The notes beneath the pieces are model-generated. The model saw only the letters and a program-made list of their open reading frames with translations. It was not told the DNA's origin and did no database searches. Shown here one piece after another: positions 1 through 64,000 of a DNA stretch of 64,000 nt. The translations under genes and the position numbers were made by a program. How positions within the stretch are numbered: the first letter of the stretch is position 1; each line of letters begins with the position of its first letter. Where the stretch lies: the NCBI GenBank assembly GCA_949285325.1, contig CASDYZ010000007.1, positions 82,657-146,656 on the forward strand, in the 5' to 3' direction. Source of the DNA: an uncultured bacterium. GTDB lineage: Bacteria; Bacillota_I; Bacilli_A; RFN20; CAG-826.

Positions 1-131
1 TCGTGAAGTTCAATAGGCAACATGACCATATCAAGTTCATGATATCCGTCTTTTCTCTTACCTAAACAGTTGAGAATTAAATTTATTTTCGCGTAACTTT
101 TAACTGATAAATGTTTTATTTTTCCAAACAT
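1..131 (-). CDS. ispE: 4-diphosphocytidyl-2-C-methyl-D-erythritol kinase, N-terminal fragment; the gene continues beyond the window start
   Basis: The reverse-strand reading gives [44 protein letters not shown]. The KINL..V..KR.DGYH.L motif is the IspE N-terminus. The start overlaps the rsmA 3' end by 16 nt, and ksgA-ispE neighbourhood is known in Bacillota. Confidence 0.55.
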
Positions 132-934
132 ATTTTAATCTTTCTAAATAACTGTAAATATTGATGTGGGCTTATTTGCTCAGGACGTGTTTGTCTATCG
201 ATATTTAATTCTAATAACGTCGCGCTAATTATGGTATCATCATTTATATAACTTTTCAAATTTTTAAATATAGTTTTTCTTCTATTTTTGAATATGATTT
301 TGCAAAATTTATACACTTCAAAATTTTCATCTCTATTTATATTATTATATAAATCAATGATAAAAATCGACGATTTACACTTTGGTATTGGATAAAAACA
401 ACTATTGGAAATATCAAATATTTTTTTAACCTCTCCGCATAGATGTAAATACACACTCAACGGTCCATATTCTTTGCCGTTTGTATCTATAAAATGTTTT
501 AAAGTTTCTTTTTGGCACATCAAAACCATTCTTTTGACGTTTTTACCATTTTTAATTAAATATAAAACCAATTCACTAGTTATGTTGTATGGGAGATTTG
601 AAATAATCTTATCATATTTAGAAATATCAAATTTTCTTATATCTCCACATATAATATTTATATTTTTATCTTTATAAAAAATGTTTAACAAAGTTGTCAT
701 ATTATAATCGATATCAATGACATCTAATTTATTAGTGTTCTCTATTAAAAAATGAGTTAGACTACCTAAACCCGGACCAATTTCTAAACAATTTTCATCA
801 TCTTTAATATCGAGTAGTGAAACAATTTTAGACGCTATATTTTCGTCTATTAAAAAGTTTTGCCCATAATCTTTACTAGGTACAACTCCAATTTCATTTA
901 ATATATGTTTAACATTACTAATATTTATCTTCAT
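116..934 (-). CDS. rsmA: 16S rRNA (adenine1518/1519-N6)-dimethyltransferase
   Basis: 272 aa with the SAM-binding motif [11 protein letters not shown] and the NLPYNI motif typical of KsgA/RsmA. Confidence 0.9.
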
Positions 935-1442
935 AAATGTTTTTTAATTCTTCTATCTTTATTTTAAGAATATTTAATTTATAAATTAACTGTTTATTAT
1001 TAATTTGTCCTAAATAATAAAAATTCTTAATTTTATCTTTTAACTTTTTATCGTCATAAATATTGTTTTTAACTAAATCATTTATCGTTATATACGACCC
1101 ATCCATTTTAGAAAAATACGGTTTAAGTGCTTTGATGATTATTTCGATTGGGCATTCAAACACTCCATGTTTATTTTTATCATTTTGGTAGGATAAGAAA
1201 ATATCAGCTGTGTTATCTTTAACGACTGCCTTAATTTTATTTTTTATTTTTTCTCCAGCCTCATCTGGATCTAATAATAAAATAATTTTTCTCCTCTTAC
1301 TCACAAGTTTTAAAAAAGATAAATCAGTGTCATTTATATCAAAACCATCAGTAACAAAATAATAAGATTTGATATAAGAAGATAGATAAGATTTATCGTT
1401 ATTTCCTTCTACCACAATAAGTGCGTCAGTTTCGTATTTCAT
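918..1442 (-). CDS. rnmV: Ribonuclease M5 (Toprim domain)
   Basis: Toprim motifs IVVEGNNDKSYL and LLLDPDEAGEKI. It sits next to ksgA, as rnmV does in Bacillota. Confidence 0.8.
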   Translation of the reverse strand: MKYETDALIVVEGNNDKSYLSSYIKSYYFVTDGFDINDTDLSFLKLVSKRRKIILLLDPDEAGEKIKNKIKAVVKDNTADIFLSYQNDKNKHGVFECPIEIIIKALKPYFSKMDGSYITINDLVKNNIYDDKKLKDKIKNFYYLGQINNKQLIYKLNILKIKIEELKNIYEDKY

Positions 1443-1445
1443 AAT

Positions 1446-2216
1446 TTACACGTGGAACAATTTTCGCCCGTTACTATAAGTACACTCACAAATTTTTTCT
1501 TCACTTTCACTTTTTATATTGGCAATTTCTTTAACGATAAGTGTTAAATTTAGCGGAGTATTAACCGTACCTCTTAAAGGGTGGGGAGATAAATACGGTG
1601 AATCAGTTTCTATTAACAATTTATCAAGTGGGGTAATTTTAACTACTTCTTTTATATTTTTTCCATTTAAAAAAGTAACTGGCCCATCAATACCTATATA
1701 TAAATCTAAATTTAAAAACAATTTGACCATCTCGCTAGAATAGGAGTAGCAGTGCATACTTCCACCATAAAGTGGTCGATGTTCTTTAAGTATTTGATAA
1801 GTATCGTTAGAAGCGTCTCTTGAGTGAATAATTATCGGTTTGTGATATTTATTCGCTATTTCAATTTGTTTTATGAACCATTCTTTTTGTCTTTCTCTTT
1901 CTTTACTATCTTTCACCCAGTGATAATCTAGTCCTATTTCACCTAACGCGACAACTTTATCGTGATTTAATAAAGAAAAAAATTGTTCTTCATCTTCTTT
2001 TTTTAAAGAATCTAATTCAGTTGGATGAATACCAATAGAGGCATAACAACAATTAAATTCTTTAGCTATCTCTACTGCTTGTAAACTAGTTTTATAATCA
2101 AATCCAACTACTAAAATTAAATCGATATTTTTCTTAAGACAATCTGAAATAATTTGCTTTCTATCTCTATATAATTGCTCTGAATTTAAATGGCAGTGAG
2201 TATCGAAATATTTCAT
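1446..2216 (-). CDS. tatD: TatD family metal-dependent DNase/hydrolase
   Basis: FDTHCHL N-terminal motif and conserved His/Asp/Glu positions of the TatD fold; 256 aa. Confidence 0.9.
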   Translation of the reverse strand: MKYFDTHCHLNSEQLYRDRKQIISDCLKKNIDLILVVGFDYKTSLQAVEIAKEFNCCYASIGIHPTELDSLKKEDEEQFFSLLNHDKVVALGEIGLDYHWVKDSKERERQKEWFIKQIEIANKYHKPIIIHSRDASNDTYQILKEHRPLYGGSMHCYSYSSEMVKLFLNLDLYIGIDGPVTFLNGKNIKEVVKITPLDKLLIETDSPYLSPHPLRGTVNTPLNLTLIVKEIANIKSESEEKICECTYSNGRKLFHV

Positions 2217-2217
2217 T

Positions 2218-3546
2218 TTATTTACCTACACAAAATCGAGAAAATATTTCTTTAGAAATATCTATCTTATTATCTTCTCCTAAAATGTCTAACATATCTT
2301 TATAAGCAACATAGATAGAAGAAGAAACTAAATCGATAGGTAAATCATTACTTGCATCATCCTTTGCTTGTTTTAACTGCATTCTCGCATGTTTTAATAA
2401 ACCTATCTGTCTAGCGTTATTTAAACTAGGATGAGTAAAAACAGTTTCATCCAAACCAAATAAATTCATAATTTGTTTTTTAAGTGGCTCTAAATCATTA
2501 TTAAGCGCGGAAATATATAATTTATCATCATCTTTTTCTTTTAATAAATCCGCTTTGTTGTAAACGATGATATATTTTTTTGTTTTTGCTAATTCTAATG
2601 CTTTTTTATCATCATCATCTAAAGGCTTTGAACCATCAAACACTAATATGACTAAATCCGCTTTTTCGATACTTTCTTTAGATTTATTTATACCGATAGA
2701 TTCAATTTTATCACTTGTATCTCTAAGCCCGGCGGTATCGAGTAGGTGTAGTGTTAATCCATTTAAATTAATTTCACCTTCAACGACATCCCTAGTCGTC
2801 CCATAAATGTCGCTGACAATAGCTTTATCAACACCCATCAAAGCGTTTAAAAGAGAAGATTTACCAACATTAGGCTTACCCACAATCGCGACTTTAACAC
2901 CGTCTTTAACTATTTGTCCTTTTTTACCTTCACTTATAAGTTTATCTATCACTTCACAAAGTTCGTCTGAATATTTAATAACCATCTCTTTATTTGCAAT
3001 TTCAATATCTTCGTATTCTGGATAATCAATATTCACTTCAATTAAAGATAGTAAATCTGCAAGTTTGGTTTTTAAAGGAACAATCAATTTAGATGTGTCA
3101 CCACTCAAAGATAATAAACTTAAATTTTTAGCCTCAATTGTTGAGGCGTTTATGACATCATTTATCGCTTCAGCTTGCACTAAATCGACTTTTTGATGTA
3201 AAAAAGCACGTGAAGAATATTCGCCACGCTGAGCAAGTCTTGCTCCGTGATTAACTAATAAAGATATAATTTGATTAGCGATTAAAATAGAACCATGACA
3301 AATGATTTCTACCATATCTTCACCAGTGAAACTTTTAGGACCTTTATACGCGATAAGGACTACTTCATCGACTGTCTTACCATCATCTAATATTTTTCCA
3401 ACTAACGCTTCTCGCTTATTTATTTTTGTCAAATCTTTAGAAAAACATTTTGTGACAATATCAAAACAATCAACACCTGACAATCTAATAATCGCAAGTG
3501 CGGATTTAAAGGGTGGAGTAGCTAAACTAACAATTGTTTCAAACAT
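2218..3546 (-). CDS. mnmE: tRNA modification GTPase MnmE
   Basis: G-domain motifs GKPNVGKSSLLNAL, DTAG and NKAD. The C-terminal CVGK tetrapeptide is a hallmark of MnmE/TrmE. Confidence 0.95.
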   Translation of the reverse strand: MFETIVSLATPPFKSALAIIRLSGVDCFDIVTKCFSKDLTKINKREALVGKILDDGKTVDEVVLIAYKGPKSFTGEDMVEIICHGSILIANQIISLLVNHGARLAQRGEYSSRAFLHQKVDLVQAEAINDVINASTIEAKNLSLLSLSGDTSKLIVPLKTKLADLLSLIEVNIDYPEYEDIEIANKEMVIKYSDELCEVIDKLISEGKKGQIVKDGVKVAIVGKPNVGKSSLLNALMGVDKAIVSDIYGTTRDVVEGEINLNGLTLHLLDTAGLRDTSDKIESIGINKSKESIEKADLVILVFDGSKPLDDDDKKALELAKTKKYIIVYNKADLLKEKDDDKLYISALNNDLEPLKKQIMNLFGLDETVFTHPSLNNARQIGLLKHARMQLKQAKDDASNDLPIDLVSSSIYVAYKDMLDILGEDNKIDISKEIFSRFCVGK

Positions 3547-3605
3547 AATCTAATTTTAACTTATATTATTAGATTTAAAAACACCCTATTGGGTGTCTTT
3601 ATTAA

Positions 3606-4211
3606 TTATTCGACGTAAATTAATTTTACTTGTCTTTTATTACCTTCGCCGATCGATTCACTTTTCACGTGACGGATGTTATTTATCGCATTGTGAATTG
3701 CTCTTCTTTCATCCGCCGGCATCGGTTCAAAAGTATAATCTTGTTTTGTCTTAGCTACTTTAAAGGCATATCTTCTCGCAACACGAATTAATTTTTCATA
3801 TTTTTTATCTTTATATCCGCCGATATCGACAAGGATTCTAAAGCGGTGGTGGAAGTGAGAATTCACCGCAGTTTTAACTAATTCATTGAGAGATTGAAGA
3901 GTTTTTCCATTTTTTCCAATCAAAATTGGATTGTGTATCGATTCGACAGTCAAATGGATAATATTGTTTTCATCATCTAATTTAGTGTTGACTGAAGCAT
4001 CTATTTCTAAAGCGTCAGTAATACCTAAAATATAATCTTCTGCGTAGCGGATAACATCTGTCATCTCAAAGACATTAACTACAACTTTTTTTGTAAACAA
4101 ACCTCTTTTTTTATCTTCAACTTGATAAATCAATTGTTCTACTTCAAAACCTAATTCTTTGCTAGCCTGCTCGAGAGCTTCCTCGACAGTTTTTGCTTGA
4201 TATGTTTTCAT
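3606..4211 (-). CDS. jag: Jag/KhpB RNA-binding protein (KH + R3H domains)
   Basis: 201 aa located between yidC and mnmE as in Bacillota, with a C-terminal R3H-like region (RRAIHNAINNI). Confidence 0.8.
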   Translation of the reverse strand: MKTYQAKTVEEALEQASKELGFEVEQLIYQVEDKKRGLFTKKVVVNVFEMTDVIRYAEDYILGITDALEIDASVNTKLDDENNIIHLTVESIHNPILIGKNGKTLQSLNELVKTAVNSHFHHRFRILVDIGGYKDKKYEKLIRVARRYAFKVAKTKQDYTFEPMPADERRAIHNAINNIRHVKSESIGEGNKRQVKLIYVE

Positions 4212-5689
4212 TATTTATTCCCTACCTTTTTCTTTTTTGTTCTTCTACTATTGCTAATAGCTTGCATAATCAAAGTTTGCGCAATGCTCATAATCGCACC
4301 AATGAGCCAATAAACTCCCATACCAGATGCGAGAAAGAAGCCCATGAAAATAATTGATGCGAGCATGATGTATGTAAACCATTTCATCTTGTTGGACTGT
4401 GATTTTTGTGTTAAGTTTTTGCCTAATTTAGCAACTTTCTTTTGATTTCTTTTTTGTATCCACTGCGGTAAAAGCATCGCACACACTTGAGCGGCAGTCA
4501 TTAAAATAAATAGAACTAACGCAGTCCAAGCGCTTGGATGAGGGCCTACCCAGTTACTACCATTAAACAAAGCTGAACTAATAGAATCAGATAATCTCAA
4601 ACCCAAAAATTCACCACTCGACAACCAACTCGAGCCACTTAAAGCACCCCAAACACAAATAAATACTGGGAACTGTAATATCATGACTAATATTGATGTA
4701 AATGGATTAATTTTATTCTTTTTATAGAGTTTTTGCATTTCCATCGCCATTAATTCTTTTTCACGTTTTGTGTTATTTGGATATTTGGCTTGAATTTTAG
4801 CGATTTCTGGTTGAAGTTCCATCATCTTCGTATTGCCTGTTGTTTGTTTGAAAGTAATAGCCATCATAATCAAACGAATAATAATAGTCATGAATAAAAT
4901 GGCTAAAATTTGAGGACCACCATTATTTGGATTCATGCCTAAATTGACAAATCCTTGAACAATACCATCGATTGCCCAACCGATTGGATAGATTAATAAT
5001 CCTTCTAAAAATCCTCTTTTCCACGCATAACCCCAATCTTTTCCTTCAATTTCAATAGGAGTTTTATCGCTTCCATATCCATAGTATCCATATTCACCAT
5101 CGGTAGTGGCAATACAAGAATTATATGAAGCAATATTAGCGTTCATTTGATTTTTATAAAACGCTAAAAAGTCAGCGTCAGGATATTGGTCGACTTCAAT
5201 ATTTTGCCTAACTTCTTGGTTGTAGACATCCCAGTTAGACCACAATTTTATTTTCTCATTTACTGTATCGTAATATTTTAAATAACCATATTCATCGAGA
5301 GCGTCTATAATGTCATCTCTTCCCAAATTAGAAGTATCAGTAATACCGCTCTCTTGTAAAGCGTGATCTAAAACTACTCTATCCATTTCGATAAAGTATT
5401 CAATCGAAGGTTCTCTATATCCTTGATCAATAGCTGAATCAACAATTTTTTTAACTGCTTGGTTATTGTCATATTCAGCCGTGTAATATACATCATTAAA
5501 GCCTTCTAAAGGAATAGCCTCGTCTGGCTTATCTTCATTTGTATAATAAGCTGTTACACCAAAATCGAAAGCGTAGAGCATATGAGCTTTATCTTTAGGT
5601 GAACAGAAAGATGCAGTACAACTAGATAAGGTAATAGCGCCTAGAAGGAGTAATCCACCAGCAACACCAAATTTAATACCTTTTTTCAT
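4211..5689 (-). CDS. yidC: Membrane protein insertase YidC/OxaA, lipoprotein type with a long N-terminal extracytoplasmic domain
   Basis: Signal peptide plus lipobox (LSSCTA), multiple C-terminal TM helices, a basic C-tail, and position between rnpA and jag. Confidence 0.85.
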   Translation of the reverse strand: MKKGIKFGVAGGLLLLGAITLSSCTASFCSPKDKAHMLYAFDFGVTAYYTNEDKPDEAIPLEGFNDVYYTAEYDNNQAVKKIVDSAIDQGYREPSIEYFIEMDRVVLDHALQESGITDTSNLGRDDIIDALDEYGYLKYYDTVNEKIKLWSNWDVYNQEVRQNIEVDQYPDADFLAFYKNQMNANIASYNSCIATTDGEYGYYGYGSDKTPIEIEGKDWGYAWKRGFLEGLLIYPIGWAIDGIVQGFVNLGMNPNNGGPQILAILFMTIIIRLIMMAITFKQTTGNTKMMELQPEIAKIQAKYPNNTKREKELMAMEMQKLYKKNKINPFTSILVMILQFPVFICVWGALSGSSWLSSGEFLGLRLSDSISSALFNGSNWVGPHPSAWTALVLFILMTAAQVCAMLLPQWIQKRNQKKVAKLGKNLTQKSQSNKMKWFTYIMLASIIFMGFFLASGMGVYWLIGAIMSIAQTLIMQAISNSRRTKKKKVGNK

Positions 5690-6030
5690 TTCTTTAACAA
5701 TTGCCTTTCTTTGTTTTTTAATAAATTGACAAGAAGAGCCTTATTTGTTTTATATTCATTATCTAGAAAATTCTTTTTAGCAATAACAATTACATCGAAG
5801 CAAGCATCGAAATCAAATATTTCATTAACTAAGGCTCGAATCTGTCTTTTTATTTTATTTCTAACAACAGCGTTTCCAAGTTTAGTAGAAGCGGAAACGC
5901 CAACGCGTAGATGACCGACATTTTCATTTTTTAACACGTGGATATTGAGAATATCACTTTTTAGATGAATTCCACTTTTAATTATGCGGTCGAAATCAGT
6001 ATTTTTTTTAATACGAAATTTAACTTTCAT
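5686..6030 (-). CDS. rnpA: Ribonuclease P protein component
   Basis: 114-aa basic protein directly downstream of rpmH, with a RNase P protein-like core. Confidence 0.85.
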   Translation of the reverse strand: MKVKFRIKKNTDFDRIIKSGIHLKSDILNIHVLKNENVGHLRVGVSASTKLGNAVVRNKIKRQIRALVNEIFDFDACFDVIVIAKKNFLDNEYKTNKALLVNLLKNKERQLLKK

Positions 6031-6032
6031 TA

Positions 6033-6170
6033 TTAATCAGTAAGTTTTTTTCTACCTTTAGCGCGACGTCTAGCGATGACTCTACGTCCATTGGCAGTTT
6101 TCATTCTCGCACGAAATCCCGCACGTCTAGCGTGTTGTAGTTTACTAGGTTGATAAGTTTTTTTAGCCAT
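6033..6170 (-). CDS. rpmH: 50S ribosomal protein L34
   Basis: The reverse strand encodes [45 protein letters not shown], the canonical L34. It is 45 codons, too short for the ORF track. Confidence 0.9.
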
Positions 6171-6301
6171 TAATTTAATACCTCCAAAATATTATAGTCA
6201 AGACAAAGTATATATACTTATACAAACAAAAGTCAATTTATTTATGCGTATACGCACCTATATGTGCATAAAAAATCAAACAAAATTATATCAAAATTGA
6301 G

Positions 6302-6540
6302 TTTTCCACATTGTTTTATACTACAATTATATTTAATCTTAATATATCAAAGATATATTTATATATGACATACTAATCACTTTTCCACATCAATCCACAT
6401 GTGGATAACTTTTCCACATTTTTTCCACAGTGGAATTTTGTGGATTTGGTGGAAAACTAGTAAAATCAAGGCTTTAAAAGTACTTAAAATGTGGAAAACT
6501 TATTTTTTTACTTTTTTTAGTATGTTTTGATTGTGGAATA
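6302..6540. promoter_or_regulatory. oriC DnaA-box cluster upstream of dnaA
   Basis: At least 10 DnaA-box-like 9-mers lie in about 240 bp. One is a perfect TGTGGATAA (6400-6408). TTTTCCACA occurs at 6302, 6381, 6410 and 6421. TGTGGAAAA is at 6490, with further one- or two-mismatch copies. Confidence 0.85.
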
Positions 6541-6569
6541 TTCTATAATAAGGCAGGGAAAAATAGTTT

Positions 6570-7943
6570 ATGAATTCATCAGTGTCAGAAATCGCCCAAC
6601 TTTGGGACAGAATATTAAAAAATATACAAGAAAGATTAAATGAAAACGATATATTCGATTCGTTTTTTAAAGAAACTTATATCAATGATATAAAAAATGA
6701 TAAGATGATAATTGTCGCCAATTCGAGTCTCGCCATACAGTTATTTAAGAAAAAATATTATGAAATAATTAGAGAAGTAGTAAAAGATGTGACTGAAACA
6801 GAATTTAAATTAGAATTTGTGTTAGAAGAAGATATAAAACAAAATAATTCTGATGAAAATAGTGTTTCGACAAAAAAACAAACTTATTTTGAATCAGCAC
6901 TTATAAATCCAAAACTGACATTTGATAATTTTGTCGTCGGTTCATTTAATAGAGAAGCAAGTCAGGCTGCACTTTTGATTGCAACAAACCCTGGCAAGAT
7001 GTTTAACCCATTGTTTATGTATTCCAATAGTGGGTTAGGAAAAACACACCTCTTACACGCGATAGGTAACTACATCATAAAAAATGGGAGTCCTAACATT
7101 AAAATCTTATATATCACCGCGAATAATTTTGTCGATGAATATATTAGATACGTAAGAGCGGATAAAGATAGTGAATCGCTTAAAGATTTCTTTAAAGGTG
7201 TCGATGTCTTACTCCTTGATGATGTCCAGTTTTTAGCGGACAAAGTTAAAACTAGCGAAATGTTTTTCTACATTTATACAAAGATGATAAGTGATGGTAA
7301 ACAAATCGTAATAACTTCTGATCATCAACCAAACGAACTAAAAGGTTTAGAAGATAGATTGATTACTAGATTTAGTCAAGGATTAGTCGTTTCAATCGCC
7401 GAGCCAGATCAGAATACATGCGTTGAAATTTTAAAGAAAAAAATCACCGCAAGTGGGTTAGATGTAAACAATTTTGATGAAAGTGTATTATACTTCTTTG
7501 CTGACAAATTTTCTAAGAATGTCAGAGAACTAGAAGGGGCATTAAATAGATTGATTTTTTATGTCGTATCACTAAAACAAACAGATAAAATCACGATGGA
7601 AACCGCTATAGAGGCTGTCTCATCTTTAGTTGGTGGAAAAACTGTTGCTACTCAGTTAAACGAGCAAAAAATAATTAACATAGTCGCGGAATATTACAAT
7701 TTAACTCCAAGTCAATTGACGGGAAGAATTAGAACTGGGCAAATAACGATGGCTAGACACATCGCGATGTACTTGATTAGAACTACATTAATCAATGTCC
7801 CATTAAAGAAAATAGGTGATATGTTTGGAGGTAAAGACCACACCACAGTGATGAATGGTGTATCCAAAGTGGAAAAAGAGTTGAAAACTGACGAAAAACT
7901 CCAACAAGCAATCGCCGAATTAAAAAGGAGGATAGGAGCTTAA
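6570..7943 (+). CDS. dnaA: Chromosomal replication initiator protein DnaA
   Basis: AAA+ Walker A GLGKTHLLHA, the box VII region, and the C-terminal DNA-binding signature TGRIRTGQITMARHIAMYL...IGDMFGGKDHTTVM. Confidence 0.97.
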   Translation: MNSSVSEIAQLWDRILKNIQERLNENDIFDSFFKETYINDIKNDKMIIVANSSLAIQLFKKKYYEIIREVVKDVTETEFKLEFVLEEDIKQNNSDENSVSTKKQTYFESALINPKLTFDNFVVGSFNREASQAALLIATNPGKMFNPLFMYSNSGLGKTHLLHAIGNYIIKNGSPNIKILYITANNFVDEYIRYVRADKDSESLKDFFKGVDVLLLDDVQFLADKVKTSEMFFYIYTKMISDGKQIVITSDHQPNELKGLEDRLITRFSQGLVVSIAEPDQNTCVEILKKKITASGLDVNNFDESVLYFFADKFSKNVRELEGALNRLIFYVVSLKQTDKITMETAIEAVSSLVGGKTVATQLNEQKIINIVAEYYNLTPSQLTGRIRTGQITMARHIAMYLIRTTLINVPLKKIGDMFGGKDHTTVMNGVSKVEKELKTDEKLQQAIAELKRRIGA

Positions 7944-8045
7944 TATTTATTTTATAAAAATAAAAATACAACTTTTAAATAGTTTATGATATACTTAAAA
8001 AGTGAAAAAAATAGACGATTTTAAAAAGTTATCCACATATCCACA
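7944..8045. promoter_or_regulatory. oriC second module: AT-rich DNA-unwinding element plus two tandem DnaA boxes
   Basis: A roughly 85-bp run that is almost pure A/T is followed by TTATCCACA (8029-8037) and ATATCCACA (8037-8045). This dnaA-dnaN intergenic layout is typical of Bacillota/Mollicutes origins. Confidence 0.8.
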
Positions 8046-8099
8046 ATGCTTATAATTATTATTAATATATAAAAAAATAAAAGAAAGGGATAATTATAT

Positions 8100-9227
8100 A
8101 TGAGATTCACAATCAAACGAGAACAATTCCTTAAAAGCTTAAATATCGCCAATAGAGCGATTTCATCCAAATCCGCGATAGCAGCGTTATCTAACGTTAA
8201 ACTAGATTTAACAGAAGAAGGTTTATTTGTCATGGGTTCTAATTTTGAATTTACTATTAGAACATTCGTACCATATAAAGACAACGCTGGAACTGATTTA
8301 ATAAGAAATTATAAAGAAGGTTCGATATTATTAAACGCAAAAATTATTTCTGAAATAGCAAGAAAAATGGAAGCGGAAGAAATAACGATAGAAATAATCG
8401 ATTCAACAATCGCGACCGTGACGGATAATAAATCAGAATATAAATTAAACTGTATGCGTGCAGAAGAGTATCCTGATGTCGATTTAGACGCATCTAATGG
8501 AGTTTTATTCTCTCTACCAGTCGCTCAATTTGCCTCGATGGTAGATCAAACCGCTTTTGCCGCGTCAACAAAAGAACAAAGACCTATCTTAACCGCACTT
8601 AATTTAGAGGCTGGAGAAGGACTTTTAACTGCAATCGCAACTGATTCAGCAAGATTAGCTAAAAAACAAATACCTATTTCATCAAACCTTAAATTTATCG
8701 CAAATATACCTGCAAAAATGATGGTGGAAATAGAGCATTTATCCGAAGGCTCAAGTGATATTGCAATTTCTATAGGTGATAAGAAAGCTCTATTTACCTT
8801 TAGCAACACAACCGTTGTCACTAGACTATTACAAGGTGAATTCCCAAATACTAGTAAAGTCATCCCGCACGGGACAAATTATTCTTTAGAAGTTAACGCT
8901 GAAGACCTAATAAGAGCGATAGATAGGGCAAATATCCTTTCAATCGATAGAGAAAATGTCGTCGATTTAAGTATGGAAAGTGACAAGATTGAAATATCCG
9001 CGAAAAGTTCACAAGTCGGTTCTGCTAGTGAAAAGGTTTCTCCATTTAGATATGAAGGACAACCTTTACAAATATCATTTAATTCTGAATTTGTCGTCGC
9101 TGCAGTAAAAGCGCTTGGAAGTGAAGATGTAACTTTCTCATTTGTAGGCGAAATGAGACCATTTGTCATCAAAAACACCAAAGATGATTCAGTCGTTCAA
9201 GTCGTCACTCCAGTAAGGACATTTTAA
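8100..9227 (+). CDS. dnaN: DNA polymerase III beta sliding clamp
   Basis: 375 aa with three-domain beta-clamp architecture, positioned immediately after dnaA. Confidence 0.95.
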   Translation: MRFTIKREQFLKSLNIANRAISSKSAIAALSNVKLDLTEEGLFVMGSNFEFTIRTFVPYKDNAGTDLIRNYKEGSILLNAKIISEIARKMEAEEITIEIIDSTIATVTDNKSEYKLNCMRAEEYPDVDLDASNGVLFSLPVAQFASMVDQTAFAASTKEQRPILTALNLEAGEGLLTAIATDSARLAKKQIPISSNLKFIANIPAKMMVEIEHLSEGSSDIAISIGDKKALFTFSNTTVVTRLLQGEFPNTSKVIPHGTNYSLEVNAEDLIRAIDRANILSIDRENVVDLSMESDKIEISAKSSQVGSASEKVSPFRYEGQPLQISFNSEFVVAAVKALGSEDVTFSFVGEMRPFVIKNTKDDSVVQVVTPVRTF

Positions 9228-9260
9228 TCGAAAAAACGCAAATTAATAATATTAGCAAAT

Positions 9261-9290
9261 AAGGGAAATAATATTTCCCTTTTTTATTTA
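9261..9290 (+). terminator. Rho-independent terminator of dnaN
   Basis: Inverted repeat AAGGGAA / TTCCCTT with a short loop, followed by TTTTTATTTAT. Confidence 0.6.
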
Positions 9291-9321
9291 TATTGTGTAT
9301 AATATTGACAAGGAGTTTTTT

Positions 9322-9543
9322 GTGGGTTTAAAAGCAGTTAAAATACGTCAAAATCAAGATTATATTACACTCAATAACTTTTTAAAAATTATCGGTGTAA
9401 TATCTACTGGTGGAGAAGCTAAAATGTTTCTTATGTCTAACGATGTCTATGTCAATGACGAACTAGAATCAAGAAGAGGTAGGAAGCTTAAGAAAGGCGA
9501 TAAAATTAAAATTTATAATCAAGAATTTATAATCGATCAATAA
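9322..9543 (+). CDS. yaaA: S4-domain RNA-binding protein YaaA
   Basis: ITLNNFLKIIGVISTGGEAKMFL...VNDELESRRGRKLKKGD aligns with B. subtilis YaaA. Start taken as GTG at 9322, preceded by AAGGAG with a 6-nt spacer. The track ORF start at 9295 lies inside a TATAAT -10 element. Confidence 0.7.
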   Translation: MGLKAVKIRQNQDYITLNNFLKIIGVISTGGEAKMFLMSNDVYVNDELESRRGRKLKKGDKIKIYNQEFIIDQ

Positions 9544-10598
9544 TGTATATTTCAAACCTCACCCTAAAAAATTTCCGAAACCATACTTACGCATCATTTG
9601 AATTTCAAAAAGGATTAAACATCCTCCAAGGCGATAATGGTGTTGGTAAAACTAATATTATAGAAGCAATGTATTATCTAAGTGTCGCTCGCTCGTTTAG
9701 AGGAGTAGAAAATAAACTTCTAATCCAAGAAGATAAAGATAAGAGTCGTATAGAAGCGTCAATTAATGAAGGTAGGATCGTTAGAGATATTCAAATTGAC
9801 TTAATCGATGACGCAAGACAAATATTAGTAAACAAAAAGCCAATCAAAAAGCTTTCAGAACTATCTAAATGCGTAAATGTAATATTGTTTGAACCAGAAG
9901 ATGTGTTTATCTTTAAAGGTCCACCTAAGGATAGGAGAAATTTCTTAGATATAAGCCTTTCAAAAAAAAGTGGTGTTTACCTAGATTACATATCTCGGTA
10001 CGAAAAAGTATTGAAACAAAGAAATTCAGTACTTAAAGAAGATAATCCTGACATGACTCTTCTAAACACTTGCACTGAGATGTTAATCAAATTGTCTCAA
10101 CCGATTATAAGATATAGAGAACTCTACATCGAAGAAATAAACAAAGTGCTATCGAAGATTGTAAATTCACTAAACGGGAAAGAAGAACAAATTGAGTTAG
10201 TCTACGCTCCGTTTATCAAAAACGACGATAAATTTATCGAGACCGCAAAAAAAGTGTTTGAGAAGGGCTTAGAAAACGATTTAAAAAAGAAAGCAACTTC
10301 TATCGGAATCCATCGAGAAGACTTCATGTGTAAATTTAAAGGGAACGACATCGCACTCAGTGGTTCACAAGGAGAGAATAGAATAGTGTCCATCGGACTA
10401 AAACTAGCCCCATATTTCTTGATAGAAGATGAGGATAAAAAGCCGATTGTTGCACTAGATGATGTAATGAGTGAATTGGACGCGACTCATAGAGCTAATC
10501 TAATTAAATTATTAGAGAACTTCGAGCAAGTATTTATAAGCGCGACAAGCTTAAATATAAAGGGTGCGAAAATATACACTTTAAAAAAGAAAATATAA
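9543..10598 (+). CDS. recF: DNA replication and repair protein RecF
   Basis: N-terminal Walker A GDNGVGKTN, the SMC-like signature SGSQGENR and a Walker B/D-loop (ALDDVMSELD). Confidence 0.92.
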   Translation: MYISNLTLKNFRNHTYASFEFQKGLNILQGDNGVGKTNIIEAMYYLSVARSFRGVENKLLIQEDKDKSRIEASINEGRIVRDIQIDLIDDARQILVNKKPIKKLSELSKCVNVILFEPEDVFIFKGPPKDRRNFLDISLSKKSGVYLDYISRYEKVLKQRNSVLKEDNPDMTLLNTCTEMLIKLSQPIIRYRELYIEEINKVLSKIVNSLNGKEEQIELVYAPFIKNDDKFIETAKKVFEKGLENDLKKKATSIGIHREDFMCKFKGNDIALSGSQGENRIVSIGLKLAPYFLIEDEDKKPIVALDDVMSELDATHRANLIKLLENFEQVFISATSLNIKGAKIYTLKKKI

Positions 10599-10681
10599 CT
10601 GAAAAATAAAAAAACTCGTAAAAATCAATTAAATTAATTAAAAACTAAATAAATTTTATAAAAAAGGGAGAAAAAAATTAA

Positions 10682-12706
<2,025 letters not shown>

Positions 12707-12724
12707 TTAAGGAGACGATAAGAT

Positions 12725-15301
12725 ATGTTTTTATATGAAGATGATAACGAATTATTAAATAATGATTCACAAAATGAAGATGAAGAAATCGATGAAAAAG
12801 AAATTGAAGAAGTAGAAGCTGGCATCGTTCCAAGTTTAACTAACATCGCGATTAGTGAGACAGTTCAAACTTCATTCCTCGATTACGCGATGAGCGTCAT
12901 TGTCTCACGTGCAATCCCAGACGCACGAGATGGTTTAAAACCAGTTCATAGAAGAATAATATACGGCATGAATGAAACTGGTATGCAACCAGATAAACCT
13001 TATAAGAAAAGCGCGCGTATCGTCGGTGACGTCATGGGTAAATATCACCCTCATGGTGACTCCGCAATTTATCAAACATTAGTTAGATTAGCTCAGCCAT
13101 TCTCCATGCGTTATACATTGGTGGATGGACACGGTAACTTCGGTTCAGTCGATGGCGATGAAGCTGCGGCGATGAGATATACCGAAGCGAGAATGACTAA
13201 AATCGCTCTTGAAATGGTTAGAGATATCAACTCAAATACAGTTGATTTTATGGATAACTATGACGGCACTGAAGTTGAACCAGTCGTCTTGCCATCACGT
13301 TTCCCTAACCTCTTAGTTAACGGCTCTAACGGTATTGCGGTTGGTATGGCTACTAACATTCCTCCACATAACTTAGGTGAGACGATCGACGCGGTTGTCG
13401 CACTAGCAAAAAACAAAGACATAGACACTCTTGGTTTGATGGAATTTTTACCAGGTCCTGACTTCCCTACTGGCGGGATTATTTTAGGTAGAGGCGGCAT
13501 TAAAGATGCTTATGAAACAGGTACTGGCACTTTCGCTATCCGTTCAAAATGTGAAATACAAGAAAGAAGCAATGGATTAAAACGTATTGTGGTAAGTGAG
13601 ATACCATATCAAGTTAACAAAGCGACGATTATTGAGAATATGGCGAGACTAGTCCATGAAAAAATCATTGATGGTATTACTGATATTAGAGATGAATCTA
13701 ACAAAGATGGTATAAGAGTAGTCATCGAAGTTAGAAGAGATGTCATACCAGAAGTATTATTAAATCAATTATATAAAAATACTAATTTACAAGTTAGTTA
13801 CGGCATCATCAACCTTTGCTTAATCGATGGTGCCCCTAAAGTCGCCTCTCTTAAGACGATGTTACAAACATATTTAGATTTCCAAATTGAAGTTATTGAA
13901 AGAAGAACTAAATTCTTATTAGCTAAAGATGAAGCTAGAGATCACATTGTTATCGGTTTATTAAAATGTCACGATAACATCGATGAGATCATCGATATTA
14001 TACGCGACAGCGACACCCCAGAATCAGCTGGTAAGACATTGAAAGAAAGATTTGAATTTTCTGACGAACAAGTTCAAGCTATTTTATCGATGACTCTTAG
14101 AAGACTAACTGGTATCGAAACACAAAAATTAGAAGCAGAAAGAATGCAGTTAGAAATCAATATTGCTGAATATAAACGCATTCTCTCATCTAGAGAAAAT
14201 GAGACAGAAGTCGTCGTTAAAGAACTCCTTGAAATTAAAGAGAAATTTGGCGATGAAAGAAGAACGCAAATATCTAATGAACTGTCTTCTATCGACGATG
14301 AATCACTCATACCAGAAGAAGATATCGTCATCGCTTTAACTAAAAATGGTTATATCAAGAGATTAACTAACGATACTTTCAAAACACAAAATAGAGGTGG
14401 TAGAGGTATTAGAGGTATCTCGATGAATGACAATGATGTCGTTGATATACTTGTATCCACCAAAACACACACTGATTTATTATTCTTTACAAATTATGGT
14501 AAAGTTTATCGCACTAGAGGATATACAGTTCCAGAATATGGTCGTAATTCAAAAGGCTTACCAGTCATCAATTTATTCCAATCTTTTGAAAAAGATGAAG
14601 CAGTTAAAGCTATCATTTCTTGCGATGAATATATGGATGAAAGCTATTTGATGTTCTTTACCGAAAAAGGTATCGTCAAACGTACTTCTATAAAAGAATT
14701 TGAATCGATTAGAACAAATGGTAAGATCGCAATCTCATTAAGAGAAGGTGACATGCTAGTCGATGTCAAAGAAGTTAAAGATGATACATATGTCGGCATC
14801 GGTAGCAGTGCAGGTAAGATGGTCAACTTCCTCGCTGACGAAGCTCGCCCGATGGGAAGAACGGCGTCAGGCGTCAAAGGTATTGAATTAGATGATGATC
14901 AAAAAGTTGTCGGTGTGACAACCTCATTTGAAGGTAAATATATCTTATCTATAACTGATAAAGGTTATGGTAAGATGAGTGACGCTCAAGATTATCGTAA
15001 AACTAAAAGAGGCGCGAAAGGTGTTGTCACCCTTAAAACCACCGATAAAATTGGTAATTTAATTTGTGTCCGCGCGGTTAACGGGGATGAAGATTTAATG
15101 GTTATCACCACTGGTGGCATCGTCATTAGAATACCTCTCAGCCAAGTTAGAATCGCTGGAAGAAATACCCAAGGTGTTAAAATTATCAACCTTGAAGGTA
15201 GACAAAAAGTATCTTCTATCGCGGTGGTGCCTCACGAGGAAGAAGAAGTTGGTGAAGAAGAAACCACTCAAGAAAATATTGACAATAAAATAGAAGAATA
15301 A
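12725..15301 (+). CDS. gyrA: DNA gyrase subunit A
   Basis: Active-site region AMRYTEARM, a QRDR-like segment ([17 protein letters not shown]), GyrA-box-containing C-terminal beta-pinwheel repeats and an acidic tail. Confidence 0.97.
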
Positions 15302-15305
15302 AAAA

Positions 15306-16349
15306 ATGAAAGTTCTCGTCTATTTTCAATCTAAAAATAAATATTCATCTTTCGAGGGAACGCGCCTTAGAAAATCAATCAAAGGCGCGCTCGAAATGAG
15401 TGGTGTTGAGCATACTAATAACATCGTTGACAATTACGATTTGATACATTTGCTCTCTCCTTTCGACGAGAACAAAATTAACGACGCGAATGAAAATCAT
15501 ATTCCAGTCGTCGTCAGCGCGCTTCAATGTGAATGTGATCCAGATGCATCTTTTTTAGAATATAAAAGTTCTGATGGCAAAAGAGAAATCAATTTAACTA
15601 ATAAAGCACTTAGATTTTTAAATAAAGCATCGATCGTGTTAGTTAGTGATAAAAGAGCGAAAGAGTTTCTCATAAATGAAGGAATAACTAGTGAAATACA
15701 AATATGTACTCCTGGTATTAATTTAGCGAGGTTTGATTTCTCTAAAGAAGATGAAAAAATGATATTCTATCGTTATTTTGGAGAAGAGACAAATAAGAAT
15801 CTCGTCATGGCGATAGGTGACTATCAAACTGCAGATGGGCTAAATGCATTTGTGGGGGCCGCTAAAAAAAATCCAAAAGTTTTATTTTATTATTTTGGTC
15901 CTTGTTCTATTAAAAAAGCAAAAAATCAAATTAAGAAAATCGCTAAGAGTGCACCTAAGAACGTCAAATTTGTCGGTAATGTACCAGACGATGTCTATAG
16001 GAGTGCATTATTGAACGCCAAAATATTTATGTTCCCGTCATATAGACCTTGCGGGATAGTATCTCTTTTTGAAGCGATGGCGGCTAAGTGTCAAATAATC
16101 GCTCGCGCGCAGTCGGTTACATTTAGTGATATTATAAAAGATGGTGAAAATGCTTATATTGGCAAATTTAGTGAAACTCTAACCTCTTTAGTAAAAGATT
16201 ATTTAGACGGCAAATTAGTGCCCACCATTGAAAATGCCTATAAAGAAGTATGTAAATATCCACTTGTACAAGTAGGAGAGACACTTAAAAAATATTATCA
16301 AGAATTAATCAACCTTAAAAATTATAGGGAGGAACAACAAGATGATTGA
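15306..16349 (+). CDS. Putative glycosyltransferase (GT-B fold, GT4-like C-terminal half)
   Basis: C-terminal region with an E..FG..EAMAA-type nucleotide-sugar binding signature (SLFEAMAAKCQIIA). Similarity is weak, so this is an inference from motif. Confidence 0.4.
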   Translation: MKVLVYFQSKNKYSSFEGTRLRKSIKGALEMSGVEHTNNIVDNYDLIHLLSPFDENKINDANENHIPVVVSALQCECDPDASFLEYKSSDGKREINLTNKALRFLNKASIVLVSDKRAKEFLINEGITSEIQICTPGINLARFDFSKEDEKMIFYRYFGEETNKNLVMAIGDYQTADGLNAFVGAAKKNPKVLFYYFGPCSIKKAKNQIKKIAKSAPKNVKFVGNVPDDVYRSALLNAKIFMFPSYRPCGIVSLFEAMAAKCQIIARAQSVTFSDIIKDGENAYIGKFSETLTSLVKDYLDGKLVPTIENAYKEVCKYPLVQVGETLKKYYQELINLKNYREEQQDD

Positions 16350-17625
16350 TATTAATTTAATTAGAGAAAATCCTAAGAAAGTTAAACAAGCATTAAAGAA
16401 GAAAAATTGGGATGTAGATTTTACTTCTCTTTTAGAATTAGATAAAAAAAGAAAAGATTTAATGCACGAAGTAGAAGTTAATAAGGCAGAGGCAAATAAA
16501 CTTTCTGCAAGTGTGCCATCAGCTAAGAAAAGTGGCGGTGATATTAACGAAATCTTTGCAAAAGTCAGAGAAATTAATGCAAAAAATAAGGAAAATGAAG
16601 AAAAATTAAAAGAAATAGATGAGCAGTTTAAAGATTTTCTGTCCGCATTACCTAATCTACCAGATGACGACTTACTCGCGGGAGGGAAAGAAAATAACAA
16701 AGTCATTAAAACATTTAAAGAAAAACCTGTATTTAACTTTAAGATTAAAGATCACGTCGAACTTGCCACCTCACTTGGACTAGTCGACTACGATCGAGGG
16801 GCAAAAATCGCTGGGAGAGGTTCTTGGGTTTATACTAATTTAGGGGCAAGACTTGAATGGGCACTTATCAATTTCTTTGTCGATGAACATTTAAAAGACG
16901 GGTATGAATTTATCCTACCCCCACATCTATTAAATTATGAATCAGGCTTTGTCGCTGGACAATTTCCTAAATTTAAAGAAGATGTGTTTTGGCTAGGAGG
17001 GATGGAACCAGAAAGATTCCTTCTTCCAACCGCTGAGACGGCGTTAGTCAATTTACATAGAAATGAAATCTTAAATGAAGATGATCTACCAAGAAAATAT
17101 TTTGCTTTCACTCCTTGCTATAGAAAAGAAGCAGGTTCTTATAGAACTGAAGAAAGAGGGATGATTAGAGGATATCAATTCGATAAAGTTGAACTCGTCC
17201 AATACACCAAACCCCAAGATAGCGATAAAGCGTTTGAAGAACTTGTTTATAAAGCAAGCAGTCTAGTAGAAAAATTAGGATTACATTTTCAAATATCTAA
17301 ATTAGCCGCGGCAGACATTTCCCACTCGATGGCAAGAACTTACGACATTGAAGTTTATATACCAAGCATTGATATCTATAAAGAAGTTTCAAGTGCCTCT
17401 AATGCGAGAGACTATCAAGCAAGACGAGGGATGATGAGATATAGGGATAAACAAACTAACAAAACTCAATATGTCCATACATTGAATGCTTCTGGACTTG
17501 CTACTTCAAGAGTATTTCCAGCAATATTAGAACAATATCAACAAGAAGATGGTTCTGTTTTAGTACCTGAAGTGTTACAAAAATATATGGGTGGTATAAA
17601 AGTTTTAAAACCAATTAAAAAATGA
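16342..17625 (+). CDS. serS: Seryl-tRNA synthetase
   Basis: N-terminal coiled-coil arm and class II aaRS motifs (FRKEAGS...RG; GLATSR). Confidence 0.95.
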   Translation: MIDINLIRENPKKVKQALKKKNWDVDFTSLLELDKKRKDLMHEVEVNKAEANKLSASVPSAKKSGGDINEIFAKVREINAKNKENEEKLKEIDEQFKDFLSALPNLPDDDLLAGGKENNKVIKTFKEKPVFNFKIKDHVELATSLGLVDYDRGAKIAGRGSWVYTNLGARLEWALINFFVDEHLKDGYEFILPPHLLNYESGFVAGQFPKFKEDVFWLGGMEPERFLLPTAETALVNLHRNEILNEDDLPRKYFAFTPCYRKEAGSYRTEERGMIRGYQFDKVELVQYTKPQDSDKAFEELVYKASSLVEKLGLHFQISKLAAADISHSMARTYDIEVYIPSIDIYKEVSSASNARDYQARRGMMRYRDKQTNKTQYVHTLNASGLATSRVFPAILEQYQQEDGSVLVPEVLQKYMGGIKVLKPIKK

Positions 17626-19655
17626 AAAATATAAATAAGAAAATATTGATAATTTTTTGTTTATCTTTATTAACAGCTTGTCAAAATATCGATATTGATT
17701 CTAGTTACGATTCAACTTCTTTTGATTCTAACTATACAAGCGAGACAACATCTAGCGAATCAACAAGTGAAAATATTGATGTTGACGATAAACCTTTCGG
17801 CGTAAATGAAACAATTTTGCACGCCTGGAATTGGTCGATGGATAACATTAAAGATAATCTAGAAGCAATAAAACAAGCTGGTTTTACCGCGGTGCAAACC
17901 TCACCTATGCAACCTCAAAAAGATTATTATCCAAATGGTAATTATAAGAATGAGTGGTGGAAACTTTACCAACCTTTAGGATTTTCTATCGCCACTAAAA
18001 ATCACTCTATTGGTACAAAACAAGATTTAGAAGAACTTTGTATAGAAGCAAATTCTTTAGGCATAAAAATAATTGTCGATATCGTATCTAACCATCTAGG
18101 TGGAGGGAATGAATATTCTTTTAATTCTAATGTGAGAGAATATGAACCTGAAATATATGATAATAATTTGTTACACGGCAATAATTTTTATGTCGATGAC
18201 AACTCAATTGAAAAAGTGACAAAAGGTAATTTAGGTGGTTATCCTGACTTACAAACTGAATCGATAATTGTTCAAGAAGCAGTGTTAGATTTATTAAAAG
18301 AATATGTCGATGTCGGTGTCAGTGGTTTTAGATTTGACGCGGCTAAACATATCGAAACTGATGAAGATGGTATTTATTCATCTAATTATTGGGAATACGT
18401 CATCGGTGGGATTAATTCATACTGCGAGGCGCAAAATAAAGATGAACCATTTATATATGGAGAAATTTTAAACACCCCTGGTGTTGGTAGAACCTATGAA
18501 GCATACACTAAAAGGATGAGTGTCACCGATAACAATACGAGCACTAAGATAAGAGAAGGAGTAGTTAATAATAATATCGATGATGCATCATATCAAGGAT
18601 ATGTTATAAATCAAGATGCATCAAAAATTGTCCTCTGGGGTGAATCACACGATACTTTTGCAAACGATTCTCACGAGACGACATATATATCTCAAGAAAA
18701 TATAGATAAAGCATATGCGATTGAAACAAGTAAAAATAATGCCTCAGTATTATATTTTCCTCGTCCATCTTCTGATTCAGTTAAGATGGGAGAAATTACT
18801 AATAATACAACTTGGAATACCCCACTTATAAGTGCGATCAACAATTTCCATAATGATTTTTATGGATATAGTGACAACATAACTTCTAATAACGGTTATT
18901 TTATTAATGTTAGAGAAAACAATAACTCTTGTGGCGTCTTAATAGTGGACATCAACGATACTTCTCCTATTAGCGATTTAACTTTAAATATTAATGATGG
19001 GCAGTATATAGATAAAATAACTGACGATGTATATGAAATTAAAAACGGAAAAATAGTCACAGAAGGAAATAATGACATATTAGTCTTATATCCGTCGAAC
19101 TATATAAAAGAAAGTAAACCAGCAATTAATATACACGATGATGGGACGACATTTATAACCGACACATTAAACGTAAATATATCCGTAATAAACGCAGATG
19201 AATCATATTACACAGTGAATGACTCTTCACCAATTTATTTTACTAACTCAATAGATTTGACAATAGAAAAAACCGAAGGTGTAGATGAATATAAATTAAA
19301 TGTTTATGCTTCTAATCAATTTGGTGAAGTAGAAGAAGAAAGAACATATAGATATGTCGAATTTATTCAAAAAGATATTTTAGTGGAAAACATACCTATT
19401 GAATATGTAGATAATGATATTTACGCGTGGGTTTGGCCTACCGGTAGTGGTGGCAGGTGGATAGAAGGAGTATTATTTGATACATCATTTACTTTTGATA
19501 TAGAAGACGATGATTCTTATTTCTTACTCGCGGTGTTCCCATCTAACTCAAACTTCAACCAATTATCTTGGGATAATGTCATATCTCAAACAGACGATAT
19601 TTTTATCGATAGTTCTATTTATGATGCATCTAATTTTGGTTGGGTAAATAAATAA
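17622..19655 (+). CDS. Lipoprotein alpha-amylase (glycoside hydrolase family 13)
   Basis: Signal peptide plus lipobox LLTAC. GH13 conserved regions include DIVSNH, GFRFDAAKHI (region II with catalytic Asp), EILN and WGESHD. Confidence 0.8.
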   Translation: MKNINKKILIIFCLSLLTACQNIDIDSSYDSTSFDSNYTSETTSSESTSENIDVDDKPFGVNETILHAWNWSMDNIKDNLEAIKQAGFTAVQTSPMQPQKDYYPNGNYKNEWWKLYQPLGFSIATKNHSIGTKQDLEELCIEANSLGIKIIVDIVSNHLGGGNEYSFNSNVREYEPEIYDNNLLHGNNFYVDDNSIEKVTKGNLGGYPDLQTESIIVQEAVLDLLKEYVDVGVSGFRFDAAKHIETDEDGIYSSNYWEYVIGGINSYCEAQNKDEPFIYGEILNTPGVGRTYEAYTKRMSVTDNNTSTKIREGVVNNNIDDASYQGYVINQDASKIVLWGESHDTFANDSHETTYISQENIDKAYAIETSKNNASVLYFPRPSSDSVKMGEITNNTTWNTPLISAINNFHNDFYGYSDNITSNNGYFINVRENNNSCGVLIVDINDTSPISDLTLNINDGQYIDKITDDVYEIKNGKIVTEGNNDILVLYPSNYIKESKPAINIHDDGTTFITDTLNVNISVINADESYYTVNDSSPIYFTNSIDLTIEKTEGVDEYKLNVYASNQFGEVEEERTYRYVEFIQKDILVENIPIEYVDNDIYAWVWPTGSGGRWIEGVLFDTSFTFDIEDDDSYFLLAVFPSNSNFNQLSWDNVISQTDDIFIDSSIYDASNFGWVNK

Positions 19656-19908
19656 ATAATAGCATTGATAATTCAAATTATATATCCATATGTATCGTTA
19701 CAATCAATGCAAATAATATAAAAATTTATAAATATAAAGCATTTTTGCGTTATTTTTAAAAGAAAAACAAAGAAATTTGATTGTTTTACTGCTTTTTTGT
19801 TTTGCTGCTATTTAAAAAACTTATTATTAAATGATGCGTCACTAAAATATGAATTTTTATCTATAAGAATATGAATAAAATATTAATAATTTTATTCTTT
19901 TTAAACTA

Positions 19909-19917
19909 TGCTATAAT
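19909..19917 (+). promoter_or_regulatory. Extended -10 promoter element (TGcTATAAT) for the SRP RNA
   Basis: TG-N-TATAAT lies 7 nt upstream of the predicted RNA 5' end at G19924. Confidence 0.5.
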
Positions 19918-19923
19918 ATTTTT

Positions 19924-20003
19924 GCCATCGCGATGTGCAGTCACGAACCAGGTCAGGATAGGAATATAGCAGCCTTAAGTGTCCTGTTCATGTGCGGTGG
20001 TTT
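19924..20003 (+). ncRNA. ffs: Signal recognition particle RNA (small, 4.5S/scRNA type)
   Basis: Contains the invariant SRP domain IV sequence CCAGGUCAGG...GGAA...AGCAGCC. The 5' GCCAUCGC pairs with the 3' GCGGUGG to close a long imperfect hairpin. It sits directly upstream of tadA, as scr lies upstream of dnaX in B. subtilis. Confidence 0.75.
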
Positions 20004-20011
20004 ATTTGTGT

Positions 20012-20473
20012 ATGATTAATGACGAAATCAAATTCATGAAGAAAGCTTTAAAGCAAGCTGAGAAAGCCGTTGAAAAGGATGAAGTACCGATAGGATGTGT
20101 CATCGTAAAGGACGGTAAAATAATTTCACGCGCTTATAATCAAAGAGAAAAAAAGATGGATTCAACCTCGCACGCCGAGATAATTGCCATTCAAAAAGCA
20201 TGCAAGAAACTTAAAAATTGGAGATTGATTGGTTGTGAGATTTATGTGACGATTGAACCTTGCCTTATGTGCGCGGGTGCGATCAATCTCGCAAGAATTA
20301 AAAAAGTATATTTTGGGGCGTATGACAAAAAAGGAGGAGCGTATGGCTCTTCTATCAATAGTTTAGACGCACTTAATGTCAACCATAGGCCATTAGTCAA
20401 GGGTGGCATTTTAGAAAAACCTTGTAGCGACATATTAAAAAATTATTTTAAAATGAAAAGAGAACAAAAATGA
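20012..20473 (+). CDS. tadA: tRNA-specific adenosine deaminase TadA
   Basis: CDA zinc motifs HAEIIAI and PCLMCAGAI. Start moved to the internal ATG (MINDEIKFMKKALKQA) because the track ORF N-terminus overlaps the SRP RNA. Confidence 0.85.
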   Translation: MINDEIKFMKKALKQAEKAVEKDEVPIGCVIVKDGKIISRAYNQREKKMDSTSHAEIIAIQKACKKLKNWRLIGCEIYVTIEPCLMCAGAINLARIKKVYFGAYDKKGGAYGSSINSLDALNVNHRPLVKGGILEKPCSDILKNYFKMKREQK

Positions 20474-21375
20474 AAAAGACGATTAAACCACTTTATTTAT
20501 TATTAATCACTCCTCTTTTTTTAGGTGCGTGTAATGGTGGGGCCACCAACGAATCTATATACTCTTATCCTAATATCAACGATTCATCAAATAACGTTAT
20601 TGTTGATTATGATTTTGATAAAGAAGGGGTTTTTGATTTTTTATCTAATCAAGAAAACATTGACAATTATCAACTATATTTAGATGCAATTAATGAAGGG
20701 GGAGACGGACACTTTAACAACATCTCATCTATTACGAGTGTGGAGAAGTTAAATTATGTCGATGAAAACGATTCTCCTCTTGCTGGTAATTTTGATAAAA
20801 CTATACAAATCAATAAAACTAGAGACGAACAAGAATATTCAATAAGTGGGACGATTAACACCGTTACTAGTGAATTAGTTGAAAATAGTGATACCGCGTC
20901 ACTAGAAACTATAAACACTACGACAACCGCGTCTTATTCTCTTTCAATAGATTCTAACATGATATCTTTTACAGAATTAATTGACTATGAAGATGAAACT
21001 ATAGAAGATGAATTAAATAGAAGTACTTTTACTCTAGAGACATATTATGAATATTTAGACTTAACTAACGCCAAAGAATATTTAGATAATTTTAATAATG
21101 AATACCTTAACAGCGGACTTACCAGCGGGATTAATTATTCTGCCTCATTAAGTGAAAATATAACGACATTCACCATGACATTTACTTATAATATTTCAAA
21201 TGACACTGATATCGTAGAAAATAATTTTACTTTAAGTTATCAAATATTAGATGGTGTAATTATTGAAATAACTTATTTAAAAACTATTAACGATATAACT
21301 GATGGTAAAAGTTTTAATACTTATTCATACACTGAAACAAATAAATTAAGTAGACAAATACAAACTGAAGAATAA
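20470..21375 (+). CDS. Hypothetical lipoprotein
   Basis: Signal peptide plus lipobox LFLGACNGG, with Asn/Thr/Ser-rich low-complexity composition. Confidence 0.55.
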   Translation: MKKTIKPLYLLLITPLFLGACNGGATNESIYSYPNINDSSNNVIVDYDFDKEGVFDFLSNQENIDNYQLYLDAINEGGDGHFNNISSITSVEKLNYVDENDSPLAGNFDKTIQINKTRDEQEYSISGTINTVTSELVENSDTASLETINTTTTASYSLSIDSNMISFTELIDYEDETIEDELNRSTFTLETYYEYLDLTNAKEYLDNFNNEYLNSGLTSGINYSASLSENITTFTMTFTYNISNDTDIVENNFTLSYQILDGVIIEITYLKTINDITDGKSFNTYSYTETNKLSRQIQTEE

Positions 21376-21406
21376 TAAAAAACTTTGTTAAAGGGTAATA
21401 ATTTAT

Positions 21407-23878
21407 ATGGCTAAAAAAATAATTAATAATTCTTCAAATGTTGAAAGATTTAATCCAAGTGTTGAAGATGGATTAAATGATGAACAAATTAAAATAAGAC
21501 AAGAACAAAAACTAACCAACAAAACAAAGATGGTGGTGGGGAAATCTTATCTAGAGATTATCCTTACTGACGTCTTTAGTTTTTTTAATATCCTCTTATT
21601 TATCATCGCAGGTTTAATGATTTATGGTGAATATTACACCGGATTATTTTTCCTAGCTATATTGATACCAAATATTTTAATAGGTCTATTTCAAGATTTA
21701 AGAGCTAGATATTTAATGGGCAAATTAAGGCTTTTAACTGAACCACGTTCACAAGTGATAAGAGATAGTAAAAAAATAGAGATATCATCAAAAGATGTCG
21801 TTCTTGATGAAATAATATTTATTGAAACTAGTTCACAAATTGTCGTTGACGGAATAGTGTTAGAAGGATCTTTAATGGTCAATGAATCACTAGTTACAGG
21901 AGAGAGTAACAACATCTATAAACAAAAAGGTGACAAAGTCCTTTCAGGCTCATATGTCACTAGTGGTAGAGCTTATATAAAAGCTGATAAAGTCGGTAGC
22001 GAAAGTTACGTTGAAACTATTCAAAATAAAGCAAATAAATTCCGCCGCTCAGCATCAGAAATACTTAAGACACTTAGACAACTATTTAAAGTAATCGGTA
22101 GTATAGTCATTGTTATGGGCGCGGCGATGGTGGCGCTATATTACGCACAAGGCTCATTTTCTACCACCTCAGGATTTAAAGAATCAATTGGCCCAATATC
22201 AGGTTCGCTCGTTGGAATGATACCTTCAGGACTATATTTATTAACTTCTGTCGCACTCGCAGTCGGAGTTATATCTTTATCGAGAAAAAAGACACTAGTG
22301 CAAGATTTTTATTCTTTAGAAATGCTAGCGAGAACTAATGTGCTATGTGTCGATAAAACTGGCACCATAACTGATGGCGACATGATGGTCAATAAAATTA
22401 TCTCACTTCAAAAAATTGGATTAGAAGATATTAAACAAACTATATCTAATATCCTCCATGCGACACAAGATAACAACACCACCGCGAAAGCACTTAAAAA
22501 AGAATTTAATTATGACCTTACTTTAAATATTGATGAGGCTCTCCCATTTAGTTCAGACCTTAAATATTCAGGGGCGACCTTTAAAGCTAAAGGCTCATAT
22601 TTTATAGGAGCAGCAGAATATTTAAATCTTTCAAATTTTGAACAAATAAAGCCAGTTTTAAACGAATATGCAAAAAAAGGATATAGAGTTATGGTTCTTG
22701 CCCACTCTCCTTTACCAATTAAAAATCATCAAGCACAAGGTGCACTAGAAGGACTTGCCATCATTATATTAAGCGACCATATTAGGCCGAGCGCAATCAA
22801 AACTTTTAAATGGTTTTTTGACAACAACGTATCTATTAGAGTCATATCAGGAGATGACGCGCAGACGGTGAGTGAAATAGCAAAACTCGCTGGTATACAA
22901 GGTAGTGAAAAATACATTTCTTTAGATGATAAAACAGATGAAGAAATAAAAGAACTAGCTAATAAATATATCGTTTTTGGTCGAGTTAAACCTGAACAGA
23001 AACAAATACTTATTGAAGCGATACATAATGACGGTAATACTGTCGCGATGACAGGTGATGGTGTCAATGACATATTAGCACTTAAAAAAGCTGATTGCTC
23101 TATCGCGATGGCGAGTGGCTCAGAAGCCGCGCGTAATGTATCACACCTAGTCTTACTCGATTCTAATTTTGATCGATTACCTTCGGTAGTGGCAGAAGGA
23201 AGAAGAGTGGTAAACAATTTACAAAGAACTAGTTCACTGTTCTTATGTAAGACGTTGTTCGCCATGACGATTTCACTAGTGTTTATCATCGCTTCTTTGA
23301 TTATGCAAGATCCTAATATTAGATATCCATTCTTTACTAATCACCTATATTTATGGGAAATATTTGGTATAGGATTATCAGCCTTCTTCATCGCACTTGA
23401 ACCGAGTAGCGAGAGAATTAAAGATAAATTCTTAACCAATATTTTAAAGAAAGCATTACCAGGTGGACTACTTATCATCTTATCAGTTTTGATGGTTTTC
23501 CTCCTTTATATCCTCCAATTAAATGGGGTGGCATACCTTGGTATATTCAACATGGATCAAGTTGTCGGTATGTCGACAATTATCATGTCGATTCTATGTA
23601 TGGTCATATTGTTTAAAATATGTTTACCATTCACTAAATATCGTCTCATCGTCTTTTTATTCGCGCTTATTATCGACGTCGGCGCATTAGTGGTGTTTGG
23701 CTTAATTTATCATAATTCAACTGATAGTAATATTTTAGGCATCGCGTATAATCAACTTTCACCTCTCAATTACTTTACTGTCGCTTTAATTATTATTGCT
23801 TTTGGTGCGATTTATCTATTAATAACTTATTTATTAGATGTTCTTAAAGCCAAAAAAGAAGAAGGTAATAAAAAATGA
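21407..23878 (+). CDS. Cation-transporting P-type ATPase (P2/P3-like, specificity unknown)
   Basis: Phosphorylation motif DKTGTIT, the hinge motif GDGVNDILALKKAD, about 10 TM helices and a TGES actuator motif (TGESN). Confidence 0.85.
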   Translation: MAKKIINNSSNVERFNPSVEDGLNDEQIKIRQEQKLTNKTKMVVGKSYLEIILTDVFSFFNILLFIIAGLMIYGEYYTGLFFLAILIPNILIGLFQDLRARYLMGKLRLLTEPRSQVIRDSKKIEISSKDVVLDEIIFIETSSQIVVDGIVLEGSLMVNESLVTGESNNIYKQKGDKVLSGSYVTSGRAYIKADKVGSESYVETIQNKANKFRRSASEILKTLRQLFKVIGSIVIVMGAAMVALYYAQGSFSTTSGFKESIGPISGSLVGMIPSGLYLLTSVALAVGVISLSRKKTLVQDFYSLEMLARTNVLCVDKTGTITDGDMMVNKIISLQKIGLEDIKQTISNILHATQDNNTTAKALKKEFNYDLTLNIDEALPFSSDLKYSGATFKAKGSYFIGAAEYLNLSNFEQIKPVLNEYAKKGYRVMVLAHSPLPIKNHQAQGALEGLAIIILSDHIRPSAIKTFKWFFDNNVSIRVISGDDAQTVSEIAKLAGIQGSEKYISLDDKTDEEIKELANKYIVFGRVKPEQKQILIEAIHNDGNTVAMTGDGVNDILALKKADCSIAMASGSEAARNVSHLVLLDSNFDRLPSVVAEGRRVVNNLQRTSSLFLCKTLFAMTISLVFIIASLIMQDPNIRYPFFTNHLYLWEIFGIGLSAFFIALEPSSERIKDKFLTNILKKALPGGLLIILSVLMVFLLYILQLNGVAYLGIFNMDQVVGMSTIIMSILCMVILFKICLPFTKYRLIVFLFALIIDVGALVVFGLIYHNSTDSNILGIAYNQLSPLNYFTVALIIIAFGAIYLLITYLLDVLKAKKEEGNKK

Positions 23879-24780
23879 TTTATATAAGTGAAGAAATTAA
23901 AAAAGCACTGAAAGAAAATAAGCCAGTTGTTGCACTTGAAAGTACGATTATTTCACATGGTATGCCTTATCCTAAAAATGTTGAAACCGCTTTAAAAGTA
24001 GAAGAAGTTATTAAAGAGCAGGGTGCAGTTGCCGCTACTATAGGGATAATAGACGGTGTGGCGGTAATTGGTATGAGTAAAGAACAAATTGAACAATTTG
24101 GACAAAAACAAGGTATCGTAAAAACATCAAGGAGAGATTTACCTATCGTATACGCTGATAAGCTTTGGGGTGCGACCACTGTCAGCGCGACGATGATACT
24201 TGCTCATCAAGCAGGTATCGAAGTGTTCGTCACTGGCGGTATAGGTGGAGTGCATAAAGGTGCAACAAAAACCATGGATATATCTGCTGATTTAATTGAA
24301 TTATCTAAAACAAATGTCAGCGTCGTATGTGCAGGCGCAAAAGCGATACTAGATTTACCACTTACTCTCGAATATTTAGAGACGATGGGTGTACCAGTGC
24401 TAGGATATAAAACAGATGAACTACCTTGTTTTTATAGTAAGAGCAGTGGACTCAAGGTCGATTATAGAGTCGATAGCCCTAGTCAAATTGCTAAAATAAT
24501 CCACGAGAAAAGAATCAATAATTTGAGTGGCGGTATATTAATTACTAACCCAATTCCAGATGAGTATAGTATTGACCATAAAATTATTGATAAAATAATT
24601 GAAGAAGCACTTCAAGAGATGGAAGAGAAAAACATTAAAGGTAAAGAATGTACCCCTTTCTTACTCAAACGTATAACTGAGTTAAGTGGAGGTAAATCGC
24701 TTGAAGCAAATATCGCTTTAGTGTTAAATAATGCGAGGCTAGGAGCAAACATTGCAAAGGAACTTACAAAATTAAAATGA
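23875..24780 (+). CDS. psuG: Pseudouridine-5'-phosphate glycosidase
   Basis: Indigoidine-synthase-A-like fold signature (VALESTIISHGMPYP, ATIGIIDG) over 301 aa. Confidence 0.85.
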   Translation: MIYISEEIKKALKENKPVVALESTIISHGMPYPKNVETALKVEEVIKEQGAVAATIGIIDGVAVIGMSKEQIEQFGQKQGIVKTSRRDLPIVYADKLWGATTVSATMILAHQAGIEVFVTGGIGGVHKGATKTMDISADLIELSKTNVSVVCAGAKAILDLPLTLEYLETMGVPVLGYKTDELPCFYSKSSGLKVDYRVDSPSQIAKIIHEKRINNLSGGILITNPIPDEYSIDHKIIDKIIEEALQEMEEKNIKGKECTPFLLKRITELSGGKSLEANIALVLNNARLGANIAKELTKLK

Positions 24781-25328
24781 AGACGGAAAGACGATTTGCG
24801 GAAATACTTAAAACAATGATGTCTGAACAACCTTTAGACACTATTTCAGTGAGCCTTCTAGCAAAGAAGTGCCAAGTAAATCGTCAAACATTCTACTATC
24901 ATTTTCACGATATATATGACCTTTTAATGGTAGTGTTTTTAAATGAAAAAATTGATGGTGTTGATAAATGTTTAAATTTAAAAGATTTATTGACCTCTAT
25001 TTATAATTATTATGTGTCTAATAAGATGTTTATCGATGCGACACTTGAATCTGCCGGTAAAGATTTATTTTCTGAATTTATATTTAATAACTGCTATCAA
25101 TGTTTTATGCGATTAATTCAAATTTATCCTGACAGTAAAAATTTAACATCGAATGAAAGAAAATCTATATGTCGTTTTTATGCTTATGGGGTATCTAATG
25201 CCTTAATTAATTATTTTGCTACTCATAAAAATAAAAATCTAAGAGATATGGAAAATTTATTTATTTTCTTAAATGAAAGATTTTTAAAGAAAGCAGCCAT
25301 TAGAACATTAGAAATAAAGAAAAGATAA
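24777..25328 (+). CDS. TetR/AcrR family transcriptional regulator (DhaS-like C-terminal domain)
   Basis: N-terminal HTH, then the QTFYYHFHDIYDLL motif typical of the TetR_C DhaS-like subfamily. Confidence 0.7.
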   Translation: MKTERRFAEILKTMMSEQPLDTISVSLLAKKCQVNRQTFYYHFHDIYDLLMVVFLNEKIDGVDKCLNLKDLLTSIYNYYVSNKMFIDATLESAGKDLFSEFIFNNCYQCFMRLIQIYPDSKNLTSNERKSICRFYAYGVSNALINYFATHKNKNLRDMENLFIFLNERFLKKAAIRTLEIKKR

Positions 25329-25447
25329 AACAATTGTTAAAAAAATAAAAAATGATAGAATAAATGAAGTTTATTATATCTTTCTACCAGATTATTTAGT
25401 ACACGAACGCTGACTATGAGTCAGGTTAAAGAAAGGAAAACAAAGTT

Positions 25448-26617
25448 ATGAAAAAAGAAGATGTATTAGGGATAATTGTATATTTGTTAATACTCGCAGT
25501 AGCGATTGTCTTTGGTATAACTGTCCTTCAAACACATGGACCAAATTCAGGGATGAACACCGCAGAATATGTCGGTTTTGTCTTTTTAGCGATCGTCATA
25601 GGTGTCATATTTAATGCCTCCCTTTATGAACTCGCCCACATCACCGGGGCAAAAGCAGGCCGTTATGATATTGTAAGTGTCAATATCTTAGGCTTTTGTT
25701 TTTATAAAAATGAGCAAGGCAAATTTAAGTTTAAATTTTCAAACTTTGACGGACTTACTGGCGAGACAAAAATTGTTCCTAAAACCAATGTAAAAAAAGA
25801 ACCAAATCCAAGCCCTTATTTACTATTCGGCACACTATTTTTCGCCATCGAAATCATCGCATTCGTCGTCATTTTTGTCTTGGCAAGATTAAATGCAGAA
25901 AATTTAGTGTTCTTAAATACTGGTTATTTTTTTATCATCATCGGTGTGTTAGGTGGAGTTATATTGATATATAACATCCTCCCATTTAGATTAGATTCCA
26001 CAACTGATGGATATCGATTAACCCTTATTTCTAATCCAAAGAACAAAATTGCCTTCAATGAACTTTTAAGAGTTGAAAACGAAATAGCAAATGGTAGGGA
26101 AGTAGAAATCAAAACATTTGATGAAATCACTAACTTTACCGCCGACTTAAATTTAAATAAAGTTTATTCTCTTTTAGATAAAAAACAATTTAGTGAAGCA
26201 GAAGTATTATTAAATCAAATAATAGACAATAAAGAAAATGTCTCTGAAAAAGTATATATACGTGCAAGAGCGCAGAAAATATATATCAACATCATGACAA
26301 AATCATTTGACGATGCGAAAGCATATTATGAAAAAGATGTCAGTCAAGAAGAGAGAAGAAAAATATCAAAAGATATCTCGATGGCGTCCATTCGTGCGTA
26401 TCTATTAATGTCTGGATTATTTGATCGTTCTCGTTCTGAAAGTATTATCGCTTTAAATAATGTTTACAAAGCATATAAAGCCACTCCTGAAAAAAGAAAA
26501 GGTATAGAAGTAGAATTATTTAATGAAGCGTTAAATAGAGTGGTGGAAGCTCATCCAGACTGGGAATTAGAAAATTATAAACTGGTAACTAAGCAAGATA
26601 ATAAAGACAAAAAATAA
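25448..26617 (+). CDS. Hypothetical polytopic membrane protein with a C-terminal helical (TPR-like) domain
   Basis: At least four hydrophobic helices in the N-terminal half. No catalytic motif recognised; YELAH is not an HExxH. Confidence 0.45.
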   Translation: MKKEDVLGIIVYLLILAVAIVFGITVLQTHGPNSGMNTAEYVGFVFLAIVIGVIFNASLYELAHITGAKAGRYDIVSVNILGFCFYKNEQGKFKFKFSNFDGLTGETKIVPKTNVKKEPNPSPYLLFGTLFFAIEIIAFVVIFVLARLNAENLVFLNTGYFFIIIGVLGGVILIYNILPFRLDSTTDGYRLTLISNPKNKIAFNELLRVENEIANGREVEIKTFDEITNFTADLNLNKVYSLLDKKQFSEAEVLLNQIIDNKENVSEKVYIRARAQKIYINIMTKSFDDAKAYYEKDVSQEERRKISKDISMASIRAYLLMSGLFDRSRSESIIALNNVYKAYKATPEKRKGIEVELFNEALNRVVEAHPDWELENYKLVTKQDNKDKK

Positions 26618-26625
26618 AATAAAAT

Positions 26626-26658
26626 ATCCATCAACCTTAATCGGAAGATGGATTTTTA
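26626..26658 (+). terminator. Rho-independent terminator
   Basis: ATCCATC..(loop)..GATGGAT stem followed by TTTTT. Confidence 0.6.
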
Positions 26659-26770
26659 ATATTTGTTAAATGAACTAAAATACATTACTTTAAATTAAAG
26701 CATGATTAAAGGGGATGTTAATAAGTCGCCCACATATATTTTATTTAATGAGATTATATTGATAAAAAAG

Positions 26771-26814
26771 TATAAATAATAAAAATCCCAACTCTTTAAG
26801 AACGGAAGGGATTT
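26771..26814 (-). terminator. Rho-independent terminator for the minus-strand nuclease gene
   Basis: AAATCCC / GGGATTT stem. On the minus strand it is followed by a T-rich tract. Confidence 0.55.
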
Positions 26815-26852
26815 CTATTTTAATTTTGATTAAATAATGGATTTTTAAAGAC

Positions 26853-29183
26853 TTATTTATCTAAATGTTTTTCTTTTTTAACATAGGTCGTGATGGCGCT
26901 TACCCCCACGAACAATATTAAGATAGGAGATAAGACTGCGATTAATAATTTAGAGTCTTCATTAAATTTAAATAGATTAGATGGTCTTTGCCCGATGTTG
27001 ATAAAATCTTCAAGTGTCACATATTTATTGACGATAAATGTGTATCTAGTTCTCGCATCTAAAATAGTGGGTTCATCACTTGTTAAAAATAATTGTTTAC
27101 TATCTTCTACCATTGCTTCATATTCAATTTTTAATTTATTCCACACATATTCATCTTGGATTATTAGTTGATTACAGTTTTCTTGTGTCATAGTTAGAAA
27201 GTATGAAGCATACGCCTTAGCTTGCATATCGCTCGTCGTTAAGAGTATAGAGTCGACGCGGTAAGTATCTAATACATCAAATGTATCTATTGGATAAGAA
27301 ACCCATTCTGTAAATGTGAAAGTGTCTGATTTACCTTTTACATCTAAATCTTTTATTCTCACTAATGTCATATCTTTCGCACTTGCTTGGGTGCCATTCG
27401 CGTCTATACCAGTGTAGTCACTTGGTGTTTCTCCAGTTGGATCAAATCCAAATTGGTCAATCTTCTCTTCCCCTTTATATAGCATAATCGTGTCATTACC
27501 ATTAAAATTAACGACATTGTTAGTTGTGTCTACTAGTGATTTTAATGCGTCGCCACTAGAACTATGTGCGATAGAATAAGTGCTGTTATGTGGTAGAATT
27601 CCTTCTAATTCAAATGTTGAGGAAGGCTCTACTTTACCATTGAAATAAGAACGTAAAGAATAGGATGATAAGTCAATATCATTTCCAGTGCCGTTAAATA
27701 TTTCTATCGCCTTATTATTTAAACTACCTTCAATATAAGTGGAGATAATTAAATCGTCTAAGTAAGCGACTTCGTTATTATTAATATATTCACTCGAACC
27801 AACATTGGTGACATTTATAACAAAACTAGTAGATAAACCTTCATAACTAACAGTGACAATTTGTTCACCTAACTTATGAGTATCAACATTAGAAAAGGAA
27901 GCAGAAGAAGTAACTTCTTCTATATTTTCACCATTTAAATCAGTGACAAATACATCGATACTAGATGTATCAAAAGTTGAACCAAAAGGAATAGTGGACT
28001 CATAACTACCTTCAATAGTTAGTGTTTCTTCTGGTGGATAAGAATTGATTGGGTCATTACTCACATCCGCGTTTCCCGCATCACCCCAAATGACATCAAC
28101 CCAACAAGGGAAGTCGATAAATGGGTTTCTATTATTTTGATAATTGTTATAAATTAAATTATTTCTATGTATTTCAAATTCATCGACTGGATCTAACTTA
28201 TGCCATTCTAATAAAGTGGATAAAACACCATAACCGACCGCGTGAGTGTCGCTTGAATATTCTGTCCCTTCTCCACTTGTCGGCGTGACATAATCAACTA
28301 GTTCAAGGAATGGTTCAAAATCAGATATAGCACCAGTCTCGCCCGCTAAATTGTTGTATCTAGCTACCATATAAAAGCACGCGCGTGCAATATCGCCTTT
28401 ATCTATATCTTGTGGCTCAAACACTATAGTATCTTGGTTGAGTGTAGATTCGTGCATTGGTGTACCCCTGTCATTATCACTAATATTAGTTCTACTAGGA
28501 GTCCAATTAGATTCTTTGACATATCCATATGCATAATTGTTATGGCCTTGCTGATTGACGTTCGCATCGCCTGGTAATAAGTGATGTAAATCAGTGCCAG
28601 CCGGACCTTCAGCCCCTGAGTCTGCTTTAAACCCTCTCGATTGAGGCCAAATATGCTCTCTATTGATTACACTTCCTCTTCCGTCGTCCGTAACAACTAA
28701 ATCCGTCGCCGTGTCGTTATCATTTCGATATAAGATTTTTAAAATCGCATCGCTCGATTCAACGACAGTGCTATTCCTATCATAATCATACTTATAACCT
28801 GTGATTGTGTTAGTGGAGGCATTATATGTACCAGAAATCATATCCTCGGCAGGCGCGCGATCCCAGTTTCTATCAGTTATCTCATACGCCTTCCAAACAT
28901 CGTCATAACTAATATAAGTAAAATTATTAGATAAAATAGGTTTTAAATTTTTTAATAAGTTTTCTCCTTTTAATTCATCGTCACTCAAACTTAAAAGAGG
29001 AGAATAATATTCTCTAATTTCTTCGTCTGTCGCGTCGTTTAAGTCGATAGTCGCAGGTAGACTTATTTCTCTACCTAACGCCTTAACTTCTACTTCTATG
29101 TTTTTTGGTATAGATATTAAAACCAAACTACTTATAGTAAGTGCGGACAAAAACCAAACACTACCAAATTTAATCTTTTTCAT
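26853..29183 (-). CDS. Surface-anchored extracellular nuclease, Endonuclease I (EndA/NucM) family domain, with C-terminal TM anchor
   Basis: N-terminal signal sequence. Endonuclease I catalytic signature REHIWPQSRG...DLHHLLPGDANVNQQG...ARACFYMVARY. A C-terminal hydrophobic helix follows large beta-rich extensions. Confidence 0.7.
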   Translation of the reverse strand: MKKIKFGSVWFLSALTISSLVLISIPKNIEVEVKALGREISLPATIDLNDATDEEIREYYSPLLSLSDDELKGENLLKNLKPILSNNFTYISYDDVWKAYEITDRNWDRAPAEDMISGTYNASTNTITGYKYDYDRNSTVVESSDAILKILYRNDNDTATDLVVTDDGRGSVINREHIWPQSRGFKADSGAEGPAGTDLHHLLPGDANVNQQGHNNYAYGYVKESNWTPSRTNISDNDRGTPMHESTLNQDTIVFEPQDIDKGDIARACFYMVARYNNLAGETGAISDFEPFLELVDYVTPTSGEGTEYSSDTHAVGYGVLSTLLEWHKLDPVDEFEIHRNNLIYNNYQNNRNPFIDFPCWVDVIWGDAGNADVSNDPINSYPPEETLTIEGSYESTIPFGSTFDTSSIDVFVTDLNGENIEEVTSSASFSNVDTHKLGEQIVTVSYEGLSTSFVINVTNVGSSEYINNNEVAYLDDLIISTYIEGSLNNKAIEIFNGTGNDIDLSSYSLRSYFNGKVEPSSTFELEGILPHNSTYSIAHSSSGDALKSLVDTTNNVVNFNGNDTIMLYKGEEKIDQFGFDPTGETPSDYTGIDANGTQASAKDMTLVRIKDLDVKGKSDTFTFTEWVSYPIDTFDVLDTYRVDSILLTTSDMQAKAYASYFLTMTQENCNQLIIQDEYVWNKLKIEYEAMVEDSKQLFLTSDEPTILDARTRYTFIVNKYVTLEDFINIGQRPSNLFKFNEDSKLLIAVLSPILILFVGVSAITTYVKKEKHLDK

Positions 29184-29184
29184 A

Positions 29185-31785
29185 CTAGTTTACCTTTCTC
29201 TTTTTAATTATGACTAATATAGACAATAACGTTATAGACGATATGGCAATAATTATTAATAAATAATTGATAGAATTATCAAACAAATTAATATCGTTAC
29301 TATTTTTAATGACTAACTCACCATTTAAGTATTCGATTGTTTTACCTTGGTTAATACACCACGCGTTAAGTCTTTCTCGCGCGGTTTTTATCACGTAGTC
29401 ATTAGATGTCATAAATATATTTTTCTCATCATTTGATAGATTATTTAAATAGTCTAAAGCGACATCTAATTTAGTTAAACACTGATTAGTGGTGTCTTCA
29501 TACATGATGTAATTACTTATATTTAAAGCGTTATCTTTACCTTCTATGGTTATATTTATACTTATAACATTTGAATAACTAGAAGAAGATGATGTATAGG
29601 CGTGTTTAAAATATTTATATCCACCTTGTGCAAGTGTCGATTGAGTACATTCTACCCAAACAATACCGTCTTTACTGACATAATTTGTATAATCTGTTCT
29701 AGTTGAACTAGTTCTTAAACTAACTTCAAAAGAAACAATATCCCCTTCATAAGGATTAACATTTTGGATATATCCTTCATCCTTACCAAAAGATAAATAT
29801 TGATTACTATAAATGTATGCATTTTGTACATAGTATGTACCGCCACCGATGGTGACATTACCAGTCGTCCTATTAGAACTAGATATTGATATATTAGTGT
29901 TGGTAAACGTGATATCAATTTCCTCATTTTGTGGTTGAACATATGCTTTTCTCGACACTGGTACATCGATAGAAGTAGTAAATTCATCATAAGTAATATC
30001 AAACTGTTTATAACTAACTACATCTCCGCCTTGAGTGTCTTCATATTTAAATTGATATTGATCATTTTCTAATACAAAATCAGTGATGATGTTACCTAAA
30101 TTATCTTTAACAGTTATATCATCTTTACTAATTACATCACCAACATAGAAATCCTTACTAATAGAGGCGTTAATCGACGTTATTTCTAAAGGAGTAGACT
30201 TATAATTAATCGTTATCGAATTTAAATTAATTGTCCCGCTTTTAGATTTAAAACCTAGATATTTATAATCTCCTTCTATATCTAAATGCGTTTCGTTTGT
30301 AGAAGATAACTCCCCTAAAAGTGTGCCCGTTGTAGAAGCGCTATATAAATTAGACGGAGAAGTATAAGCAGTATTACTGCCATATATTTGGATAGTGTCA
30401 CCACTTTCTTTCCAACTGACATCAACACTTTCTATTAAATTTGAATTACTTGTTATAATAATACCTGAATTATCACTTGATTTAATTTGTATGTCGTTAT
30501 TACCAGTATAAGATATACCTTTAAATGTTACCTTTGACTCAGTAGTGGTGTATTCCCATTCTTCATATCCGCTTCCTGTTATTTGATTTTTAAAATCAGA
30601 ACATTCTAAAGTGTCGCTTGTTATAGAAACACTTGTTTTAGGATTGACAACTATGTTGACACTGTCAGTGACACTGCTATCTAGCGTGGATACCACACTT
30701 ATGGTGGCGTTCCCCTCGCTCAAAGCATTAATATCCCCATTATTATTAACTGAGACAACATTAGGATTAGAACTACTCCAACTCACACTTTTCGACGCAT
30801 TAGATGGAGTGGTGGTAATTGATAAAGAATAAGTATCCCCAACTTCTAGATTTAAAGAAGGAGGATTTATTTGTATGTCTGTAGGAACAATATCTTCCCC
30901 ACCTATTGGTCCATCATACCAGTCTGACTCACCCCAAATTTGAGTGACATATTCTGGATGGTCGATATATGGATTTCTATTATTTTGTATCTCATATACA
31001 TTGTCATTTCTATTTAATTCCCAATCACTTACTGGATCTTGCAAATGCCATTTAACAAACAAATTAATAGAATAATCAGTCAAATAAAATCCATTTTGTG
31101 AAGTAGTAAAAATATATGACCCATCAGCTTGAGTAAAAGGCCAATTACCTCTATTTACCCATTTAGTTACCGCGTAAAAATATACTCTAGCTAAATCACC
31201 TTTCCATTCATCCGCTGGTTCGAATACTGTACTAGGTCCACTAGAATAGTAAGATGAACCTAATTTTGAATAACCATTATTTGATTCATAAGTAGAGTTT
31301 TCTACTTCTCCATATGGATAATTGCTTCTACTTTGATTAACTACGCTGTCGGTTGGATAGACGATAAATAAATCTGCCCCTTGGTTAGATTCACTACCGC
31401 CCCACCACGACTTAGGGATAGTGTGCTCTCTATTATAAGTATCGCCCTCGACTGAATGGCTACCCTTGTCTTGGTCAGTACCTGGAGTATAGTGAGTAGT
31501 GTTAGAATACATATCAACTATATATCCATTTTCATCGACATCGGTAGTTTTATAAGAATCCCAAAGATCGCTATAAGTGCCAATATCTGCCCCGTTATTT
31601 ATAATGGTGGATAACGAGTTAAATAAACTAGACGCACTAGTGTCATCCACTGATGAATAATAACTATCGACATTTGTCGCGTTTTTGACATTATTTATTA
31701 CGTTTGTATCTTGCTTAACATTTAAAAAAGTAAGAACTGACAAAGATAATAATGTCAATATTAATACACGTGACTTATTCTTCAT
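29185..31785 (-). CDS. Surface extracellular nuclease, Endonuclease I family domain plus Big_2 (Ig-like) domain, C-terminal TM anchor
   Basis: NREHTIPKSWWGG...GADLFIVYPTDSVVNQSRSNYPYGEV...LARVYFY Endonuclease I motifs. Big_2 signature GDTYSLSITTTPSNASKSVSWSSSNPNVVSVNNNGDINALSEGNATISV. C-terminal hydrophobic anchor. Confidence 0.7.
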   Translation of the reverse strand: MKNKSRVLILTLLSLSVLTFLNVKQDTNVINNVKNATNVDSYYSSVDDTSASSLFNSLSTIINNGADIGTYSDLWDSYKTTDVDENGYIVDMYSNTTHYTPGTDQDKGSHSVEGDTYNREHTIPKSWWGGSESNQGADLFIVYPTDSVVNQSRSNYPYGEVENSTYESNNGYSKLGSSYYSSGPSTVFEPADEWKGDLARVYFYAVTKWVNRGNWPFTQADGSYIFTTSQNGFYLTDYSINLFVKWHLQDPVSDWELNRNDNVYEIQNNRNPYIDHPEYVTQIWGESDWYDGPIGGEDIVPTDIQINPPSLNLEVGDTYSLSITTTPSNASKSVSWSSSNPNVVSVNNNGDINALSEGNATISVVSTLDSSVTDSVNIVVNPKTSVSITSDTLECSDFKNQITGSGYEEWEYTTTESKVTFKGISYTGNNDIQIKSSDNSGIIITSNSNLIESVDVSWKESGDTIQIYGSNTAYTSPSNLYSASTTGTLLGELSSTNETHLDIEGDYKYLGFKSKSGTINLNSITINYKSTPLEITSINASISKDFYVGDVISKDDITVKDNLGNIITDFVLENDQYQFKYEDTQGGDVVSYKQFDITYDEFTTSIDVPVSRKAYVQPQNEEIDITFTNTNISISSSNRTTGNVTIGGGTYYVQNAYIYSNQYLSFGKDEGYIQNVNPYEGDIVSFEVSLRTSSTRTDYTNYVSKDGIVWVECTQSTLAQGGYKYFKHAYTSSSSSYSNVISINITIEGKDNALNISNYIMYEDTTNQCLTKLDVALDYLNNLSNDEKNIFMTSNDYVIKTARERLNAWCINQGKTIEYLNGELVIKNSNDINLFDNSINYLLIIIAISSITLLSILVIIKKRKVN

Positions 31786-31802
31786 ATTTTAATTTCCTTA
31801 AA

Positions 31803-33122
31803 TTATTGTCCGGCGACTTTAATCTTTTTAATCAATACACTTGGGCACATACTTGATGAGGCAAATAGTCTCGCATCACTTCCAACCGTGACCACATCTT
31901 TAAATATATCCATTAAATTACCTGATATAGTAATCATATCTAATGGATGACTAATTTTACCATCTTCGATTAAAAAACCACTTGATTGTAATGAGAAATC
32001 TCCACTTTGTGGATTTAATCCAGCGTGAAGTCCTTGAACTTCTGTAATATATACCCCATCTCTCATCTCTTTAAATAGTTCTTCTAATGATTTTTTACCT
32101 ATTTTAAGAGTGATAAACGTTGGGGCAACACCCATCTTACCACCCATCTTAAAACCATTACCGGTAGAGTTAACCCCATCTTTTGCCGCGGTGGTTAAAT
32201 TATATAGATAAGTTTGAAGAACACCATTTTTTATAATCGCGCGATTTGAAGTTGCTACCCCTTCATCATCAAAATATTTAGCAAATATTGTTTTTGATAG
32301 TGGTCTATCCTCAATAGTGACTTTGCTAGAGGCAATTTTTTCACCTAATTTATTTATAAATAGGGAAGAATGTTTTTGTACATCCTCGCTAGATGCATTG
32401 CTAATGTATGCGTTCATAAAAGATGAAACAACTGAATTAGATAAGACAGCTTTATATGTTTTTGATAAAGCGGTGACACCACCTAGTTTACTAGTCGCGT
32501 CTTTAACTGCTTCTTTAACTAAATTATCGACATCAATCTTATTAAAATCATTGGAAATAAAATATTCTCCACCTGATTTAGTCTGTTCGTTTTCTTTTAC
32601 TACTACTGAGCAATAAATCAAAAAATAATTGCCTTTCTGCGTCAAATTTAATCCTTTTGTATTGATTATTGAATTAGAAAAAGATGTTTCAGAATAAGCG
32701 ACGTCAGTCTCTACTATCCTCTTATCCATTTCTTTTAATTTATTTTCAATTTCATATAGTTTATTTATTTTGTTAGAAAGAGGGATGTTATTTAATTCTT
32801 TAATATAAACATTGGTTTTGTGATATTTTTCACTTCCCCCATATATAAAGATTGGATCAGTTTGTTCAATCGTTTTCGCATTCTCTTTTATATCTTCAAC
32901 TAATTTTTTTGCTATATCTTTACTATATGAATTTGCACTTGCAGTGCCTAATTTATTGTTATAAATACCTCTACCGCCAACAGATGTAGAAGAAGATATT
33001 TCATACTGTTCAATTTGTCCTCTAAATAGTTCAATTTCTGTCGATGAGGAATTAGACACCAATAATTCTGCTTCATCTAATCCTTCTTGCTTAGCAAGAT
33101 TTAAAAAATAATCGTATTTCAT
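31803..33122 (-). CDS. pmbA: TldD/PmbA family metalloprotease, PmbA (TldE) paralog
   Basis: 439 aa of the TldD/PmbA fold lacking the HExxxH of TldD, adjacent to tldD as the usual pair. Confidence 0.75.
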   Translation of the reverse strand: MKYDYFLNLAKQEGLDEAELLVSNSSSTEIELFRGQIEQYEISSSTSVGGRGIYNNKLGTASANSYSKDIAKKLVEDIKENAKTIEQTDPIFIYGGSEKYHKTNVYIKELNNIPLSNKINKLYEIENKLKEMDKRIVETDVAYSETSFSNSIINTKGLNLTQKGNYFLIYCSVVVKENEQTKSGGEYFISNDFNKIDVDNLVKEAVKDATSKLGGVTALSKTYKAVLSNSVVSSFMNAYISNASSEDVQKHSSLFINKLGEKIASSKVTIEDRPLSKTIFAKYFDDEGVATSNRAIIKNGVLQTYLYNLTTAAKDGVNSTGNGFKMGGKMGVAPTFITLKIGKKSLEELFKEMRDGVYITEVQGLHAGLNPQSGDFSLQSSGFLIEDGKISHPLDMITISGNLMDIFKDVVTVGSDARLFASSSMCPSVLIKKIKVAGQ

Positions 33123-33126
33123 AAAT

Positions 33127-34527
33127 TTATTTCAGTTGACCTCCTCTACCTCCAACTAATATTTCTTTGATGCGGATAGTTGGTTGACCGACATTGACTC
33201 TAATTGAACCACTTGCCGCCCCACACATACCTTGCCCTAAGGCTAAATCATTACCAACCATATCGATTTGTTTTAATATTTCGTTTCCTTTACCAATGAG
33301 AGTCGCCCCTTTAACAGGTTCACAAATCTTACCGTCCCTAACGATGTAAGCTTCAGAACAACCAAAATTAAATTCACCAGTAATTGGGTTGACTGAACCA
33401 CCATTAAAACTAACCGCGTATAAACCGAGTTTTGTCGCTTTTATTATTTCTTCTTTAGTCGATTTACCATTGTCGATATAAGTGTTAGACATTCTAGAAG
33501 TTGGACAGTATCGATAATTTTGTCTTCTGGTGGCCCCATTACCTACTCTATCCATTCTCCTACCATTAAAATCATCGATCATAAAATCAGTTAAAACACC
33601 ATTTTTAATCAATGTTCTTTTCTCACCTAAATTACCATCGTCATCGATATCGATTGAACCCCATGCGTGAGGAATAGTGGAGTCATCAACCGCGCTGACG
33701 ATATCGGAGGCGATTTTTTCTCCTACCATATCTTTACTAAAGCAAGATAAACCTTTCGCCACCGCCGAGGCTTCTAATGGGTGCCCACACGCTTCGTGGA
33801 AAAGCACTCCTCCCCAACCATTACCGATGATGACACTCATCTTGCCAGAAGGACATTCATCCGCGTCTAACATGAGAAGCGCGGTGTTAAGTGCTTTATT
33901 CGCACTTTTTTTGATTAACTCTTCACTAAAGAAACTAATATCATCTTGACAACCTGGACCATCAAATCCAGTTTCAAATCCCCCTTCTTTCATCGCGATG
34001 ACAGAAAACATCATCCTCGCGTGTTCTTGAGTTCTATTAAAATATTTGCCTTTAGAATTAAATACATATACCTCAGTGTGGTTATTTGAAAATGAACCGA
34101 CATATCTAACAATTCTCGCATCTTGTCTATTTTTAATTTCATCCGTCCCTATTTTAACTAATCTAACTTTCTCTTCTCTTGGAATATCGTTATAAGATTT
34201 AGTTATTTTGTTTCTATTTTTATAATTTATTTTTGTTAAATCTTTTACTTCAACAATTCTTTCTCCATCAAAAGATTGACTCAAATCTAACGCAAGTTTT
34301 AATAATCCCTTTTTAGATAAATCTGATGTATGTCCATATATGCATCTATTACCTTTTAATATACGTAAACCTGCCCCTTCAATATAAGAAGAATTAGAAT
34401 TATCTACTTTAGAATTTTCAATCGATACTGAATAAGAATTAGTGTGTTCTTCATATATTTCTGCAAAGTCCGCGCCAGTACTTAATAATGTATTTAATAC
34501 TTGTATTGCTAATTTTTTTGAAATCAT
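33127..34527 (-). CDS. tldD: Metalloprotease TldD
   Basis: HEACGHPLE zinc-binding motif and a Gly-rich C-terminus. Confidence 0.85.
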   Translation of the reverse strand: MISKKLAIQVLNTLLSTGADFAEIYEEHTNSYSVSIENSKVDNSNSSYIEGAGLRILKGNRCIYGHTSDLSKKGLLKLALDLSQSFDGERIVEVKDLTKINYKNRNKITKSYNDIPREEKVRLVKIGTDEIKNRQDARIVRYVGSFSNNHTEVYVFNSKGKYFNRTQEHARMMFSVIAMKEGGFETGFDGPGCQDDISFFSEELIKKSANKALNTALLMLDADECPSGKMSVIIGNGWGGVLFHEACGHPLEASAVAKGLSCFSKDMVGEKIASDIVSAVDDSTIPHAWGSIDIDDDGNLGEKRTLIKNGVLTDFMIDDFNGRRMDRVGNGATRRQNYRYCPTSRMSNTYIDNGKSTKEEIIKATKLGLYAVSFNGGSVNPITGEFNFGCSEAYIVRDGKICEPVKGATLIGKGNEILKQIDMVGNDLALGQGMCGAASGSIRVNVGQPTIRIKEILVGGRGGQLK

Positions 34528-34622
34528 TTTATCAACTCCTTTTGCAACTTTTTATTATACCATAAATTTAATTTAATAATCTAAATTAAATAAGTACGTT
34601 TCTTAAATAAAAAAAGTAAATC

Positions 34623-35060
34623 CTAATCAATAAATTTAAATTCGTATTCTAATTTATTTTCATCAATATTAAGCACTAGATATGAACCTTTATCACTGTC
34701 TCTTGGAAGAAAAAGAGAACCAGGGTTAAATAAATAATATTGCCCTATTTGTTCTCCTAGTTTTTTATGCGTATGCCCAAAGACAAATATTTTATAACCT
34801 TGTTTGATAAAACCATCGATTTCACTGAGTGAAAATGGATGGTGTTTAACTACAATTTTACCAATAGGTGTGTACTCACTTACATAGGTGTTAAAAGGAT
34901 AATAATCGCAGTTGCCTTTCGCACTTATAAATGGATATATCTCAGTTTGGGAGACACCACTGTCGCCAGCGTGTAGATATAAATCTGCCTTTTCTATCAA
35001 CAATACTTTTTCAATAAGCGATGTGTTTTGATGCGTATCAGATACAATAACTATTTTCAT
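34623..35060 (-). CDS. Metallophosphoesterase, YfcE-like family
   Basis: Calcineurin-like MPP motifs DTHQ, AGD, GNCD and FGHTHK. Confidence 0.75.
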   Translation of the reverse strand: MKIVIVSDTHQNTSLIEKVLLIEKADLYLHAGDSGVSQTEIYPFISAKGNCDYYPFNTYVSEYTPIGKIVVKHHPFSLSEIDGFIKQGYKIFVFGHTHKKLGEQIGQYYLFNPGSLFLPRDSDKGSYLVLNIDENKLEYEFKFID

Positions 35061-35208
35061 AACAAAATAAGTATAACAACTAGTGGATAAATTATTAAAT
35101 CAAAGTTCTTTTTAAAATATTAATTGTTTTAAACAATATCGTTGTGATATTATTAACCCGCAACTTACTTTGGACTAACATAGTTCAAGGCGGAAGGAGA
35201 AGAAAAAT

Positions 35209-35424
35209 ATGAAAAAGGACATTCACCCAAAATACCACAAATGTAAAGTGACTTGTGTCTCTTGTGGGGCGACATTCGAAACTGGCTCAACACTCAGTGA
35301 AATCCGTGTTGATACTTGTTCAAATTGTCATCCATTTTACACTGGTAAACAAAGATATGTTCAAGCCGATGGTAGAATTGATAGATTCAATAAAAAATAC
35401 GGCTTAAATAATGACAAAAAATAA
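35209..35424 (+). CDS. rpmE: 50S ribosomal protein L31 (Zn-ribbon type)
   Basis: [10 protein letters not shown]... with the CxxC...[13 protein letters not shown] pattern. Confidence 0.92.
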
Positions 35425-35426
35425 TG

Positions 35427-35453
35427 AACTAGCGAATCGCTAGTTTCTTTTTT
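35427..35453 (+). terminator. Rho-independent terminator of rpmE
   Basis: AACTAGCG-AAT-CGCTAGTT hairpin followed by TCTTTTTT. Confidence 0.7.
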
Positions 35454-35496
35454 ATATTCAATATTGATACAATATTTTTCTAAGGAGATTATATTT

Positions 35497-37089
35497 ATGA
35501 AGAAACGTTTTTATATTACCACACCAATATATTATCCAAGTGCTAAACCGCATTTAGGTAATGCTTACTGTACAGTTTTATGTGATGTATTTGCTAGATA
35601 TAAGAGGATGAGAGGATTTGAAACCTATTTTCTTACTGGTACAGATGAACATGGGATGAAGATTGAAAAGAACGCGAAGGCTGTAAATAAATTGCCTCAA
35701 GAATTTGTCGATGAGATGGTGGAGCAATTTAAAAAATTATGGACATTATTAGATATTAGTAATGACGACTACATCCGTACGACAGAAGAAAGACACACTA
35801 AAGTTGTCCAACAAATATTTTCTAAATTATTAGAAAAAGGTGACATTTATTTAGGTGAATATGAAGGATGGTACTGTAAGGAGTGTGAAGCGTTTTGGAC
35901 TGAGACACAAGTAGGGAAAGAACATCTTTGTCCTGACTGCCATAGAAGTGTAGAAAAAGCTAAAGAAGAAGCATATTTTTATAAGGCATCTAAATATGTT
36001 GATTTCATTTTAGATTTATATAAAAACAATCCTAAATTCTTAACTCCTGAATCAAGAAAAAATGAAATGATAAATACTTTTATTAAACCAGGACTAGGTG
36101 ATTTATGTGTCTCTAGAACTTCTTTTACTTGGGGGGTACCAGTCAAAGAGAGAGATAAACACGTCGTATATGTTTGGTTAGATGCTTTAACTAACTACAT
36201 CTCAGCGTTAGGCTATCTAAGTGATGACGATTCTTTATTTAAAAAATATTGGTTAGATGAAGAAAGTGAAATTATCCACTGTCTAGGGGCAGATATAACT
36301 AGATTCCATGCGATTTATTGGCCGATGTTTTTAAATTCTCTTAATATAAGGATGCCAGATAGAGAATTTGTCCACGGACTATTGTTGATGAAAGATGAAA
36401 AGATGTCTAAATCAAAAGGCAATGTTGTCGATCCATTCCCACTAGTAGAAAAATATGGAGTGGATACGGTTAGATATTATCTAGTGAGAGAAATAAATTT
36501 TGGTAGTGATGGTAGTTTTACTCCCCAACAATTTGTTGAAAGAGTCAACGCTGATTTAGTCAATAGTTTTGGTAATTTATTAAATAGAACACTAGGGATG
36601 ATAAATAAATATTTTGATGGTGTCGTACCTATTTTTAAAAGCGGTGTTACTGAATTTGATAAACCACTTGAAGAATTTGTCACTCATACGATTAAATCTT
36701 ATGAAACATTATTTGATGATTTAAAGATTACAGACGCTTTCGCGTGCGTCAATGAACTAGTTAATAAAGGCAATAAATATATCGATGACACTGCACCATG
36801 GGCACTTGCTAAAGATGAAAATAAAAAAGAACAACTCGCCTCGGTTATGAGTCATTTAGTTAATGTCATATATGTCAGTGCGATTCTTTATCAACCTGTT
36901 TTAGTCCAAGCGTCTAAACTTGCGTTAGATCAATTAAATGTCCCGTTCGATTTAAGAGATTATAACAACATCTATAACTTTGGATGTGTCGGTGGCGGAA
37001 AAATAGAAAAAGGTCAACCATTATTCCCTCGCCTTGATGTCGATTTAGAAGTAAGTTACATACAAGATTTAATGAATAAAAATAATTAA
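35497..37089 (+). CDS. metG: Methionyl-tRNA synthetase (short form without C-terminal EMAP domain)
   Basis: Class I HIGH motif (PHLGNAY), KMSKS and Zn-knuckle cysteines. Start set at the ATG preceded by AAGGAGAT; the track ORF starts 33 nt upstream. Confidence 0.93.
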   Translation: MKKRFYITTPIYYPSAKPHLGNAYCTVLCDVFARYKRMRGFETYFLTGTDEHGMKIEKNAKAVNKLPQEFVDEMVEQFKKLWTLLDISNDDYIRTTEERHTKVVQQIFSKLLEKGDIYLGEYEGWYCKECEAFWTETQVGKEHLCPDCHRSVEKAKEEAYFYKASKYVDFILDLYKNNPKFLTPESRKNEMINTFIKPGLGDLCVSRTSFTWGVPVKERDKHVVYVWLDALTNYISALGYLSDDDSLFKKYWLDEESEIIHCLGADITRFHAIYWPMFLNSLNIRMPDREFVHGLLLMKDEKMSKSKGNVVDPFPLVEKYGVDTVRYYLVREINFGSDGSFTPQQFVERVNADLVNSFGNLLNRTLGMINKYFDGVVPIFKSGVTEFDKPLEEFVTHTIKSYETLFDDLKITDAFACVNELVNKGNKYIDDTAPWALAKDENKKEQLASVMSHLVNVIYVSAILYQPVLVQASKLALDQLNVPFDLRDYNNIYNFGCVGGGKIEKGQPLFPRLDVDLEVSYIQDLMNKNN

Positions 37090-37101
37090 ATTACATCAAA
37101 A

Positions 37102-37126
37102 AGGCCGTATAATCGGCCTATTTTAA
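37102..37126 (+). terminator. Putative terminator after metG
   Basis: AGGCCG-TATAAT-CGGCCT hairpin followed by ATTTTAAA; the T tract is weak. Confidence 0.45.
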
Positions 37127-37133
37127 ATAAATT

Positions 37134-38480
37134 ATGAAAAAAAATAATATTATTGGTACATGTGTAGACTTGACTAGTGAAGGTCTAGGAGTAATTAAAT
37201 TATATAATCAAACTATTTTTGTTAACGCCCTTCTTATCGGTGAAAGCGCGGAGATAGAGATACTATATCGTAATAAAGGTGTTGCATACGGTAAGATTGT
37301 TAAACTTATAAATAAATCTAGTGATAGAGTCAATCCATCTTGCCAAATATCATCTAGCTGTGGGGGATGTACTTTTCAAAACGCGACCTACGATTATGAA
37401 CTTAGATTTAAAACTAATAAAGTCAAAGATGCTTTAAATAGGATTGGGCATATTGATGTAAAGGTTAATGACTGCTTAAAAGCGGATAAGATAACTTATT
37501 ATCGAAACAAGATACAAGTGCCTTTTGCTAGAGATGGTAAAAAGATAATATATGGCTTTTATAAATCTAATACTCACCGCATCATCCCTTTTAATGACTG
37601 TAATATCCAAGATCAACGTGCATCTAAGATATTAAGCACTATTAAGGATTTGATGGAGAGTATGCATATCGAGCCATATAACGAGGATAATAGAAGTGGT
37701 GTTATCCGTCATATATTGATTAGAACATCGTATCATTATGATGAAGTTATGGTGGTCATTATATCTAATCAAGATACTTTTCCATCGAGAAATAATTTTG
37801 TTACGCAACTGGTTAAGATGCATCCTAATATTAAAACAGTGATACAAAACACTAATCCGAGGGACACCAATGTCATACTAGGGGAAAAAGAAAAGATATT
37901 ATATGGTAGAGGATATATCAAAGATAAAATATTAGATTTAGATTTTTATATATCATCTAAATCCTTCTTCCAAGTGCATCCTTTACAAGTTGAACTATTA
38001 TATTCAAAAGCGTTTGAATTAGCAAAATTAAATAAGGATGATGTTTTATTAGATGCCTACGCAGGCGTGGGCACCATCGGTGCGATCGCATCTAAATATG
38101 TTAAACATGTCGTATCTGTTGAAGTAGTAAAAGAAGCAGTGGACGACATGAAGGAGAATATTAAATTAAATAATATAACTAACATGACACCGATATGTGA
38201 AGATTGTACAAAATATTTATTTGAGACAAACAATAAATTTGATGTTGTCATATTAGATCCACCTAGAAAAGGTTCGACTGAAACATTCTTAAAATCATTA
38301 TTAAAAAATAGACCTAATAAAATTATATATATATCATGTGATCCAGCGACCCTTGCTAGAGATTTAACATATTTAATTAATGATTATAATATTGATGTTA
38401 TTCAACCTCTCGATATGTTTCCTCGTTCGTTTCATGTTGAGACAATTGTATTGTTATCTCTTAAACAACCAAAAAAGTAG
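37134..38480 (+). CDS. rlmD: 23S rRNA (uracil-C5)-methyltransferase RlmD/RumA family
   Basis: N-terminal TRAM domain, the Fe-S cysteine cluster SSCGGCTFQ and a C-terminal SAM MTase with DPPRKG. Confidence 0.85.
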   Translation: MKKNNIIGTCVDLTSEGLGVIKLYNQTIFVNALLIGESAEIEILYRNKGVAYGKIVKLINKSSDRVNPSCQISSSCGGCTFQNATYDYELRFKTNKVKDALNRIGHIDVKVNDCLKADKITYYRNKIQVPFARDGKKIIYGFYKSNTHRIIPFNDCNIQDQRASKILSTIKDLMESMHIEPYNEDNRSGVIRHILIRTSYHYDEVMVVIISNQDTFPSRNNFVTQLVKMHPNIKTVIQNTNPRDTNVILGEKEKILYGRGYIKDKILDLDFYISSKSFFQVHPLQVELLYSKAFELAKLNKDDVLLDAYAGVGTIGAIASKYVKHVVSVEVVKEAVDDMKENIKLNNITNMTPICEDCTKYLFETNNKFDVVILDPPRKGSTETFLKSLLKNRPNKIIYISCDPATLARDLTYLINDYNIDVIQPLDMFPRSFHVETIVLLSLKQPKK

Positions 38481-38839
38481 AAGTACACATAAATAATGAA
38501 TTTGACTTATTTTATAAGTGCTTTGTCTTTAGTTCTCCAACATCAAAAGAGAAATCTAAATTAATATCAACGCCGAACACAGGTAGATTAAAAATAGTAA
38601 AATTAATGGATGTACAGCCTTTAAGAACAAATTAAAGAATTTTATTAATAAAGTTTTAAAAAACAATTAAAAAGGTTAAAAAAATTCTCTGTATTGCAAT
38701 TATTATTGTAACCAAGAGAAAAAATTTAACCATAAATTAAAAAACAAAAAAACAAATTTATTAAAAAATATAGTGTTAAATCCCAAAGATGGAACTATTG
38801 TCAAAATTATATTTTTCTATAAACTTCAAATTTAATATT

Positions 38840-39244
38840 TTACTTAGATTCTTTATTATCAACACTAATTAAAAATATTTTTTTATCAAACGCACCTCGT
38901 TGATAAGCTTTTTCTTTTCTCATTTTTTCAAATTCATCATAAGTTAATCCTTTGGCGTTTATAATAGCAAGTATTATTTCTTCAATATCACATAGTTCCA
39001 TAATTGATTCGTCGCTTAAATATTCATCTAATTCTTCTTTTAATTTTGTATTAAGCGATTCTAAATATTCTTTATCATCAAGAATCCTACATTTGCATGT
39101 TTTATTATCTTTTTCAATGATTGAAGGAATTTTATCTCTGACTAACTTATTATAAATTTTTACAAACGGCTTGCCTCCTAAACTAAAATTTATTATAACA
39201 TTATAAAAGATAAAAAGATTATAAGAATGTATGGTGGACATCAA
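38840..39244 (-). CDS. MazG-like / HisE-like nucleoside triphosphate pyrophosphohydrolase
   Basis: KLVRDKIPSII motif plus acidic helical EE..E...EL.D.EE. This is characteristic of the all-alpha NTP-PPase (PRA-PH/MazG) superfamily. Confidence 0.55.
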   Translation of the reverse strand: MMSTIHSYNLFIFYNVIINFSLGGKPFVKIYNKLVRDKIPSIIEKDNKTCKCRILDDKEYLESLNTKLKEELDEYLSDESIMELCDIEEIILAIINAKGLTYDEFEKMRKEKAYQRGAFDKKIFLISVDNKESK

Positions 39245-39311
39245 CCATTAATTAATTTAGTAGATAAATCTAATAAAAATAATAGAGTTTTACAAGAAAA
39301 GAGAAATTAAA

Positions 39312-40025
39312 ATGGGTTTATTAAGTAAAATAATTAGTTTATTTAAAAGAAATAAGAATCCAACAATTAATGGCAAAGTTGGAGAAGATTTAACTAATTT
39401 TCATTTAAATAATTGCAGTAGTGATTGTCCTATTCGCAAGGGAATAAATGATTTAATTCTTTTAGATGAGAACGGCATGAGTCATCAAATCGATCATGTT
39501 GAAATAAGAGAAAATGGTATATTTTGTATCGAGACAAAAAATTATGCTGGATGGATTTTTGGAAATGAAGAGTGCGAGTACTGGATTCAAAACTTTTACA
39601 ATAAAAATAAACGCAGATTATATAATCCTATAAAACAAAATAAAACACACTGCGACGTCATTAATAAAGTCATAGGGGATAAATATAAAATTAATTCACT
39701 CATAGTGATGACTAAAAACAACGCTGATAAGATTAAAAGCGAAAAAGTTATTAATTTAAATGAGCTAGTGATGCATTTAGAAATTTTTGATAACGGTGTT
39801 CATTTATCTAATGAAGAAATAATTGATATTTATAATAAGTTAGAGTCAGCAAGAAGTACGATAAACAAAAAGCAACACATAGATAATGTCAAAAAAGTTA
39901 AAAAAGCGTTGAATAAAAATATTTGTCCTATGTGTGGTGCCCAATTGATATTGAAAAAAGGAAAATTTGGTGAATTTTACAGTTGCGCTAATTTTCCTAA
40001 ATGTAGTTTTACTAAAGAAGCATGA
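39312..40025 (+). CDS. NERD (nuclease-related domain) protein with C-terminal topoisomerase-type zinc ribbon
   Basis: N-terminal NERD-like region (GEDLT..HL....DCPIRKGINDLILLDENGMSHQIDHVEI.E.GIFCIETKN). C-terminal CPMCGAQLILKKGKFGEFYSCANFPKCSFT zinc ribbon. Confidence 0.7.
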   Translation: MGLLSKIISLFKRNKNPTINGKVGEDLTNFHLNNCSSDCPIRKGINDLILLDENGMSHQIDHVEIRENGIFCIETKNYAGWIFGNEECEYWIQNFYNKNKRRLYNPIKQNKTHCDVINKVIGDKYKINSLIVMTKNNADKIKSEKVINLNELVMHLEIFDNGVHLSNEEIIDIYNKLESARSTINKKQHIDNVKKVKKALNKNICPMCGAQLILKKGKFGEFYSCANFPKCSFTKEA

Positions 40026-40070
40026 TGTGGCCCGTGCTATAATACAGTTCAGTTAAGGATAAAAGTATAT

Positions 40071-42146
40071 ATGGAACATAGTCTAAAAAGAACGCCCGGT
40101 AGAACATATTATGAATCTACAATAGAAGAATTTGTGTTAAATAAAAAACCTAGAGAAATAGTGGATTATTTAACAGAAAGTGATGAAGAGATGGATTTAA
40201 ATATTTTAAAATCTCAAAAGCACGCTTGGACTAATCAGATATCAATATTGCAAAAATATTTAAAAGATAAATCCGGTTATATTATTTTTGAATATGTTTT
40301 ATCCAGATTAAATATGAGGATAGATGTTGTACTTTTAATGGGTGATGTTGTCTATTCTTTAGAATTTAAAAATTTTGAAACAACATTTAAACCTGATGCG
40401 ATAGACCAAGCAGAAGGTTATGGATACGCACTTAAAAACTTTTATGAAGTGAATAGAGATAAATATGTCGTACCTATATTAATCGCGACAAAAGCGCCAG
40501 ACAGTATATGTTCTAATAAATCTGATTTAGGGATAGATAAACTGTTTACTCTTTTTAAAGCTAATATACATAAGATGGAGCAATACATTGAATTAATTAG
40601 ATCAAAATATGGTTCTACTACGATATATACTGAAGAGGATTTTAATAACTGGGTTAACTCACCTTTTAAACCTAATCCTTCAATCATACAAAGCGCTAGA
40701 TCAATATATATGAACAATCAAGTTGATGAGTTTTTTAAATTTGACGCTGGTGAAGAGAATTTAAAAGTAACTGAATCGACAGTGGAAGCTATTGTTAAAG
40801 ATGCGAGAGAAAACAAAAAGAAAATTATTTGTTTTGTTTCAGGTGTGCCAGGTGCAGGTAAAACATTAGTTGGTCTCGATTTAGCGGGTAAAACTAGAGA
40901 TGGTGTCAATGAAAAAACAATATTTTTCAGCGGTAATGGACCTCTTATTAACGTACTTACAGAAGCGCTTGGAAGAGATGCTTTTAAAAATAATCCCTTA
41001 AAATATCCTAATAAAAATCGTGCAGTTACTGATGTTAAAGCGTTTATACAAGACCTGCATGCTTTTAAACAAGATATCATCTCATCAAAAAATAAAACGA
41101 TAGAAGAAAATGTATTGATATTTGATGAAGCACAACGAGTTTGGGATGAAACTCAACTTGAGCAGTGGCTTAAAAAGAAAGGCGCAGATCCTAAATTTTA
41201 TGGTTTGTCAGAAGCCGATTTATTATTAAACACTTTCAACAACCGTTCATGGGGCGTCATCGTCGCCTTAGTAGGGTTAGGTCAAGACATACACAGAGGC
41301 GAAAATGGTTTAGGCGTATGGTTTAATTCACTTTTAAACAAACACAAAGAGTGGGAGATTAGATTGTCTGATGGTATATTTAGCCAAAACGCTGATGATT
41401 TAAGAGATTACATGGATGAATTAAAAAATAATAAAAGAGTAAAAGAGTGCCCAGGCTTATTTTTAAAAACATCGATAAGAACTCCCAGGGCTAAAAATTT
41501 ATCTGAATTTACTGAAGCATTATTGTTTAATAATCCCTCTAAAGCAAGACACGCTCTATCTAAATTTAACGATTATCCTATATGTATAACTAGGAATCTC
41601 GAGTTAGCTTTAAATTTTGTACAGTCTAATTCAGCTAGAAAAGAGAGAATAGGTAAACTCTGTAGCAGTAATAGCAAGATATTAGGTAAAAGAAGTCGTC
41701 AATTTGATAATATTGTCAATTTTAAATTTTCTAACTGGATGCTCGACGAAAATGGAGCGGATTGTTCAAATACACTAATATATGCGGCTACAGAATTTAA
41801 TATCCAAGGACTAGAGATAGATTGGTCACTTTTAGGTTGGGACATGGATATGTATTATTCTAATGGTGAGTGGTGTCAGCAGAAAATGTTGACCGCTAAA
41901 CGATTTAAAGAAAGTTCAGATATTGAGAAAAAACATATTTTAAATTCTTACCGTGTCCTACTTACAAGAGCGAGAAAAGGTATGGTTATATATATACCAA
42001 AAACAGACGAATATGAAGATGTCTATGGCACAAATAAATATTTAGATTCAACATATGATTATTTAAAGTCATGTGGTATTAAAGACATAGAAGAAGAAGC
42101 AACCATGTTTAATAAACAAATAGACGCTGTTAAGTTGCCTTTTTAG
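40071..42146 (+). CDS. DUF2075-family (Schlafen-like) P-loop ATPase/helicase with N-terminal restriction-endonuclease-like region
   Basis: Walker A FVSGVPGAGKTLVGLDL, Walker B LIFDEAQRVWDE and a C-terminal LLTRARKGMVIYIP SF1-like motif. The N-terminal ...IFEYVLSRLNMRIDVVLLMGDVVYSLEFKNFE resembles a PD-(D/E)xK module. Confidence 0.65.
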   Translation: MEHSLKRTPGRTYYESTIEEFVLNKKPREIVDYLTESDEEMDLNILKSQKHAWTNQISILQKYLKDKSGYIIFEYVLSRLNMRIDVVLLMGDVVYSLEFKNFETTFKPDAIDQAEGYGYALKNFYEVNRDKYVVPILIATKAPDSICSNKSDLGIDKLFTLFKANIHKMEQYIELIRSKYGSTTIYTEEDFNNWVNSPFKPNPSIIQSARSIYMNNQVDEFFKFDAGEENLKVTESTVEAIVKDARENKKKIICFVSGVPGAGKTLVGLDLAGKTRDGVNEKTIFFSGNGPLINVLTEALGRDAFKNNPLKYPNKNRAVTDVKAFIQDLHAFKQDIISSKNKTIEENVLIFDEAQRVWDETQLEQWLKKKGADPKFYGLSEADLLLNTFNNRSWGVIVALVGLGQDIHRGENGLGVWFNSLLNKHKEWEIRLSDGIFSQNADDLRDYMDELKNNKRVKECPGLFLKTSIRTPRAKNLSEFTEALLFNNPSKARHALSKFNDYPICITRNLELALNFVQSNSARKERIGKLCSSNSKILGKRSRQFDNIVNFKFSNWMLDENGADCSNTLIYAATEFNIQGLEIDWSLLGWDMDMYYSNGEWCQQKMLTAKRFKESSDIEKKHILNSYRVLLTRARKGMVIYIPKTDEYEDVYGTNKYLDSTYDYLKSCGIKDIEEEATMFNKQIDAVKLPF

Positions 42147-42242
42147 AGCATACGTATATTAATCAAACAATCTTTAAATCTTTTAAATAATAACTTTTTT
42201 CATTTACAATAATTAATAACGAAGAAAGAATAGTTAAATTAG

Positions 42243-45200
42243 ATGGCAACGATTAATGAACAAGTTGAAGAATATAGAGAAACAGAAGTTTTAAAATTGT
42301 ATAAAGAACATAAAGACGAGATTATTCGTGATTTAAATAGAGAAAAAAGTACAAAAGATGACTACAACGGTAGAGTAATTTTAGAATTGTTACAAAACGC
42401 TGTTGACCAAGCAATAGATGGTGAAACAGTAAAAATATTTATTAGTTTAGAAAACAATGAGTTAATTATTAAAAACACAGGCGAACCTTTTGATTTTGAA
42501 GGTGTAAAAAGTGTTATGAAATCCGATCATTCGCCAAAAGCTGAAGATCAAAACACTATCGGATATAAAGGGCTTGGGTTTCGTTCGGTAATAAACTGGT
42601 CTCATGATATTTCTATTTATAGTCACGATTTAAGCATTAGATTTTCTAACAATTTTAGAAAACAATATTTTGAAAAAAATGGAATATTAGACGAAACAGC
42701 GTTACTAGTAGCACCGCAAATAATAGAAAACATCGACCAAGACGGATATGACACAATTATCAAGATTAAAATTGATAACGAAACAAAAATAGAAGAAGTA
42801 AAATCACAACTTAACAATATCAATAAATATACTTTGTTGTTTTTAGACAATGTCGATGAATTATCTATTAAAATAGATAATAGAACTAAAAGATATCAAA
42901 GAAAAGAAAAAGAAGATGAAGTTACAATAATTGATGATGGAAATGAAAACAAATTCAACCTTTTCAAAAAAGAAGAAGAAATAAATGATAAAAAACATAA
43001 AATCGTGATTGCGTATGATCCGGCAATCGATTGTACAAAAAATAAACTTTATTCATATTTTGAAACGAACATTTCTCTTCCTATTAAATGGAAATGTCAT
43101 GTAACATTTGATTTAGAATCAAACAGAAAACATATTGTAGAAAGTGAAGACAATATAAATCTTTTTAAAACATTGATTTCTTTTATTTTAGAAAAAGCAC
43201 AAGAGTTGGCAGAAAAACAAAATCCTAGAACGTATGAATTTTTTGATAGTGTGTTACCAATAATTAAGGCAGAGCATTTATCTTTTGGAATAAATGACGC
43301 ATCACTAATAAGTTTTTTTAAAGATGAAATTGAAAACGCCAAGATTCTTCCAACATTACCAAACGGTTTAGTTTGTTTAAATGATCGACCAATATTTTAT
43401 GAGAATATTCCTGATTTTTTTAAAGATATAGAAAATGAAAAAATTTTATGTGAATCAAATGATAAAGATAGAAACGAAATTTTGAGCAAAATGCTACAAT
43501 ACAACGATTTTAATCCTATGGGCTTAAAAGAACAAATTAATAAAGTGAGTCATGAATATGACGCAAAAACAAATGTTGGCATTTATTTATGGTGGGAGGG
43601 CAAATATAGAAATAATAATAATTGTTTACCAAACGTTTTAAAAAATTCACATGGAGAGTTTATAGAAAAAGACACTAATGTTTATTTTGTGCATAGTAAT
43701 GAAGATTTTGATATTCCAACTTGGGCAAAAATTATCCAACTTGATAAAGAATATGAGCAAGAATTAAAAGAACAAACACAGAAGTTTTTCCCGCATATAT
43801 TTAAAAAAAATAAGGATTCAGTTGAAAGAATAATTGGGGCAAATTCTGGTAAATATCAAATATTATCTCATATCAATTTTCATGATTCTGATATTTCTAA
43901 CATAATTTCTCCTATAAATTCATCGGTAAAGAATGATTTTAAAAAAGCAAAAGAATTTGTTAAGTGGCTATGGAAACATTATTCAAATAGAGATGGGTGG
44001 GTACCACCAGATGAAATAAGATTTAATTTTCCATCAAATAACGAAACAGTTTGTAAAGCCAACGAATTATTTTTAGGACAAAATTATGACAATCCATTAG
44101 GTGATAAATTGTTTCAAGACAATAAATTTGAACCTTTGTTAGACTTTAAAAGACTTAATATAGAACAAGAACAAAAAGAAGATTTTATAAAATTTATTTT
44201 AAAATTTTCGGTAAATAAATTCCCAGTATTACAAAAAACAACTATCGAAGATAGTGATTTTAGAAAGCAATATTCAGAAGAGTGGATAAAAAATAAAATA
44301 TTAGAAATATATGAAAAAGACGAACCAAGATACATTGAATTAAAAAAAGTAGAAACCAACAATATCGAAAAATTAGAAACAATATTAGACAATCTTGAGG
44401 ATTATGAAATTTTTCAGTGGTTGTGTTTTGATGATAAAATCAAGCAAGAAATAGAATTGAAAAACAAAAATCAAATTACAGTTGATTATGATATAAGATC
44501 TTATACCCATAGAAACAATCAAATAATAGAAGATGATGAAAGAAGTTATATCAAATATATAATATCTAAAACTAAATGGATAAATATTGGTGGAGTAAAA
44601 CATGCACCTGTTGAGTGCGTATTTATTAATAAATATGATGTTAAACTAAATGAGTTGCTACATGTTATTGACGAAGAATATATTAAGAATATTTGTAACA
44701 AAGCAAATATTACAAAAGATACATTAAATAAGACAATTAAACATATCGGTATAGCGGAACGTATAAGCAATTTAAAATCCAATGATTTGTATGACTTCTT
44801 ATTAAAATTACCAAATTATGATAAACGGGGGATTATTTCCAAAAAACTATATAACGAATTTTGTGAGCCAGATAATACTATTGATATTACATATTCAGAA
44901 AATAAACAAAGATTTTTTCAAGAAGGACAAGTTTACACTTATAACAGAGATGGTGAAAGTTTTCATCTTGCGTCTGACACATATTTTACTAATAGCATGA
45001 TGATAAATTTAAAGAACAAATATATTATTTTCACTCCAAATAGAAAAGGAAGCTTTGAAACATTTAAAAATGTATTTGGTGTTCAAAAATTTGAAGAAAA
45101 TGTTTCCGTAGTTGAAGGAAGTGAAACAATAAGTCAGCACAATAAAAGTTTCCAAGAAGATTTTAAAGATTTTGTTAAATATGCGAGACATTGGAAAATA

Positions 45201-46685
45201 AAAAATGAAAAACTAGGAGAAGAAATAGATAAGATAACAGTTAAACTTATCACACAAATTAGTTTAGAGGAAAACGGAAAGACCATGATATTCAAAGATA
45301 AATATATCCCAATTTTTAATGGTAAAACATGGTACATAGTAGTGGACGATAGCGATGATGTGAATGATCTTAATATAAGAGAATGCATTGAAAATATTTG
45401 TGGAAAAATTGGAAACACGGAGAATGAGACAATTTTGCGTGAGTTAGGTGAAGTTTATGAAAACAAAAATAATAGATTACAACGTACCGAGAAGTATTTA
45501 GGAGAACCAATATCGATAGAAGACACTGTAATTGAAAACGAGATACGTAAGTCATTTGCAAAAATATTAAATTTAAAATACGAAGATGACGATTTGAAAG
45601 GTATTGATTTTGACAATATTGAATCTTTAGAAGTAGCAGAGTCAATATTTAAACTTTTGAAAAGGCATAATAAAAGCATAAAAGAATTGCGACGAGATAA
45701 TTTTAAGTACATCGATAAAATTAAATTTGAAAACTATTTTCAAAACATGATAAAAAATTTCATCGACACCAATGAAGACAAATACAAGAATTCATTATTT
45801 GTGTCTTATAAAGATAAAGATAGAAAAGACCAAGAACAATTTTTAGATAAGGTTGATGAATTTAAACATTTTTCTCCTGACTTTGACGCAACAAAATTTG
45901 ACATAGATTTTGACGCACAAAAATTAGTTACAAAACATTTTTCAATCATAGGCGATGAGATAGACGCTGAAGCGGACGAAGAATACGAAAACAATTTCAA
46001 AGAATATTTTAGTGATTTATATAATAATGATGAATTTAAAGACTTTCTCATTAGAAACAAAAATTATAAATCTTTAATTTATTTTATTAATGACACCAGT
46101 GGAGATATCGTAGATGAAATTAAAAATAAATATAACGGTCAAAAACAATTAAGTTTAGAGGATATCTACCCTTCAATCAGCGGAGAACAAAATCGCGCTA
46201 TAGATGATTTTATAGTGACAAAGAGTAAGTTTGAACCTAACATCACATCAACAAACAAAGGCGCAAATTCAAAAGAACATGTGAAAACATCTAATGAAAT
46301 TGAAAGAGAAAATCGTAAGAAAAGGAAAAGTGGAAAACAAGCAGAAGAAATAGTATACAATTCTTTAAAGGACCGTATACCTTCTTTAAAATGGACTTCA
46401 GAAAGTTCGTCTTGTGCAAGTCAAAGAGGAAATTCACAAAAATACGATATGGAATATATCAAAGATGGAGAGAAACACTATATAGAAGTCAAGGCGGGCG
46501 TCACATCTTTTTATATGTCTAGAAGTGAATATGATTTTTCACAAGAGAATAAAGATGTCTATGAAATATATTTAGTTGATTCAGACGCTACAAAAATAGA
46601 TGGCCCACACACGATAGGTGAATTTGAAGGCGCGAAAGAAGTTAATGAATATATCTTTAATTTTAAAAAAGTTACTGACAATTAA
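42243..46685 (+). CDS. Giant sacsin/HSP90-like GHKL ATPase with C-terminal DUF3883 (restriction-endonuclease-like) domain
   Basis: Bergerat-fold N-box ILELLQNAVDQA and G2 box IGYKGLGFRSVINWS at the N-terminus. A C-terminal DUF3883-like block (GKQAEEIVYNSLKDRIPSLKWTSE...KYDMEYIKDGEKHYIEVKAG...YEIYLV) closes the 1480 aa protein. Confidence 0.65.
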   Translation: MATINEQVEEYRETEVLKLYKEHKDEIIRDLNREKSTKDDYNGRVILELLQNAVDQAIDGETVKIFISLENNELIIKNTGEPFDFEGVKSVMKSDHSPKAEDQNTIGYKGLGFRSVINWSHDISIYSHDLSIRFSNNFRKQYFEKNGILDETALLVAPQIIENIDQDGYDTIIKIKIDNETKIEEVKSQLNNINKYTLLFLDNVDELSIKIDNRTKRYQRKEKEDEVTIIDDGNENKFNLFKKEEEINDKKHKIVIAYDPAIDCTKNKLYSYFETNISLPIKWKCHVTFDLESNRKHIVESEDNINLFKTLISFILEKAQELAEKQNPRTYEFFDSVLPIIKAEHLSFGINDASLISFFKDEIENAKILPTLPNGLVCLNDRPIFYENIPDFFKDIENEKILCESNDKDRNEILSKMLQYNDFNPMGLKEQINKVSHEYDAKTNVGIYLWWEGKYRNNNNCLPNVLKNSHGEFIEKDTNVYFVHSNEDFDIPTWAKIIQLDKEYEQELKEQTQKFFPHIFKKNKDSVERIIGANSGKYQILSHINFHDSDISNIISPINSSVKNDFKKAKEFVKWLWKHYSNRDGWVPPDEIRFNFPSNNETVCKANELFLGQNYDNPLGDKLFQDNKFEPLLDFKRLNIEQEQKEDFIKFILKFSVNKFPVLQKTTIEDSDFRKQYSEEWIKNKILEIYEKDEPRYIELKKVETNNIEKLETILDNLEDYEIFQWLCFDDKIKQEIELKNKNQITVDYDIRSYTHRNNQIIEDDERSYIKYIISKTKWINIGGVKHAPVECVFINKYDVKLNELLHVIDEEYIKNICNKANITKDTLNKTIKHIGIAERISNLKSNDLYDFLLKLPNYDKRGIISKKLYNEFCEPDNTIDITYSENKQRFFQEGQVYTYNRDGESFHLASDTYFTNSMMINLKNKYIIFTPNRKGSFETFKNVFGVQKFEENVSVVEGSETISQHNKSFQEDFKDFVKYARHWKIKNEKLGEEIDKITVKLITQISLEENGKTMIFKDKYIPIFNGKTWYIVVDDSDDVNDLNIRECIENICGKIGNTENETILRELGEVYENKNNRLQRTEKYLGEPISIEDTVIENEIRKSFAKILNLKYEDDDLKGIDFDNIESLEVAESIFKLLKRHNKSIKELRRDNFKYIDKIKFENYFQNMIKNFIDTNEDKYKNSLFVSYKDKDRKDQEQFLDKVDEFKHFSPDFDATKFDIDFDAQKLVTKHFSIIGDEIDAEADEEYENNFKEYFSDLYNNDEFKDFLIRNKNYKSLIYFINDTSGDIVDEIKNKYNGQKQLSLEDIYPSISGEQNRAIDDFIVTKSKFEPNITSTNKGANSKEHVKTSNEIERENRKKRKSGKQAEEIVYNSLKDRIPSLKWTSESSSCASQRGNSQKYDMEYIKDGEKHYIEVKAGVTSFYMSRSEYDFSQENKDVYEIYLVDSDATKIDGPHTIGEFEGAKEVNEYIFNFKKVTDN

Positions 46686-46831
46686 TTATTAATTCAACAT
46701 CATTTTTATAAAAATCAAAGCAAAACGAGCATATTTAATATATATTTACATTAATATTTGATTAATTTAATTAGTTTTGCTATGTGTGTAAACAATGGAC
46801 TTTAAAATAAAAATATTTGATAATTGTATTT

Positions 46832-49800
46832 ATGAAACATTTCTTGCTTTTGATAGATATAGACCATCTTGCTGTTTCTAATAATTTTAATAAAAGCATG
46901 TTTGATTTTGTTTTTAATCGTGGCGGTTTTCATCTTGCAAATTCTCTTACCGCCAGCAAGAATAAAAAGCTTTTTGGTGAATATAAAAATATAGATGATA
47001 ATTTTAATGAATTTGAACCAGTGATAGAGAGTTGTTATTTTGATTTATGGCAAGGTAGATTTAAGAATCTAATCATATCTTTTTATGATGTGACAAATAG
47101 TCTTAATTATGGTCTAGTTAAATATAACATTAAAACTAAGATGTTTGAGTTATATTATGTGAATAAAGATAGAGATAAGTTTATTGAGAACAATGATGTT
47201 GATGATATTTTAGATAAAGATTTAAGTGATAAGATTATCGATTATGTCTCGTCTTTAGATGTAGAGACACTAGGTGAATTGTCTAGCAATGTTTATGTGT
47301 CAAAAGAAAATAAACTATTGATTATTGATCAATCTAAAATAAGTGAAAACACTAAAACGATACTTAATGTAATGTTATCTAATAAATTAAATACGACAAA
47401 CATCATCAATATTAAAAATGTCGCGGTGGATATTGAAGATTTAAATAATCCACTATACGTATATGTTGAATTTGAATGCAAAGATAAAAAATATGAGTAT
47501 TGGTTTTATGATGAGGAATTAAAAGATATCGATGTATTAGATTATGGTGAAATTAAAGATACTTGGCTAGATATATTTATCAACAAAGCAGAAGAAGAAT
47601 TTATAAGACAAAATAAAAAGATTCTTATAGATGTTTTAAATAAGAAAAACAAAGATGATGCGTTTAATGTGTTATCTAAATTATATAAAAAATTTAAACT
47701 TGTTAAATGTGACGATGGATATGGATATATAGAACTAAATAGCGACCCCTTTATATATTTAGACGACGATAATGTCAAAATCAAAACTAGTAGAAATATC
47801 GATGACGATAGTTATGTTGTGTTTGATTATATAAACATCATAGACAATAAAAATGAAATTAAGAAAGTAATCGATAGATATATATCAAGTAAGCCAAAAG
47901 AATACGATACATTTATAAAGGAAGTAGATGAATTTATAAATAACATATACGACCTAGATACATCAAAACAAATTGCGTTAAAGTTATTAGAAAAAGCTAA
48001 TAATTTATCGCCGTACGATAAAACGACAACGATATATGAAAAAGCATATCAACAACTTAAAAATAAGTATAATCAATTGATCAATGTCAATAAAACTAAA
48101 GTCAGCAATTGTTTAACGTTGTTAAATAAAATAGTGGATATCAATACGTATAACACCTATTGTGATGCATTTAACGATGCAGTGGAAGAGTGTAGTGAAG
48201 GTGAATTAAGCGCTTTTAAAAATGAATACGATGATTTTTTAAATAAGTATGGATATATATCAAATTATCCATCGACACACACTGTATATAGAAGAGTGTT
48301 TATAAGAAAAAGTGTGCTAGAAGATTTAAAAAAACTAGATATTGAAAATAAGGGATTAAAAATATTGTCGGTGATGGATGATATCGTCGATAATTTAAAG
48401 ACACTGCCAGGTAATGAACTTGGTAAATATTTATTAAATAAAGGTTTAAATTTTCCAATTAAAAATGATAGGTCGATTAAAAAGATAAGGATACTTAGAA
48501 ACGCAAAATATAGATTGTTATTTGTCTATGGTTCTGATTTAAATGATGTAGAAAGAAATACTAATTCCAACAGCGTTTATATCTTTGCCCTAACTATGCA
48601 TAAAAAGGACAGCGGTGAACTATATACACTAGCAAAAACAAAACCAAACAAATATAAAATTAATGATTTTATTATCTATCCAAAAAACAAATTGATTAAA
48701 ATACCAGAATGTACATCTAAACAGTATGAGATTGCCTCTAGTTATAAAAATAGACCACTCGTCACTTTTGGGTGTGCGGGAAGTGGGAAAACGACTGTGT
48801 CCATCGAACAATATGTCAATATTGTATATAACAACTTCAACTGCGCTTCACCTAAGGTAGATGAACTTGTCTATATAACATTTCATAAAGGTTTATCAGA
48901 CAAAGTTAAAAAAGATTTACTAGAATTTCACATCGATGGTAATTGTTATAAATTAGATGAATATTTTGCTTATGTAGTGGGGGAAGAATATAACAAAGCA
49001 CAAATCATCGATGAACATGTCTTTGTCAGTTGGTTTAATAAAACATATTCAAAAAGTGAGATTAAAAAGAATAAGTCAAAAAAGAAAAATAAAATAAGCC
49101 CACTTTTAAATAAGCCAGATATTGCAAGATTAATTTATACATATTACCGTGGAGTATTTAAAGGTAGCAAAGAACTTTATAATTCAAAAGACAATTATCT
49201 AGATAAAGATACATTTATGTTGGAGATGAGTGGTGAGACTTATCTAAGTGATGAAGAGAAAAACGCCATATATTTGTTTTGTTTAGAATTTAATGACTAC
49301 GCTTTTAAAAACAATTTATTAAGCGACAATGACTACGCACTTAAAGTTATAAGACAATCGTCATTTGATATTAAAAAAACAAACTGCATCATCATCGATG
49401 AGGTGCAAGATTTAACTGAGATTGAAACAATCGCGACCATTTTAACTCTTAACGATGACAGTGCGAGGATATATTTTTATGGCGATCCTCATCAAAGTAT
49501 TAATCCAAATGTATTTGATAGTTCGACTATCAATAGGGTTTATACCGCTTTAGGTAAATCGACATCGAGTGAAAACGCTCCTCTTACTATCACTTATAGG
49601 ACTAATAAGCATCTAATTAAATATTTAAATCAACTTCTTAAATACCGTGATAAGTGGATAGGGGCCACTAAAGAAGAACTATCGCAGATAGAAGAGCCGC
49701 CTATAATGGATGAAGATACTTCTTGGGCGGGGTACGTCACTAATAAAGAGTTATATAACAAAATATTTATCACTAATCCTAGGAGTATGATTATTACCCC

Positions 49801-50605
49801 AAGTGAAGAGATAAGAGAAAAATTATTAGATAAATATAAACAGATAGATAAAGAACGTGTCATCACTATATACGACGCGAAAGGGATGGAGTGGGACACG
49901 ATTATCATGTACAACATCTTCAGCGATTATAAGACATATTTTTTAGACATGATTTTAGAAAACGGGTGTGCGAAGAAAAGTACAATTCATAGGATGACGT
50001 TTAATAAATATTATGTTGGTTGTACAAGGAGTACGAAAAGCTTTGTCATCGTCGAAGAAGATGAAGACATATTTAAAAAAGATAATCCGATTTTTAAAAC
50101 GTTATTATCTTCTTTTGCCCCTATTTCAAAAAAAGAACAAATCGATACTTATATATTAGAAGATAATACTTTTGATGCGTGGTATAAAGAGGCAGTGCAA
50201 AACTTAAGTAACGACAATACATCGACATTTGAACACGCTTTAAAACATGCGAGAAGTCTAGCTAAAACAAATGAAGAAATTAGGATGGTCAATAGTCTAA
50301 TCGACGGCACACCTGAACATCTTGAAAGAAGCGCATTTAAATATCTTGAAGAAGGTGAATATGATTTATCACTAAGTACATTTATCAAATGTAATAAAAT
50401 AAATAAACGATATGGCCCATATATCATATTATGCGCGCTTCTATGTGGTAGAAATATAACTGATGAACATTTAAAAGAAATATTAAAACATCAAGAATTA
50501 TTTGATAAATATCCTTCTGCCCTACCTAAACTTATGACACAGAAAGTATTTATAAATAAATTGACGACATTATCTAATAGATTATTTAACAAGGAGGAAA
50601 AATGA
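46832..50605 (+). CDS. UvrD/Rep-like superfamily 1 helicase with long N-terminal extension containing a RelE/ParE-like segment
   Basis: Walker A VTFGCAGSGKTTVS, Walker B IIDEVQDLT, motif IV-like TYRTNKHLI and motif VI-like YYVGCTRSTKSFVIV. Upstream of the P-loop, KIRILRNAKYRLLFVYGSD...VYIFALTMHKKD resembles the RelE/ParE toxin fold. Alternative start at 46817. Confidence 0.7.
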   Translation: MKHFLLLIDIDHLAVSNNFNKSMFDFVFNRGGFHLANSLTASKNKKLFGEYKNIDDNFNEFEPVIESCYFDLWQGRFKNLIISFYDVTNSLNYGLVKYNIKTKMFELYYVNKDRDKFIENNDVDDILDKDLSDKIIDYVSSLDVETLGELSSNVYVSKENKLLIIDQSKISENTKTILNVMLSNKLNTTNIINIKNVAVDIEDLNNPLYVYVEFECKDKKYEYWFYDEELKDIDVLDYGEIKDTWLDIFINKAEEEFIRQNKKILIDVLNKKNKDDAFNVLSKLYKKFKLVKCDDGYGYIELNSDPFIYLDDDNVKIKTSRNIDDDSYVVFDYINIIDNKNEIKKVIDRYISSKPKEYDTFIKEVDEFINNIYDLDTSKQIALKLLEKANNLSPYDKTTTIYEKAYQQLKNKYNQLINVNKTKVSNCLTLLNKIVDINTYNTYCDAFNDAVEECSEGELSAFKNEYDDFLNKYGYISNYPSTHTVYRRVFIRKSVLEDLKKLDIENKGLKILSVMDDIVDNLKTLPGNELGKYLLNKGLNFPIKNDRSIKKIRILRNAKYRLLFVYGSDLNDVERNTNSNSVYIFALTMHKKDSGELYTLAKTKPNKYKINDFIIYPKNKLIKIPECTSKQYEIASSYKNRPLVTFGCAGSGKTTVSIEQYVNIVYNNFNCASPKVDELVYITFHKGLSDKVKKDLLEFHIDGNCYKLDEYFAYVVGEEYNKAQIIDEHVFVSWFNKTYSKSEIKKNKSKKKNKISPLLNKPDIARLIYTYYRGVFKGSKELYNSKDNYLDKDTFMLEMSGETYLSDEEKNAIYLFCLEFNDYAFKNNLLSDNDYALKVIRQSSFDIKKTNCIIIDEVQDLTEIETIATILTLNDDSARIYFYGDPHQSINPNVFDSSTINRVYTALGKSTSSENAPLTITYRTNKHLIKYLNQLLKYRDKWIGATKEELSQIEEPPIMDEDTSWAGYVTNKELYNKIFITNPRSMIITPSEEIREKLLDKYKQIDKERVITIYDAKGMEWDTIIMYNIFSDYKTYFLDMILENGCAKKSTIHRMTFNKYYVGCTRSTKSFVIVEEDEDIFKKDNPIFKTLLSSFAPISKKEQIDTYILEDNTFDAWYKEAVQNLSNDNTSTFEHALKHARSLAKTNEEIRMVNSLIDGTPEHLERSAFKYLEEGEYDLSLSTFIKCNKINKRYGPYIILCALLCGRNITDEHLKEILKHQELFDKYPSALPKLMTQKVFINKLTTLSNRLFNKEEK

Positions 50606-51150
50606 TGGAAGAAGAAAATAAACTTACTGTAGAGGAAATGAGATCGCTTATATCTATATCTACTCTCTTACCAGCTTTGCTTGATAAAATTATGTCTATC
50701 CATAAAGATATTGAAGAACTTAAAAAAGAATTTAAAGACATGAAAGACAAATTTAACAACAACACATCCGCGGTTTTGTCATACAAAGATGAAGTTGATG
50801 ACATGATTAAGAAAAACAATATTAAAAGTGAATTAGATGACATCAAACAAAATATTTTAAAGATTGAAAATAGTGTTTTAAATATGACTAAAAGTTCAAC
50901 CAAAAATAAAAGCGATGATAAAACAAAAATAGTCAGTGAAGAAAAAGAAGAAGATGATGATGAAATCAAATCGATGGCGGACAAAATCTTAATGGATCAC
51001 AAAGGCCGTAAATCGAGGCTTTTAACAGTCATCGATATTAAAAAAGCATTTAAGGTAGACGATAAAAAAGCAAGAGAAGTCATACAATATTTTATTGATA
51101 AAAAGATGTATGATGAACAGATGCGCATATTAAAATTCCCTAAAAAATAG
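50602..51150 (+). CDS. Small acidic coiled-coil protein, translationally coupled to the upstream helicase
   Basis: 182 aa, Glu/Asp/Lys-rich with heptad-like periodicity. ATGATGG overlaps the helicase stop. A possible winged-helix-like C-terminus is inference only. Confidence 0.45.
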   Translation: MMEEENKLTVEEMRSLISISTLLPALLDKIMSIHKDIEELKKEFKDMKDKFNNNTSAVLSYKDEVDDMIKKNNIKSELDDIKQNILKIENSVLNMTKSSTKNKSDDKTKIVSEEKEEDDDEIKSMADKILMDHKGRKSRLLTVIDIKKAFKVDDKKAREVIQYFIDKKMYDEQMRILKFPKK

Positions 51151-51171
51151 TAGAAGTGGCACAATATAAAT

Positions 51172-52083
51172 ATGCGTTATTTATTTTTTGACATTGAATG
51201 TGCTGATGGGATGTTTGCCATATGTGAATTTGGTTATGTCATATGCGACGAGAATTTTAAAATAACTCATAAGAGAAATATATTAATTAATCCCAGGAGT
51301 AAATTTAGATTAACAAATAGAAAGAAGTCTAAAGATTTAGCTCTTACTTACCCTATAGAAGAATATATTAAACATAATGAATTTAATGAATTTTATGACA
51401 ACATCAAATTTTTATTGACGCAGAAGAACATAAAGATATTTGGATACGCGGTTAATAACGATATTAGTTTTTTGTTTAGAGACACTCTTCGATACAATTT
51501 AAAATTGTTTGATTTTAGTTGTTACGATGTACAAAAGATGCTTAATATATTTTCAAGCAACAACAACGCATCAACATCTTTAGAAAAAGCATATACAAAT
51601 TTAGTAAAAGATAAAGTAGACATTAAACATCACCACGCGCTTTGCGACGCATATAAGAGTATGCTTATCTTTAAAGCAATGGTGGAGGCACTAGACACGA
51701 GTGTCGAGCAGTTTATCTCGCTTTGCTCGTCTTCATTTATAAACGCTTTATCGAGTTGGAATAAAACGCAAAAGAATGAACAAAATAAAAGGCAGAAGAG
51801 AAAATGGGATAAATTTGTATCAAGTTATAAAAATAAAATCGATAACGATAAAACAATTTATGTCAGTGATTTAATTTATTTAAATGATAAGCAGTTTGAA
51901 GTTATAACAAAATATATTAAAGATAATAATTTAATACCAACTAAATCGATAAGTGCTTGTTACCTCGTGTTCTTAGATGAAAAAGAGAAGAACAAGAGAC
52001 TTATAAAGATAAAAGAATTTATAAAAGGTGAAATATTAATCTATCAAGATATATTAAATAAAATGAAAAGTAACAATAAGTAA
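51172..52083 (+). CDS. DEDDh-family 3'-5' exonuclease (DnaQ-like)
   Basis: Exo I motif FFDIEC, Exo II GYAVNNDISFL and Exo III HHALCDAYKS (the H-x4-D of DEDDh). It starts 21 nt after the upstream gene. Confidence 0.7.
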   Translation: MRYLFFDIECADGMFAICEFGYVICDENFKITHKRNILINPRSKFRLTNRKKSKDLALTYPIEEYIKHNEFNEFYDNIKFLLTQKNIKIFGYAVNNDISFLFRDTLRYNLKLFDFSCYDVQKMLNIFSSNNNASTSLEKAYTNLVKDKVDIKHHHALCDAYKSMLIFKAMVEALDTSVEQFISLCSSSFINALSSWNKTQKNEQNKRQKRKWDKFVSSYKNKIDNDKTIYVSDLIYLNDKQFEVITKYIKDNNLIPTKSISACYLVFLDEKEKNKRLIKIKEFIKGEILIYQDILNKMKSNNK

Positions 52084-52134
52084 CGTTTAAATAACAACCA
52101 TATACACTATATTAAAAGTGGATGGTGAACAAAT

Positions 52135-52839
52135 ATGGAATTTAAAGACAAACTTAAAAAATTAAGAACAGAAAATGGTTTGACACAAGAAGCGTTAGCA
52201 GAAGCGATACACGTCTCTAGAAGTGCGATAGCAAAATATGAAAATGGTAATGGTTATCCATCTAAAGAGACGCTAGAGTCTCTTGCTTATTATTTTGGTG
52301 TTGATATAAGTGAATTAGAAAGCGACGAGATAATTGTCAAAAGAAAGAAAAAGAAAAACATCATTAAAATCATATTAATTGTATTCTCAAGTATCATTGG
52401 GGCAATCGGTCTAGGTTTAGCGGGATTCGCCATTTATTTTGAACTCAACAAACTACCAACTGGCGGGATGGTAGAATTTAATGCCTCAAAAATAGGTTTA
52501 AATGCCTGTAAAGAAATGAGAGAAATTACTTTACATGGACATACATTTACTTACTACAACGTTAAATCTAACGAAAAAGGTGAATGGATCTTGGTGGATG
52601 AGACATCGCATATAATTAACACTGACATCATCTTTGGCTTTAGACTAAAAAGTGGTGATAAAGTATCAATCAATGGATATTATAACGACGAAGCAGAAAT
52701 TTATAATAATGTATCTAAAGCGTATCCTGGATACACTGATTATTCGATAAGAGATTATGGATTTATCATTGAAGTAAAAGATGACACTGAGGTGCCACCT
52801 GAAGGGATAAATTTAGGAATAATGATGCATTGGTGTTAA
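52135..52839 (+). CDS. Membrane-anchored XRE-family HTH transcriptional regulator
   Basis: N-terminal Cro/C1 HTH (LRTENGLTQEALAEAIHVSRSAIAKYENG), a single TM helix (IIKIILIVFSSIIGAIGLGLAGFAIYF) and a roughly 130-aa C-terminal extracytoplasmic domain. Confidence 0.7.
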   Translation: MEFKDKLKKLRTENGLTQEALAEAIHVSRSAIAKYENGNGYPSKETLESLAYYFGVDISELESDEIIVKRKKKKNIIKIILIVFSSIIGAIGLGLAGFAIYFELNKLPTGGMVEFNASKIGLNACKEMREITLHGHTFTYYNVKSNEKGEWILVDETSHIINTDIIFGFRLKSGDKVSINGYYNDEAEIYNNVSKAYPGYTDYSIRDYGFIIEVKDDTEVPPEGINLGIMMHWC

Positions 52840-52872
52840 AATTAATGCAAATTAAAGATATTTTAATTAAAT

Positions 52873-53703
52873 TTACAATATTATTTTAACGATAGTAATG
52901 TCGTCGATAACTTTAAAACGATTATATTTATTAAAATCTATATCAGAGTATGCTTTTTCTTTTATTTCGTTAAATAATATATCTAAATCATCTTTGCTAT
53001 TTATTTTTGATATTGTTTCATCCATAGATTTATAAATGTTAAAAGTGGACCATATATCTTCAAACCCATCAGTTAATAAACTTATGGATGATATATCTTT
53101 TTTCTCTATAGATTCGTGAGAAAAATTAAACACCCCATCACGTGAACAAGTATATATCGCATACCCTTCTTTTTTATTTGCTTTAAGCCGATGTTTGATC
53201 AATATATCGTTATTATTTTGTCTAGCTTTTTTAAAACTGACATTATTTTTTAAGGCGTATTCTTTCATGACATTTAACGATATATCGTCTAATTTAACTA
53301 GTTCTTGTTGTTGATAATTTTTAAATTGGTGCTCTTTATTTTCTATTACGATTTGACTATCACCAATATAATCTAAATTTATTCTATTATCATCAATATT
53401 GACGACGACCATCCCGACACTAGGTAAGATAGACATATCAGCGTTATTTAAAAAATATTGTTCATAATATTTGATACTTATTTTTTTAAGTGCATCTTTT
53501 AAATGTATATATTTTTTAGGTAGATGTCTTTTTATGTAATTGACGAAATGGGCGCCGGTGGAGGGGAGAAGAGAAGAAGGGACAAGTCCAGTCGCCCCAT
53601 CCATAACTAAAACATAATCATCACCGATGAAGAAACGATCTTCATTGTAATAATGTGATTTACGTGTTTTATAAATTAATGTTAAGTCTTTTTTAATATT
53701 CAT
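52873..53703 (-). CDS. PP2C-family serine/threonine protein phosphatase
   Basis: PP2C metal-binding motifs YNEDRF (motif 1), VMDGATG (motif 2), IGDSQIVI (motif 8) and LLTDGFED (motif 11). Its ATG abuts the TAA of the upstream gene (TAAATG). Confidence 0.6.
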   Translation of the reverse strand: MNIKKDLTLIYKTRKSHYYNEDRFFIGDDYVLVMDGATGLVPSSLLPSTGAHFVNYIKRHLPKKYIHLKDALKKISIKYYEQYFLNNADMSILPSVGMVVVNIDDNRINLDYIGDSQIVIENKEHQFKNYQQQELVKLDDISLNVMKEYALKNNVSFKKARQNNNDILIKHRLKANKKEGYAIYTCSRDGVFNFSHESIEKKDISSISLLTDGFEDIWSTFNIYKSMDETISKINSKDDLDILFNEIKEKAYSDIDFNKYNRFKVIDDITIVKIIL

Positions 53704-54939
53704 TTAGATAATACCTGCAGTGATTAAAGAGGCGGTTAGGATAAGAGCCCCTATACATAGGATAATTATAGAATATATTTTTTGTTTTTTCTTTAAATCG
53801 TCTAACACTAGGCTAACACCAACTAAACATATACCCAATAAAATTAGTATCAAACCGAGGTAGGCACATATATATAGTACGATTCTAATTGGTTCATCGA
53901 CTCTAGCGAATATTTCAATGCTACCTAATAAGAAACCTAACAACGCTGTCATGATAGATATGACTTTAAAATTGTCAGTCTTAATAGATTTAAGTGTCTC
54001 ATAATTGCTATTTGATGTATCAAACGCTTGTATTAATGATATGTTATTTGCGATTAATTTATATGAGTCGATTGTTGATTTATTAGGAGAAGATGATTCA
54101 TATACTTTTTGTATCCCTTTATTTATGCTTTCTAGTGCGAGTGCGTATTCGTGTGAGAGGGCGAGTAGTCTTCCTCTAGTGACATAGTATTTGTCATATA
54201 CTTTTAAATTGTATTTAACTGCCTCATTTATTTTGTCATTGAATATTTTTTGCTCTTCATCATATTCTTTATCTTTTAACAATTTAATATTGTCTATCGA
54301 GTTATTTTTCTCCGCCTCTTTAATCAAATCGTTAATTTTATTTAAAGCGTCTTTAATTTGCTTTTGTCCGACATTATCTTCTTTCTCATCTTTTAAATCG
54401 AGATGTCTTTCATAATATATGGCAATCATCTCACAGTAGTGATGGATGATGCCAGGTTGAGTTGAAAGAGATGGGTGTTCTTTTCTCATCCTTTCTGACT
54501 GTTTTATCAATCTATCGTATTTATCGTAAAATTTAGGTGAATTAGCTTTATTTAATAAATCGATATGTTTTTTAATTGGATAGTTGTTAAATTCAAAACC
54601 AAATTGTTCAACTTCTTGTAGATAAAATGTTTCCATCTCAGAAAAATTGTTTTGTCTTCGATAATAAGTAAAGACAATCCAAAAATAAGTAAAGATAATA
54701 TCTAATTGTTCACCTTGTCTTTGTTTAGGATTCTTAATATAAGCATCCTTTTCACTTTGATAAATATTTTTTATTTGATTTATAAGGTTATTAGATGCAA
54801 TTAATTTACTTAATTCTGTCACTTGACATTCATACTGACGGCTACTAAAAAAATCTTTATCGTCATCATTATTAGTCGTCTCTTTTTTAAGTTCACATAT
54901 ACTTTTAATGTACTGTTTAATATTAACTAAATACTTCAT
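53704..54939 (-). CDS. Hypothetical alpha-helical protein with two C-terminal transmembrane helices, co-operonic with the PP2C phosphatase
   Basis: 411 aa with a soluble helical N-domain and two long hydrophobic helices near the C-terminus. Its stop is directly fused to the PP2C start. Confidence 0.45.
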   Translation of the reverse strand: MKYLVNIKQYIKSICELKKETTNNDDDKDFFSSRQYECQVTELSKLIASNNLINQIKNIYQSEKDAYIKNPKQRQGEQLDIIFTYFWIVFTYYRRQNNFSEMETFYLQEVEQFGFEFNNYPIKKHIDLLNKANSPKFYDKYDRLIKQSERMRKEHPSLSTQPGIIHHYCEMIAIYYERHLDLKDEKEDNVGQKQIKDALNKINDLIKEAEKNNSIDNIKLLKDKEYDEEQKIFNDKINEAVKYNLKVYDKYYVTRGRLLALSHEYALALESINKGIQKVYESSSPNKSTIDSYKLIANNISLIQAFDTSNSNYETLKSIKTDNFKVISIMTALLGFLLGSIEIFARVDEPIRIVLYICAYLGLILILLGICLVGVSLVLDDLKKKQKIYSIIILCIGALILTASLITAGII

Positions 54940-54959
54940 ATTTTTTATCCTTTCTTAAA

Positions 54960-56987
54960 TCAAAAACTAATTCTAATCGAAGGGCGAACACCAGTGTCGG
55001 ATAAAGTAGGAGAAGTAGCCCTAAACATCCCGTTATCGATAATAGCCATTACGGATGAGGAGTTATAGTTATATGGTGTCCTTGTCCAATAATCTGACCT
55101 TTCGTTATCTAATACATAACCGCCAATGGCTTTAAAATAGTCACTCACAATTCCTGCCCTTGCTTCGTCGATGGTGTTTTCTTTTTTAAATTCAAAACTT
55201 GTCAAATCTTTATAGCTGAGCGGATAGACATAGTCATCTGTATCCTCACAAATATAAGGGTGATCTTCATCCATCGTTGAAGCACTAGAATTATCGACAG
55301 TAGTTAATAATATTCTATCTCTTTCTTCCTCACTAAAAGCTTTATTTAAAAACTCATCATTTAAAAATGTTCTTAAAGTTGAAGAAGCGTAATTATTACT
55401 CAAGGTGGCACTAAACTCATGGGCATCTAAAATGTATTTACTAAAAAGTAGAAACCCTTCATTATCTTCATCTAATATATCCCACTCGATTGGCTTGACA
55501 TTAAAATAATACGTTTCACCAGCACTGACTATTGTCCCATCGCTAAACACATAATCCACACCAGCGGGATTTGCTTCTACTTTTACATATTCATTATTGT
55601 TATATGAATAGTAACCATTTTCGTTTGGTGTAACATTATTTAAAACAACTTTCAACTGTTCATTTACGCTGTGGCCAACATAACTTTGAGGATATTTACC
55701 AAATGTCAATTCTTCTTGTTTCTCGTATGGGAATAAAGTCGTCCCGATATTACTAACTTTAGTATCTATAACCGCCGGATGATAACTACCGCCTTCATCT
55801 TTTTTAATTGCCTCGTAATGGATACTTATATCTTGGATGACATTATTTTCATCGACATTTAAAGTGACATACGCTTGTGATATATCAAGAATTTGATAAT
55901 TAAATCCAATGAACGGTAAGGCGGGATCAAAATATCTTAAATAGTACATGTATCCATTTGCAAAATCAAAGCCACCGAGGATGTCATATACATTATTTCC
56001 TAGTGGTCTAAATAGATATGGTGTCATACTGACTTTAGTTAAATAGTCTTTGACAGTCGCACTTATCGCATTTTCACCTTTTCTAATATAAAGATTATTT
56101 TCCACATCGATATCGACTGGATATAATCCGTATTCATATTGGGCAAATACTTTGGTGTTATCTCCCTTTTTAATAAGTAGTCCATCGTTAGACGCTTCGA
56201 CGTGTGTCTTATCTTTGACGTCATTGACACTTATATCGATGTTGAGAGTGTAATTACCCCCGTTTAAAATAGTTAACATCTGATTAATTTTATTTAAATC
56301 ATCTTGAGGATAAGTATTAGGATTTAAACAACTTGCGATACCTGGCATGTTAATGTCACTTATATTGACACTTACAAAAGTCGCGTCGACATTATAAGAG
56401 GCATCGTTTTGGTCTATCGTCCCAATAAATTTAAATTGTTTGACACTTCTATCGTCATTTAATGTAACTTCTATTTTATTAGTGCTACCAAAATCCATAT
56501 GTATCAATGTATAGATTAATTGGTTTTTATCTTCTAAGGTATAAGTGAATTTGTCGTGTGAATCAATTTCAACATCATCAGCATTTATGTTATTAAAAGG
56601 TGAGACTACATATTCGTCAAAAGGGATATAGTTAACTGTGTCTTGACTTAGGTAGGCGACATCATCAATACGACCTTCATTATTTAATAGATACGACATC
56701 GATTCACCATTTAATCCTTCAAATATATTCTCATACTGCATCGATATATCATTGACTTCTATTTTAGTGTAGTATCTTCTTACTCCCACCTCATAACTAG
56801 CGTACGTCGTCGTTTTAATTGTCTTATTTTTGTAGTAGCCGCCATCGATTTTAATCGTGCCTTTTATAGATATTTCACTTTGTAGTTGTTTAAGTGCGTT
56901 ATCGAGAGTGTCTCTATCCATTTCGCTAGGTGAACAACTAACAATAGATAAACATAAGAACGGAATAATTAAATTTTTAAATTTCAT
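54960..56987 (-). CDS. Hypothetical surface lipoprotein with DUF6273-like C-terminal domain
   Basis: Signal peptide plus lipobox (LSIVSCSP). The C-terminal motif SDYWTRTP...GVRPSIRI resembles the YWWLRSP/VRPA pattern of a Firmicute surface-protein domain. It lies 20 nt upstream of the next minus-strand gene. Confidence 0.5.
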   Translation of the reverse strand: MKFKNLIIPFLCLSIVSCSPSEMDRDTLDNALKQLQSEISIKGTIKIDGGYYKNKTIKTTTYASYEVGVRRYYTKIEVNDISMQYENIFEGLNGESMSYLLNNEGRIDDVAYLSQDTVNYIPFDEYVVSPFNNINADDVEIDSHDKFTYTLEDKNQLIYTLIHMDFGSTNKIEVTLNDDRSVKQFKFIGTIDQNDASYNVDATFVSVNISDINMPGIASCLNPNTYPQDDLNKINQMLTILNGGNYTLNIDISVNDVKDKTHVEASNDGLLIKKGDNTKVFAQYEYGLYPVDIDVENNLYIRKGENAISATVKDYLTKVSMTPYLFRPLGNNVYDILGGFDFANGYMYYLRYFDPALPFIGFNYQILDISQAYVTLNVDENNVIQDISIHYEAIKKDEGGSYHPAVIDTKVSNIGTTLFPYEKQEELTFGKYPQSYVGHSVNEQLKVVLNNVTPNENGYYSYNNNEYVKVEANPAGVDYVFSDGTIVSAGETYYFNVKPIEWDILDEDNEGFLLFSKYILDAHEFSATLSNNYASSTLRTFLNDEFLNKAFSEEERDRILLTTVDNSSASTMDEDHPYICEDTDDYVYPLSYKDLTSFEFKKENTIDEARAGIVSDYFKAIGGYVLDNERSDYWTRTPYNYNSSSVMAIIDNGMFRATSPTLSDTGVRPSIRISF

Positions 56988-57301
56988 ATTATTTTTTCTT
57001 CTTTATTAACATTATATCACGATTGATTTTAATAATTATTGAAGATTATTAATTAATTTTAATCAATATGTTCAATTAAATTGCTTTATGTTAAAAATAA
57101 GTGCGAAATTGAATATATTATCGATGTATTTTTAAATATTTTTATTGAAATAAAATTGTTAAAGAAAATGGATATGAGAGTTGATAGAGGACTATATCTA
57201 GCTAGGAAAGAAAAAGGCTTAAACATTTTAACGACACTCAACATTACTTCCGATTTATTATTTAAAGTATTTCAAAATAAAAATAAAGGAGAAAATAATC
57301 G

Positions 57302-58919
57302 ATGAAACACTTTAAAACATTATTTTTGTTTTTACCATTATTGGGTTTAGTAAGTACCTCACTCTATGGGTGTGGAAAACAAGGTGAAGATAGCTCTTCT
57401 TCAATTACAACTAGTCAAACTAGTGAAGAAACTTCTTCTTCGTCTATTGAACTAGAAATTTCACTTCAAATACTCGATGGCGATATTATCGGGTTGGATG
57501 TCGGTGATACTTATCAACTCAATGTGTCGGTAGTCAATAGTGAGTTTACCCCTACCTTTTACCTCATCAAATGAAGATGTCACTTCTATTAATGAAGATG
57601 GCTTGATAAGTGCGATTAGTGAAGGAAGTACCATAATAAGTGCATCTATTGGAGATGTGATTGATTCAATTGAAGTAGTGGTTAATCCTATTCAACAAGA
57701 AGGCAGTGTACAAACTTATTTATATGTATTAAATCAAAGCGATTTTACTGGTTCAGGATATGATACAAGCGCGGGGAGTGCATATATAGATGGTTTAACT
57801 TGGGACTATGAAGCCTTCCCGTTTTTAGGGCAGAGTGCGGATGGCGTACAAATTGGTTCAAATAAACAACCACCTAGAGATGGTTGGACCATATCGACTA
57901 CTTTCCCTGGCGAGATAATTATGCTCAATTATGAAATTACTTTAAAGACAAATTCCCCTGCCTCTTATAAAGTGAGTATGGGAGAATATGTCAGCGAAGA
58001 AGAAATCCCGGGGAATAGCGTCACGACAGTATATGGTGAAGAAGGATTAGATATAAAGACCACTGATTCCTCTTTAACATTAACCAACCAAACCAAAGCA
58101 GTATACCTATATTCTATTTACTTAGAACTATTCGTCCCTGAAGGAGTAGATTTATCTTTGACTATTAAAGAAGATGAATTAACTCCTATCCAGCCTGGCG
58201 AAGGGGATGTGCCCAATGTCAATTATGAATTAATTGATAAAGAACAATATTATTCTTCTATAGATTTTAATAGTGACGCGTCAACACTAAAGGAAGAACT
58301 ATCCACACTTATATCGAACATGACTAGAATTAGTTATGGCGATGATACATATATCATGATTTACACTGATGAAAGTGTAGAAAAGCTTGGTACGTTATAT
58401 GGTATATATGGCGGTGATGAAATAGCCGCTGAGGCGGACGGCACATGGAATAAAGAGCACGTTTGGGTGTGTTCGCAGATGAAGAAAGATGGGGTTGATC
58501 CACGCCCTAGCAGTGACGATAAAAACCACGCGACAGACTTGCACAATCTTCGTGTCGCTTGTCAAAATAGCAATGGCCAACATGGCAATAAATTTTATGA
58601 CAACACCAATGGGGATATAACCTTTTTCCCTAACATTGAAGATGATGGCTCAGCAGTTCATGAATATAAAGGTGACCACCGAGGCGATCTAGCAAGAATT
58701 TTATTTTACATGGCTATTCGTTATGATTTCTTATCTTTAACAGATGATATTGAAAATGCAAACGATACATCAATGGGTCGATTATCTGTCTTATTAGAAT
58801 GGCACAAACTTGATCCAGCCGATGAATTTGAAACGCAAAGAAACAACCGTATTTATGAATTCCAAGGTAATCGTAATCCATTTATTGATTATCCTGGATT
58901 AGTTGATGTTTTATATTAG
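57302..58919 (+). pseudogene. Frameshifted lipoprotein extracellular nuclease (Endonuclease I family plus Big_2 domain), third paralog
   Basis: ORFs 57302-57574 and 57540-58919 are two frames of one gene. Signal plus lipobox (LYGCG), a Big_2 domain split at GAGTTTA (about 57546-57552; one T fewer would restore SELPLPFTSSNEDV). C-terminal Endonuclease I motifs NKEHVWVCS...DLHNLRVACQNSNGQHGNKFYD...LARILFYMAIRY. Confidence 0.7.
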
Positions 58920-59068
58920 TTTTTAATCAAAATAGTGGGTTTTTAAAGCGTTATTTGTTTTTAACTATAGTTTTTGATTATTTTTATCATTATTTTGTAA
59001 AAAAGTGATAACTTGCATTGATTAATTTTGTTATTTAATATTAATTTATTCAAAAATAAAGTTGATTT

Positions 59069-62000
59069 ATGGAACTATCAGTTAAAAATGCGCTTTACGA
59101 GTCGATAATGAACAATAAATGGCTCGACATCATCTATGTCAATAAAGCAAGTGAGACGACTTATTACTATATTGGTATAAAAGATATCGATGTAGAAAAA
59201 GATTTGATTTTATGCGACATCTTTAACGCATATAAAAAAGATAAAAAAGATTTAAATAATGTCAGTATTAAAATAAGTGGGATTAAAAAAGCAAAGATAC
59301 TCGACGCATCTTTTTACGACACACCTCTTACGTTAGTCAATAAGATTAATAATGATAAAAATATTATTAATTATTTAGATGTCATCAACTACGATAACAA
59401 CATCCTAAGATATTTATCCGACTGCTATAAAGCTGACAGTGATCCTTATTTAAAACATTCAGTGACAATCGATGGGGTGGATAACCACACATTGATAGAA
59501 AAAAGTAAATACAAATTAGATGAAAAGCAATTTGAAGATATATTAAATAAAGTTTTTAAAAAGCCTTTATATGACGCGGAAGTGATGAATAGATATCAAC
59601 AACTCGCCATTAATAAATTTTCTATCGACATAAACGATAAGCAGTATGTCGTCGCGTATAAAGAACTTTTTATCAATTTTAAAGACAAGACTTTAAGAGT
59701 GTCTAAAAAGACATTTTTCAATAAATCTTTTTTAGTCGATGAAGATAAAAAGATGACATTGAGTATGTATATAGATATGAATCAAGATGAGTTTTGTGCC
59801 TCGTATGATGAACATGAAAGAGAATATATCGAATTGATTCAATCGAATTTCAAAAGAGGGGAAAAAGTAAATACCCGCCCATCGATATTCTTCTTAGAAA
59901 GAAATGTCACCTATGGTGTCGATATGGCGTGTGAATCTATATACGCTTTAGATAGTGAAAATAAATTGACTCTTCCCTTAAAAGCGTTCTTCGGGAGAAA
60001 TAGACCATCGAAAGGTTCATCTAAAGAAGTTAACATCGTCGTCTTTGATAAGACAAAAATAAATATTGATCAAATTAGAGTGATATACTCCGCGATGCTC
60101 AACCACGTAACATATGTCAAAGGTCCACCTGGCACTGGTAAGACAGAAACTATTTTTAATGTCATATTATCCGCCTATTCAAACAATAAAACTGTTTTAA
60201 TTTGTTCTAATAACAATCATCCAGTTAATGACATCTATAGCAAGATGCAAAAATTTATGGTTAAAACTAACTATAGAACTAAAAAAGAAGAAGATATATT
60301 GTTCCCTATAATTAGATTAGGCAACAACCTCGAAGTTGTTGAATCTATGAATACGATTAGATCGGTTGTAGATTTTATAAGTAGCAAAAATCTTAAGTCT
60401 TTAAAAGATGAAATAACTGAAACATCTAAAAGACGTTCGATGGATGGATTTAATAAATTAAAACAACTTTTAATTGAATATGAAGAAAGAGTGGACAATG
60501 AAGATAAATTGTCGACATTATTAAAAATTAAAAACATCACCAAAATTGACGCTTTAAATCAAAAATTAGATGAGCAGATAAAGGTATATGAAAATAAAAT
60601 AAAAAATGGTAGAGAAATAAGTGATGAAGATGTATTAGAATACGCTTTAAGTGCGAGCAAGGATACAAATTTTCAAAACTTTATCTACTATTCTTCTCTT
60701 GCAAGGTATAAGAAATTACTTAGCCCGTCATATAAAGATTTAATTGAAATATTAAATATTGAAGACACCATTGAGGCACTTAATCAATTTAATAAATATT
60801 TAAAAAACAACGACAATCTCAAAAAGTTTTTATCGGTCTTCCCTTTTGTCGTGTCGACAAATATATCTTGTGATAAATTAGGCAGTCCTTCTCCACATTT
60901 TGATTTAGTCATCATGGATGAAGCTGGGCAGTGCAATATCGCTTCTAGTTTAATACCTATCGTGAGAGGTAACGACCTACTTTTAGTGGGCGATACAAAT
61001 CAACTTCAACCAGTGACAGTAATAGAAGAGAGCACAAATGAGAGGCTGATGGATAAATACGGAGTTAAATCTGAATATGACTATATTAGAAATTCTATAT
61101 TATCGAGTATGATGAGAGTGGATAACAATTCTAAAAATATTCTTTTGAGATACCATTATCGATGTGGGAGAAAAATAGCAAATTTTTCTAACAAAAGATA
61201 TTACAATTCCCAGCTTAAACTCCTAAATAAACACGAAGGCAAATTGACGTACGTAAATGTTAAAAATATCTATAACAAAAATAGTAGAAATGCATACGAG
61301 CAAGAAGCTAGAGCAATTGTAGAGATAATTAAAAATAACAATTATAAAGATGTAGGTGTCATCACTCCTTTTGTCAATCAAGCAGCGTTAATAAATGAAT
61401 ATTTAATAAAAGAAGGTATAACCGATGTAAAAGCCGGGACTATTCACACCTTACAAGGTTCAGAAAAAAACACCATTATCATGAGTAGTGCCTTAAGTTT
61501 AAGAACTAGCAAGAACACTTTAAAGTGGATTGAAAACAATTATGAATTGATCAATGTCGCGGTGACTAGGGCAAAAGAACAATTTATTTTTGTCGGAGAT
61601 AAACAAGCGATAGACCTATTAAGTGGTAACAACAAAAGCGACATAAAAGTTTTGTCGGATTACGTGTATGCGAAAGGGGAGATATTCGTCCCAGAAAGCG
61701 AATTAAAAATAGTTAATGATTTTTCTAACAATTCAAAAAATGAAAAAGAATTCTTCGACACGATTGGACCATATTTTAATAGGAGAGGCACTAAATTTAA
61801 AATCGATGCGAATGTGCCACTTAATCAAGCATTAAATGCATTAAGTGCGCAGGACAAGGATATTTTTGGTAAAAAAGAATTCGATATTGTCGTGTCAGTC
61901 GGTGAAGGATTGATAAGAAAAAAATACCGCACTCTCGTGGTATTTGAAATTGATGGAGGAGAGCATATCGGTTTAAAAAGGCAATCGCGACTCGATAGAG

Positions 62001-62167
62001 AAAAAGAAATGATTTGTCAAAAATATGGTATAAAACTTATCCGTATACCTAATTCAGCAGTTAAAGACTATGAGATGATTATATCTTTATTTGAATATGT
62101 TGTAAGCGGACTACCTAGCATCGATAAAGCCTATTCTCGATTGTCGTTATTTGAAGATAATGATTAA
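59069..62167 (+). CDS. Upf1/DNA2-like superfamily 1 helicase with C-terminal Vsr/DUF559-like endonuclease-fold domain (Hhe/Nhi-like single-protein defence candidate)
   Basis: Walker A GPPGTGKTETIFNV, Walker B VIMDEAGQ, motifs V/VI GTIHTLQGSEKNTIIMS and NVAVTRAKEQFIFVGD. The C-terminal about 120 aa (FDIVVSVGEGLIRKKYRTLVVFEIDGGEHIG...REKEMICQKYGIKLIRIP) matches the DUF559/Vsr-like REase fold. Confidence 0.7.
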   Translation: MELSVKNALYESIMNNKWLDIIYVNKASETTYYYIGIKDIDVEKDLILCDIFNAYKKDKKDLNNVSIKISGIKKAKILDASFYDTPLTLVNKINNDKNIINYLDVINYDNNILRYLSDCYKADSDPYLKHSVTIDGVDNHTLIEKSKYKLDEKQFEDILNKVFKKPLYDAEVMNRYQQLAINKFSIDINDKQYVVAYKELFINFKDKTLRVSKKTFFNKSFLVDEDKKMTLSMYIDMNQDEFCASYDEHEREYIELIQSNFKRGEKVNTRPSIFFLERNVTYGVDMACESIYALDSENKLTLPLKAFFGRNRPSKGSSKEVNIVVFDKTKINIDQIRVIYSAMLNHVTYVKGPPGTGKTETIFNVILSAYSNNKTVLICSNNNHPVNDIYSKMQKFMVKTNYRTKKEEDILFPIIRLGNNLEVVESMNTIRSVVDFISSKNLKSLKDEITETSKRRSMDGFNKLKQLLIEYEERVDNEDKLSTLLKIKNITKIDALNQKLDEQIKVYENKIKNGREISDEDVLEYALSASKDTNFQNFIYYSSLARYKKLLSPSYKDLIEILNIEDTIEALNQFNKYLKNNDNLKKFLSVFPFVVSTNISCDKLGSPSPHFDLVIMDEAGQCNIASSLIPIVRGNDLLLVGDTNQLQPVTVIEESTNERLMDKYGVKSEYDYIRNSILSSMMRVDNNSKNILLRYHYRCGRKIANFSNKRYYNSQLKLLNKHEGKLTYVNVKNIYNKNSRNAYEQEARAIVEIIKNNNYKDVGVITPFVNQAALINEYLIKEGITDVKAGTIHTLQGSEKNTIIMSSALSLRTSKNTLKWIENNYELINVAVTRAKEQFIFVGDKQAIDLLSGNNKSDIKVLSDYVYAKGEIFVPESELKIVNDFSNNSKNEKEFFDTIGPYFNRRGTKFKIDANVPLNQALNALSAQDKDIFGKKEFDIVVSVGEGLIRKKYRTLVVFEIDGGEHIGLKRQSRLDREKEMICQKYGIKLIRIPNSAVKDYEMIISLFEYVVSGLPSIDKAYSRLSLFEDND

Positions 62168-62574
62168 AAGACATAGATAATTAATAATTCTATTATTGGC
62201 CAAACTACATATATGATGATAGATATTAAACTTAACCAACTTAAAAAATTTTTATTACACCTAAATTGAAACACAAGAGTGGATAACGTATATCTAAAAA
62301 CATATATGTAAATTAAAAAACAAAATAAATATATAATCGCCCCTAAAATTAAAAAGACATAATAAAACACTAGATTACCATCGTTAAAATAATTAAAAGA
62401 ACTATCTATGACAAAACTAGCAAGATAAATTAATAAAGATAAAATTACGAGTGAGATAAAAGACACACATATACAATAAATAGCAAAATATTTGCTATTT
62501 TGTGCTTCATTTTTCGCTTTTAAAGTCTGATATTTGATTTCATATTTTTTATTTAAGTCATCGAGAAATTTCAT
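62164..62574 (-). CDS. Hypothetical small membrane protein
   Basis: 136 aa with four predicted hydrophobic helices. It overlaps the convergent helicase gene by 4 nt. Coding status is uncertain. Confidence 0.35.
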   Translation of the reverse strand: MKFLDDLNKKYEIKYQTLKAKNEAQNSKYFAIYCICVSFISLVILSLLIYLASFVIDSSFNYFNDGNLVFYYVFLILGAIIYLFCFLIYIYVFRYTLSTLVFQFRCNKNFLSWLSLISIIIYVVWPIIELLIIYVF

Positions 62575-62853
62575 ATTATTAATTATATCTTAATTCGACA
62601 CTTAAGTTTTCAAATTTAATCTAAATGCAAAATTTATATAATTTAGGATAAAAGAAACAAACGTCTATTTTTTATCTCCACCCCTTGTATATCAAAGCGT
62701 TCATCATATTTTTTGCTTGTCAAAATTATTAAAATTATTTATTATTAGAGTATAAATAAATTCATTTGTAATTTATTGAAAGCGCACTTAGGTAAAATAA
62801 GTGTTTATGATTTATTTCAATAAATCAAAATTTAATGAAAGGATGTTTAACAA

Positions 62854-63126
62854 ATGAACAAAACAGAATTAGTAAAAGCAGTTGCTGAAAAAGCTGGCGT
62901 CCAAATGAATGTCGCAGGCGAAGTCGTTTCAGCAGTAGTCGATGTCGTCGCCGACGCATTAAAAGCGGGCGAAGAAGTCGTCTTAGTCGGATTTGGCACA
63001 TTCAAAGTTGCTGAAAGAGCAGAAAGAGTCGCGCGTAACCCAAGAACAGGTGAAGCGCTCACCATCCCAGCCAGCCGTGTTCCTGTTTTCAAAGCTGGTA
63101 AAGGCTTAAAAGACGCGGTTAAATAA
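62854..63126 (+). CDS. hup: DNA-binding protein HU
   Basis: MNKTELVKAVAEKAG...GFGTFKVAERAERVARNPRTGEALTIPASRVPVFKAGKGLKDAV is the canonical HU/IHF fold sequence. A good RBS (AAAGGATG) precedes it. Confidence 0.95.
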   Translation: MNKTELVKAVAEKAGVQMNVAGEVVSAVVDVVADALKAGEEVVLVGFGTFKVAERAERVARNPRTGEALTIPASRVPVFKAGKGLKDAVK

Positions 63127-63145
63127 TTTAGTAAAACTACTTAAA

Positions 63146-63190
63146 GAGCCTCATTAATTTTAAAGTTAATTGAGGCTTTTCTTTTTGTTT
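63146..63190 (+). terminator. Rho-independent terminator of hup
   Basis: AGCCTCATTAA...TTAATTGAGGCT hairpin followed by TTTTCTTTTTGTTT. Confidence 0.7.
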
Positions 63191-63236
63191 AAAAAGCATT
63201 TTAAAATTGATTGTAAATAAATTACAATAAATACAT

Positions 63237-64000
63237 ATGGAAGATAACAGCATTTTAGAACCATTAAAAATGTATAATTCTTTATACAAAAATAAGGTTG
63301 ATCAAGAAGCAAAAAATTTTATTGATTCTTTAGTTAAACAAGCCTCTATCGATGAGCAGTTAAATCAAACGACAGTTAAAGAATACGATAAAGCGGTGGC
63401 TAAACAAAAGAAAGTTGGTAGCAAATTATCAACATTAAAAGGACTTAAAGGTTTCCTCATCTTTTTAACGGTTTTATTTTTTGTCGGCACCACAATTTGT
63501 GTACTGATTGGGATAGCTATGCCCGAGGTTAGAAACGAGGGGTTTAATTTAGGGATATTGATAATTGTTGGTGTCATTTGCTTGATACTTGGTATAGGGA
63601 TGATTTTAATTATTACTTTAAAACTCAATAAACAAATAAATGAACAAGACGCAAAATACAAAGAAATAACAAATAAAGTTAATGGATTATTAAGTCAATG
63701 TTACGCACAGGTAAAAGGGCTAAATGATTTATTTGATTGGAGGATGCCTCCTCGCATTATTAAAAAGGCTGTCCCGCTTCTACAATTTGATGATTATTTT
63801 GATGTCAGTAAACTTCAATATATGAACGATAAATATAATTTTGATGACTCAGGTGATAAAAATAGTTCAGTCGTATACGTTTTATCGGGCTCGATTGTCG
63901 GTAATCCTTTCTTAGTTATAAGGAGTCTAGACACTTATACTTATCAAAAAACATATACTGGTTCAATTACTATTTCTTGGGTGCAGACAGAATATCAAAA
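63237..64000 (+). CDS. Hypothetical membrane protein, 5' portion; it runs off the window end
   Basis: Open frame from the ATG at 63237 to the window end with no stop, so it is absent from the ORF track. Two clear TM helices (GFLIFLTVLFFVGTTICVLIGIA; LGILIIVGVICLILGIGMILIIT). The listed antisense ORF 63365-63661 is probably its shadow. Confidence 0.45.
   Translation, partial: MEDNSILEPLKMYNSLYKNKVDQEAKNFIDSLVKQASIDEQLNQTTVKEYDKAVAKQKKVGSKLSTLKGLKGFLIFLTVLFFVGTTICVLIGIAMPEVRNEGFNLGILIIVGVICLILGIGMILIITLKLNKQINEQDAKYKEITNKVNGLLSQCYAQVKGLNDLFDWRMPPRIIKKAVPLLQFDDYFDVSKLQYMNDKYNFDDSGDKNSSVVYVLSGSIVGNPFLVIRSLDTYTYQKTYTGSITISWVQTEYQ

Follow-up and report, generated by a model that had tools for sequence, protein, structure and literature searches.

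A probable core-gene-flanked variable hotspot between rlmD and hup in an uncultured Bacilli genome, with Tiamat, PDC-S41 and a candidate two-gene immunity module

This analysis indicates that the interval between rlmD and hup (38,481-62,164 of the window, that is, of the whole 64,000-nucleotide stretch of DNA that was analysed) is very probably a chromosomal hotspot flanked by core genes, which has been filled independently in related species and which here holds a mosaic including Tiamat, PDC-S41 and an uncatalogued gene pair. Comparison with related genomes revealed accessory cargo lying between conserved housekeeping flanks. The initial annotation had described an accessory island of about 24 kb between an rlmD ending at 38,480 and a hup starting at 62,854. 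The gene order and the coordinates were found as described and the relatives confirmed a variable slot, although the content is a mosaic rather than one insertion, and the true right edge of the variable region is tm136. The features are as follows:

37,134-38,480, +, rlmD, left core flank (PF05958)
38,840-39,244, -, small ORF of 133-134 aa, no profile match
39,312-40,025, +, NERD protein with a C-terminal topoisomerase-type (Top1-type) C4 zinc ribbon (PF08378 E 8e-22, PF01396 E 2.5e-14)
40,071-42,146, +, PDC-S41, Nhi-like nuclease/DUF2075 (SLFN-g3) helicase (PDLC05014, PF09848)
42,243-46,685, +, TmtA, the single gene of Tiamat, a GHKL-DUF3883 giant (PDLC03964)
46,832-50,605, +, UvrD-like helicase, 1,257 aa (PF00580)
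50,602-51,150, +, 182-aa helicase partner, with homologues downstream of the helicase in other loci
51,172-52,083, +, putative DEDDh-type 3'-5' exonuclease (aa 1-170, weak profile matches)
52,135-52,839, +, XRE-family HTH regulator, one transmembrane segment, extracytoplasmic domain (PF01381 E 4e-17)
52,873-56,987, -, three-gene block, not defence-type, made up of the next three entries
52,873-53,703, -, 276-aa protein with sub-threshold PP2C similarity (PF13672, PP2C_2, E 0.012)
53,704-54,939, -, 411-aa membrane protein
54,960-56,987, -, DUF6273 lipoprotein (PF19789 E 9e-21)
57,081-58,919, +, decaying pair of a truncated HTH gene and a frameshifted Endonuclease_1 lipoprotein (alignment with strain L021)
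59,069-62,167, +, stand-alone Upf1-like SF1B helicase with a C-terminal DUF2726 domain (PF13086 and PF13087, AAA_11/AAA_12; PF10881)
62,164-62,574, -, tm136, right core flank (39% identity in the sister species by tblastn)
62,854-63,126, +, hup, right core flank (PF00216 E 8e-34)

The flanks are retained in related genomes. On the left, the order tldD/pmbA-metallophosphoesterase-rpmE-metG-rlmD is kept in L013, L014, L016-19 and L028, and its metG-rlmD part in L013, L014, L016-19 and L026/28; this flank is retained in four relatives, whose RlmD identities are 77, 70, 67 and 66%. On the right, L023-25 and L026 have the order (tm136)-hup-621aa-LemA-PepC, whose hup-to-PepC part was observed in both the sister species and the relative with 66% RlmD identity. 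Among the four relatives with the left flank, only the latter has both rlmD and hup on one contig. The two genes are about 6.1 kb apart on one contig of GCA_021203905.1, and one relative has a slot of 6 kb with non-defence genes only. The sister-species slot contains recombinases, an HKD-Snf2 helicase, a TIR-methyltransferase fusion and a type II-A CRISPR-Cas system (Cas9/Cas1/Cas2/Csn2), with a large serine recombinase and a tyrosine integrase directly downstream of rlmD (L013), and IS21 occupies the slot in another relative; four relatives carry four unrelated cargo sets. By tblastn, neither the window genes at 38.8-57 kb nor the Upf1-like gene were found in the syntenic interval of the four related species, and the same gene order as a family-wide core genome was not seen in them. 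Nucleotide homology with relatives (blastn) stops at about 38,450 and restarts at about 62,684. Since the relatives keep the flanks and carry different cargo, the synteny comparison that the initial annotation had proposed argues for a variable hotspot bounded by core genes, rather than for core genome.

The synteny of hup and rlmD is gone at greater phylogenetic distance, and the hotspot therefore appears to be a feature of a narrow clade. Within the species, only near-identical strains were found, all of which carry the same island and which differ by one frameshift and a 336-bp indel. The Logan assembly ERR10610567_4007 (29,003 nt) covers 35,307-64,309 of the window with exactly equal length; as this independent assembly spans the region, the arrangement is not an assembly chimera. 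To the left of 38.5 kb lie housekeeping genes, as had been stated; they are origin-proximal (rsmA, mnmE, yidC, dnaA, dnaN, serS, metG and others). Two large Endonuclease_1 lipoproteins are also located there.

The leftmost 14 kb of the island (38.8-52.8 kb) form a cluster in which all genes except the first (g134) lie on the plus strand. This first gene, the small ORF at 38,840-39,244, had been labelled MazG-like, a label that was not confirmed, with zero matches in Pfam, NCBIfam, PHROGs, PADLOC and PDB; the ORF is also absent from relatives. The NERD, DUF2075, GHKL-DUF3883, UvrD-like and XRE assignments were all supported by profile matches, and PADLOC, which had been suggested as a check, identified two catalogued systems in the island, Tiamat and PDC-S41. 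The defence functions of the island genes are predicted here from profile membership and neighbourhood. The NERD protein (39,312-40,025) additionally matches phrog_21557 (E 5.5e-30).

The PDC-S41 gene matches its PADLOC profile over the full length (E 2.2e-181, profile positions 3-654 of 657). Its helicase part, of the DUF2075/Schlafen-group-3 SF1 type, is clearly recognised (PF09848 E 6e-60), whereas the N-terminal NERD match is weak (E 0.0058, 17.6 bits vs a cut-off of 22.1 bits). Nhi proper was rejected as an assignment, the match to PDLC02372 reaching only E 1e-4 over aa 241-369. Its sequence marks the product as a candidate defence protein that is encoded by one gene and built like Nhi, PDC-S41 being a PADLOC candidate family. 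By analogy with Nhi, it might unwind and degrade phage replication intermediates.

The giant gene that follows (42,243-46,685) aligns with the TmtA profile from residue 3 to 1458 (PADLOC E 2.6e-226, profile positions 8-1510 of 1538). It has a GHKL/sacsin-type ATPase at its N-terminus (NF047352 E 9e-21, aa 44-126) and DUF3883/NOV_C at its C-terminus (PF13020 E 1e-9, aa 1367-1451). Judging from these matches, it is a member of the Tiamat TmtA family, a new one from a gut MAG. Phage defence by the TmtA family has been shown experimentally elsewhere. Tiamat was reported by Millman et al. 2022. In the cluster, TmtA would be one self-contained module in which a GHKL ATPase is joined to a DUF3883 nuclease-like domain.

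The view that this locus is a place to look for new immunity systems gained substance from the helicase and partner genes (46,832-51,150). The 1,257-aa helicase begins with a fast-evolving N-terminus without match (aa 1-450), followed by a RelE/HigB-fold domain (aa ~487-602, nt ~48,290-48,640) and a UvrD-like SF1 motor (aa ~631-1125) with the Walker A motif GCAGSGKT and the Walker B motif IIIDEVQD. The inserted domain has a RelE/ParE (BECR) fold, and no RelE/ParE Pfam family was significant for it by sequence; R487, K551, R561 and H590 are conserved in it, with invariant Arg and His residues. The partner has a conserved helix at its N-terminus, then a coiled coil, a linker rich in K and E and, at the C-terminus, a small domain that is also conserved; in the window, the last 4 nt of the helicase gene are also the first 4 nt of the partner gene. 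The partner matched no Pfam family and no antitoxin family. A type II RelE/ParE toxin-antitoxin assignment was considered for the pair and rejected: the BECR fold is present, but the domain is internal to the large helicase and the partner lacks an antitoxin family.

In L029-L035, the gene next to the helicase on its downstream side encodes a partner homologue (22-52% identity), L036 has a shorter form, and L037, a near-duplicate of L036, is assumed to be alike; with L037 inferred in this way, the partner gene occurs in 10 of the 10 helicase loci examined. The helicase family is small and patchy, with only 6 full-length representatives in 1.84e9 clusters, and in each of the four loci whose flanks could be read, its neighbours belong to known or candidate defence systems. 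PADLOC, applied to the helicase and eight relatives, yielded only partial GajB-core matches (~100 aa, E 7e-8 for the helicase of the window), and no McrBC or HEPN genes were found in the island or beside the helicase homologues. The helicase and its partner are thus a conserved gene pair and a candidate new immunity system worth testing, uncatalogued in the sense of the PADLOC profiles used, so that it may be named in a newer resource.

The synteny, the profile memberships, the inserted domain's fold, the gene-pair conservation and the defence-island neighbourhoods are observed, and all activities and the direction of regulation are inferred. Tentatively, the pair might be an undescribed two-gene anti-phage system with a UvrD-type motor, a hypervariable N-terminal sensor and a built-in RelE/HigB-type RNase, coupling nucleic-acid sensing to translation shutdown. 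The motor and the variable N-terminal 450 aa would sense phage nucleic acid or protein, and this sensing would release or position the fused RelE/HigB-type RNase domain, whose catalysis is putative. The RNase domain may then cut RNA, resulting in translation shutdown and abortive infection, and the translationally coupled coiled-coil partner may keep the enzyme inactive or oligomerise it. If this is true, the pair is an SF1A counterpart of the RelE-bearing CnuH helicases, free-standing and without McrBC.

The same features could also be produced by a selfish toxin-antitoxin-like addiction module, or by a mobile-element maintenance or repair helicase hitch-hiking in variable regions, a reading that we regard as rather unlikely. 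The RelE/ParE fold, the translational coupling of a small gene as in type II TA operons, the small and patchily distributed family and a partner without recognisable function are consistent with it. However, instead of forming a toxin of ~90 aa, the toxin-like domain is part of an ATPase of 1,257 aa whose helicase motifs are intact, and the defence neighbourhoods in four of four readable loci also argue for an immune role. As many TA modules themselves function in defence (PMC11980606), the selfish and immune readings overlap.

Concerning the two genes that complete the cluster, the DEDDh exonuclease label given at first reading can be kept as putative: the profile matches are weak (PADLOC DEDDh E 1.7e-6, KapD E 8e-5) and the DIE / NND / H-x4-D motifs are visible. 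Its C-terminal half is unmatched, and no counterpart was found beside the helicase homologues in other genomes. The cluster as a whole may be read as a first layer of self-contained nucleic-acid-targeting modules, comprising the NERD/zinc-ribbon protein, PDC-S41, TmtA, the two-gene module, the DEDDh protein and the XRE regulator.

The defence-type content claimed for the whole interval applies to Tiamat, PDC-S41 and others but not to about 6 kb at 52.9-58.9 kb, which consist of membrane and lipoprotein genes and a decaying nuclease. The three-gene block at 52,873-56,987 gave no PADLOC matches, and the PP2C name of its 276-aa member was not confirmed, as the only match lies under threshold. A DUF6273 paralogue is found elsewhere in the relative L014. 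The Endonuclease_1 lipoprotein (57,302-58,919, PF04231 E 1.6e-25) had been described as frameshifted, which the 98% identical strain L021 confirmed: that strain has an intact 168-aa HTH gene and an intact 541-aa Endonuclease_1 gene, relative to which the window carries an additional base near 57,555, a +1 frameshift splitting the nuclease, and a 336-bp deletion at 57,222 in the upstream HTH gene. In L026/L028, an Endonuclease_1 gene (33% identical) lies immediately upstream of hup as a positional counterpart. The envelope genes and the Endonuclease-I lipoprotein may represent an older resident layer that is now being lost.

The Upf1-like protein at 59,069-62,167 has its helicase at aa ~330-850, and its N-terminal 330 aa are unmatched. 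The earlier reading of a helicase-nuclease holds for the helicase through AAA_11/AAA_12, and the nuclease part would be provided by DUF2726, probably a PD-(D/E)xK-type nuclease. Matches to MkoC (E 7e-56), MkoA (E 1e-41), Hhe and ProA are partial and confined to the helicase core; the PDB matches are IGHMBP2, Sen1, Upf1 and DNA2. The gene may be a separate single-gene layer, motor plus fused nuclease, like type II Mokosh, Hhe and type III-B CnuH.

Taken together, the locus can be viewed as a mosaic of at least three layers, namely the defence cluster, the older envelope/nuclease layer and the Upf1-like gene. An origin of the whole 24 kb in one integrative element (an ICE, a prophage or a serine-recombinase island) that inserted after rlmD and whose recombinase and att sites then disappeared is clearly improbable, even if the recombinases directly after rlmD in the sister species and IS21 in another relative would agree with it. 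As had been noticed from the start, the borders are unmarked: no tRNA was found at the island, none of its ORFs encodes a recombinase or transposase domain, and the flanks share no convincing repeat, only chance-level AT-rich ones; neither a CRISPR or tandem array nor an Rfam RNA lies within the island. The composition check gave a divided answer, since the GC content is about 4 points lower than in the flanks (26-30% vs ~32-35%), as such an element might have left it, but GC3 and the synonymous codon distance are inside the core range without anomaly. Therefore, composition lends no independent support to horizontal acquisition. Among 2.9 million viral contigs, there is no relative of either the helicase pair or the Upf1-like gene. 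Related genomes carry counterparts of Endonuclease_1 and tm136 at corresponding positions, and the right third therefore does not belong to one single insertion. Least probable by far is that the block is ordinary lineage-specific core genome, with DNA repair helicases and nucleases resembling defence genes: codon usage indistinguishable from the core and its presence in every strain found would suit this, but none of its genes is in the syntenic interval of the four related species, full-length matches to defence-specific profiles occur, and the helicase family is very rare. The independently filled hotspot with mosaic cargo thus remains our preferred reading.

Among the known systems, Tiamat is matched end to end by the window protein, with the same GHKL-type ATPase and DUF3883/NOV_C and no detectable difference; it is listed as a single-gene PD-(D/E)XK system (bioRxiv 10.1101/2024.10.26.620412). 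Like Nhi and Nhi-like proteins (Bari et al.; Millman et al. 2022 preprint, 10.1101/2022.05.11.491447), the PDC-S41 protein combines in a single chain a nuclease-like region at the N-terminus and, after it, an SF1B helicase of the DUF2075 type; unlike Nhi, its N-terminal nuclease is barely recognisable and its match to the Nhi profile is weak and partial.

For the 1,257-aa helicase, the sole PADLOC match was GajB, which is also a UvrD-like defence helicase. Gabija was rejected, as the GajB matches are partial and no island protein matches GajA (OLD/TOPRIM); Gabija, in turn, lacks the RelE-fold domain, the N-terminal domain and the coiled-coil partner. That a RelE-like domain can directly precede an SF1 helicase has a precedent in CnuH of CoCoNuT (Bell et al. 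2024, PMC11090510), in which a RelE/colicin-D-fold 'RNase toxin-like' (RTL) domain lies immediately N-terminal to the SF1 motor and a downstream coiled-coil/wHTH-type partner is encoded alongside, as in the window. The window helicase shares this RTL placement but was rejected as CoCoNuT, since it matches PF00580 and GajB and not AAA_11/12: it is of the UvrD type (SF1A), not of the UPF1-like clade, and has no SmpB-like OB fold, its partner has no nuclease domain, and McrB/McrC (CnuB/CnuC) and a HEPN effector are absent from the island.

The Upf1-like protein resembles type II Mokosh (MkoC) and Hhe in joining, within one chain, a helicase of the Upf1-like (COG1112) kind to a C-terminal domain of a sort that is generally interpreted as a nuclease. 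Mokosh was rejected for it, as neither the protein nor its neighbours have a PLD domain, its effector being DUF2726 and not the PLD nuclease of MkoC. It is about half the size of Hhe and ProA and lacks DUF4011 and STK, and it shares with type III-B CnuH a fused PD-(D/E)xK nuclease, predicted here from DUF2726.

At the level of the locus, the hotspot concept derives from the core defence hotspots cDHS1/cDHS2 of Pseudomonas aeruginosa (Johnson et al. 2023, PMC10250203), with the defence-island hotspots of E. coli as a further comparison (PMC10121019). The present slot differs in its flanks, rlmD and tm136-hup, and in that the cargo comparison covered different species of a low-GC, uncultured lineage of Bacilli instead of hundreds of strains of one species. 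As in P. aeruginosa and E. coli, it is core-bounded, its cargo varies by genome and is rich in anti-phage and unknown genes, and its size, 6 kb vs 24 kb in the clade of the window, falls between a few and some tens of kb.

Comparison with relatives indicates that the interval between rlmD and hup (38,481-62,164) is a variable hotspot flanked by core genes. It is a mosaic defence hotspot, an ordinary known kind, and it holds two catalogued systems together with one conserved, uncatalogued helicase/partner pair that carries a RelE-fold domain. The RlmD scan of genome contigs gave a single close species, and its contig breaks off within rlmD, giving no downstream context; look-ups of homologous proteins were used instead, and contexts were obtained for RlmD homologues (MAGs labelled 'Coprobacillus sp.' or 'Bacilli bacterium') and for the conserved 621-aa gene to the right of hup. 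The left flank, tldD/pmbA-metallophosphoesterase-rpmE-metG-rlmD, was kept in relatives with RlmD 77, 70, 67 and 66% identical, and the right flank, hup-621aa-LemA-(acetyltransferase)-PepC-pyrG, was kept in the sister species and also in GCA_021203905.1, the 66% relative, where both flanks lie on one contig and the rlmD-hup distance is 6.1 kb. The comparison proposed in the initial annotation was thus borne out, with flanks kept and contents differing as follows.

GCA_021203905.1, between rlmD and hup: isochorismatase, WYL protein, MatE/cytidylate-kinase fusion, NrdI, Endonuclease_1 gene
L014 (relative), downstream of rlmD: sugar ABC transporter with GH32
L016-19 (67%-RlmD relative), downstream of rlmD: SLFN_AlbA_2/HATPase_c_4, SUFU, IS21
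L013 (sister species), rlmD side: serine recombinase, tyrosine integrase, HKD+Snf2 helicase
L023/24 (sister species), hup side: TIR-methyltransferase, type II-A CRISPR-Cas with Csn2

Window genes of 38.8-57 kb and the Upf1-like gene gave no tblastn match in these relatives' loci, and nucleotide homology ends at ~38,450 and restarts at ~62,684. A more distant relative (L040) was dropped from the hotspot test, since its hup synteny is lost.

Several observations on the relatives' loci deserve mention. In L016-L019, the SLFN_AlbA_2 + HATPase_c_4 protein that opens the slot has weak PADLOC matches, pAgo-associated and CasR-type, and is followed by the SUFU-domain protein and, in some contigs, by IS21; L016 and L017 have identical RlmD, yet their left flanks differ upstream of the metallophosphoesterase gene. 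In the same slot of the sister species, a 435-aa TIR_2 + class I methyltransferase protein (L023 1-915, L024 1-585) lies directly upstream of the type II-A CRISPR-Cas system, left of cas9; this unusual fusion could itself act as a defence effector. A 614-640-aa protein lacking a Pfam domain, with LemA always next (L020 10384-12932; L023, L026, L040), forms a conserved two-gene unit; with 1,771 homologues at E <= 1e-20, it is widespread in the lineage and persists even where hup synteny is lost.

The window is contained in a 234,949-nt MAG scaffold (ena:ERZ16268174:scaffold_9) from a low-GC lineage of uncultured Bacilli. Window positions 35,307-64,309 are spanned, at identical length, by an independently assembled 29,003-nt Logan contig, which excludes an assembly artefact as the source of the island layout. 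A skew switch, together with dnaA and dnaN, marks the replication origin near 6 kb, which places the hotspot only ~32-56 kb from the origin, on the leading strand; both GC and AT skew flip sign there, beside dnaA (6570-7943) and dnaN (8100-9227). The description of everything left of 38.5 kb as housekeeping content was mostly upheld (rsmA, mnmE, yidC, dnaA, dnaN, serS, tldD/pmbA, metG, rlmD). In this region, the bacterial small SRP RNA (RF00169, 60.5 bits) at 19917-20013 overlaps the start of the mechanical ORF 19979-20473 (GTG start), the 5' part of which is probably non-coding. As noted previously, the interval contains no tRNA, recombinase, transposase or meaningful flanking repeat; it also contains no tandem or CRISPR arrays and no Rfam RNA, and promoter and terminator scans gave nothing informative. 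GC is ~4 points lower at 38-48 kb, and GC3 and synonymous codon usage fall inside the spread shown by core genes of the window; base composition adds little to the accessory argument.

The main features of the interval and its right border are as follows.

40071-42146: PDC-S41 gene
42243-46685: TmtA of Tiamat
46832-50605 (+): 1,257-aa UvrD-like helicase with RelE/HigB-fold domain
50602-51150 (+): 182-aa partner
52.9-57.0 kb (-): block of DUF6273 lipoprotein, membrane protein, weakly PP2C-like protein
57302-58919: Endonuclease_1 lipoprotein gene, frameshifted
59069-62167: Upf1-like protein
62164-62574 (-): tm136, small membrane protein
62854-63126 (+): hup

The ORF map agrees with the initial annotation, and profile searches confirmed its calls of NERD (with a zinc ribbon), DUF2075 helicase, GHKL/DUF3883 giant, UvrD-like helicase, XRE regulator, Endonuclease_1 lipoprotein, Upf1-like helicase (with DUF2726) and hup. 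The DEDDh exonuclease call is backed by weak profile matches and visible catalytic motifs, the PP2C label was not confirmed (sub-threshold score, E 0.012), and the MazG-like label found zero support in any profile library searched. Full-length PADLOC-DB profile matches identified TmtA of Tiamat (E 2.6e-226), with the expected sacsin/GHKL-type ATPase and NOV_C/DUF3883 domains, and PDC-S41 (E 2.2e-181). The latter has the 'N-terminal nuclease + DUF2075' layout in common with Nhi and Nhi-like proteins, but the Nhi profile itself does not place it in that family (E 1e-4). The similarity of the Upf1-like protein to MkoC, MkoA, Hhe and ProA is limited to the helicase core.

Concerning the helicase pair, a word-indexed protein search with the 1,257-aa helicase gave only itself and one weak match, and an exhaustive HMMER run against 1.84 billion representatives recovered 426 relatives at E <= 1e-3, six of them full-length (57-32% identity). 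This AT-rich, fast-evolving helicase is therefore not an orphan but a member of a real family; 'orphan' calls resting on indexed search alone would be misleading in this lineage. A small gene homologous to the 182-aa ORF directly follows every helicase homologue with readable context (22-52% identity; look-ups supplied three of these loci, JGI metagenomes the other six), with a 4-nt overlap between the two genes in the window itself. The partner is shorter and N-terminal-only in one locus (L036), and another (L037) was counted on the basis that it is apparently a near-duplicate of L036; on this assumption, helicase and partner stay together as one conserved unit across ten loci. Four loci have flanks long enough to read, and in each of them the pair has known or candidate defence genes as neighbours, including Tiamat and PDC-S41 (window), PDC-S05 (L034), and PDC-M33A/B with a type II MTase-REase (L033). 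PADLOC gave only partial GajB-core matches for the helicase and eight relatives, the pair is absent from PADLOC-DB v2, and the partner matches no Pfam family. Additional components were considered and rejected, since the DEDDh gene adjoins no helicase homologue and the upstream genes are mutually unrelated. The 2.9 million viral contigs searched contained no relatives of the pair or of the Upf1-like gene, and a phage origin was rejected for both on these grounds.

The RelE-like fold is visible through structure comparison alone; in a sequence-profile search of this segment against the PDB, only the helicase P-loop part was matched. The N-terminal 450 aa (46832-48181) are the most divergent part of the helicase (14-37% identity), and a confident fold was predicted for them (pLDDT 86.7 from only 7 sequences), consisting of several beta-rich domains and a helical bundle, with no significant PDB match and no informative structural match. 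The few Foldseek matches of this region to HigB toxins are non-significant (E ~2), and additional degenerate RelE-like repeats may possibly lie within it. Helicase fusions do not feature in a review of RelE/ParE toxins with several domains.

Synteny, profile memberships, the RelE-like fold, the conservation of the pair and its gene neighbourhoods are directly observed. We propose that the island would supply several independent nucleic-acid-directed defences. In the pair, the helicase motor and its variable N-terminus would sense an infection cue, and this sensing would license RNA cleavage by the RelE-type domain, which would halt translation, with the coiled-coil partner acting as an inhibitor or scaffold. 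That this conserved unit is a genuinely new defence system is put forward tentatively. Its main rival, a selfish TA-like module made of the same RelE-fold helicase and small partner gene, we regard as rather unlikely.

The initial annotation had described one ~24-kb island; its observation is real and its interpretation is supported with refinements, in that the accessory slot stands and the single block is replaced by a mosaic. The small membrane protein tm136 adjoins hup and is 39% identical in the sister species, and the Endonuclease_1 of the interval aligns along its whole length, at 33% identity, with the gene that directly precedes hup in GCA_021203905.1. As both have positional counterparts in relatives, the interval was read as a mosaic. 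The minus-strand block gave no defence-profile match and resembles the lineage's envelope proteins, given the DUF6273 and Endonuclease_1 paralogues in the left flank and in relatives. The interval is best read as a defence cluster of 14 kb (38.8-52.8 kb), a resident layer that is older and decaying (52.9-58.9 kb) and a separate single-gene insertion (59.1-62.2 kb); descent of the whole from a single decayed mobile element is disfavoured and seems improbable.

The reported nuclease frameshift is genuine, since a strain with 98% identical DNA (L021) has an intact 541-aa gene, with an intact 168-aa HTH gene upstream; relative to L021, the window's nuclease gene carries one additional base near 57,555, and 336 bp are deleted at 57,222. 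This deletion (window 57081-57305 vs L021 3935-4441), a multiple of three, removed most of the HTH domain and spared the last ~80 nt, along with the nuclease gene's ribosome-binding site. The regulator and the nuclease seem to be undergoing decay in parallel. The 64 kb contain three paralogous Endonuclease_1 (PF04231) lipoproteins (26853-31785 (-) and 57302-58919), two of them very large (776 and 866 aa, Big/LTD domains) and the third decaying. Large Endonuclease_1 lipoproteins are also retained in the relatives' left flank, which points to surface nucleases as a trait of the lineage, perhaps serving nucleotide scavenging in a small-genome gut organism.

The arrangement metG-rlmD ... tm136-hup-LemA is a usable anchor for harvesting immune cargo in an uncultured lineage of small-genome gut Bacilli with poorly charted defence systems, and the rlmD-hup interval matches the pattern of core-gene-flanked variable hotspots described for the P. 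aeruginosa cDHS loci (PMC10250203). Within the island, the pair is the part worth experiments, as it combines a toxin fold of the RelE type with a UvrD-type motor. An active pair would be a compact two-gene system for testing translocase gating of such a toxin. Among known systems, the Upf1-like protein appears by sequence to resemble a Mokosh-II/Hhe-type helicase-nuclease fusion outside those families, having DUF2726 in place of the PLD nuclease of Mokosh; the fused PD-(D/E)xK nuclease of type III-B CnuH offers a parallel. The window's UvrD-like helicase would, if active, be a second, independent helicase with a ribosome-toxin-like RNase, after the predicted RTL domain of CoCoNuT CnuH, from which it differs in helicase clade, accessory domains and operon partners.

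What the first reader, a model, noticed from the sequence alone, without database searches (positions are those of the whole stretch)
39312..46685. NERD protein, DUF2075 (Schlafen-like) ATPase and 1480-aa sacsin-type GHKL ATPase fused to DUF3883
Three co-directional genes are separated by short gaps of 45 and 96 nt. The second carries a P-loop (GVPGAGKT) and DEAQ box in a DUF2075/Schlafen-helicase-like core behind a PD-(D/E)xK-like N-terminal region. The third has a sacsin/HSP90-type Bergerat ATPase head (ELLQNAVDQA; GYKGLGFRSV). Its G1 box reads KNTGEP rather than DNGxG, which is deviant and may mean altered or absent ATPase activity. It ends in a DUF3883 restriction-endonuclease-fold domain. 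Over 1000 residues in between have no obvious domain. GHKL and DUF3883 proteins are repeatedly found in conflict systems but are functionally uncharacterised. The pairing with a DUF2075 ATPase and a NERD nuclease suggests a multi-component system.
Basis: partly seen in the sequence, partly recalled or inferred. Interest (0 to 1): 0.68.

Follow-up and report, generated by a model that had tools for sequence, protein, structure and literature searches.

The report
Three separate nuclease defence genes, side by side
The three genes are real and their domains were read correctly. They are three independent neighbours in an anti-phage defence island rather than one system, and the largest is a divergent copy of the already named single-gene system Tiamat (TmtA).

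Summary
Three co-directional ORFs lie at 39312-40025, 40071-42146 and 42243-46685, with gaps of 45 and 96 nt, and every quoted motif is present.

- **Gene 3** is a full-length match to PADLOC's TmtA profile (Tiamat, 753 bits). It has a sacsin-type GHKL ATPase plus transducer head, a roughly 1000-residue family-specific middle and a C-terminal DUF3883 PD-(D/E)xK nuclease.
- **Gene 2** is a full-length member of PADLOC candidate PDC-S41 (603 bits). It is a PD-(D/E)xK nuclease fused to a DUF2075 SF1 helicase, the same architecture as Nhi.
- **Gene 1** is a widespread NERD nuclease with a Top1-type zinc ribbon.

The "multi-component system" reading is not supported. In about 90 other TmtA loci, one has a DUF2075 neighbour and one has a NERD neighbour of a different subfamily. 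No neighbour family recurs in more than 8 of 83 loci. Among 19 non-redundant loci of close DUF2075 homologues, none has TmtA and one has the NERD gene.

The "deviant" G1 box (NTGxPF) is the consensus of the whole TmtA family.

Verdict: a new, divergent member of known kinds, sitting in a defence island. Interest is low.

The parts
39312..40025 (+). Stand-alone NERD nuclease with a C-terminal Top1-type C4 zinc ribbon (237 aa). NERD covers aa 21-134 and the zinc ribbon aa 203-236.
   Evidence: Pfam NERD 78.3 bits and Zn_ribbon_Top1 53.2 bits. There are 341 homologues at E<=1e-10, about 50% identical, all with the same two domains. Alignment A4 has invariant E25, D61, E74, K76 and Cys205/208/225/231.
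40071..42146 (+). PDC-S41 nuclease-helicase (691 aa). The N-terminal PD-(D/E)xK domain is at about aa 60-136 (E74, D85, E98, K100). The DUF2075/Schlafen-group-3 SF1 helicase core is at aa 253-643 (Walker A 258-265, DEAQ 352-355).
   Evidence: PADLOC PDC-S41 602.6 bits over aa 11-674, profile positions 3-654 of 657. Pfam SLFN-g3_helicase 203.7 bits, with a sub-threshold NERD hit of 17.6 bits at aa 60-136. The nuclease and helicase motifs are conserved in a 33%-identical homologue. More than 7600 homologues at E<=1e-10.
42243..46685 (+). TmtA, the single protein of the Tiamat defence system (1480 aa).
   Evidence: PADLOC TmtA PDLC03964 752.9 bits over aa 3-1458, profile positions 8-1510 of 1538. 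The nearest relatives are only about 42% identical.
42360..43217 (+). TmtA head, aa ~40-325: sacsin-type Bergerat (GHKL) ATPase domain plus transducer domain.
43230..46322 (+). TmtA central region, aa 330-1360: mixed alpha/beta scaffold specific to this family, with no recognisable catalytic motif.
46332..46595 (+). TmtA tail, aa 1364-1451: DUF3883/NOV_C PD-(D/E)xK nuclease domain (D1402, E1415, K1417).

Best explanation
Window 39.3-46.7 kb is part of a defence island in a low-GC Bacilli-type metagenome-assembled genome. It holds three independent, self-contained nuclease-based genes, not one system.

(1) TmtA (Tiamat) is a single-protein system. Inferred mechanism: the N-terminal GHKL plus transducer module works as a nucleotide-driven conformational or dimerisation switch, as in MutL, GyrB, MORC and Hsp90. 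The ~1000-residue family-specific middle is the sensor and scaffold. The switch licenses the C-terminal DUF3883 PD-(D/E)xK nuclease to cut DNA during infection.

(2) The PDC-S41 protein is a one-polypeptide nuclease-helicase with the Nhi architecture. By analogy with Nhi, it would unwind and degrade phage DNA.

(3) The NERD-zinc-ribbon protein is a small stand-alone DNA-binding nuclease of unknown role, found in defence islands and in housekeeping neighbourhoods alike.

Shown here: the domain identities, the intact catalytic motifs, family membership and the lack of conserved linkage. Inferred: all enzymatic activities, the order of events and the anti-phage role of this particular copy.
For: - **Family membership.** Full-length, high-scoring matches to single-gene defence profiles: TmtA 753 bits and PDC-S41 603 bits.
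- **TmtA neighbourhoods.** The closest TmtA homologues (39-42% identical) sit next to unrelated defence genes. These are type IIG RM/GmrSD/HEPN, an AAA/radical-SAM cluster, a UvrD helicase and MerR, and NERD/GmrSD/type I RM. Of 80 TmtA loci from different species, one has a DUF2075 homologue, none has a confirmed NERD neighbour and none has the downstream helicase.
- **Wider screens.** A NERD HMM built from two subfamilies finds NERD in only 2 of about 95 TmtA loci, and one of those is the window's own contig. All-against-all clustering of ORFs within 6 kb of TmtA gives no family present in more than 8 of 83 loci.
- **DUF2075 neighbourhoods.** Among 19 non-redundant loci of DUF2075 homologues at least 66% identical, none has TmtA and one (L097) has the NERD gene, downstream rather than upstream.
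- **NERD neighbourhoods.** The NERD homologue occurs in housekeeping neighbourhoods as well as in defence islands.
- **Divergence.** The three genes differ in distance from their nearest known relatives: 76%, 56% and 42% identity.
- **Literature.** Tiamat is described as a single-gene PD-(D/E)xK system. Nhi and Nhi-like proteins are single proteins with an N-terminal nuclease plus DUF2075.
Against: - The three genes are co-directional with short gaps, and no terminator-like hairpin lies between them. Co-transcription cannot be excluded.
- The order DUF2075 then TmtA recurs once, in a distant Alistipes MAG (L018).
- The NERD gene abuts the same DUF2075 subfamily in L097, with a 23-nt overlap. 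It lies near DUF2075 or UvrD helicases in L115 and L116.
- A NERD gene of another subfamily directly follows a 41%-identical TmtA in L145.
- Only five contexts of the window's own TmtA clade could be examined.
- No experiment was done on this copy. PDC-S41 is an untested candidate, and Tiamat's mechanism is listed as unknown.
Confidence: 0.8

Rival explanations
1. NERD, the DUF2075 ATPase and the GHKL-DUF3883 protein are subunits of one three-gene defence system and depend on one another.
For: The genes share a strand, have gaps of 45 and 96 nt and show no terminator-like site between them. There is one further DUF2075-then-TmtA locus (L018) and one TmtA-then-NERD locus (L145).
Against: The trio occurs nowhere else in about 90 TmtA loci, 19 DUF2075 loci and 15 NERD loci. 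TmtA has no conserved neighbour. Genes 2 and 3 each match a single-gene defence profile over their full length. The NERD in L145 belongs to a different subfamily (30% identity over 94 aa, no zinc ribbon) and lies on the other side of TmtA.
Confidence: 0.06
2. The NERD-zinc-ribbon nuclease and the PDC-S41 nuclease-helicase form an optional two-gene module, with the small nuclease working alongside an SF1 helicase. TmtA is an unrelated neighbour.
For: The same two subfamilies are adjacent in L097, with overlapping stop and start. NERD homologues lie beside a UvrD-Zn-ribbon helicase and near a DUF2075 protein in L115, and near a UvrD helicase in L116. Helicases are therefore close by in 4 of 6 genomic contexts examined.
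Against: Eighteen of 19 loci of close DUF2075 homologues lack NERD. Gene order is reversed between the two cases. NERD homologues also sit alone among purA/groEL or PAP2/HAD genes. None of 9 viral-contig NERD loci has a DUF2075 gene. The DUF2075 protein already carries its own intact nuclease domain.
Confidence: 0.1
3. One or more of the genes is not a defence gene at all. For example, the NERD protein or the DUF2075 helicase could serve DNA repair or recombination and only happen to lie in a variable region.
For: NERD-zinc-ribbon homologues occur in conserved housekeeping neighbourhoods. A DUF2075 homologue on a Bacillus thuringiensis plasmid sits among metabolic genes. PDC-S41 is untested.
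Against: Most contexts of the close DUF2075 homologues are variable clusters of nucleases, Fic, HNH, MazG-like, GmrSD and other helicases. PDC-S41 was nominated because members are embedded in BREX, DISARM or type I RM systems. TmtA homologues lie next to RM systems, GmrSD and integrases.
Confidence: 0.1

Closest known systems
Tiamat (TmtA), a single-gene anti-phage system attributed to Millman et al. 2022 (PADLOC PDLC03964)
   Same: End-to-end profile match (753 bits). Same length class (1450-1640 aa). Same three-part build: GHKL head, family-specific middle, DUF3883 nuclease tail. No conserved partner gene. Located among other defence genes.
   Different: A divergent copy, at most 42% identical to any protein in the 5.8-billion-sequence collection. 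It comes from a low-GC Bacilli-type MAG. The activity of this copy is untested.
PADLOC phage defence candidate PDC-S41
   Same: Full-length match (603 bits, profile positions 3-654 of 657).
   Different: None detected. PDC families are predictions by 'guilt-by-embedding' and have not been tested.
Nhi (Staphylococcus epidermidis SERP2475) and the 'Nhi-like' protein of Millman et al.
   Same: Same architecture: an N-terminal PD-(D/E)xK nuclease followed by a DUF2075 SF1 helicase in a single protein, acting alone.
   Different: Only a marginal match to PADLOC's Nhi profile (19 bits, restricted to the P-loop region). It is therefore an analogue in build, not a member of that family.
Sacsin SR1 / Hsp90-like and MutL/GyrB/MORC GHKL ATPase modules. 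The plant protein NO VEIN gives DUF3883 its Pfam name, NOV_C.
   Different: The adenine-contacting Asp of the DxGxG G1 box is Asn (N78) throughout the TmtA family. The head is fused to a nuclease rather than to chaperone, topoisomerase or mismatch-repair modules. Any relationship of the middle region to NO VEIN was not tested, because the AlphaFold database library was unavailable.
NERD domain proteins (Pfam PF08378)
   Same: Full-length NERD match with the D...ExK motif intact.
   Different: This subfamily carries a Top1-type C4 zinc ribbon and is a 237-aa stand-alone protein, not a NERD-UvrD fusion.

Membership tests
Tiamat (TmtA) | Full-length match to a TmtA profile | tested here: met
   PADLOC PDLC03964 752.9 bits, aa 3-1458 against profile positions 8-1510 of 1538. 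Five further TmtA profiles also match.
Tiamat (TmtA) | N-terminal GHKL-type ATPase domain | tested here: met
   [not shown]
Tiamat (TmtA) | C-terminal DUF3883 PD-(D/E)xK nuclease with catalytic D...ExK | tested here: met
   [not shown]
Tiamat (TmtA) | Single-gene system with no obligatory partner | tested here: met
   No neighbour family occurs in more than 8 of 83 loci. The literature describes Tiamat as single-gene.
Tiamat (TmtA) | Protects against phage | not testable with these tools
   This needs a phage-challenge assay of this copy.
PDC-S41 (PADLOC candidate) | Full-length match to the PDC-S41 profile | tested here: met
   602.6 bits, aa 11-674 against profile positions 3-654 of 657.
Nhi | N-terminal PD-(D/E)xK nuclease plus DUF2075 SF1 helicase in one protein | tested here: met
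   E74, D85, E98 and K100 motif. SLFN-g3_helicase 204 bits at aa 253-643. The motif is conserved at 33% identity.
Nhi | Sequence membership, meaning a match to the Nhi profile over its length | tested here: not met
   Only 19.2 bits, aa 241-369 against profile positions 190-286 of 470.
Canonical GHKL ATPase | N-box ExxxNxxD and a G2 glycine-rich lid | tested here: met
   E48, N52, D55 and G107-x-K-G-x-G-F-R are invariant in 26- and 60-sequence alignments.
Canonical GHKL ATPase | G1 box DxGxG with the adenine-binding Asp | tested here: not met
   The window has K-N78-T-G80-E-P-F. The family pattern is xN[TN]Gx[PVA]F. The HtpG alignment places its Asp opposite N78.
NERD (PF08378) | Domain match with an intact D...ExK | tested here: met
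   78.3 bits. D61, E74 and K76 are invariant in A4.
Hypothetical NERD + DUF2075 + GHKL-DUF3883 three-gene system | The genes recur together in other genomes | tested here: not met
   The trio was never seen again. Pairs were seen once each among about 90 TmtA loci, 19 DUF2075 loci and 15 NERD loci.

The most novel reading that the evidence does not exclude
The sporadic but repeated adjacencies may reflect real cooperation between otherwise autonomous modules. The adjacencies are DUF2075 then TmtA in two phyla, NERD-zinc-ribbon abutting the same DUF2075 subfamily twice, and a NERD gene directly after a related TmtA. One form this could take is a small NERD nuclease acting in trans with SF1 nuclease-helicases or with TmtA, so that the window would hold a lineage-specific composite system.
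Probability: 0.1. Interest if true: 0.5.

Novelty: new member of a known kind. Interest (0 to 1): 0.22.

Why it matters
There is little new biology here. The locus adds a divergent Tiamat homologue (at most 42% identical to anything else on record), a PDC-S41 member and a NERD-zinc-ribbon gene to the defence-gene catalogue of an uncultured low-GC Bacilli lineage.

Three by-products are useful for anyone studying Tiamat, whose mechanism is still listed as unknown:

- The head is a two-domain GHKL plus transducer module. Every catalytic residue is invariant except the adenine-binding Asp, which is Asn family-wide.
- The ~1000-residue middle folds confidently but has no solved structural relative, and it never occurs outside this architecture.
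- Across about 90 loci TmtA has no conserved partner gene.

Tried and rejected
- **Three-gene system.** Rejected on neighbourhood evidence.
- **Dead ATPase.** Rejected as a special property of this copy. The G1 deviation is the family consensus and all other GHKL catalytic positions are invariant.
- **Mobile-element borders.** No tRNA genes, no integrase within the window near the region and no convincing flanking direct repeats.
- **Operon signals.** The promoter and terminator scan is uninformative in this AT-rich DNA: 77 promoter-like sites against 98 expected, and no terminator in the gaps.
- **GC3 differences between the genes.** Too small to argue for separate origins.
- **PDB sequence searches.** These gave only marginal HtpG and sacsin hits for TmtA and nothing for the DUF2075 protein.
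- **Plasmid searches.** These added no informative neighbourhoods.
- **Unavailable or unproductive resources.** The AlphaFold-database fold library was not available. The first literature search was wasted on unrelated 'TMTA' and 'tiamatea' hits. No paper mentions PDC-S41 by name.
Full report
**1. What is there**

The + strand carries three ORFs exactly as described: 39312-40025 (237 aa), 40071-42146 (691 aa) and 42243-46685 (1480 aa). They are separated by 45 and 96 nt. All quoted motifs are present.

The window is identical to part of a 235-kb scaffold of a metagenome assembly (ENA ERZ16268174) and to a Logan contig. The closest named relatives of gene 2 come from Acholeplasmatales and Bacilli MAGs. 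The stretch from about 38 to 53 kb has 26-30% G+C, against 30-37% in the flanking housekeeping genes (tldD/pmbA, L31, metG and an RNA methyltransferase).

**2. Identity of each gene**

- **Gene 1** scores NERD 78 bits plus Zn_ribbon_Top1 53 bits. It belongs to a compact family of 237-aa proteins about 50% identical to it (341 at E<=1e-10). E25, D61, E74, K76 and four zinc-ribbon cysteines are invariant.
- **Gene 2** matches PADLOC's PDC-S41 end to end at 603 bits, and Pfam SLFN-g3_helicase (DUF2075) at 204 bits. Its N-terminus has E74, D85 and E98-x-K100, a sub-threshold NERD-like hit. This motif is conserved in a 33%-identical homologue.
- **Gene 2 compared with Nhi.** The build (nuclease plus DUF2075 helicase in one protein) is that of Nhi and of the "Nhi-like" protein of Millman et al.. 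The Nhi profile itself is barely matched, at 19 bits.
- **PDC families** are untested candidates nominated by "guilt-by-embedding".
- **Gene 3** matches PADLOC TmtA (Tiamat) over its whole length at 753 bits. The literature lists Tiamat among the systems of Millman et al. 2022, describes it as a single-gene PD-(D/E)xK system, and gives its mechanism as unknown.

**3. Anatomy of TmtA**

*Head*
- It scores 74 bits against NCBIfam's sacsin N-terminal ATP-binding-like domain.
- When the N-terminal 400 aa are scanned alone, it passes the Pfam HATPase_c_3 cut-off (29.4 against 25 bits).
- An AlphaFold2 model of aa 1-760 built on 60 homologues is confident (pLDDT 88).
- E48, N52, D55, G80, F83, K99, the G2 box G107-K109-G110-G112-F113-R114, and R295 in the transducer are invariant.

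*G1 box*
- KNTGEP is not a peculiarity of this copy. N78 is at least 90% conserved, and the family pattern is xN[TN]Gx[PVA]F.
- The HtpG alignment places the adenine-binding Asp opposite N78.
- The deviation is therefore real but family-wide. It points to non-canonical nucleotide recognition rather than to a decayed copy. Whether sacsin-type domains bind ATP canonically is itself debated.

*Tail*
- Aa 1364-1451 is DUF3883/NOV_C, a PD-(D/E)xK family.

*Middle*
- Aa 330-1360 folds confidently.
- It has no Pfam family and no convincing solved-structure match.
- Searched against 1.84 billion representatives, it finds 253 proteins. Nearly all are 1450-1640 aa long and match at the same position. 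The middle region is therefore exclusive to this architecture.

**4. One system or three neighbours?**

*TmtA loci*
- The closest relatives (39-42% identical) sit next to type IIG RM/GmrSD/HEPN, an AAA/radical-SAM cluster, a UvrD helicase and MerR, and NERD/GmrSD/type I RM.
- Of 80 loci from different species with 10-kb flanks, one (L018, an Alistipes MAG) has a DUF2075 homologue. None has the window's NERD or its downstream helicase.
- Extra DUF2075 queries add nothing.
- A NERD HMM spanning two subfamilies finds NERD in only 2 of about 95 TmtA loci: the window's own contig and L145.
- Clustering all ORFs within 6 kb of TmtA gives no family present in more than 8 of 83 loci.

*DUF2075 loci*
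- Among 19 non-redundant loci of homologues at least 66% identical, none has TmtA.
- One (L097) has the NERD-zinc-ribbon gene. There it lies downstream and overlaps the DUF2075 stop codon.

*NERD loci*
- Two contexts are plain housekeeping.
- Two are defence islands with UvrD or DUF2075 helicases nearby.
- None of nine viral-contig loci has a partner.

*Reading*
- The three genes also differ in distance from their nearest relatives: 76%, 56% and 42% identity.
- An obligate multi-gene system would show its components together in most loci. Here the trio is unique and each pair was seen once elsewhere.
- This is what co-residence in defence islands produces.

**5. Residual doubt**

- The genes may be co-transcribed. 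No terminator-like site lies in the gaps, and the scan is uninformative in AT-rich DNA.
- The recurrences in L018, L097, L115 and L145 could reflect optional cooperation. I give about 0.1 to a NERD-DUF2075 module and about 0.06 to a three-gene system.

**6. Mechanism (inferred)**

- **TmtA.** A nucleotide-driven GHKL switch gates a C-terminal restriction-fold nuclease, and the large family-specific middle provides target sensing. The domains and conserved residues are shown. All the activities are inferred from what is established for MutL, GyrB, MORC and Hsp90 ATPases and for PD-(D/E)xK nucleases.
- **PDC-S41.** A nuclease-helicase acting on phage DNA, by analogy with Nhi.
- **NERD-zinc ribbon.** A small DNA-binding nuclease whose role is unknown.

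**7. Verdict**

These are new, divergent members of known kinds sitting side by side in a defence island. Interest is low.

Noticed in passing
window 46817-52083 (+): A tight gene set lies directly downstream of TmtA. The first gene encodes a 1262-aa protein (the gene caller starts it at 46832, giving 1257 aa). Its first ~630 aa match no family, and aa 636-1035 are a UvrD-type SF1 helicase core (GCAGSGKT 652-659). Its stop overlaps by 4 nt the start of a 182-aa coiled-coil ORF. A 303-aa DEDDh-exonuclease-like ORF follows after 21 nt. PADLOC gives only weak GajB (29 bits) and DEDDh (27 bits) matches. No homologue lies near any other TmtA locus. It may be a separate, undescribed helicase-exonuclease defence module.
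   Followed up: partly
window 59069-62167 (+): A 1032-aa Upf1-like helicase (AAA_11/AAA_12) fused to DUF2726, another defence-type nuclease-helicase. A similar 897-aa gene lies two genes downstream of a close DUF2075 homologue in L091.
   Followed up: no
window 26853-29183 (-), 29185-31785 (-), 57540-58919 (+): Three Endonuclease_1 proteins with Ig-like or lamin-tail domains lie in one 64-kb window. A similar Endonuclease_1/Big_2 protein lies just upstream of a DUF2075 homologue in L089.
   Followed up: no
window 52135-52839 (+): An HTH_3 (Xre/RstR-like) regulator with a predicted membrane-spanning segment closes the co-directional block of defence-type genes.
   Followed up: no
window 38840-39244 (-) and the 359-nt AT-rich spacer 38481-38839: A 134-aa ORF on the opposite strand, at the upstream edge of the island, matches no family. 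One homologue (79 bits) lies about 7 kb downstream of a TmtA homologue in Metabacillus (L034).
   Followed up: no
L018 803-7872 (Alistipes MAG): This is the only other locus with the order DUF2075 then TmtA on one strand. Its proteins are 33% and 26% identical to the window's. A PLD-type restriction-endonuclease-like gene follows.
   Followed up: yes
L097 4992-9669; L091 4059-10085: Two different DUF2075 genes (617-628 aa and 694 aa) occur in the same island. They are adjacent in L097, where the NERD-zinc-ribbon gene overlaps the second one by 23 nt and a Fic gene follows.
   Followed up: partly
L145 165-5380: A 41%-identical TmtA is followed after 51 nt by a 254-aa NERD protein of a different subfamily (no zinc ribbon, 30% identity over 94 aa). 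GmrSD and a type I RM system come next.
   Followed up: yes
[not shown]
   Followed up: yes
TmtA aa 1-400 (window 42243-43442): A technical point. The full-length Pfam scan did not list HATPase_c_3 and reported only a sub-threshold HATPase_c hit. The same N-terminus scanned alone passes the HATPase_c_3 cut-off.
   Followed up: yes
window 19917-20013 (+): Bacterial small SRP RNA, 60.5 bits. It is the only Rfam family in the window. No tRNA genes were found in 64 kb.
   Followed up: no

Follow-up and report, generated by a model that had tools for sequence, protein, structure and literature searches.

A rare candidate two-gene anti-phage module: a UvrD-type helicase with a RelE-fold domain and its small coiled-coil partner

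Three co-directional genes in a defence island

Three genes follow one another on the forward strand of the stretch of DNA analysed here (64,000 nucleotides from an uncultured bacterium, hereafter the window). The first (46832..50605), supported both as an open reading frame and by the public gene call, encodes a multidomain helicase of the SF1/UvrD type; the second (50602..51150) encodes a partner protein of 182 aa that combines a coiled coil with a winged helix; and the third (51172..52083), adjoining the partner gene, encodes a DEDDh 3'-5' exonuclease. The original prediction read the three as a single and possibly undescribed system. Its outline of the locus is confirmed by the open reading frames, which all lie on the forward strand, with an ATGA overlap between the first two genes and a gap of 21 nt between the stop of the partner gene and the start of the exonuclease. 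All the motifs that it quoted are likewise present in the translations: GCAGSGKTT, IIDEVQDLT, YYVGCTRSTKS and KIRILRNAKYRLLFVYGSD...VYIFALTMHKKD in the helicase, and FFDIE, NND and HHALCDA in the exonuclease. The helicase gene itself stands, but not its predicted length of 1262 aa. Of two candidate starts, TTG at 46817 and ATG at 46832, the ATG is most likely the one in use and the TTG unlikely, because the ATG is the start in public records and the alignment with a 58%-identical homologue begins at Met1 of that protein; the helicase is then 1257 aa long.

The junction between helicase and partner (50591..50605, forward strand) carries the sequence features of translational coupling: an AAGGAGG Shine-Dalgarno sequence at 50591-50597 lies ahead of the partner gene, and the helicase stop (TGA, 50603-50605) shares bases with the partner start (ATG, 50602-50604). 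When 46.0-53.2 kb was scanned for promoters and terminators, no terminator-like site turned up between the three genes, and promoter-like matches did not exceed their frequency in shuffled sequence. Given the short gap and the lack of a terminator within it, the exonuclease is probably co-transcribed with the other two genes here.

The setting in a defence island, also predicted, is borne out by the known or candidate defence genes that flank the pair, for which PADLOC reports Tiamat (2.6e-226), PDC-S41 (2.2e-181) and a Mokosh-like gene, MkoC-like (6.7e-56); NERD, PDC-S41 and TmtA genes lie upstream of the helicase. In a 98%-identical strain the cassette immediately upstream is another one, the breakpoint falling where tmtA ends, and the arrangement of helicase, partner and exonuclease is kept.

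A RelE-fold domain ahead of a UvrD-type motor

The motor of the helicase is a UvrD-type SF1 core at aa ~626-1090 (48707..50101, forward strand), in which Walker A spans G647-T654, motif II is D856-E857-x-Q859-D860 and motif VI includes T1065-R1066. The match to the Pfam UvrD-helicase N-terminal domain (PF00580) is modest (E 8e-8, 32.7 bits vs a cutoff of 23), AAA_19 is also matched, and the GCAGSGKT, DEVQD and TRS motifs are invariant in a 24-sequence alignment of relatives. With Walker A, motif II, the motif VI arginine and a Pfam match above the gathering threshold all in place, the assignment to UvrD/Rep-type SF1 helicases made in the original prediction is upheld. The N-terminal extension (aa 1 to ~470; 46832..48241, forward strand) has no Pfam match and no catalytic motif that we could see; it is restricted to the closest relatives, with very few invariant residues in an alignment of seven, and the N-termini of other family members are different or absent. 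The C-terminal tail (aa ~1091-1257; 50102..50602, forward strand) is conserved in close relatives, among them fragments from the loci L086, L088 and L089, with W1117 invariant; one relative has a weak TPR match, and the tail may be helical or TPR-like.

A word-indexed search of 5.8 billion proteins returned only two matches to the helicase, namely the protein itself and one weak match, on which it would pass for an orphan. This was wrong: an exhaustive HMMER search and the contexts of partner homologues revealed relatives: of 1.84 billion cluster representatives 426 match at E <= 1e-3, and there are full-length homologues at 58%, 57%, 46% and ~32% identity. The family is rare and patchy, and it is essentially absent from viral contigs, where the one distant match lies in a giant-virus bin.

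Between extension and motor lies a domain of the RelE/HigB/ParE fold (BECR; aa 480-615; 48269..48676, forward strand). The original prediction had seen a RelE/ParE-like segment before the P-loop, and as a fold this holds, the domain having passed the fold test with a match to RelE3 (3bpq_D); at the level of sequence profiles it fails, since none of 30 domain sequences matches a RelE/ParE Pfam family and a profile search with the domain found no toxin among PDB sequences. Nor do sequence models of RelE, ParE, HigB or YoeB claim it as a family member. Across the helicase family R561 and H590 never vary and K551 hardly does. Strands 2 and 3 and the stretch that follows strand 4 carry these residues, a placement that would suit a RelE/YoeB-type active site, and it is from these three conserved residues only that we infer that the domain could be catalytically competent. 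Any ribosome-dependent RNase activity of the domain would be putative, and unlike the HigB, RelE and YoeB toxins this fold is fused inside a motor protein of 1257 aa. Cami1 (CARF-RelE) illustrates that a RelE fold can act as effector within a larger protein of defence. Helicases go unmentioned in a 2025 survey of multidomain RelE/ParE proteins (PMC11980606).

The combination of RelE fold and UvrD motor has nevertheless been described before, in ArmD of ARMADA type II (PMC12458937; bioRxiv 10.1101/2025.09.15.676423), so the architecture is not new; what is undescribed, and what remains of the suggestion of an undescribed system, is the operon context with a small partner. In ArmD of E. coli (WP_000218177.1) a RelE-like fold likewise lies N-terminal to a GajB-like UvrD-family motor, and hhalign shows the two motors to be homologous in their cores (probability 98.9%, E 2e-17), at a core identity of only 17%. 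A similar ...YR...HD motif closes the RelE domain in either protein, and each domain matches RelE3 3bpq_D (for ArmD, PMC12458937 Table S2); sequence homology between these domains was considered and is not significant. The likeness to type II ArmD is one of architecture only, and there are clear differences. ArmD has 704 aa, without the 470-aa N-terminal extension, and in E. coli no small coiled-coil partner lies downstream of it. Its own partners, ArmA (a Snf2-like helicase), ArmB (a PglX-like methylase) and ArmC (a YprA-like helicase), are none of them adjacent to the window pair, the type II order of ArmA/BrxHII-like, ArmB and ArmC genes before ArmD is not seen, and neither a methyltransferase nor a YprA-like gene was found in the loci with the pair. 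ArmD, which also occurs in defence islands, is needed for phage defence, and a Walker A mutant abolishes protection (PMC12458937). ARMADA acts non-abortively, so that a toxin-like role is not established even in ArmD (PMC12458937).

Other systems share less with the pair. Gabija, too, is a defence module of two genes with a UvrD-type SF1 helicase, GajB, but the match of GajB to the window helicase is weak (E 7e-8, PADLOC) and confined to about 100 core residues, GajB has neither a RelE-fold domain nor a coiled-coil partner, and no GajA (the OLD-family ATPase-TOPRIM protein) was found by PADLOC among 12 neighbouring proteins scanned. Membership of Gabija, Hachiman, Mokosh or Nhi was ruled out, the partner genes of these systems being absent. 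PADLOC 2.0 finds no model that fits the module and gives only weak, partial GajB-type matches to the helicase and its relatives, in keeping with the prediction that no named system would match. CnuH of type II/III-A CoCoNuTs (PMC11090510), which we liken to the helicase by its description, is an SF1 helicase whose motor is immediately preceded by a RelE/colicin D-like 'RTL' domain that only structure reveals, and its system includes coiled-coil proteins; CnuH, however, is UPF1-like rather than UvrD-like, and the McrBC-type GTPase and nuclease components of its system are absent here (PMC11090510).

The conserved pair and its exonuclease neighbour

The partner had been predicted to be an acidic coiled-coil protein. 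It is a Glu/Lys-rich coiled coil, but it is not acidic, having no net charge (D+E = K+R = 39; pI 6.8), and it has a C-terminal winged helix besides. A long coiled coil (aa 10-99) is followed by a disordered linker and then by the winged helix (aa 116-178), which in an AF2 model built from an alignment of six sequences (pLDDT 79) has the topology H-b-H-H-b-b; when the model was compared with the PDB by Foldseek, all of the top 50 matches were winged-helix domains, with weak E-values of 0.06-0.4. An N-terminal helix motif at aa 8-30 (L-T-x-E-E-M-x-x-L...LLPALLDKI) is conserved. Most members carry the winged helix, but some partners (that of L092 and the distant ORFs of 127-134 aa) lack it, so DNA binding cannot be the partner's core role.

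These features bear on whether the pair might be a toxin-antitoxin-type addiction or stress module, in which a giant HigB-like toxin and an antitoxin-like regulator would stabilise the island with no direct part against phage. The toxin-first order and the translational coupling recall higBA, and a DNA-binding winged helix is found in many antitoxins. Yet an ATP-dependent motor of 1257 aa would be needless in a simple addiction module, the lack of the DNA-binding domain in some partners speaks against an antitoxin, and so does a long coiled coil, which is atypical of antitoxins and sets the partner apart from XRE antitoxins of the HigA type. ArmD, moreover, the only characterised protein of the same architecture, works in phage defence (PMC12458937). 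We consider a pure addiction module improbable.

Helicase and partner are adjacent in seven other loci (L086, L088, L089, L090, L091, L092 and L132), a count that excludes both the window and L087, its near-identical strain copy, and in all seven the two genes overlap or lie no more than 4 nt apart. Where measurable, the helicases of these loci are 32-71% identical to that of the window. Identities of helicase and partner are 58% and 45% in L086, 57% and 45% in L132, 46% and 30% in L090, and 32% and 20% in L091; in L092 the helicase is 32% identical and the partner shares the N-terminal motif only, and in L088 the helicase figure is 50% over a 62-aa end fragment. Homologues of the partner occur nowhere except beside homologues of the helicase. 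More distant helicases (25-27% identity) again have a small coiled-coil ORF next downstream; these ORFs were considered as homologues of the 182-aa partner and rejected, and with HMM E-values of 0.03-0.1 and poor alignment they are positional analogues only. The independent contexts are few (about 8 close and 4 distant). The pair is adjacent, co-directional, translationally coupled and kept across divergent members, and the gene that follows it varies by locus, being a NERD nuclease, a membrane protein, a zinc-ribbon/coiled-coil protein, a small HTH-like ORF or genes on the opposite strand. Since the pair recurs in seven loci while the next gene changes, the conserved unit consists of two genes.

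The third gene does encode a DEDDh exonuclease, as predicted. The window protein has no Pfam match of its own, so the assignment depends on matches to the PADLOC Cas-associated DEDDh profile (1.7e-6) and NCBIfam KapD (8.3e-5), and on its family, whose members match Pfam RNase_T (PF00929) and DEDDh_C (PF21762). All five catalytic residues of DnaQ/KapD/RNase T-type enzymes are present in the Exo I D-x-E, Exo II D and Exo III H-x4-D arrangement (D7, E9, D97, H154 and D159) and are invariant across 30 homologues; a distinctive extra domain of about 110 aa makes up the C-terminus (aa ~190-303). The family is one of its own and comprises proteins of about 317-330 aa from Bacilli and Clostridia, whose neighbours vary.

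Whether this exonuclease belongs with the pair is the point on which the predicted three-gene system turns, in which helicase and coiled-coil protein would be joined by the exonuclease as nuclease effector, possibly exchangeable for NERD elsewhere. Probable co-transcription and the retention of the arrangement in the 98%-identical strain would fit such a system. In L088, moreover, a nuclease-type protein with NERD and a Zn-ribbon is encoded 19-20 nt downstream of the pair, so two lineages have a nuclease-like gene in the third slot, and elsewhere homologues of the exonuclease often show translational coupling to upstream genes of various kinds, an MkoA-like helicase among them. Against this, the exonuclease is confined to the window lineage among the seven with an informative downstream region (0/6 in the others), relatives of helicase or partner are absent from all of ~78 other exonuclease loci, and many exonuclease homologues sit beside housekeeping genes (nrdD/tmk, alr, asnA or transporter genes). 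Co-conservation of the three genes, whose absence the original prediction had itself named as refuting it, was not found, and a three-component system is improbable; the exonuclease looks like a neighbour and not a member of the conserved module. Annotators should not treat the three genes as a single system, and the exonuclease family has a pattern of its own, in that its members are tightly coupled to many different and unrelated genes upstream, with partners of about 450, about 215 and about 930 aa among them.

The breadth of this family in Firmicutes, often among housekeeping genes, could also be taken to mean that the locus is an ordinary accessory operon for DNA repair or replication, with a UvrD/PcrA/HelD-like helicase, a scaffold, a proofreading-type exonuclease and no function in conflict; a UvrD-type motor and a DnaQ-like exonuclease are, after all, classic components of repair. 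Such an operon would sit poorly with the rarity and patchiness of the helicase family, the variable defence islands, swapped between strains, in which the pair lies, and a toxin fold within the helicase, and core replication genes are already encoded elsewhere in the window. We regard this explanation as very improbable.

A candidate module and how it might work

The reading that we prefer, at a probability of about 60%, is that helicase and partner form a conserved two-gene operon, a candidate module for anti-phage defence (or of a toxin-antitoxin-like kind), of which the exonuclease is not part. The anti-phage role is proposed by guilt by association: most loci with the pair lie in a defence-island context, though in L132 the pair stands between ordinary-looking genes. 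In such a module the helicase motor would load on, or track along, the nucleic acid of an invader, and its engagement would permit RNA binding or cleavage by the RelE-fold domain. The partner, binding the helicase through its N-terminal helix, would act as a regulator, an adaptor or an antitoxin-like brake, and may autoregulate the operon through its winged helix; with the toxin-like gene in first place, the order of the two genes agrees with HigBA. The exonuclease, from a separate and widespread Firmicutes family, would occupy the third operon position in the window lineage by chance. A bolder and rather unlikely version would make the module an unnamed, self-contained defence system, with a UvrD-type motor that senses phage nucleic acid and has direct control of a fused ribosome-dependent RNase of RelE/HigB type, cryptic at the level of sequence, with the partner as an antitoxin-like brake, and with exchangeable nucleases in the third slot, the DEDDh exonuclease in the window and NERD elsewhere.

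Sequence models can overlook RelE-type folds that are embedded in large proteins. Should the pair prove to work in defence or abortive infection, the coupling between a helicase motor and a RelE-fold domain could be studied there in minimal form; the same question arises for ArmD of the four-gene ARMADA and for CnuH of the CoCoNuTs.

Gene layout and defence-island setting

Three open reading frames lie on the forward strand at 46817/46832..50605, 50602..51150 and 51172..52083, encoding a RelE-UvrD helicase, a 182-aa protein and a DEDDh exonuclease at the sites, and with all of the quoted motifs, that the original prediction had given them. The helicase stop overlaps the start of the small gene (ATGA) and 21 nt separate the small-gene stop from the exonuclease start, both as first described; a strong AAGGAGG stands 4 nt 5' of the small-gene start and no terminator-like site was found between the three genes. 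The helicase had been read as 1262 aa from 46817, but it almost certainly begins at ATG 46832 (1257 aa), since public gene calls agree on this start and the alignment with a 58%-identical homologue begins at residue 1 of the latter.

The window forms a 64-kb part of a 235-kb metagenome-assembled scaffold (ENA ERZ16268174 scaffold_9) of ~30% GC. Its first 38 kb hold housekeeping genes (gyrB, gyrA, serS and others), and from ~39.3 kb it becomes the defence island that had been recognised at the outset: a NERD and Top1-type Zn-ribbon protein (39312-40025, +), PDC-S41 (an SLFN-g3/DUF2075 helicase; 40071-42146, +; E 2.2e-181) and, directly 5' of the RelE-UvrD helicase, a full-length homologue of Tiamat TmtA (42243-46685, +; PADLOC PDLC03964, E 2.6e-226) with Pfam NOV_C at its C-terminus. 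The exonuclease is followed by a protein that combines an XRE-type HTH and a predicted membrane segment (52135-52839, +) and by three reverse-strand genes (52873-56987, -) encoding 276, 411 and 675 aa, none with a PADLOC match and the last a DUF6273 protein; the strain relative L087 keeps all four of these genes. Beyond an Endonuclease_1 protein (57540-58919, +), a 1032-aa Mokosh-like SF1 helicase (59069-62167, +; AAA_11/AAA_12, DUF2726; MkoC 6.7e-56, MkoA 1.1e-41) extends the island at least 10 kb past the three genes. The window encodes three proteins of the Endonuclease I family, at 26853-31785 (-) and 57540-58919 (+), two of them large, with Ig-like or lamin-tail domains, which look like surface or secreted nucleases.

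The locus L087 (Logan SRR29999897) is 98% identical to the window from 46681, the end of tmtA (L087:6080), through 60798. Upstream of this breakpoint DEAD/Snf2-like, AAA_15-type and unknown genes replace the NERD, PDC-S41 and Tiamat genes, a clean cassette swap typical of defence hotspots. Two metagenomic loci with distant RelE-UvrD helicases have other 5' neighbours: at L094 (684-4143), two paralogous ~580-aa genes with mad3/mad8-like (MADS) matches lie just before the helicase and a small coiled-coil ORF, and at L095 the genes upstream include a comparable mad3-like one and a PDC-S01 gene.

A conserved pair and its changing neighbour

The three genes had been proposed as one module, and searches from both ends failed to find the exonuclease co-conserved with the other two. 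All small-protein homologues with readable contigs lie directly 3' of a helicase homologue. The helicase is matched at 58% identity across all 1261 aa in L086, by C-terminal fragments in L088 and L089 (50% and 71% identical, respectively) and, in an exhaustive HMMER search, by full-length relatives at 57%, 46% and ~32% identity; in L132, L090, L091 and L092 a small homologous gene follows at a 0-4-nt junction, the L092 partner retaining the N-terminal motif only. The pair is therefore conserved and translationally coupled. The next gene is a DEDDh exonuclease in the window and L087, a NERD and Zn-ribbon protein in L088, a membrane protein in L132, a Zn-ribbon/coiled-coil protein in L091, a small HTH-like ORF in L092 and an opposite-strand gene in L089 and L090. 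Because the pair is kept while this slot varies by lineage, the conserved unit is the helicase and small protein. Four distant metagenome relatives (25-27% identity) also have a small coiled-coil ORF next after the helicase, its homology to the 182-aa protein not being significant.

The third protein is a genuine DEDDh enzyme, as predicted, with an additional C-terminal domain: it matches a PADLOC Cas-associated DEDDh model (1.7e-6) and NCBIfam KapD (8e-5), it has 123 homologues, D7, E9, D97, H154 and D159 are invariant across 30 of these, and homologues match Pfam RNase_T and DEDDh_C. Scanning a single genome for each GTDB species returned 485 stretches encoding relatives, of which 80 were taken with 10-kb flanks; none of the 80 held a helicase or small-protein relative (BLASTP 1e-3). 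In Clostridia the exonuclease occupies lineage-specific, syntenic, housekeeping-type settings (nrdD/tmk/methylase, alanine racemase, asnA, MFS transporter). In Bacilli varied, unrelated genes precede it, often with an overlap or 0-3-nt gap: a ~930-aa family (L003, L007, L008), a ~450-aa partner (L005, L033, L053), a ~215-aa family (L026, L048, L057, L062, L079), an HTH-750 and 245 pair (L014, L008), and an MkoA-like helicase with a 485-aa protein (L009). Several of these families match nothing in Pfam or PADLOC, and the exonuclease is the last gene after them. This pattern suggests a promiscuous accessory gene.

A local functional link making a three-gene system is the minority reading. The exonuclease is probably co-transcribed with the pair in the window lineage, and the slot holds a nuclease-type gene in two lineages, the NERD gene of L088 being 50% identical to that at 39312-40025, so that NERD lies near the pair in both, at differing positions; yet the gene after the pair differs between lineages and the exonuclease loci taken lack both pair members. 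We therefore treat the exonuclease as a neighbour of the pair with a promiscuous neighbourhood pattern of its own.

Architecture of the helicase and its partner

Pfam recognises only the UvrD/AAA_19 motor of the helicase (aa 636-895, modest scores), and PADLOC gives short, weak GajB matches and nothing else. Walker A (G647-T654), DExQD (856-860) and the T-R of motif VI are intact and invariant in a 24-sequence family alignment, by which the UvrD-type motor, correctly assigned from the start, looks functional. The predicted RelE/ParE-like segment lies within a ~130-aa domain (aa 480-615), located in 68 relatives; the RelE fold is present, but sequence models do not recognise it, RelE/ParE Pfam families matching 0 of 30 copies of the domain and no toxin emerging when PDB sequences were searched with a profile. 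Of its residues, R561 and H590 show no variation and K551 almost none; they fall on strands 2 and 3 and immediately past strand 4, a placement that would suit a RelE/YoeB-like site. Residues 1-470 gave no Pfam match or discernible catalytic motif; their conservation is confined to the closest relatives, and hardly any position there is invariant. The family is rare (426 matches at E <= 1e-3; HMMER, 1.84 billion representatives), and ~30 members of 780-870 aa start directly with the RelE-fold domain. Other members (P0145, P0147, P0149, P0156 and others) have long extensions before this domain, up to 965 aa, in which ~100-aa modules appear by eye to repeat between acidic or Pro/Lys-rich linkers, possibly as copies of a sensor domain.

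Among 5.8 billion proteins, five cluster homologues of the small protein were found. It is highly charged, as predicted, but not acidic (39 D+E, 39 K+R; pI 6.8, no net charge). A conserved helix opens the protein and leads to a coiled coil and, in most members, a winged helix: AF2 (six sequences, pLDDT 79) places long helices at 10-71 and 74-99, followed by a disordered linker that ends in an H-b-H-H-b-b unit at the C-terminus. The best 50 Foldseek matches to this unit are without exception DNA-binding domains of the winged-helix type (MarR, GntR, IclR, MntR, Z-alpha, eS25), with probabilities up to 0.95 and weak E-values of 0.06-0.4. The best-conserved stretch is the N-terminal helix (L-T-x-E-E-M-x-x-L...LLPALLDKI).

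Known relatives and a proposed function

The suggestion of an undescribed system holds in part: no PADLOC 2.0 model covers the helicase family, which shows generic GajB-type similarity only, but the RelE-like and UvrD architecture has been described for ArmD of ARMADA type II (PMC12458937). Gabija was rejected because no GajA adjoins the helicase. ARMADA defence needs all four of its genes, is abolished by ArmD K266A and is reported to be non-abortive (PMC12458937). The E. coli ArmD sequence (WP_000218177.1), recovered via a published mutagenesis primer, has a motor homologous to that of the window family (hhalign probability 98.9%, E 2e-17, 17% identity), whereas similarity between the RelE-like domains is not significant. 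Unlike the window helicase, ArmD lacks a 470-aa N-terminal extension, the 780-870-aa members having an ArmD-like minimal layout, and has no small ORF downstream; ArmA, ArmB and ArmC are absent from all pair loci. CoCoNuT CnuH helicases likewise have a RelE-like domain, detected by structure only, ahead of an SF1 motor (PMC11090510). Multidomain RelE/ParE proteins were surveyed in 2025 with Pfam families as the starting point, and helicases go wholly unmentioned there (PMC11980606), which fits the domain's invisibility to Pfam models.

We put the probability that the pair is a two-gene conflict module of the following kind at about 60%, and hold any single step far less firmly. The motor would engage invader nucleic acid and control the RelE-fold domain, which would bind or cleave RNA; the small protein, docking on the helicase by way of its N-terminal helix, would regulate it or restrain it in the manner of an antitoxin, and its winged helix may serve in autoregulation; lineage-specific sensing would fall to the N-terminal extension of the helicase. 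On present evidence the pair is best described as a stand-alone operon of two genes, one for an ArmD/GajB-like RelE-UvrD helicase and the other for a novel small partner; it is this partner and operon that are new here, the RelE-UvrD architecture being already known from ArmD.

Follow-up and report, generated by a model that had tools for sequence, protein, structure and literature searches.

A candidate single-protein nuclease–helicase with a predicted WYL-like N-terminal domain, encoded in variable, defence-rich islands

Introduction

Single-protein nuclease–helicases (Nhi, Hna, Hhe, Mokosh II and HmaA) form a growing class of bacterial immunity in which the sensing of infection is little understood. 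Gao et al. are said to have described Hhe (HheA) in 2020 as a single-gene defence system, and Bari et al. reportedly found in 2022 that Nhi degrades phage replication intermediates. SF1B helicases translocate 5'→3' along single strands, and the characterised enzymes of the Vsr/DUF559 type cleave DNA. Defence by Hhe requires its nuclease (bioRxiv 10.1101/2022.06.16.496414), and Mokosh type II is a monomeric, single-protein nuclease–NTPase system (bioRxiv 10.1101/2025.07.10.664194). VSR, DUF559 and DUF2726 were placed in one group by Steczkiewicz et al. (2012), with 3r3p among its structures, and DUF2726 was described as having mobile elements around it (PMC3424549).

WYL domains are binders of ssDNA that signal damage to DNA or attack by phages (PMC11662680); in CapW and DriD, it is the binding of ssDNA by the WYL domain that reports such events (PMC11662680; 7tzv). 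In the SF1B helicase TePif1, a WYL domain serves as an accessory module for ssDNA binding and couples the ATPase to unwinding (PMC6628001), and fusions of WYL to SF1 helicases and to nucleases have been on record since 2014 (PMC4012209).

The gene described here was found in a 64 000-nucleotide stretch of DNA from an uncultured bacterium (the window). Its product unites three modules, a WYL-like domain, an SF1B helicase and a nuclease, in one polypeptide. In the literature, no paper was found on an architecture of a WYL-like domain, a Upf1-like helicase and DUF2726, nor one that ties DUF2726 to a defence helicase. Few defence systems of gut and rumen Bacillota MAGs have been validated so far.

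Domain architecture

The gene (59069..62167; this and all features below lie on the + strand) encodes 1032 aa plus a stop codon. The start codon is backed by M1 and by the N terminus, which is kept among homologues. Upstream, an AT-rich intergenic stretch was read in the sequence (58920..59068), in which the gene likely has a promoter of its own; promoter-like hexamers at 58942-58990 were not commoner than in shuffled sequence, and scans for promoters and terminators gave counts at or under the shuffled expectation. An Rfam scan gave no match close to the gene. The full-length AF2 model was mediocre (pLDDT 68, pTM 0.43), and its use was confined to the helicase and to a second check of the WYL-like barrel.

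The helicase was assigned to the Upf1-like SF1B type (Pfam AAA_11 and AAA_12), with both RecA domains and motifs I, Ia, II, III, IV, V and VI intact; the complete Upf1/DNA2-like motif set that an earlier, sequence-only reading had seen in a single 1032-aa polypeptide was thus confirmed. The first part of RecA1 (aa 331-419; 60059..60325) carries the Walker A motif GPPGTGKT (nt 60122-60145), whose K358 is invariant in the family, and a match to SLFN-g3/DUF2075 is confined to the P-loop segment 346-400. RecA1 is then split by a charged, all-helical insertion of about 170 aa (aa 420-590; 60326..60838; 33 % KRED, 2 % P+G), which has the lowest sequence conservation of all segments and yet keeps its length (156-180 aa). 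The second part of RecA1 (aa 591-655; 60839..61033) contains motif II, DEAGQ (nt 60917-60931), and motif III, GDTNQLQP (nt 60989-61012). RecA2 (aa 656-850; 61034..61618) contains HYRCG, GTIHTLQGSE and VAVTRAKE, and R834 of the last is also invariant in the family.

A linker of low conservation and low pLDDT (aa 851-885; 61619..61723) leads to a Vsr/DUF559/DUF2726-type PD-(D/E)xK endonuclease domain (aa 886-1010; 61724..62098), which is followed by a variable acidic C-terminal tail (aa 1011-1032; 62099..62164). Pfam DUF2726 (PF10881) matched aa 891-1006 of the query with 25.3 bits (cutoff 24.7) and 36 of 45 diverse relatives (best E value 4.9e-14), while MTES_1575 (the Hhe-type REase) matched nine of the 45 and DUF559 five. 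The nuclease-domain family profile matched the Vsr-like homing endonuclease I-Bth0305I (3r3p; E 3e-4), an enzyme of a mobile intron and the nearest solved relative of the domain. E892, D939, E960, G963, H966, D976, K979 and N995 vary little or not at all among the sequences compared, which are 23-50 % identical, and these residues fit the pattern E...D...ExxGxxH...DxxK that marks the DUF559/DUF2726 group. Because the catalytic pattern is near-invariant at such divergence, the nuclease domain is probably active. The earlier assignment of the C terminus as Vsr/DUF559-like therefore held for the group, through the match to 3r3p and the signature, and a domain of that group, DUF2726, was detected; DUF559 as the exact family was rejected, since the query has no DUF559 match and DUF2726 matches instead. 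Among the Pfam families that the sequence-only reading had named, AAA_11 and AAA_12 were found and DUF4011 and DUF559 were not found in the query. The order of the parts, which it had left to be checked, is helicase first and Vsr-type nuclease C-terminal, within one polypeptide.

For the N-terminal 330 aa, which had been left unassigned, no sequence match was found in Pfam, PHROG or PDB, and their level of conservation equals that of the rest of the protein. The region is no longer without any assignment, as aa 1-105 (59069..59383) are predicted to fold as a WYL-like Sm/SH3 β-barrel. They comprise a helix (5-14), five strands (19-77) and two further helices, with a conserved KWLxIxY motif at aa 17-23 of the barrel; the fold is Sm-like, and the nearest structures are those of WYL proteins. 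The query had no match in a sequence search with Pfam WYL (PF13280), and three of 24 family N termini matched it with E values of 0.05 or weaker, all under threshold. Judged by the modelled fold, the protein starts with a WYL-like domain, whose sequence likeness to Pfam WYL is sub-threshold. The conserved α/β region that follows (aa 106-330; 59384..60058), delimited by secondary structure and conservation, has a second β-sheet at 175-230 and the motifs INxFSID..KQYVVAY, NTRP and PLKAFFG; its position directly before RecA1 suggests a possible counterpart of the 1B barrel and stalk in Upf1-like helicases. A search for an internal duplication of aa 1-105 within aa 125-320 detected none (hhalign probability <2 %). 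PDB sequence searches with the N terminus or the C terminus alone as query gave nothing useful, and a homologue search with the N-terminal profile returned fragments only.

Distribution and genomic context

A phmmer search of the full library with aa 1-330 (E<=1e-3) gave 259 clusters at 50 % identity. Nearly all complete members are about 1000 aa long and have the counterpart of aa 1-330 at their very start. The helicase motifs and the nuclease signature are kept in all full-length representatives (81/81), and domain lengths are almost constant over this divergent family. More than 120 proteins, 58-64 % identical and from Erysipelotrichaceae-type MAGs, make up the close family. Species-representative genomes with a full-length member belong to Bacilli, Acholeplasmataceae, Lachnospiraceae and other Clostridia, and also to Coriobacteriaceae, Cryomorpha, Chryseolinea and Treponema; the phyletic pattern is patchy and crosses phyla. 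Source annotations of the members read "hypothetical protein", "probable DNA helicase" or "DNA helicase". The family is common among gut and rumen Bacillota MAGs. Only relatives of the helicase core, and no full-length member, were found in PLSDB plasmids and GenBank phages, and the same was true of IMG/VR contigs among the matches listed.

The same helicase–DUF2726 core is also joined to unrelated N termini. In a sister family of about 910 aa, from Bacteroidales, Prevotella, Alistipes, Acetatifactor and Desulfitobacterium, it is preceded by a β-rich N terminus of about 183 aa; this was compared with the WYL-like N terminus, and no homology was found. A Cohnella protein carries the core with yet another N terminus, and one further protein has a Cys-rich N terminus and an MTES_1575/DUF559 nuclease.

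In the window, the neighbours of the gene are an Endonuclease_1 gene, a 136-aa membrane ORF and HU. The gene belongs to a hotspot at ~38.5-62.6 kb that holds several defence-type genes, namely a NERD–Zn-ribbon gene 19 kb upstream, a full-length PDC-S41 DUF2075-type helicase (40071-42146; 603 bits), a full-length Tiamat TmtA (753 bits) and a UvrD-like gene with a DEDDh-exonuclease module. The DUF2075-type gene of the window is thus a gene other than the one described here.

Ten distinct contexts of the close family were compared. One hotspot, next to a tRNA-(U5)-methyltransferase gene, accounts for five of them, and its cargo differs in every case. Neighbours of defence or mobile-element type (Fic, NERD, AbiEi, HipA, ParE/Phd, a DNA methylase plus HNH, a DruE-like DEAD/MZB helicase, an integrase or resolvase, and NOV_C) are present in eight, and two are flanked by housekeeping genes. 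In the wider family (129 immediate neighbours, 35 loci), the neighbours are mixed and defence genes are in the minority; HTH_3 is the commonest domain (5/129 proteins), Fic and NERD occur twice each, and McrB/McrC families are absent from the frequent neighbour domains. When the 588 ORFs of 36 loci were compared all-against-all by BLAST, no conserved partner gene emerged, as only generic ABC ATPases and response regulators recurred, at variable distances. Searches for repeats and att-like sites around the gene or island gave AT-rich chance matches only. Variable context, patchy phylogeny and proximity to defence genes, by which defence islands are recognised, are all seen here in qualitative terms and in raw counts. 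The gene behaves as a stand-alone gene of variable, defence-rich islands, and the grouping with housekeeping DNA2/Upf1 homologues that would have told against the sequence-only reading was not seen.

Discussion

The reading that we prefer, with a probability of roughly 0.5, is that the gene encodes a stand-alone nuclease–helicase immune effector directed at phages or at invading DNA of other kinds. Because the N-terminal 330 aa begin with a WYL-like domain, the mechanistic picture changes from that of a nuclease–helicase with an unassigned N terminus. The barrel would bind single-stranded nucleic acid, most likely ssDNA of phage replication or recombination intermediates or ssDNA at sites of damage. 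Binding would load or license the Upf1-like SF1B motor, which would hydrolyse ATP and translocate 5'→3', and the tethered Vsr/DUF2726-type endonuclease would nick or cut the DNA along which the motor carries it. The invader's replicating genome would be destroyed, and the infection would be aborted if host DNA were cut too. These steps are proposed because the polarity of SF1B helicases, the cutting of DNA by Vsr/DUF559 enzymes and the binding of ssDNA by WYL domains are known. The three-module build, the kept catalytic residues, the lack of a fixed partner gene and the siting in islands are observations; the ligand of the WYL-like domain, DNA (not RNA) as the substrate, the coupling of the modules and the anti-phage phenotype are inferred.

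The main rival is an RNA-targeting effector of the Mokosh/CoCoNuT kind, in which the motor would act on phage transcripts or RNA–DNA hybrids, with ssRNA as the ligand of the WYL-like domain and RNA as the target of the PD-(D/E)xK domain. It takes this place because, among defence helicases, those of Mokosh are the closest and because the nearest structures are RNA helicases, and we regard it as unlikely. Less likely are a housekeeping role, a role with varying partners and a role in a selfish element. A helicase–nuclease of DNA repair or replication (Dna2-like, AddAB-like or WYL-Pif1-like) would be in keeping with the way in which SF1B helicase and PD-(D/E)xK nuclease are paired, as in Dna2, with the existence of bacterial WYL-Pif1 helicases (PMC6628001), with the two contexts flanked by housekeeping genes and with the "DNA helicase" annotations; however, distribution over the phyla is patchy, neither synteny nor a partner is conserved, scores lie far under the IGHMBP2 and RecD2 family cutoffs, and the close family occupies a hotspot whose cargo is exchanged, together with Tiamat, Fic, NERD, AbiE, HipA, toxin–antitoxin and R-M genes, so that we consider a housekeeping function distinctly improbable.

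The absence of any neighbour cluster that recurs at a fixed position speaks against a component of a multi-gene system with varying partners, such as an adjacent Fic or NERD protein or control by a neighbouring HTH protein. Fic does adjoin the gene in L003, L007, L090 and L092, NERD is found in L003 and L007 as well as upstream in the window, and HTH_3 leads the neighbour domains, but Fic and NERD are rare among the immediate neighbours, neither adjoins the copy in the window, and several copies have no such neighbours; the odds of this arrangement are judged to be just as poor. The gene might also serve the spread or retention of the island as a homing-type endonuclease–helicase, or act against plasmids and not phages. 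The kinship of the nuclease with the mobile-intron enzyme 3r3p, the integrase or resolvase genes adjoining in L005 and L090, and the mobile elements noted around DUF2726 (PMC3424549) point in this direction. Against them stand the lack of flanking repeats or att-like sites at gene or island, the failure to find the gene on plasmids or phages or, among the matches listed, on viral contigs, and the size of the protein, since a motor and a sensor in a chain of about 1000 aa are atypical of homing endonucleases; the chance of such a selfish or island-maintenance function seems very slight.

Returning to the immune effector, a helicase–nuclease fusion in a defence island is unsurprising to a specialist, and a WYL-like sensor in cis, together with swapping of the N terminus, offers a cheap and direct way of testing how infection is sensed by such proteins. 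At about 1000 aa, the family is a compact example whose presumed sensor has a recognisable fold and a known ligand class. Because that class is known for the WYL fold (ssDNA; DriD, CapW), the sensing step could be tested by a few point mutants. More tentatively, the WYL-like barrel might be a built-in allosteric switch, by which phage ssDNA or a small nucleic-acid signal would license the motor–nuclease of the same polypeptide, and the family might form part of a modular superfamily with Hhe (DUF4011), the ~910-aa family and others. If the former were true, WYL sensing would be wired to an effector enzyme and not to transcription; if the latter, an exchangeable N-terminal sensor, a Upf1-like motor and a Vsr-type nuclease would together make single-protein immune effectors. 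The reuse of the core of Upf1-like helicase and Vsr-type nuclease with at least three unrelated N-terminal modules helps to set Hhe and Mokosh within a wider modular scheme.

Relation to described systems

The gene is most likely a variant of the known helicase-plus-nuclease bacterial immune proteins and a candidate that has no name. The sequence-only reading had suggested that it may correspond to Hhe or Nhi, and neither correspondence withstood comparison. Hhe (HheA, NF042953) resembles the protein as a single polypeptide in which a Upf1-like AAA_11/AAA_12 helicase precedes a Vsr-type nuclease (PD-(D/E)xK) at the C terminus, but has ~1800-1900 aa and an N-terminal DUF4011 region, in contrast to 1032 aa and a WYL-like N terminus. 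DUF4011 had no match in the query (E<=1) and was not among the top families of the 45 members; the Hhe equivalog NF042953 scored 73.2 bits versus a cutoff of 2000, with its best stretch at aa 610-778, and the PADLOC Hhe model scored 58.6 bits; both matched in the helicase part only. Identity with Hhe was rejected on the absence of DUF4011 and on the full-length score far under the cutoff. Nhi likewise combines an SF1 helicase with a PD-(D/E)xK nuclease in one gene and is, in function, the closest analogue of the mechanism proposed here. Its domain order is reversed, however, with an HsdR-like nuclease at the N terminus, and its helicase (~610 aa; PMC11232893) is of the DUF2075 type; as the PADLOC Nhi model also gave no match at E<=0.01, identity with Nhi was rejected.

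Mokosh type II (MkoC) is similar in being a single protein whose helicase is preceded by a long N-terminal region. Among PADLOC models, MkoC and MkoA have the nearest helicase cores: the MkoC model PDLC03924 matched with 188 bits (E 6.7e-56; best stretch at profile positions 670-966 of 1136) and the MkoA model with 141 bits. The Mokosh effector is a phospholipase-D (PLD) nuclease, whereas that of the present protein is DUF2726/Vsr-like; no PLD family matched in Pfam scans of the query (E<=1) or of the 45 members, and identity with Mokosh II was rejected because the PLD (HKD) nuclease is absent and the C terminus is DUF2726. Since PLD and Vsr nucleases are known to swap at the C termini of YprA-family defence helicases (PMC12458937), a Mokosh-like motor with a Vsr-type effector is unsurprising. 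The strongest PADLOC match is to MkoC, and automated tools might therefore label such genes "Mokosh" wrongly, from helicase similarity alone.

CnuH of CoCoNuT type III-B is also a UPF1-like helicase fused directly to a Vsr-like endonuclease, with a sizeable helical insertion after Walker A at the same place as that in RecA1 here (PMC11090510), and it too has an N-terminal nucleic-acid-binding domain; this is a Sul7s-like wHTH in CnuH and a WYL-like barrel in the present protein. The operon partners of CnuH, the McrB/McrC-like CnuB/CnuC and the coiled-coil CnuA (PMC11090510), have no counterparts among the neighbours at this locus. The WYL sensors DriD, CapW, BrxR and PafBC and the WYL-Pif1 helicases share the predicted fold of aa 1-105. 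In DriD, CapW, BrxR and PafBC, WYL steers transcription via an HTH, whereas the WYL-like domain here stands in cis with an effector enzyme; TePif1 has WYL on an SF1B helicase in the same manner, but without a nuclease (PMC6628001). By analogy, the protein would work most like Hhe, Mokosh II, Nhi and CnuH of CoCoNuT III-B, and it is a member of none of them.

Hotspot with exchangeable cargo

In related Erysipelotrichaceae-type genomes a hotspot of cargo swapping was observed, one border of which is a tRNA-(U5)-methyltransferase gene; the other border is a Peptidase_C1_2 gene in the window and in the genomic loci L003 and L092. The hotspot runs from window 37134-38480 to beyond 64000 (18507-19841 on locus L001), and was also found at L003, L090, L092 and L095. 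Its defence-type gene sets differ from genome to genome, with cargo comprising Fic, NERD, AAA_14/DUF4143, DUF2130, a SLFN-g3 helicase with MazG, and McrB_N-NOV_C.

Further genes in the window

A protein of 1480 aa (window 42243-46685, +) was matched over its full length by the PADLOC model of the Tiamat defence protein TmtA (PDLC03964; 753 bits, profile positions 8-1510 of 1538) and carries a NOV_C domain at its C-terminus. A possible three-gene module, uncharacterised, lies at window 46817-52083 (+); it starts with a UvrD-like helicase (1262 aa) that has a long N-terminus without assignment and weak matches to GajB, and also contains an overlapping gene for a charged protein of 182 aa and a gene for a DEDDh 3'-5' exonuclease (303 aa; PADLOC DEDDh, 1.7e-6). 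These genes are followed by that of an XRE-type HTH membrane protein (window 52135-52839).

Three large paralogues of the secreted nuclease Endonuclease_1, with Ig-like or lamin-tail domains, are encoded at window 26853-29183 (-), 29185-31785 (-) and 57540-58919 (+), one of them immediately upstream of the gene for the 1032-aa helicase-nuclease protein (window 59069-62167, +). On the other side, an ORF of 136 aa (window 62164-62574, -) converges on this gene, with an overlap of 4 nt at its stop codon. The product gave no Pfam match and, judged by its hydrophobic sequence, looks like a multi-pass membrane protein; the ORF is not kept beside homologues of the 1032-aa protein. The sole Rfam match within the 64 000 nt was a bacterial small SRP RNA (RF00169; window 19917-20013, +; 60.5 bits), and a search for tRNA genes across the window found none.

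Relatives and comparison with Nhi

The AAA_11-AAA_12-DUF2726 core is shared with a sister family whose proteins are about 905-918 aa long; their N-terminus (∼183 aa, beta-rich, ending in IFPFGCNxSQ) is unrelated to that of the 1032-aa protein. Members were located in Bacteroidales, Prevotella, Muribaculaceae, Alistipes, Acetatifactor, Desulfitobacterium and Spirochaetaceae (loci L044, L046, L051, L052, L054-L057, L060 and L081). The stretch of the query that comprises RecA2 and the nuclease (residues 591-993) was matched with 26% identity by the 722-aa "AAA domain-containing protein" WP_001304205.1 from the E. coli O157:H7 EDL933 plasmid NZ_CP124741.1 (locus L089, 5131-7299), the gene of which adjoins PAPS-reductase-like and ParB-like genes.

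At window 39312-42146 (+), a NERD protein with a topoisomerase-type Zn-ribbon (237 aa) is followed by a SLFN-g3/DUF2075 helicase (691 aa), which matched the PADLOC candidate system PDC-S41 over its full length (603 bits) and Nhi weakly (E 1e-4). The sequence-only reading had likened the 1032-aa protein to the single-gene nuclease-helicase Nhi; the Nhi-like gene of the window is that of the 691-aa helicase, not that of the 1032-aa protein.
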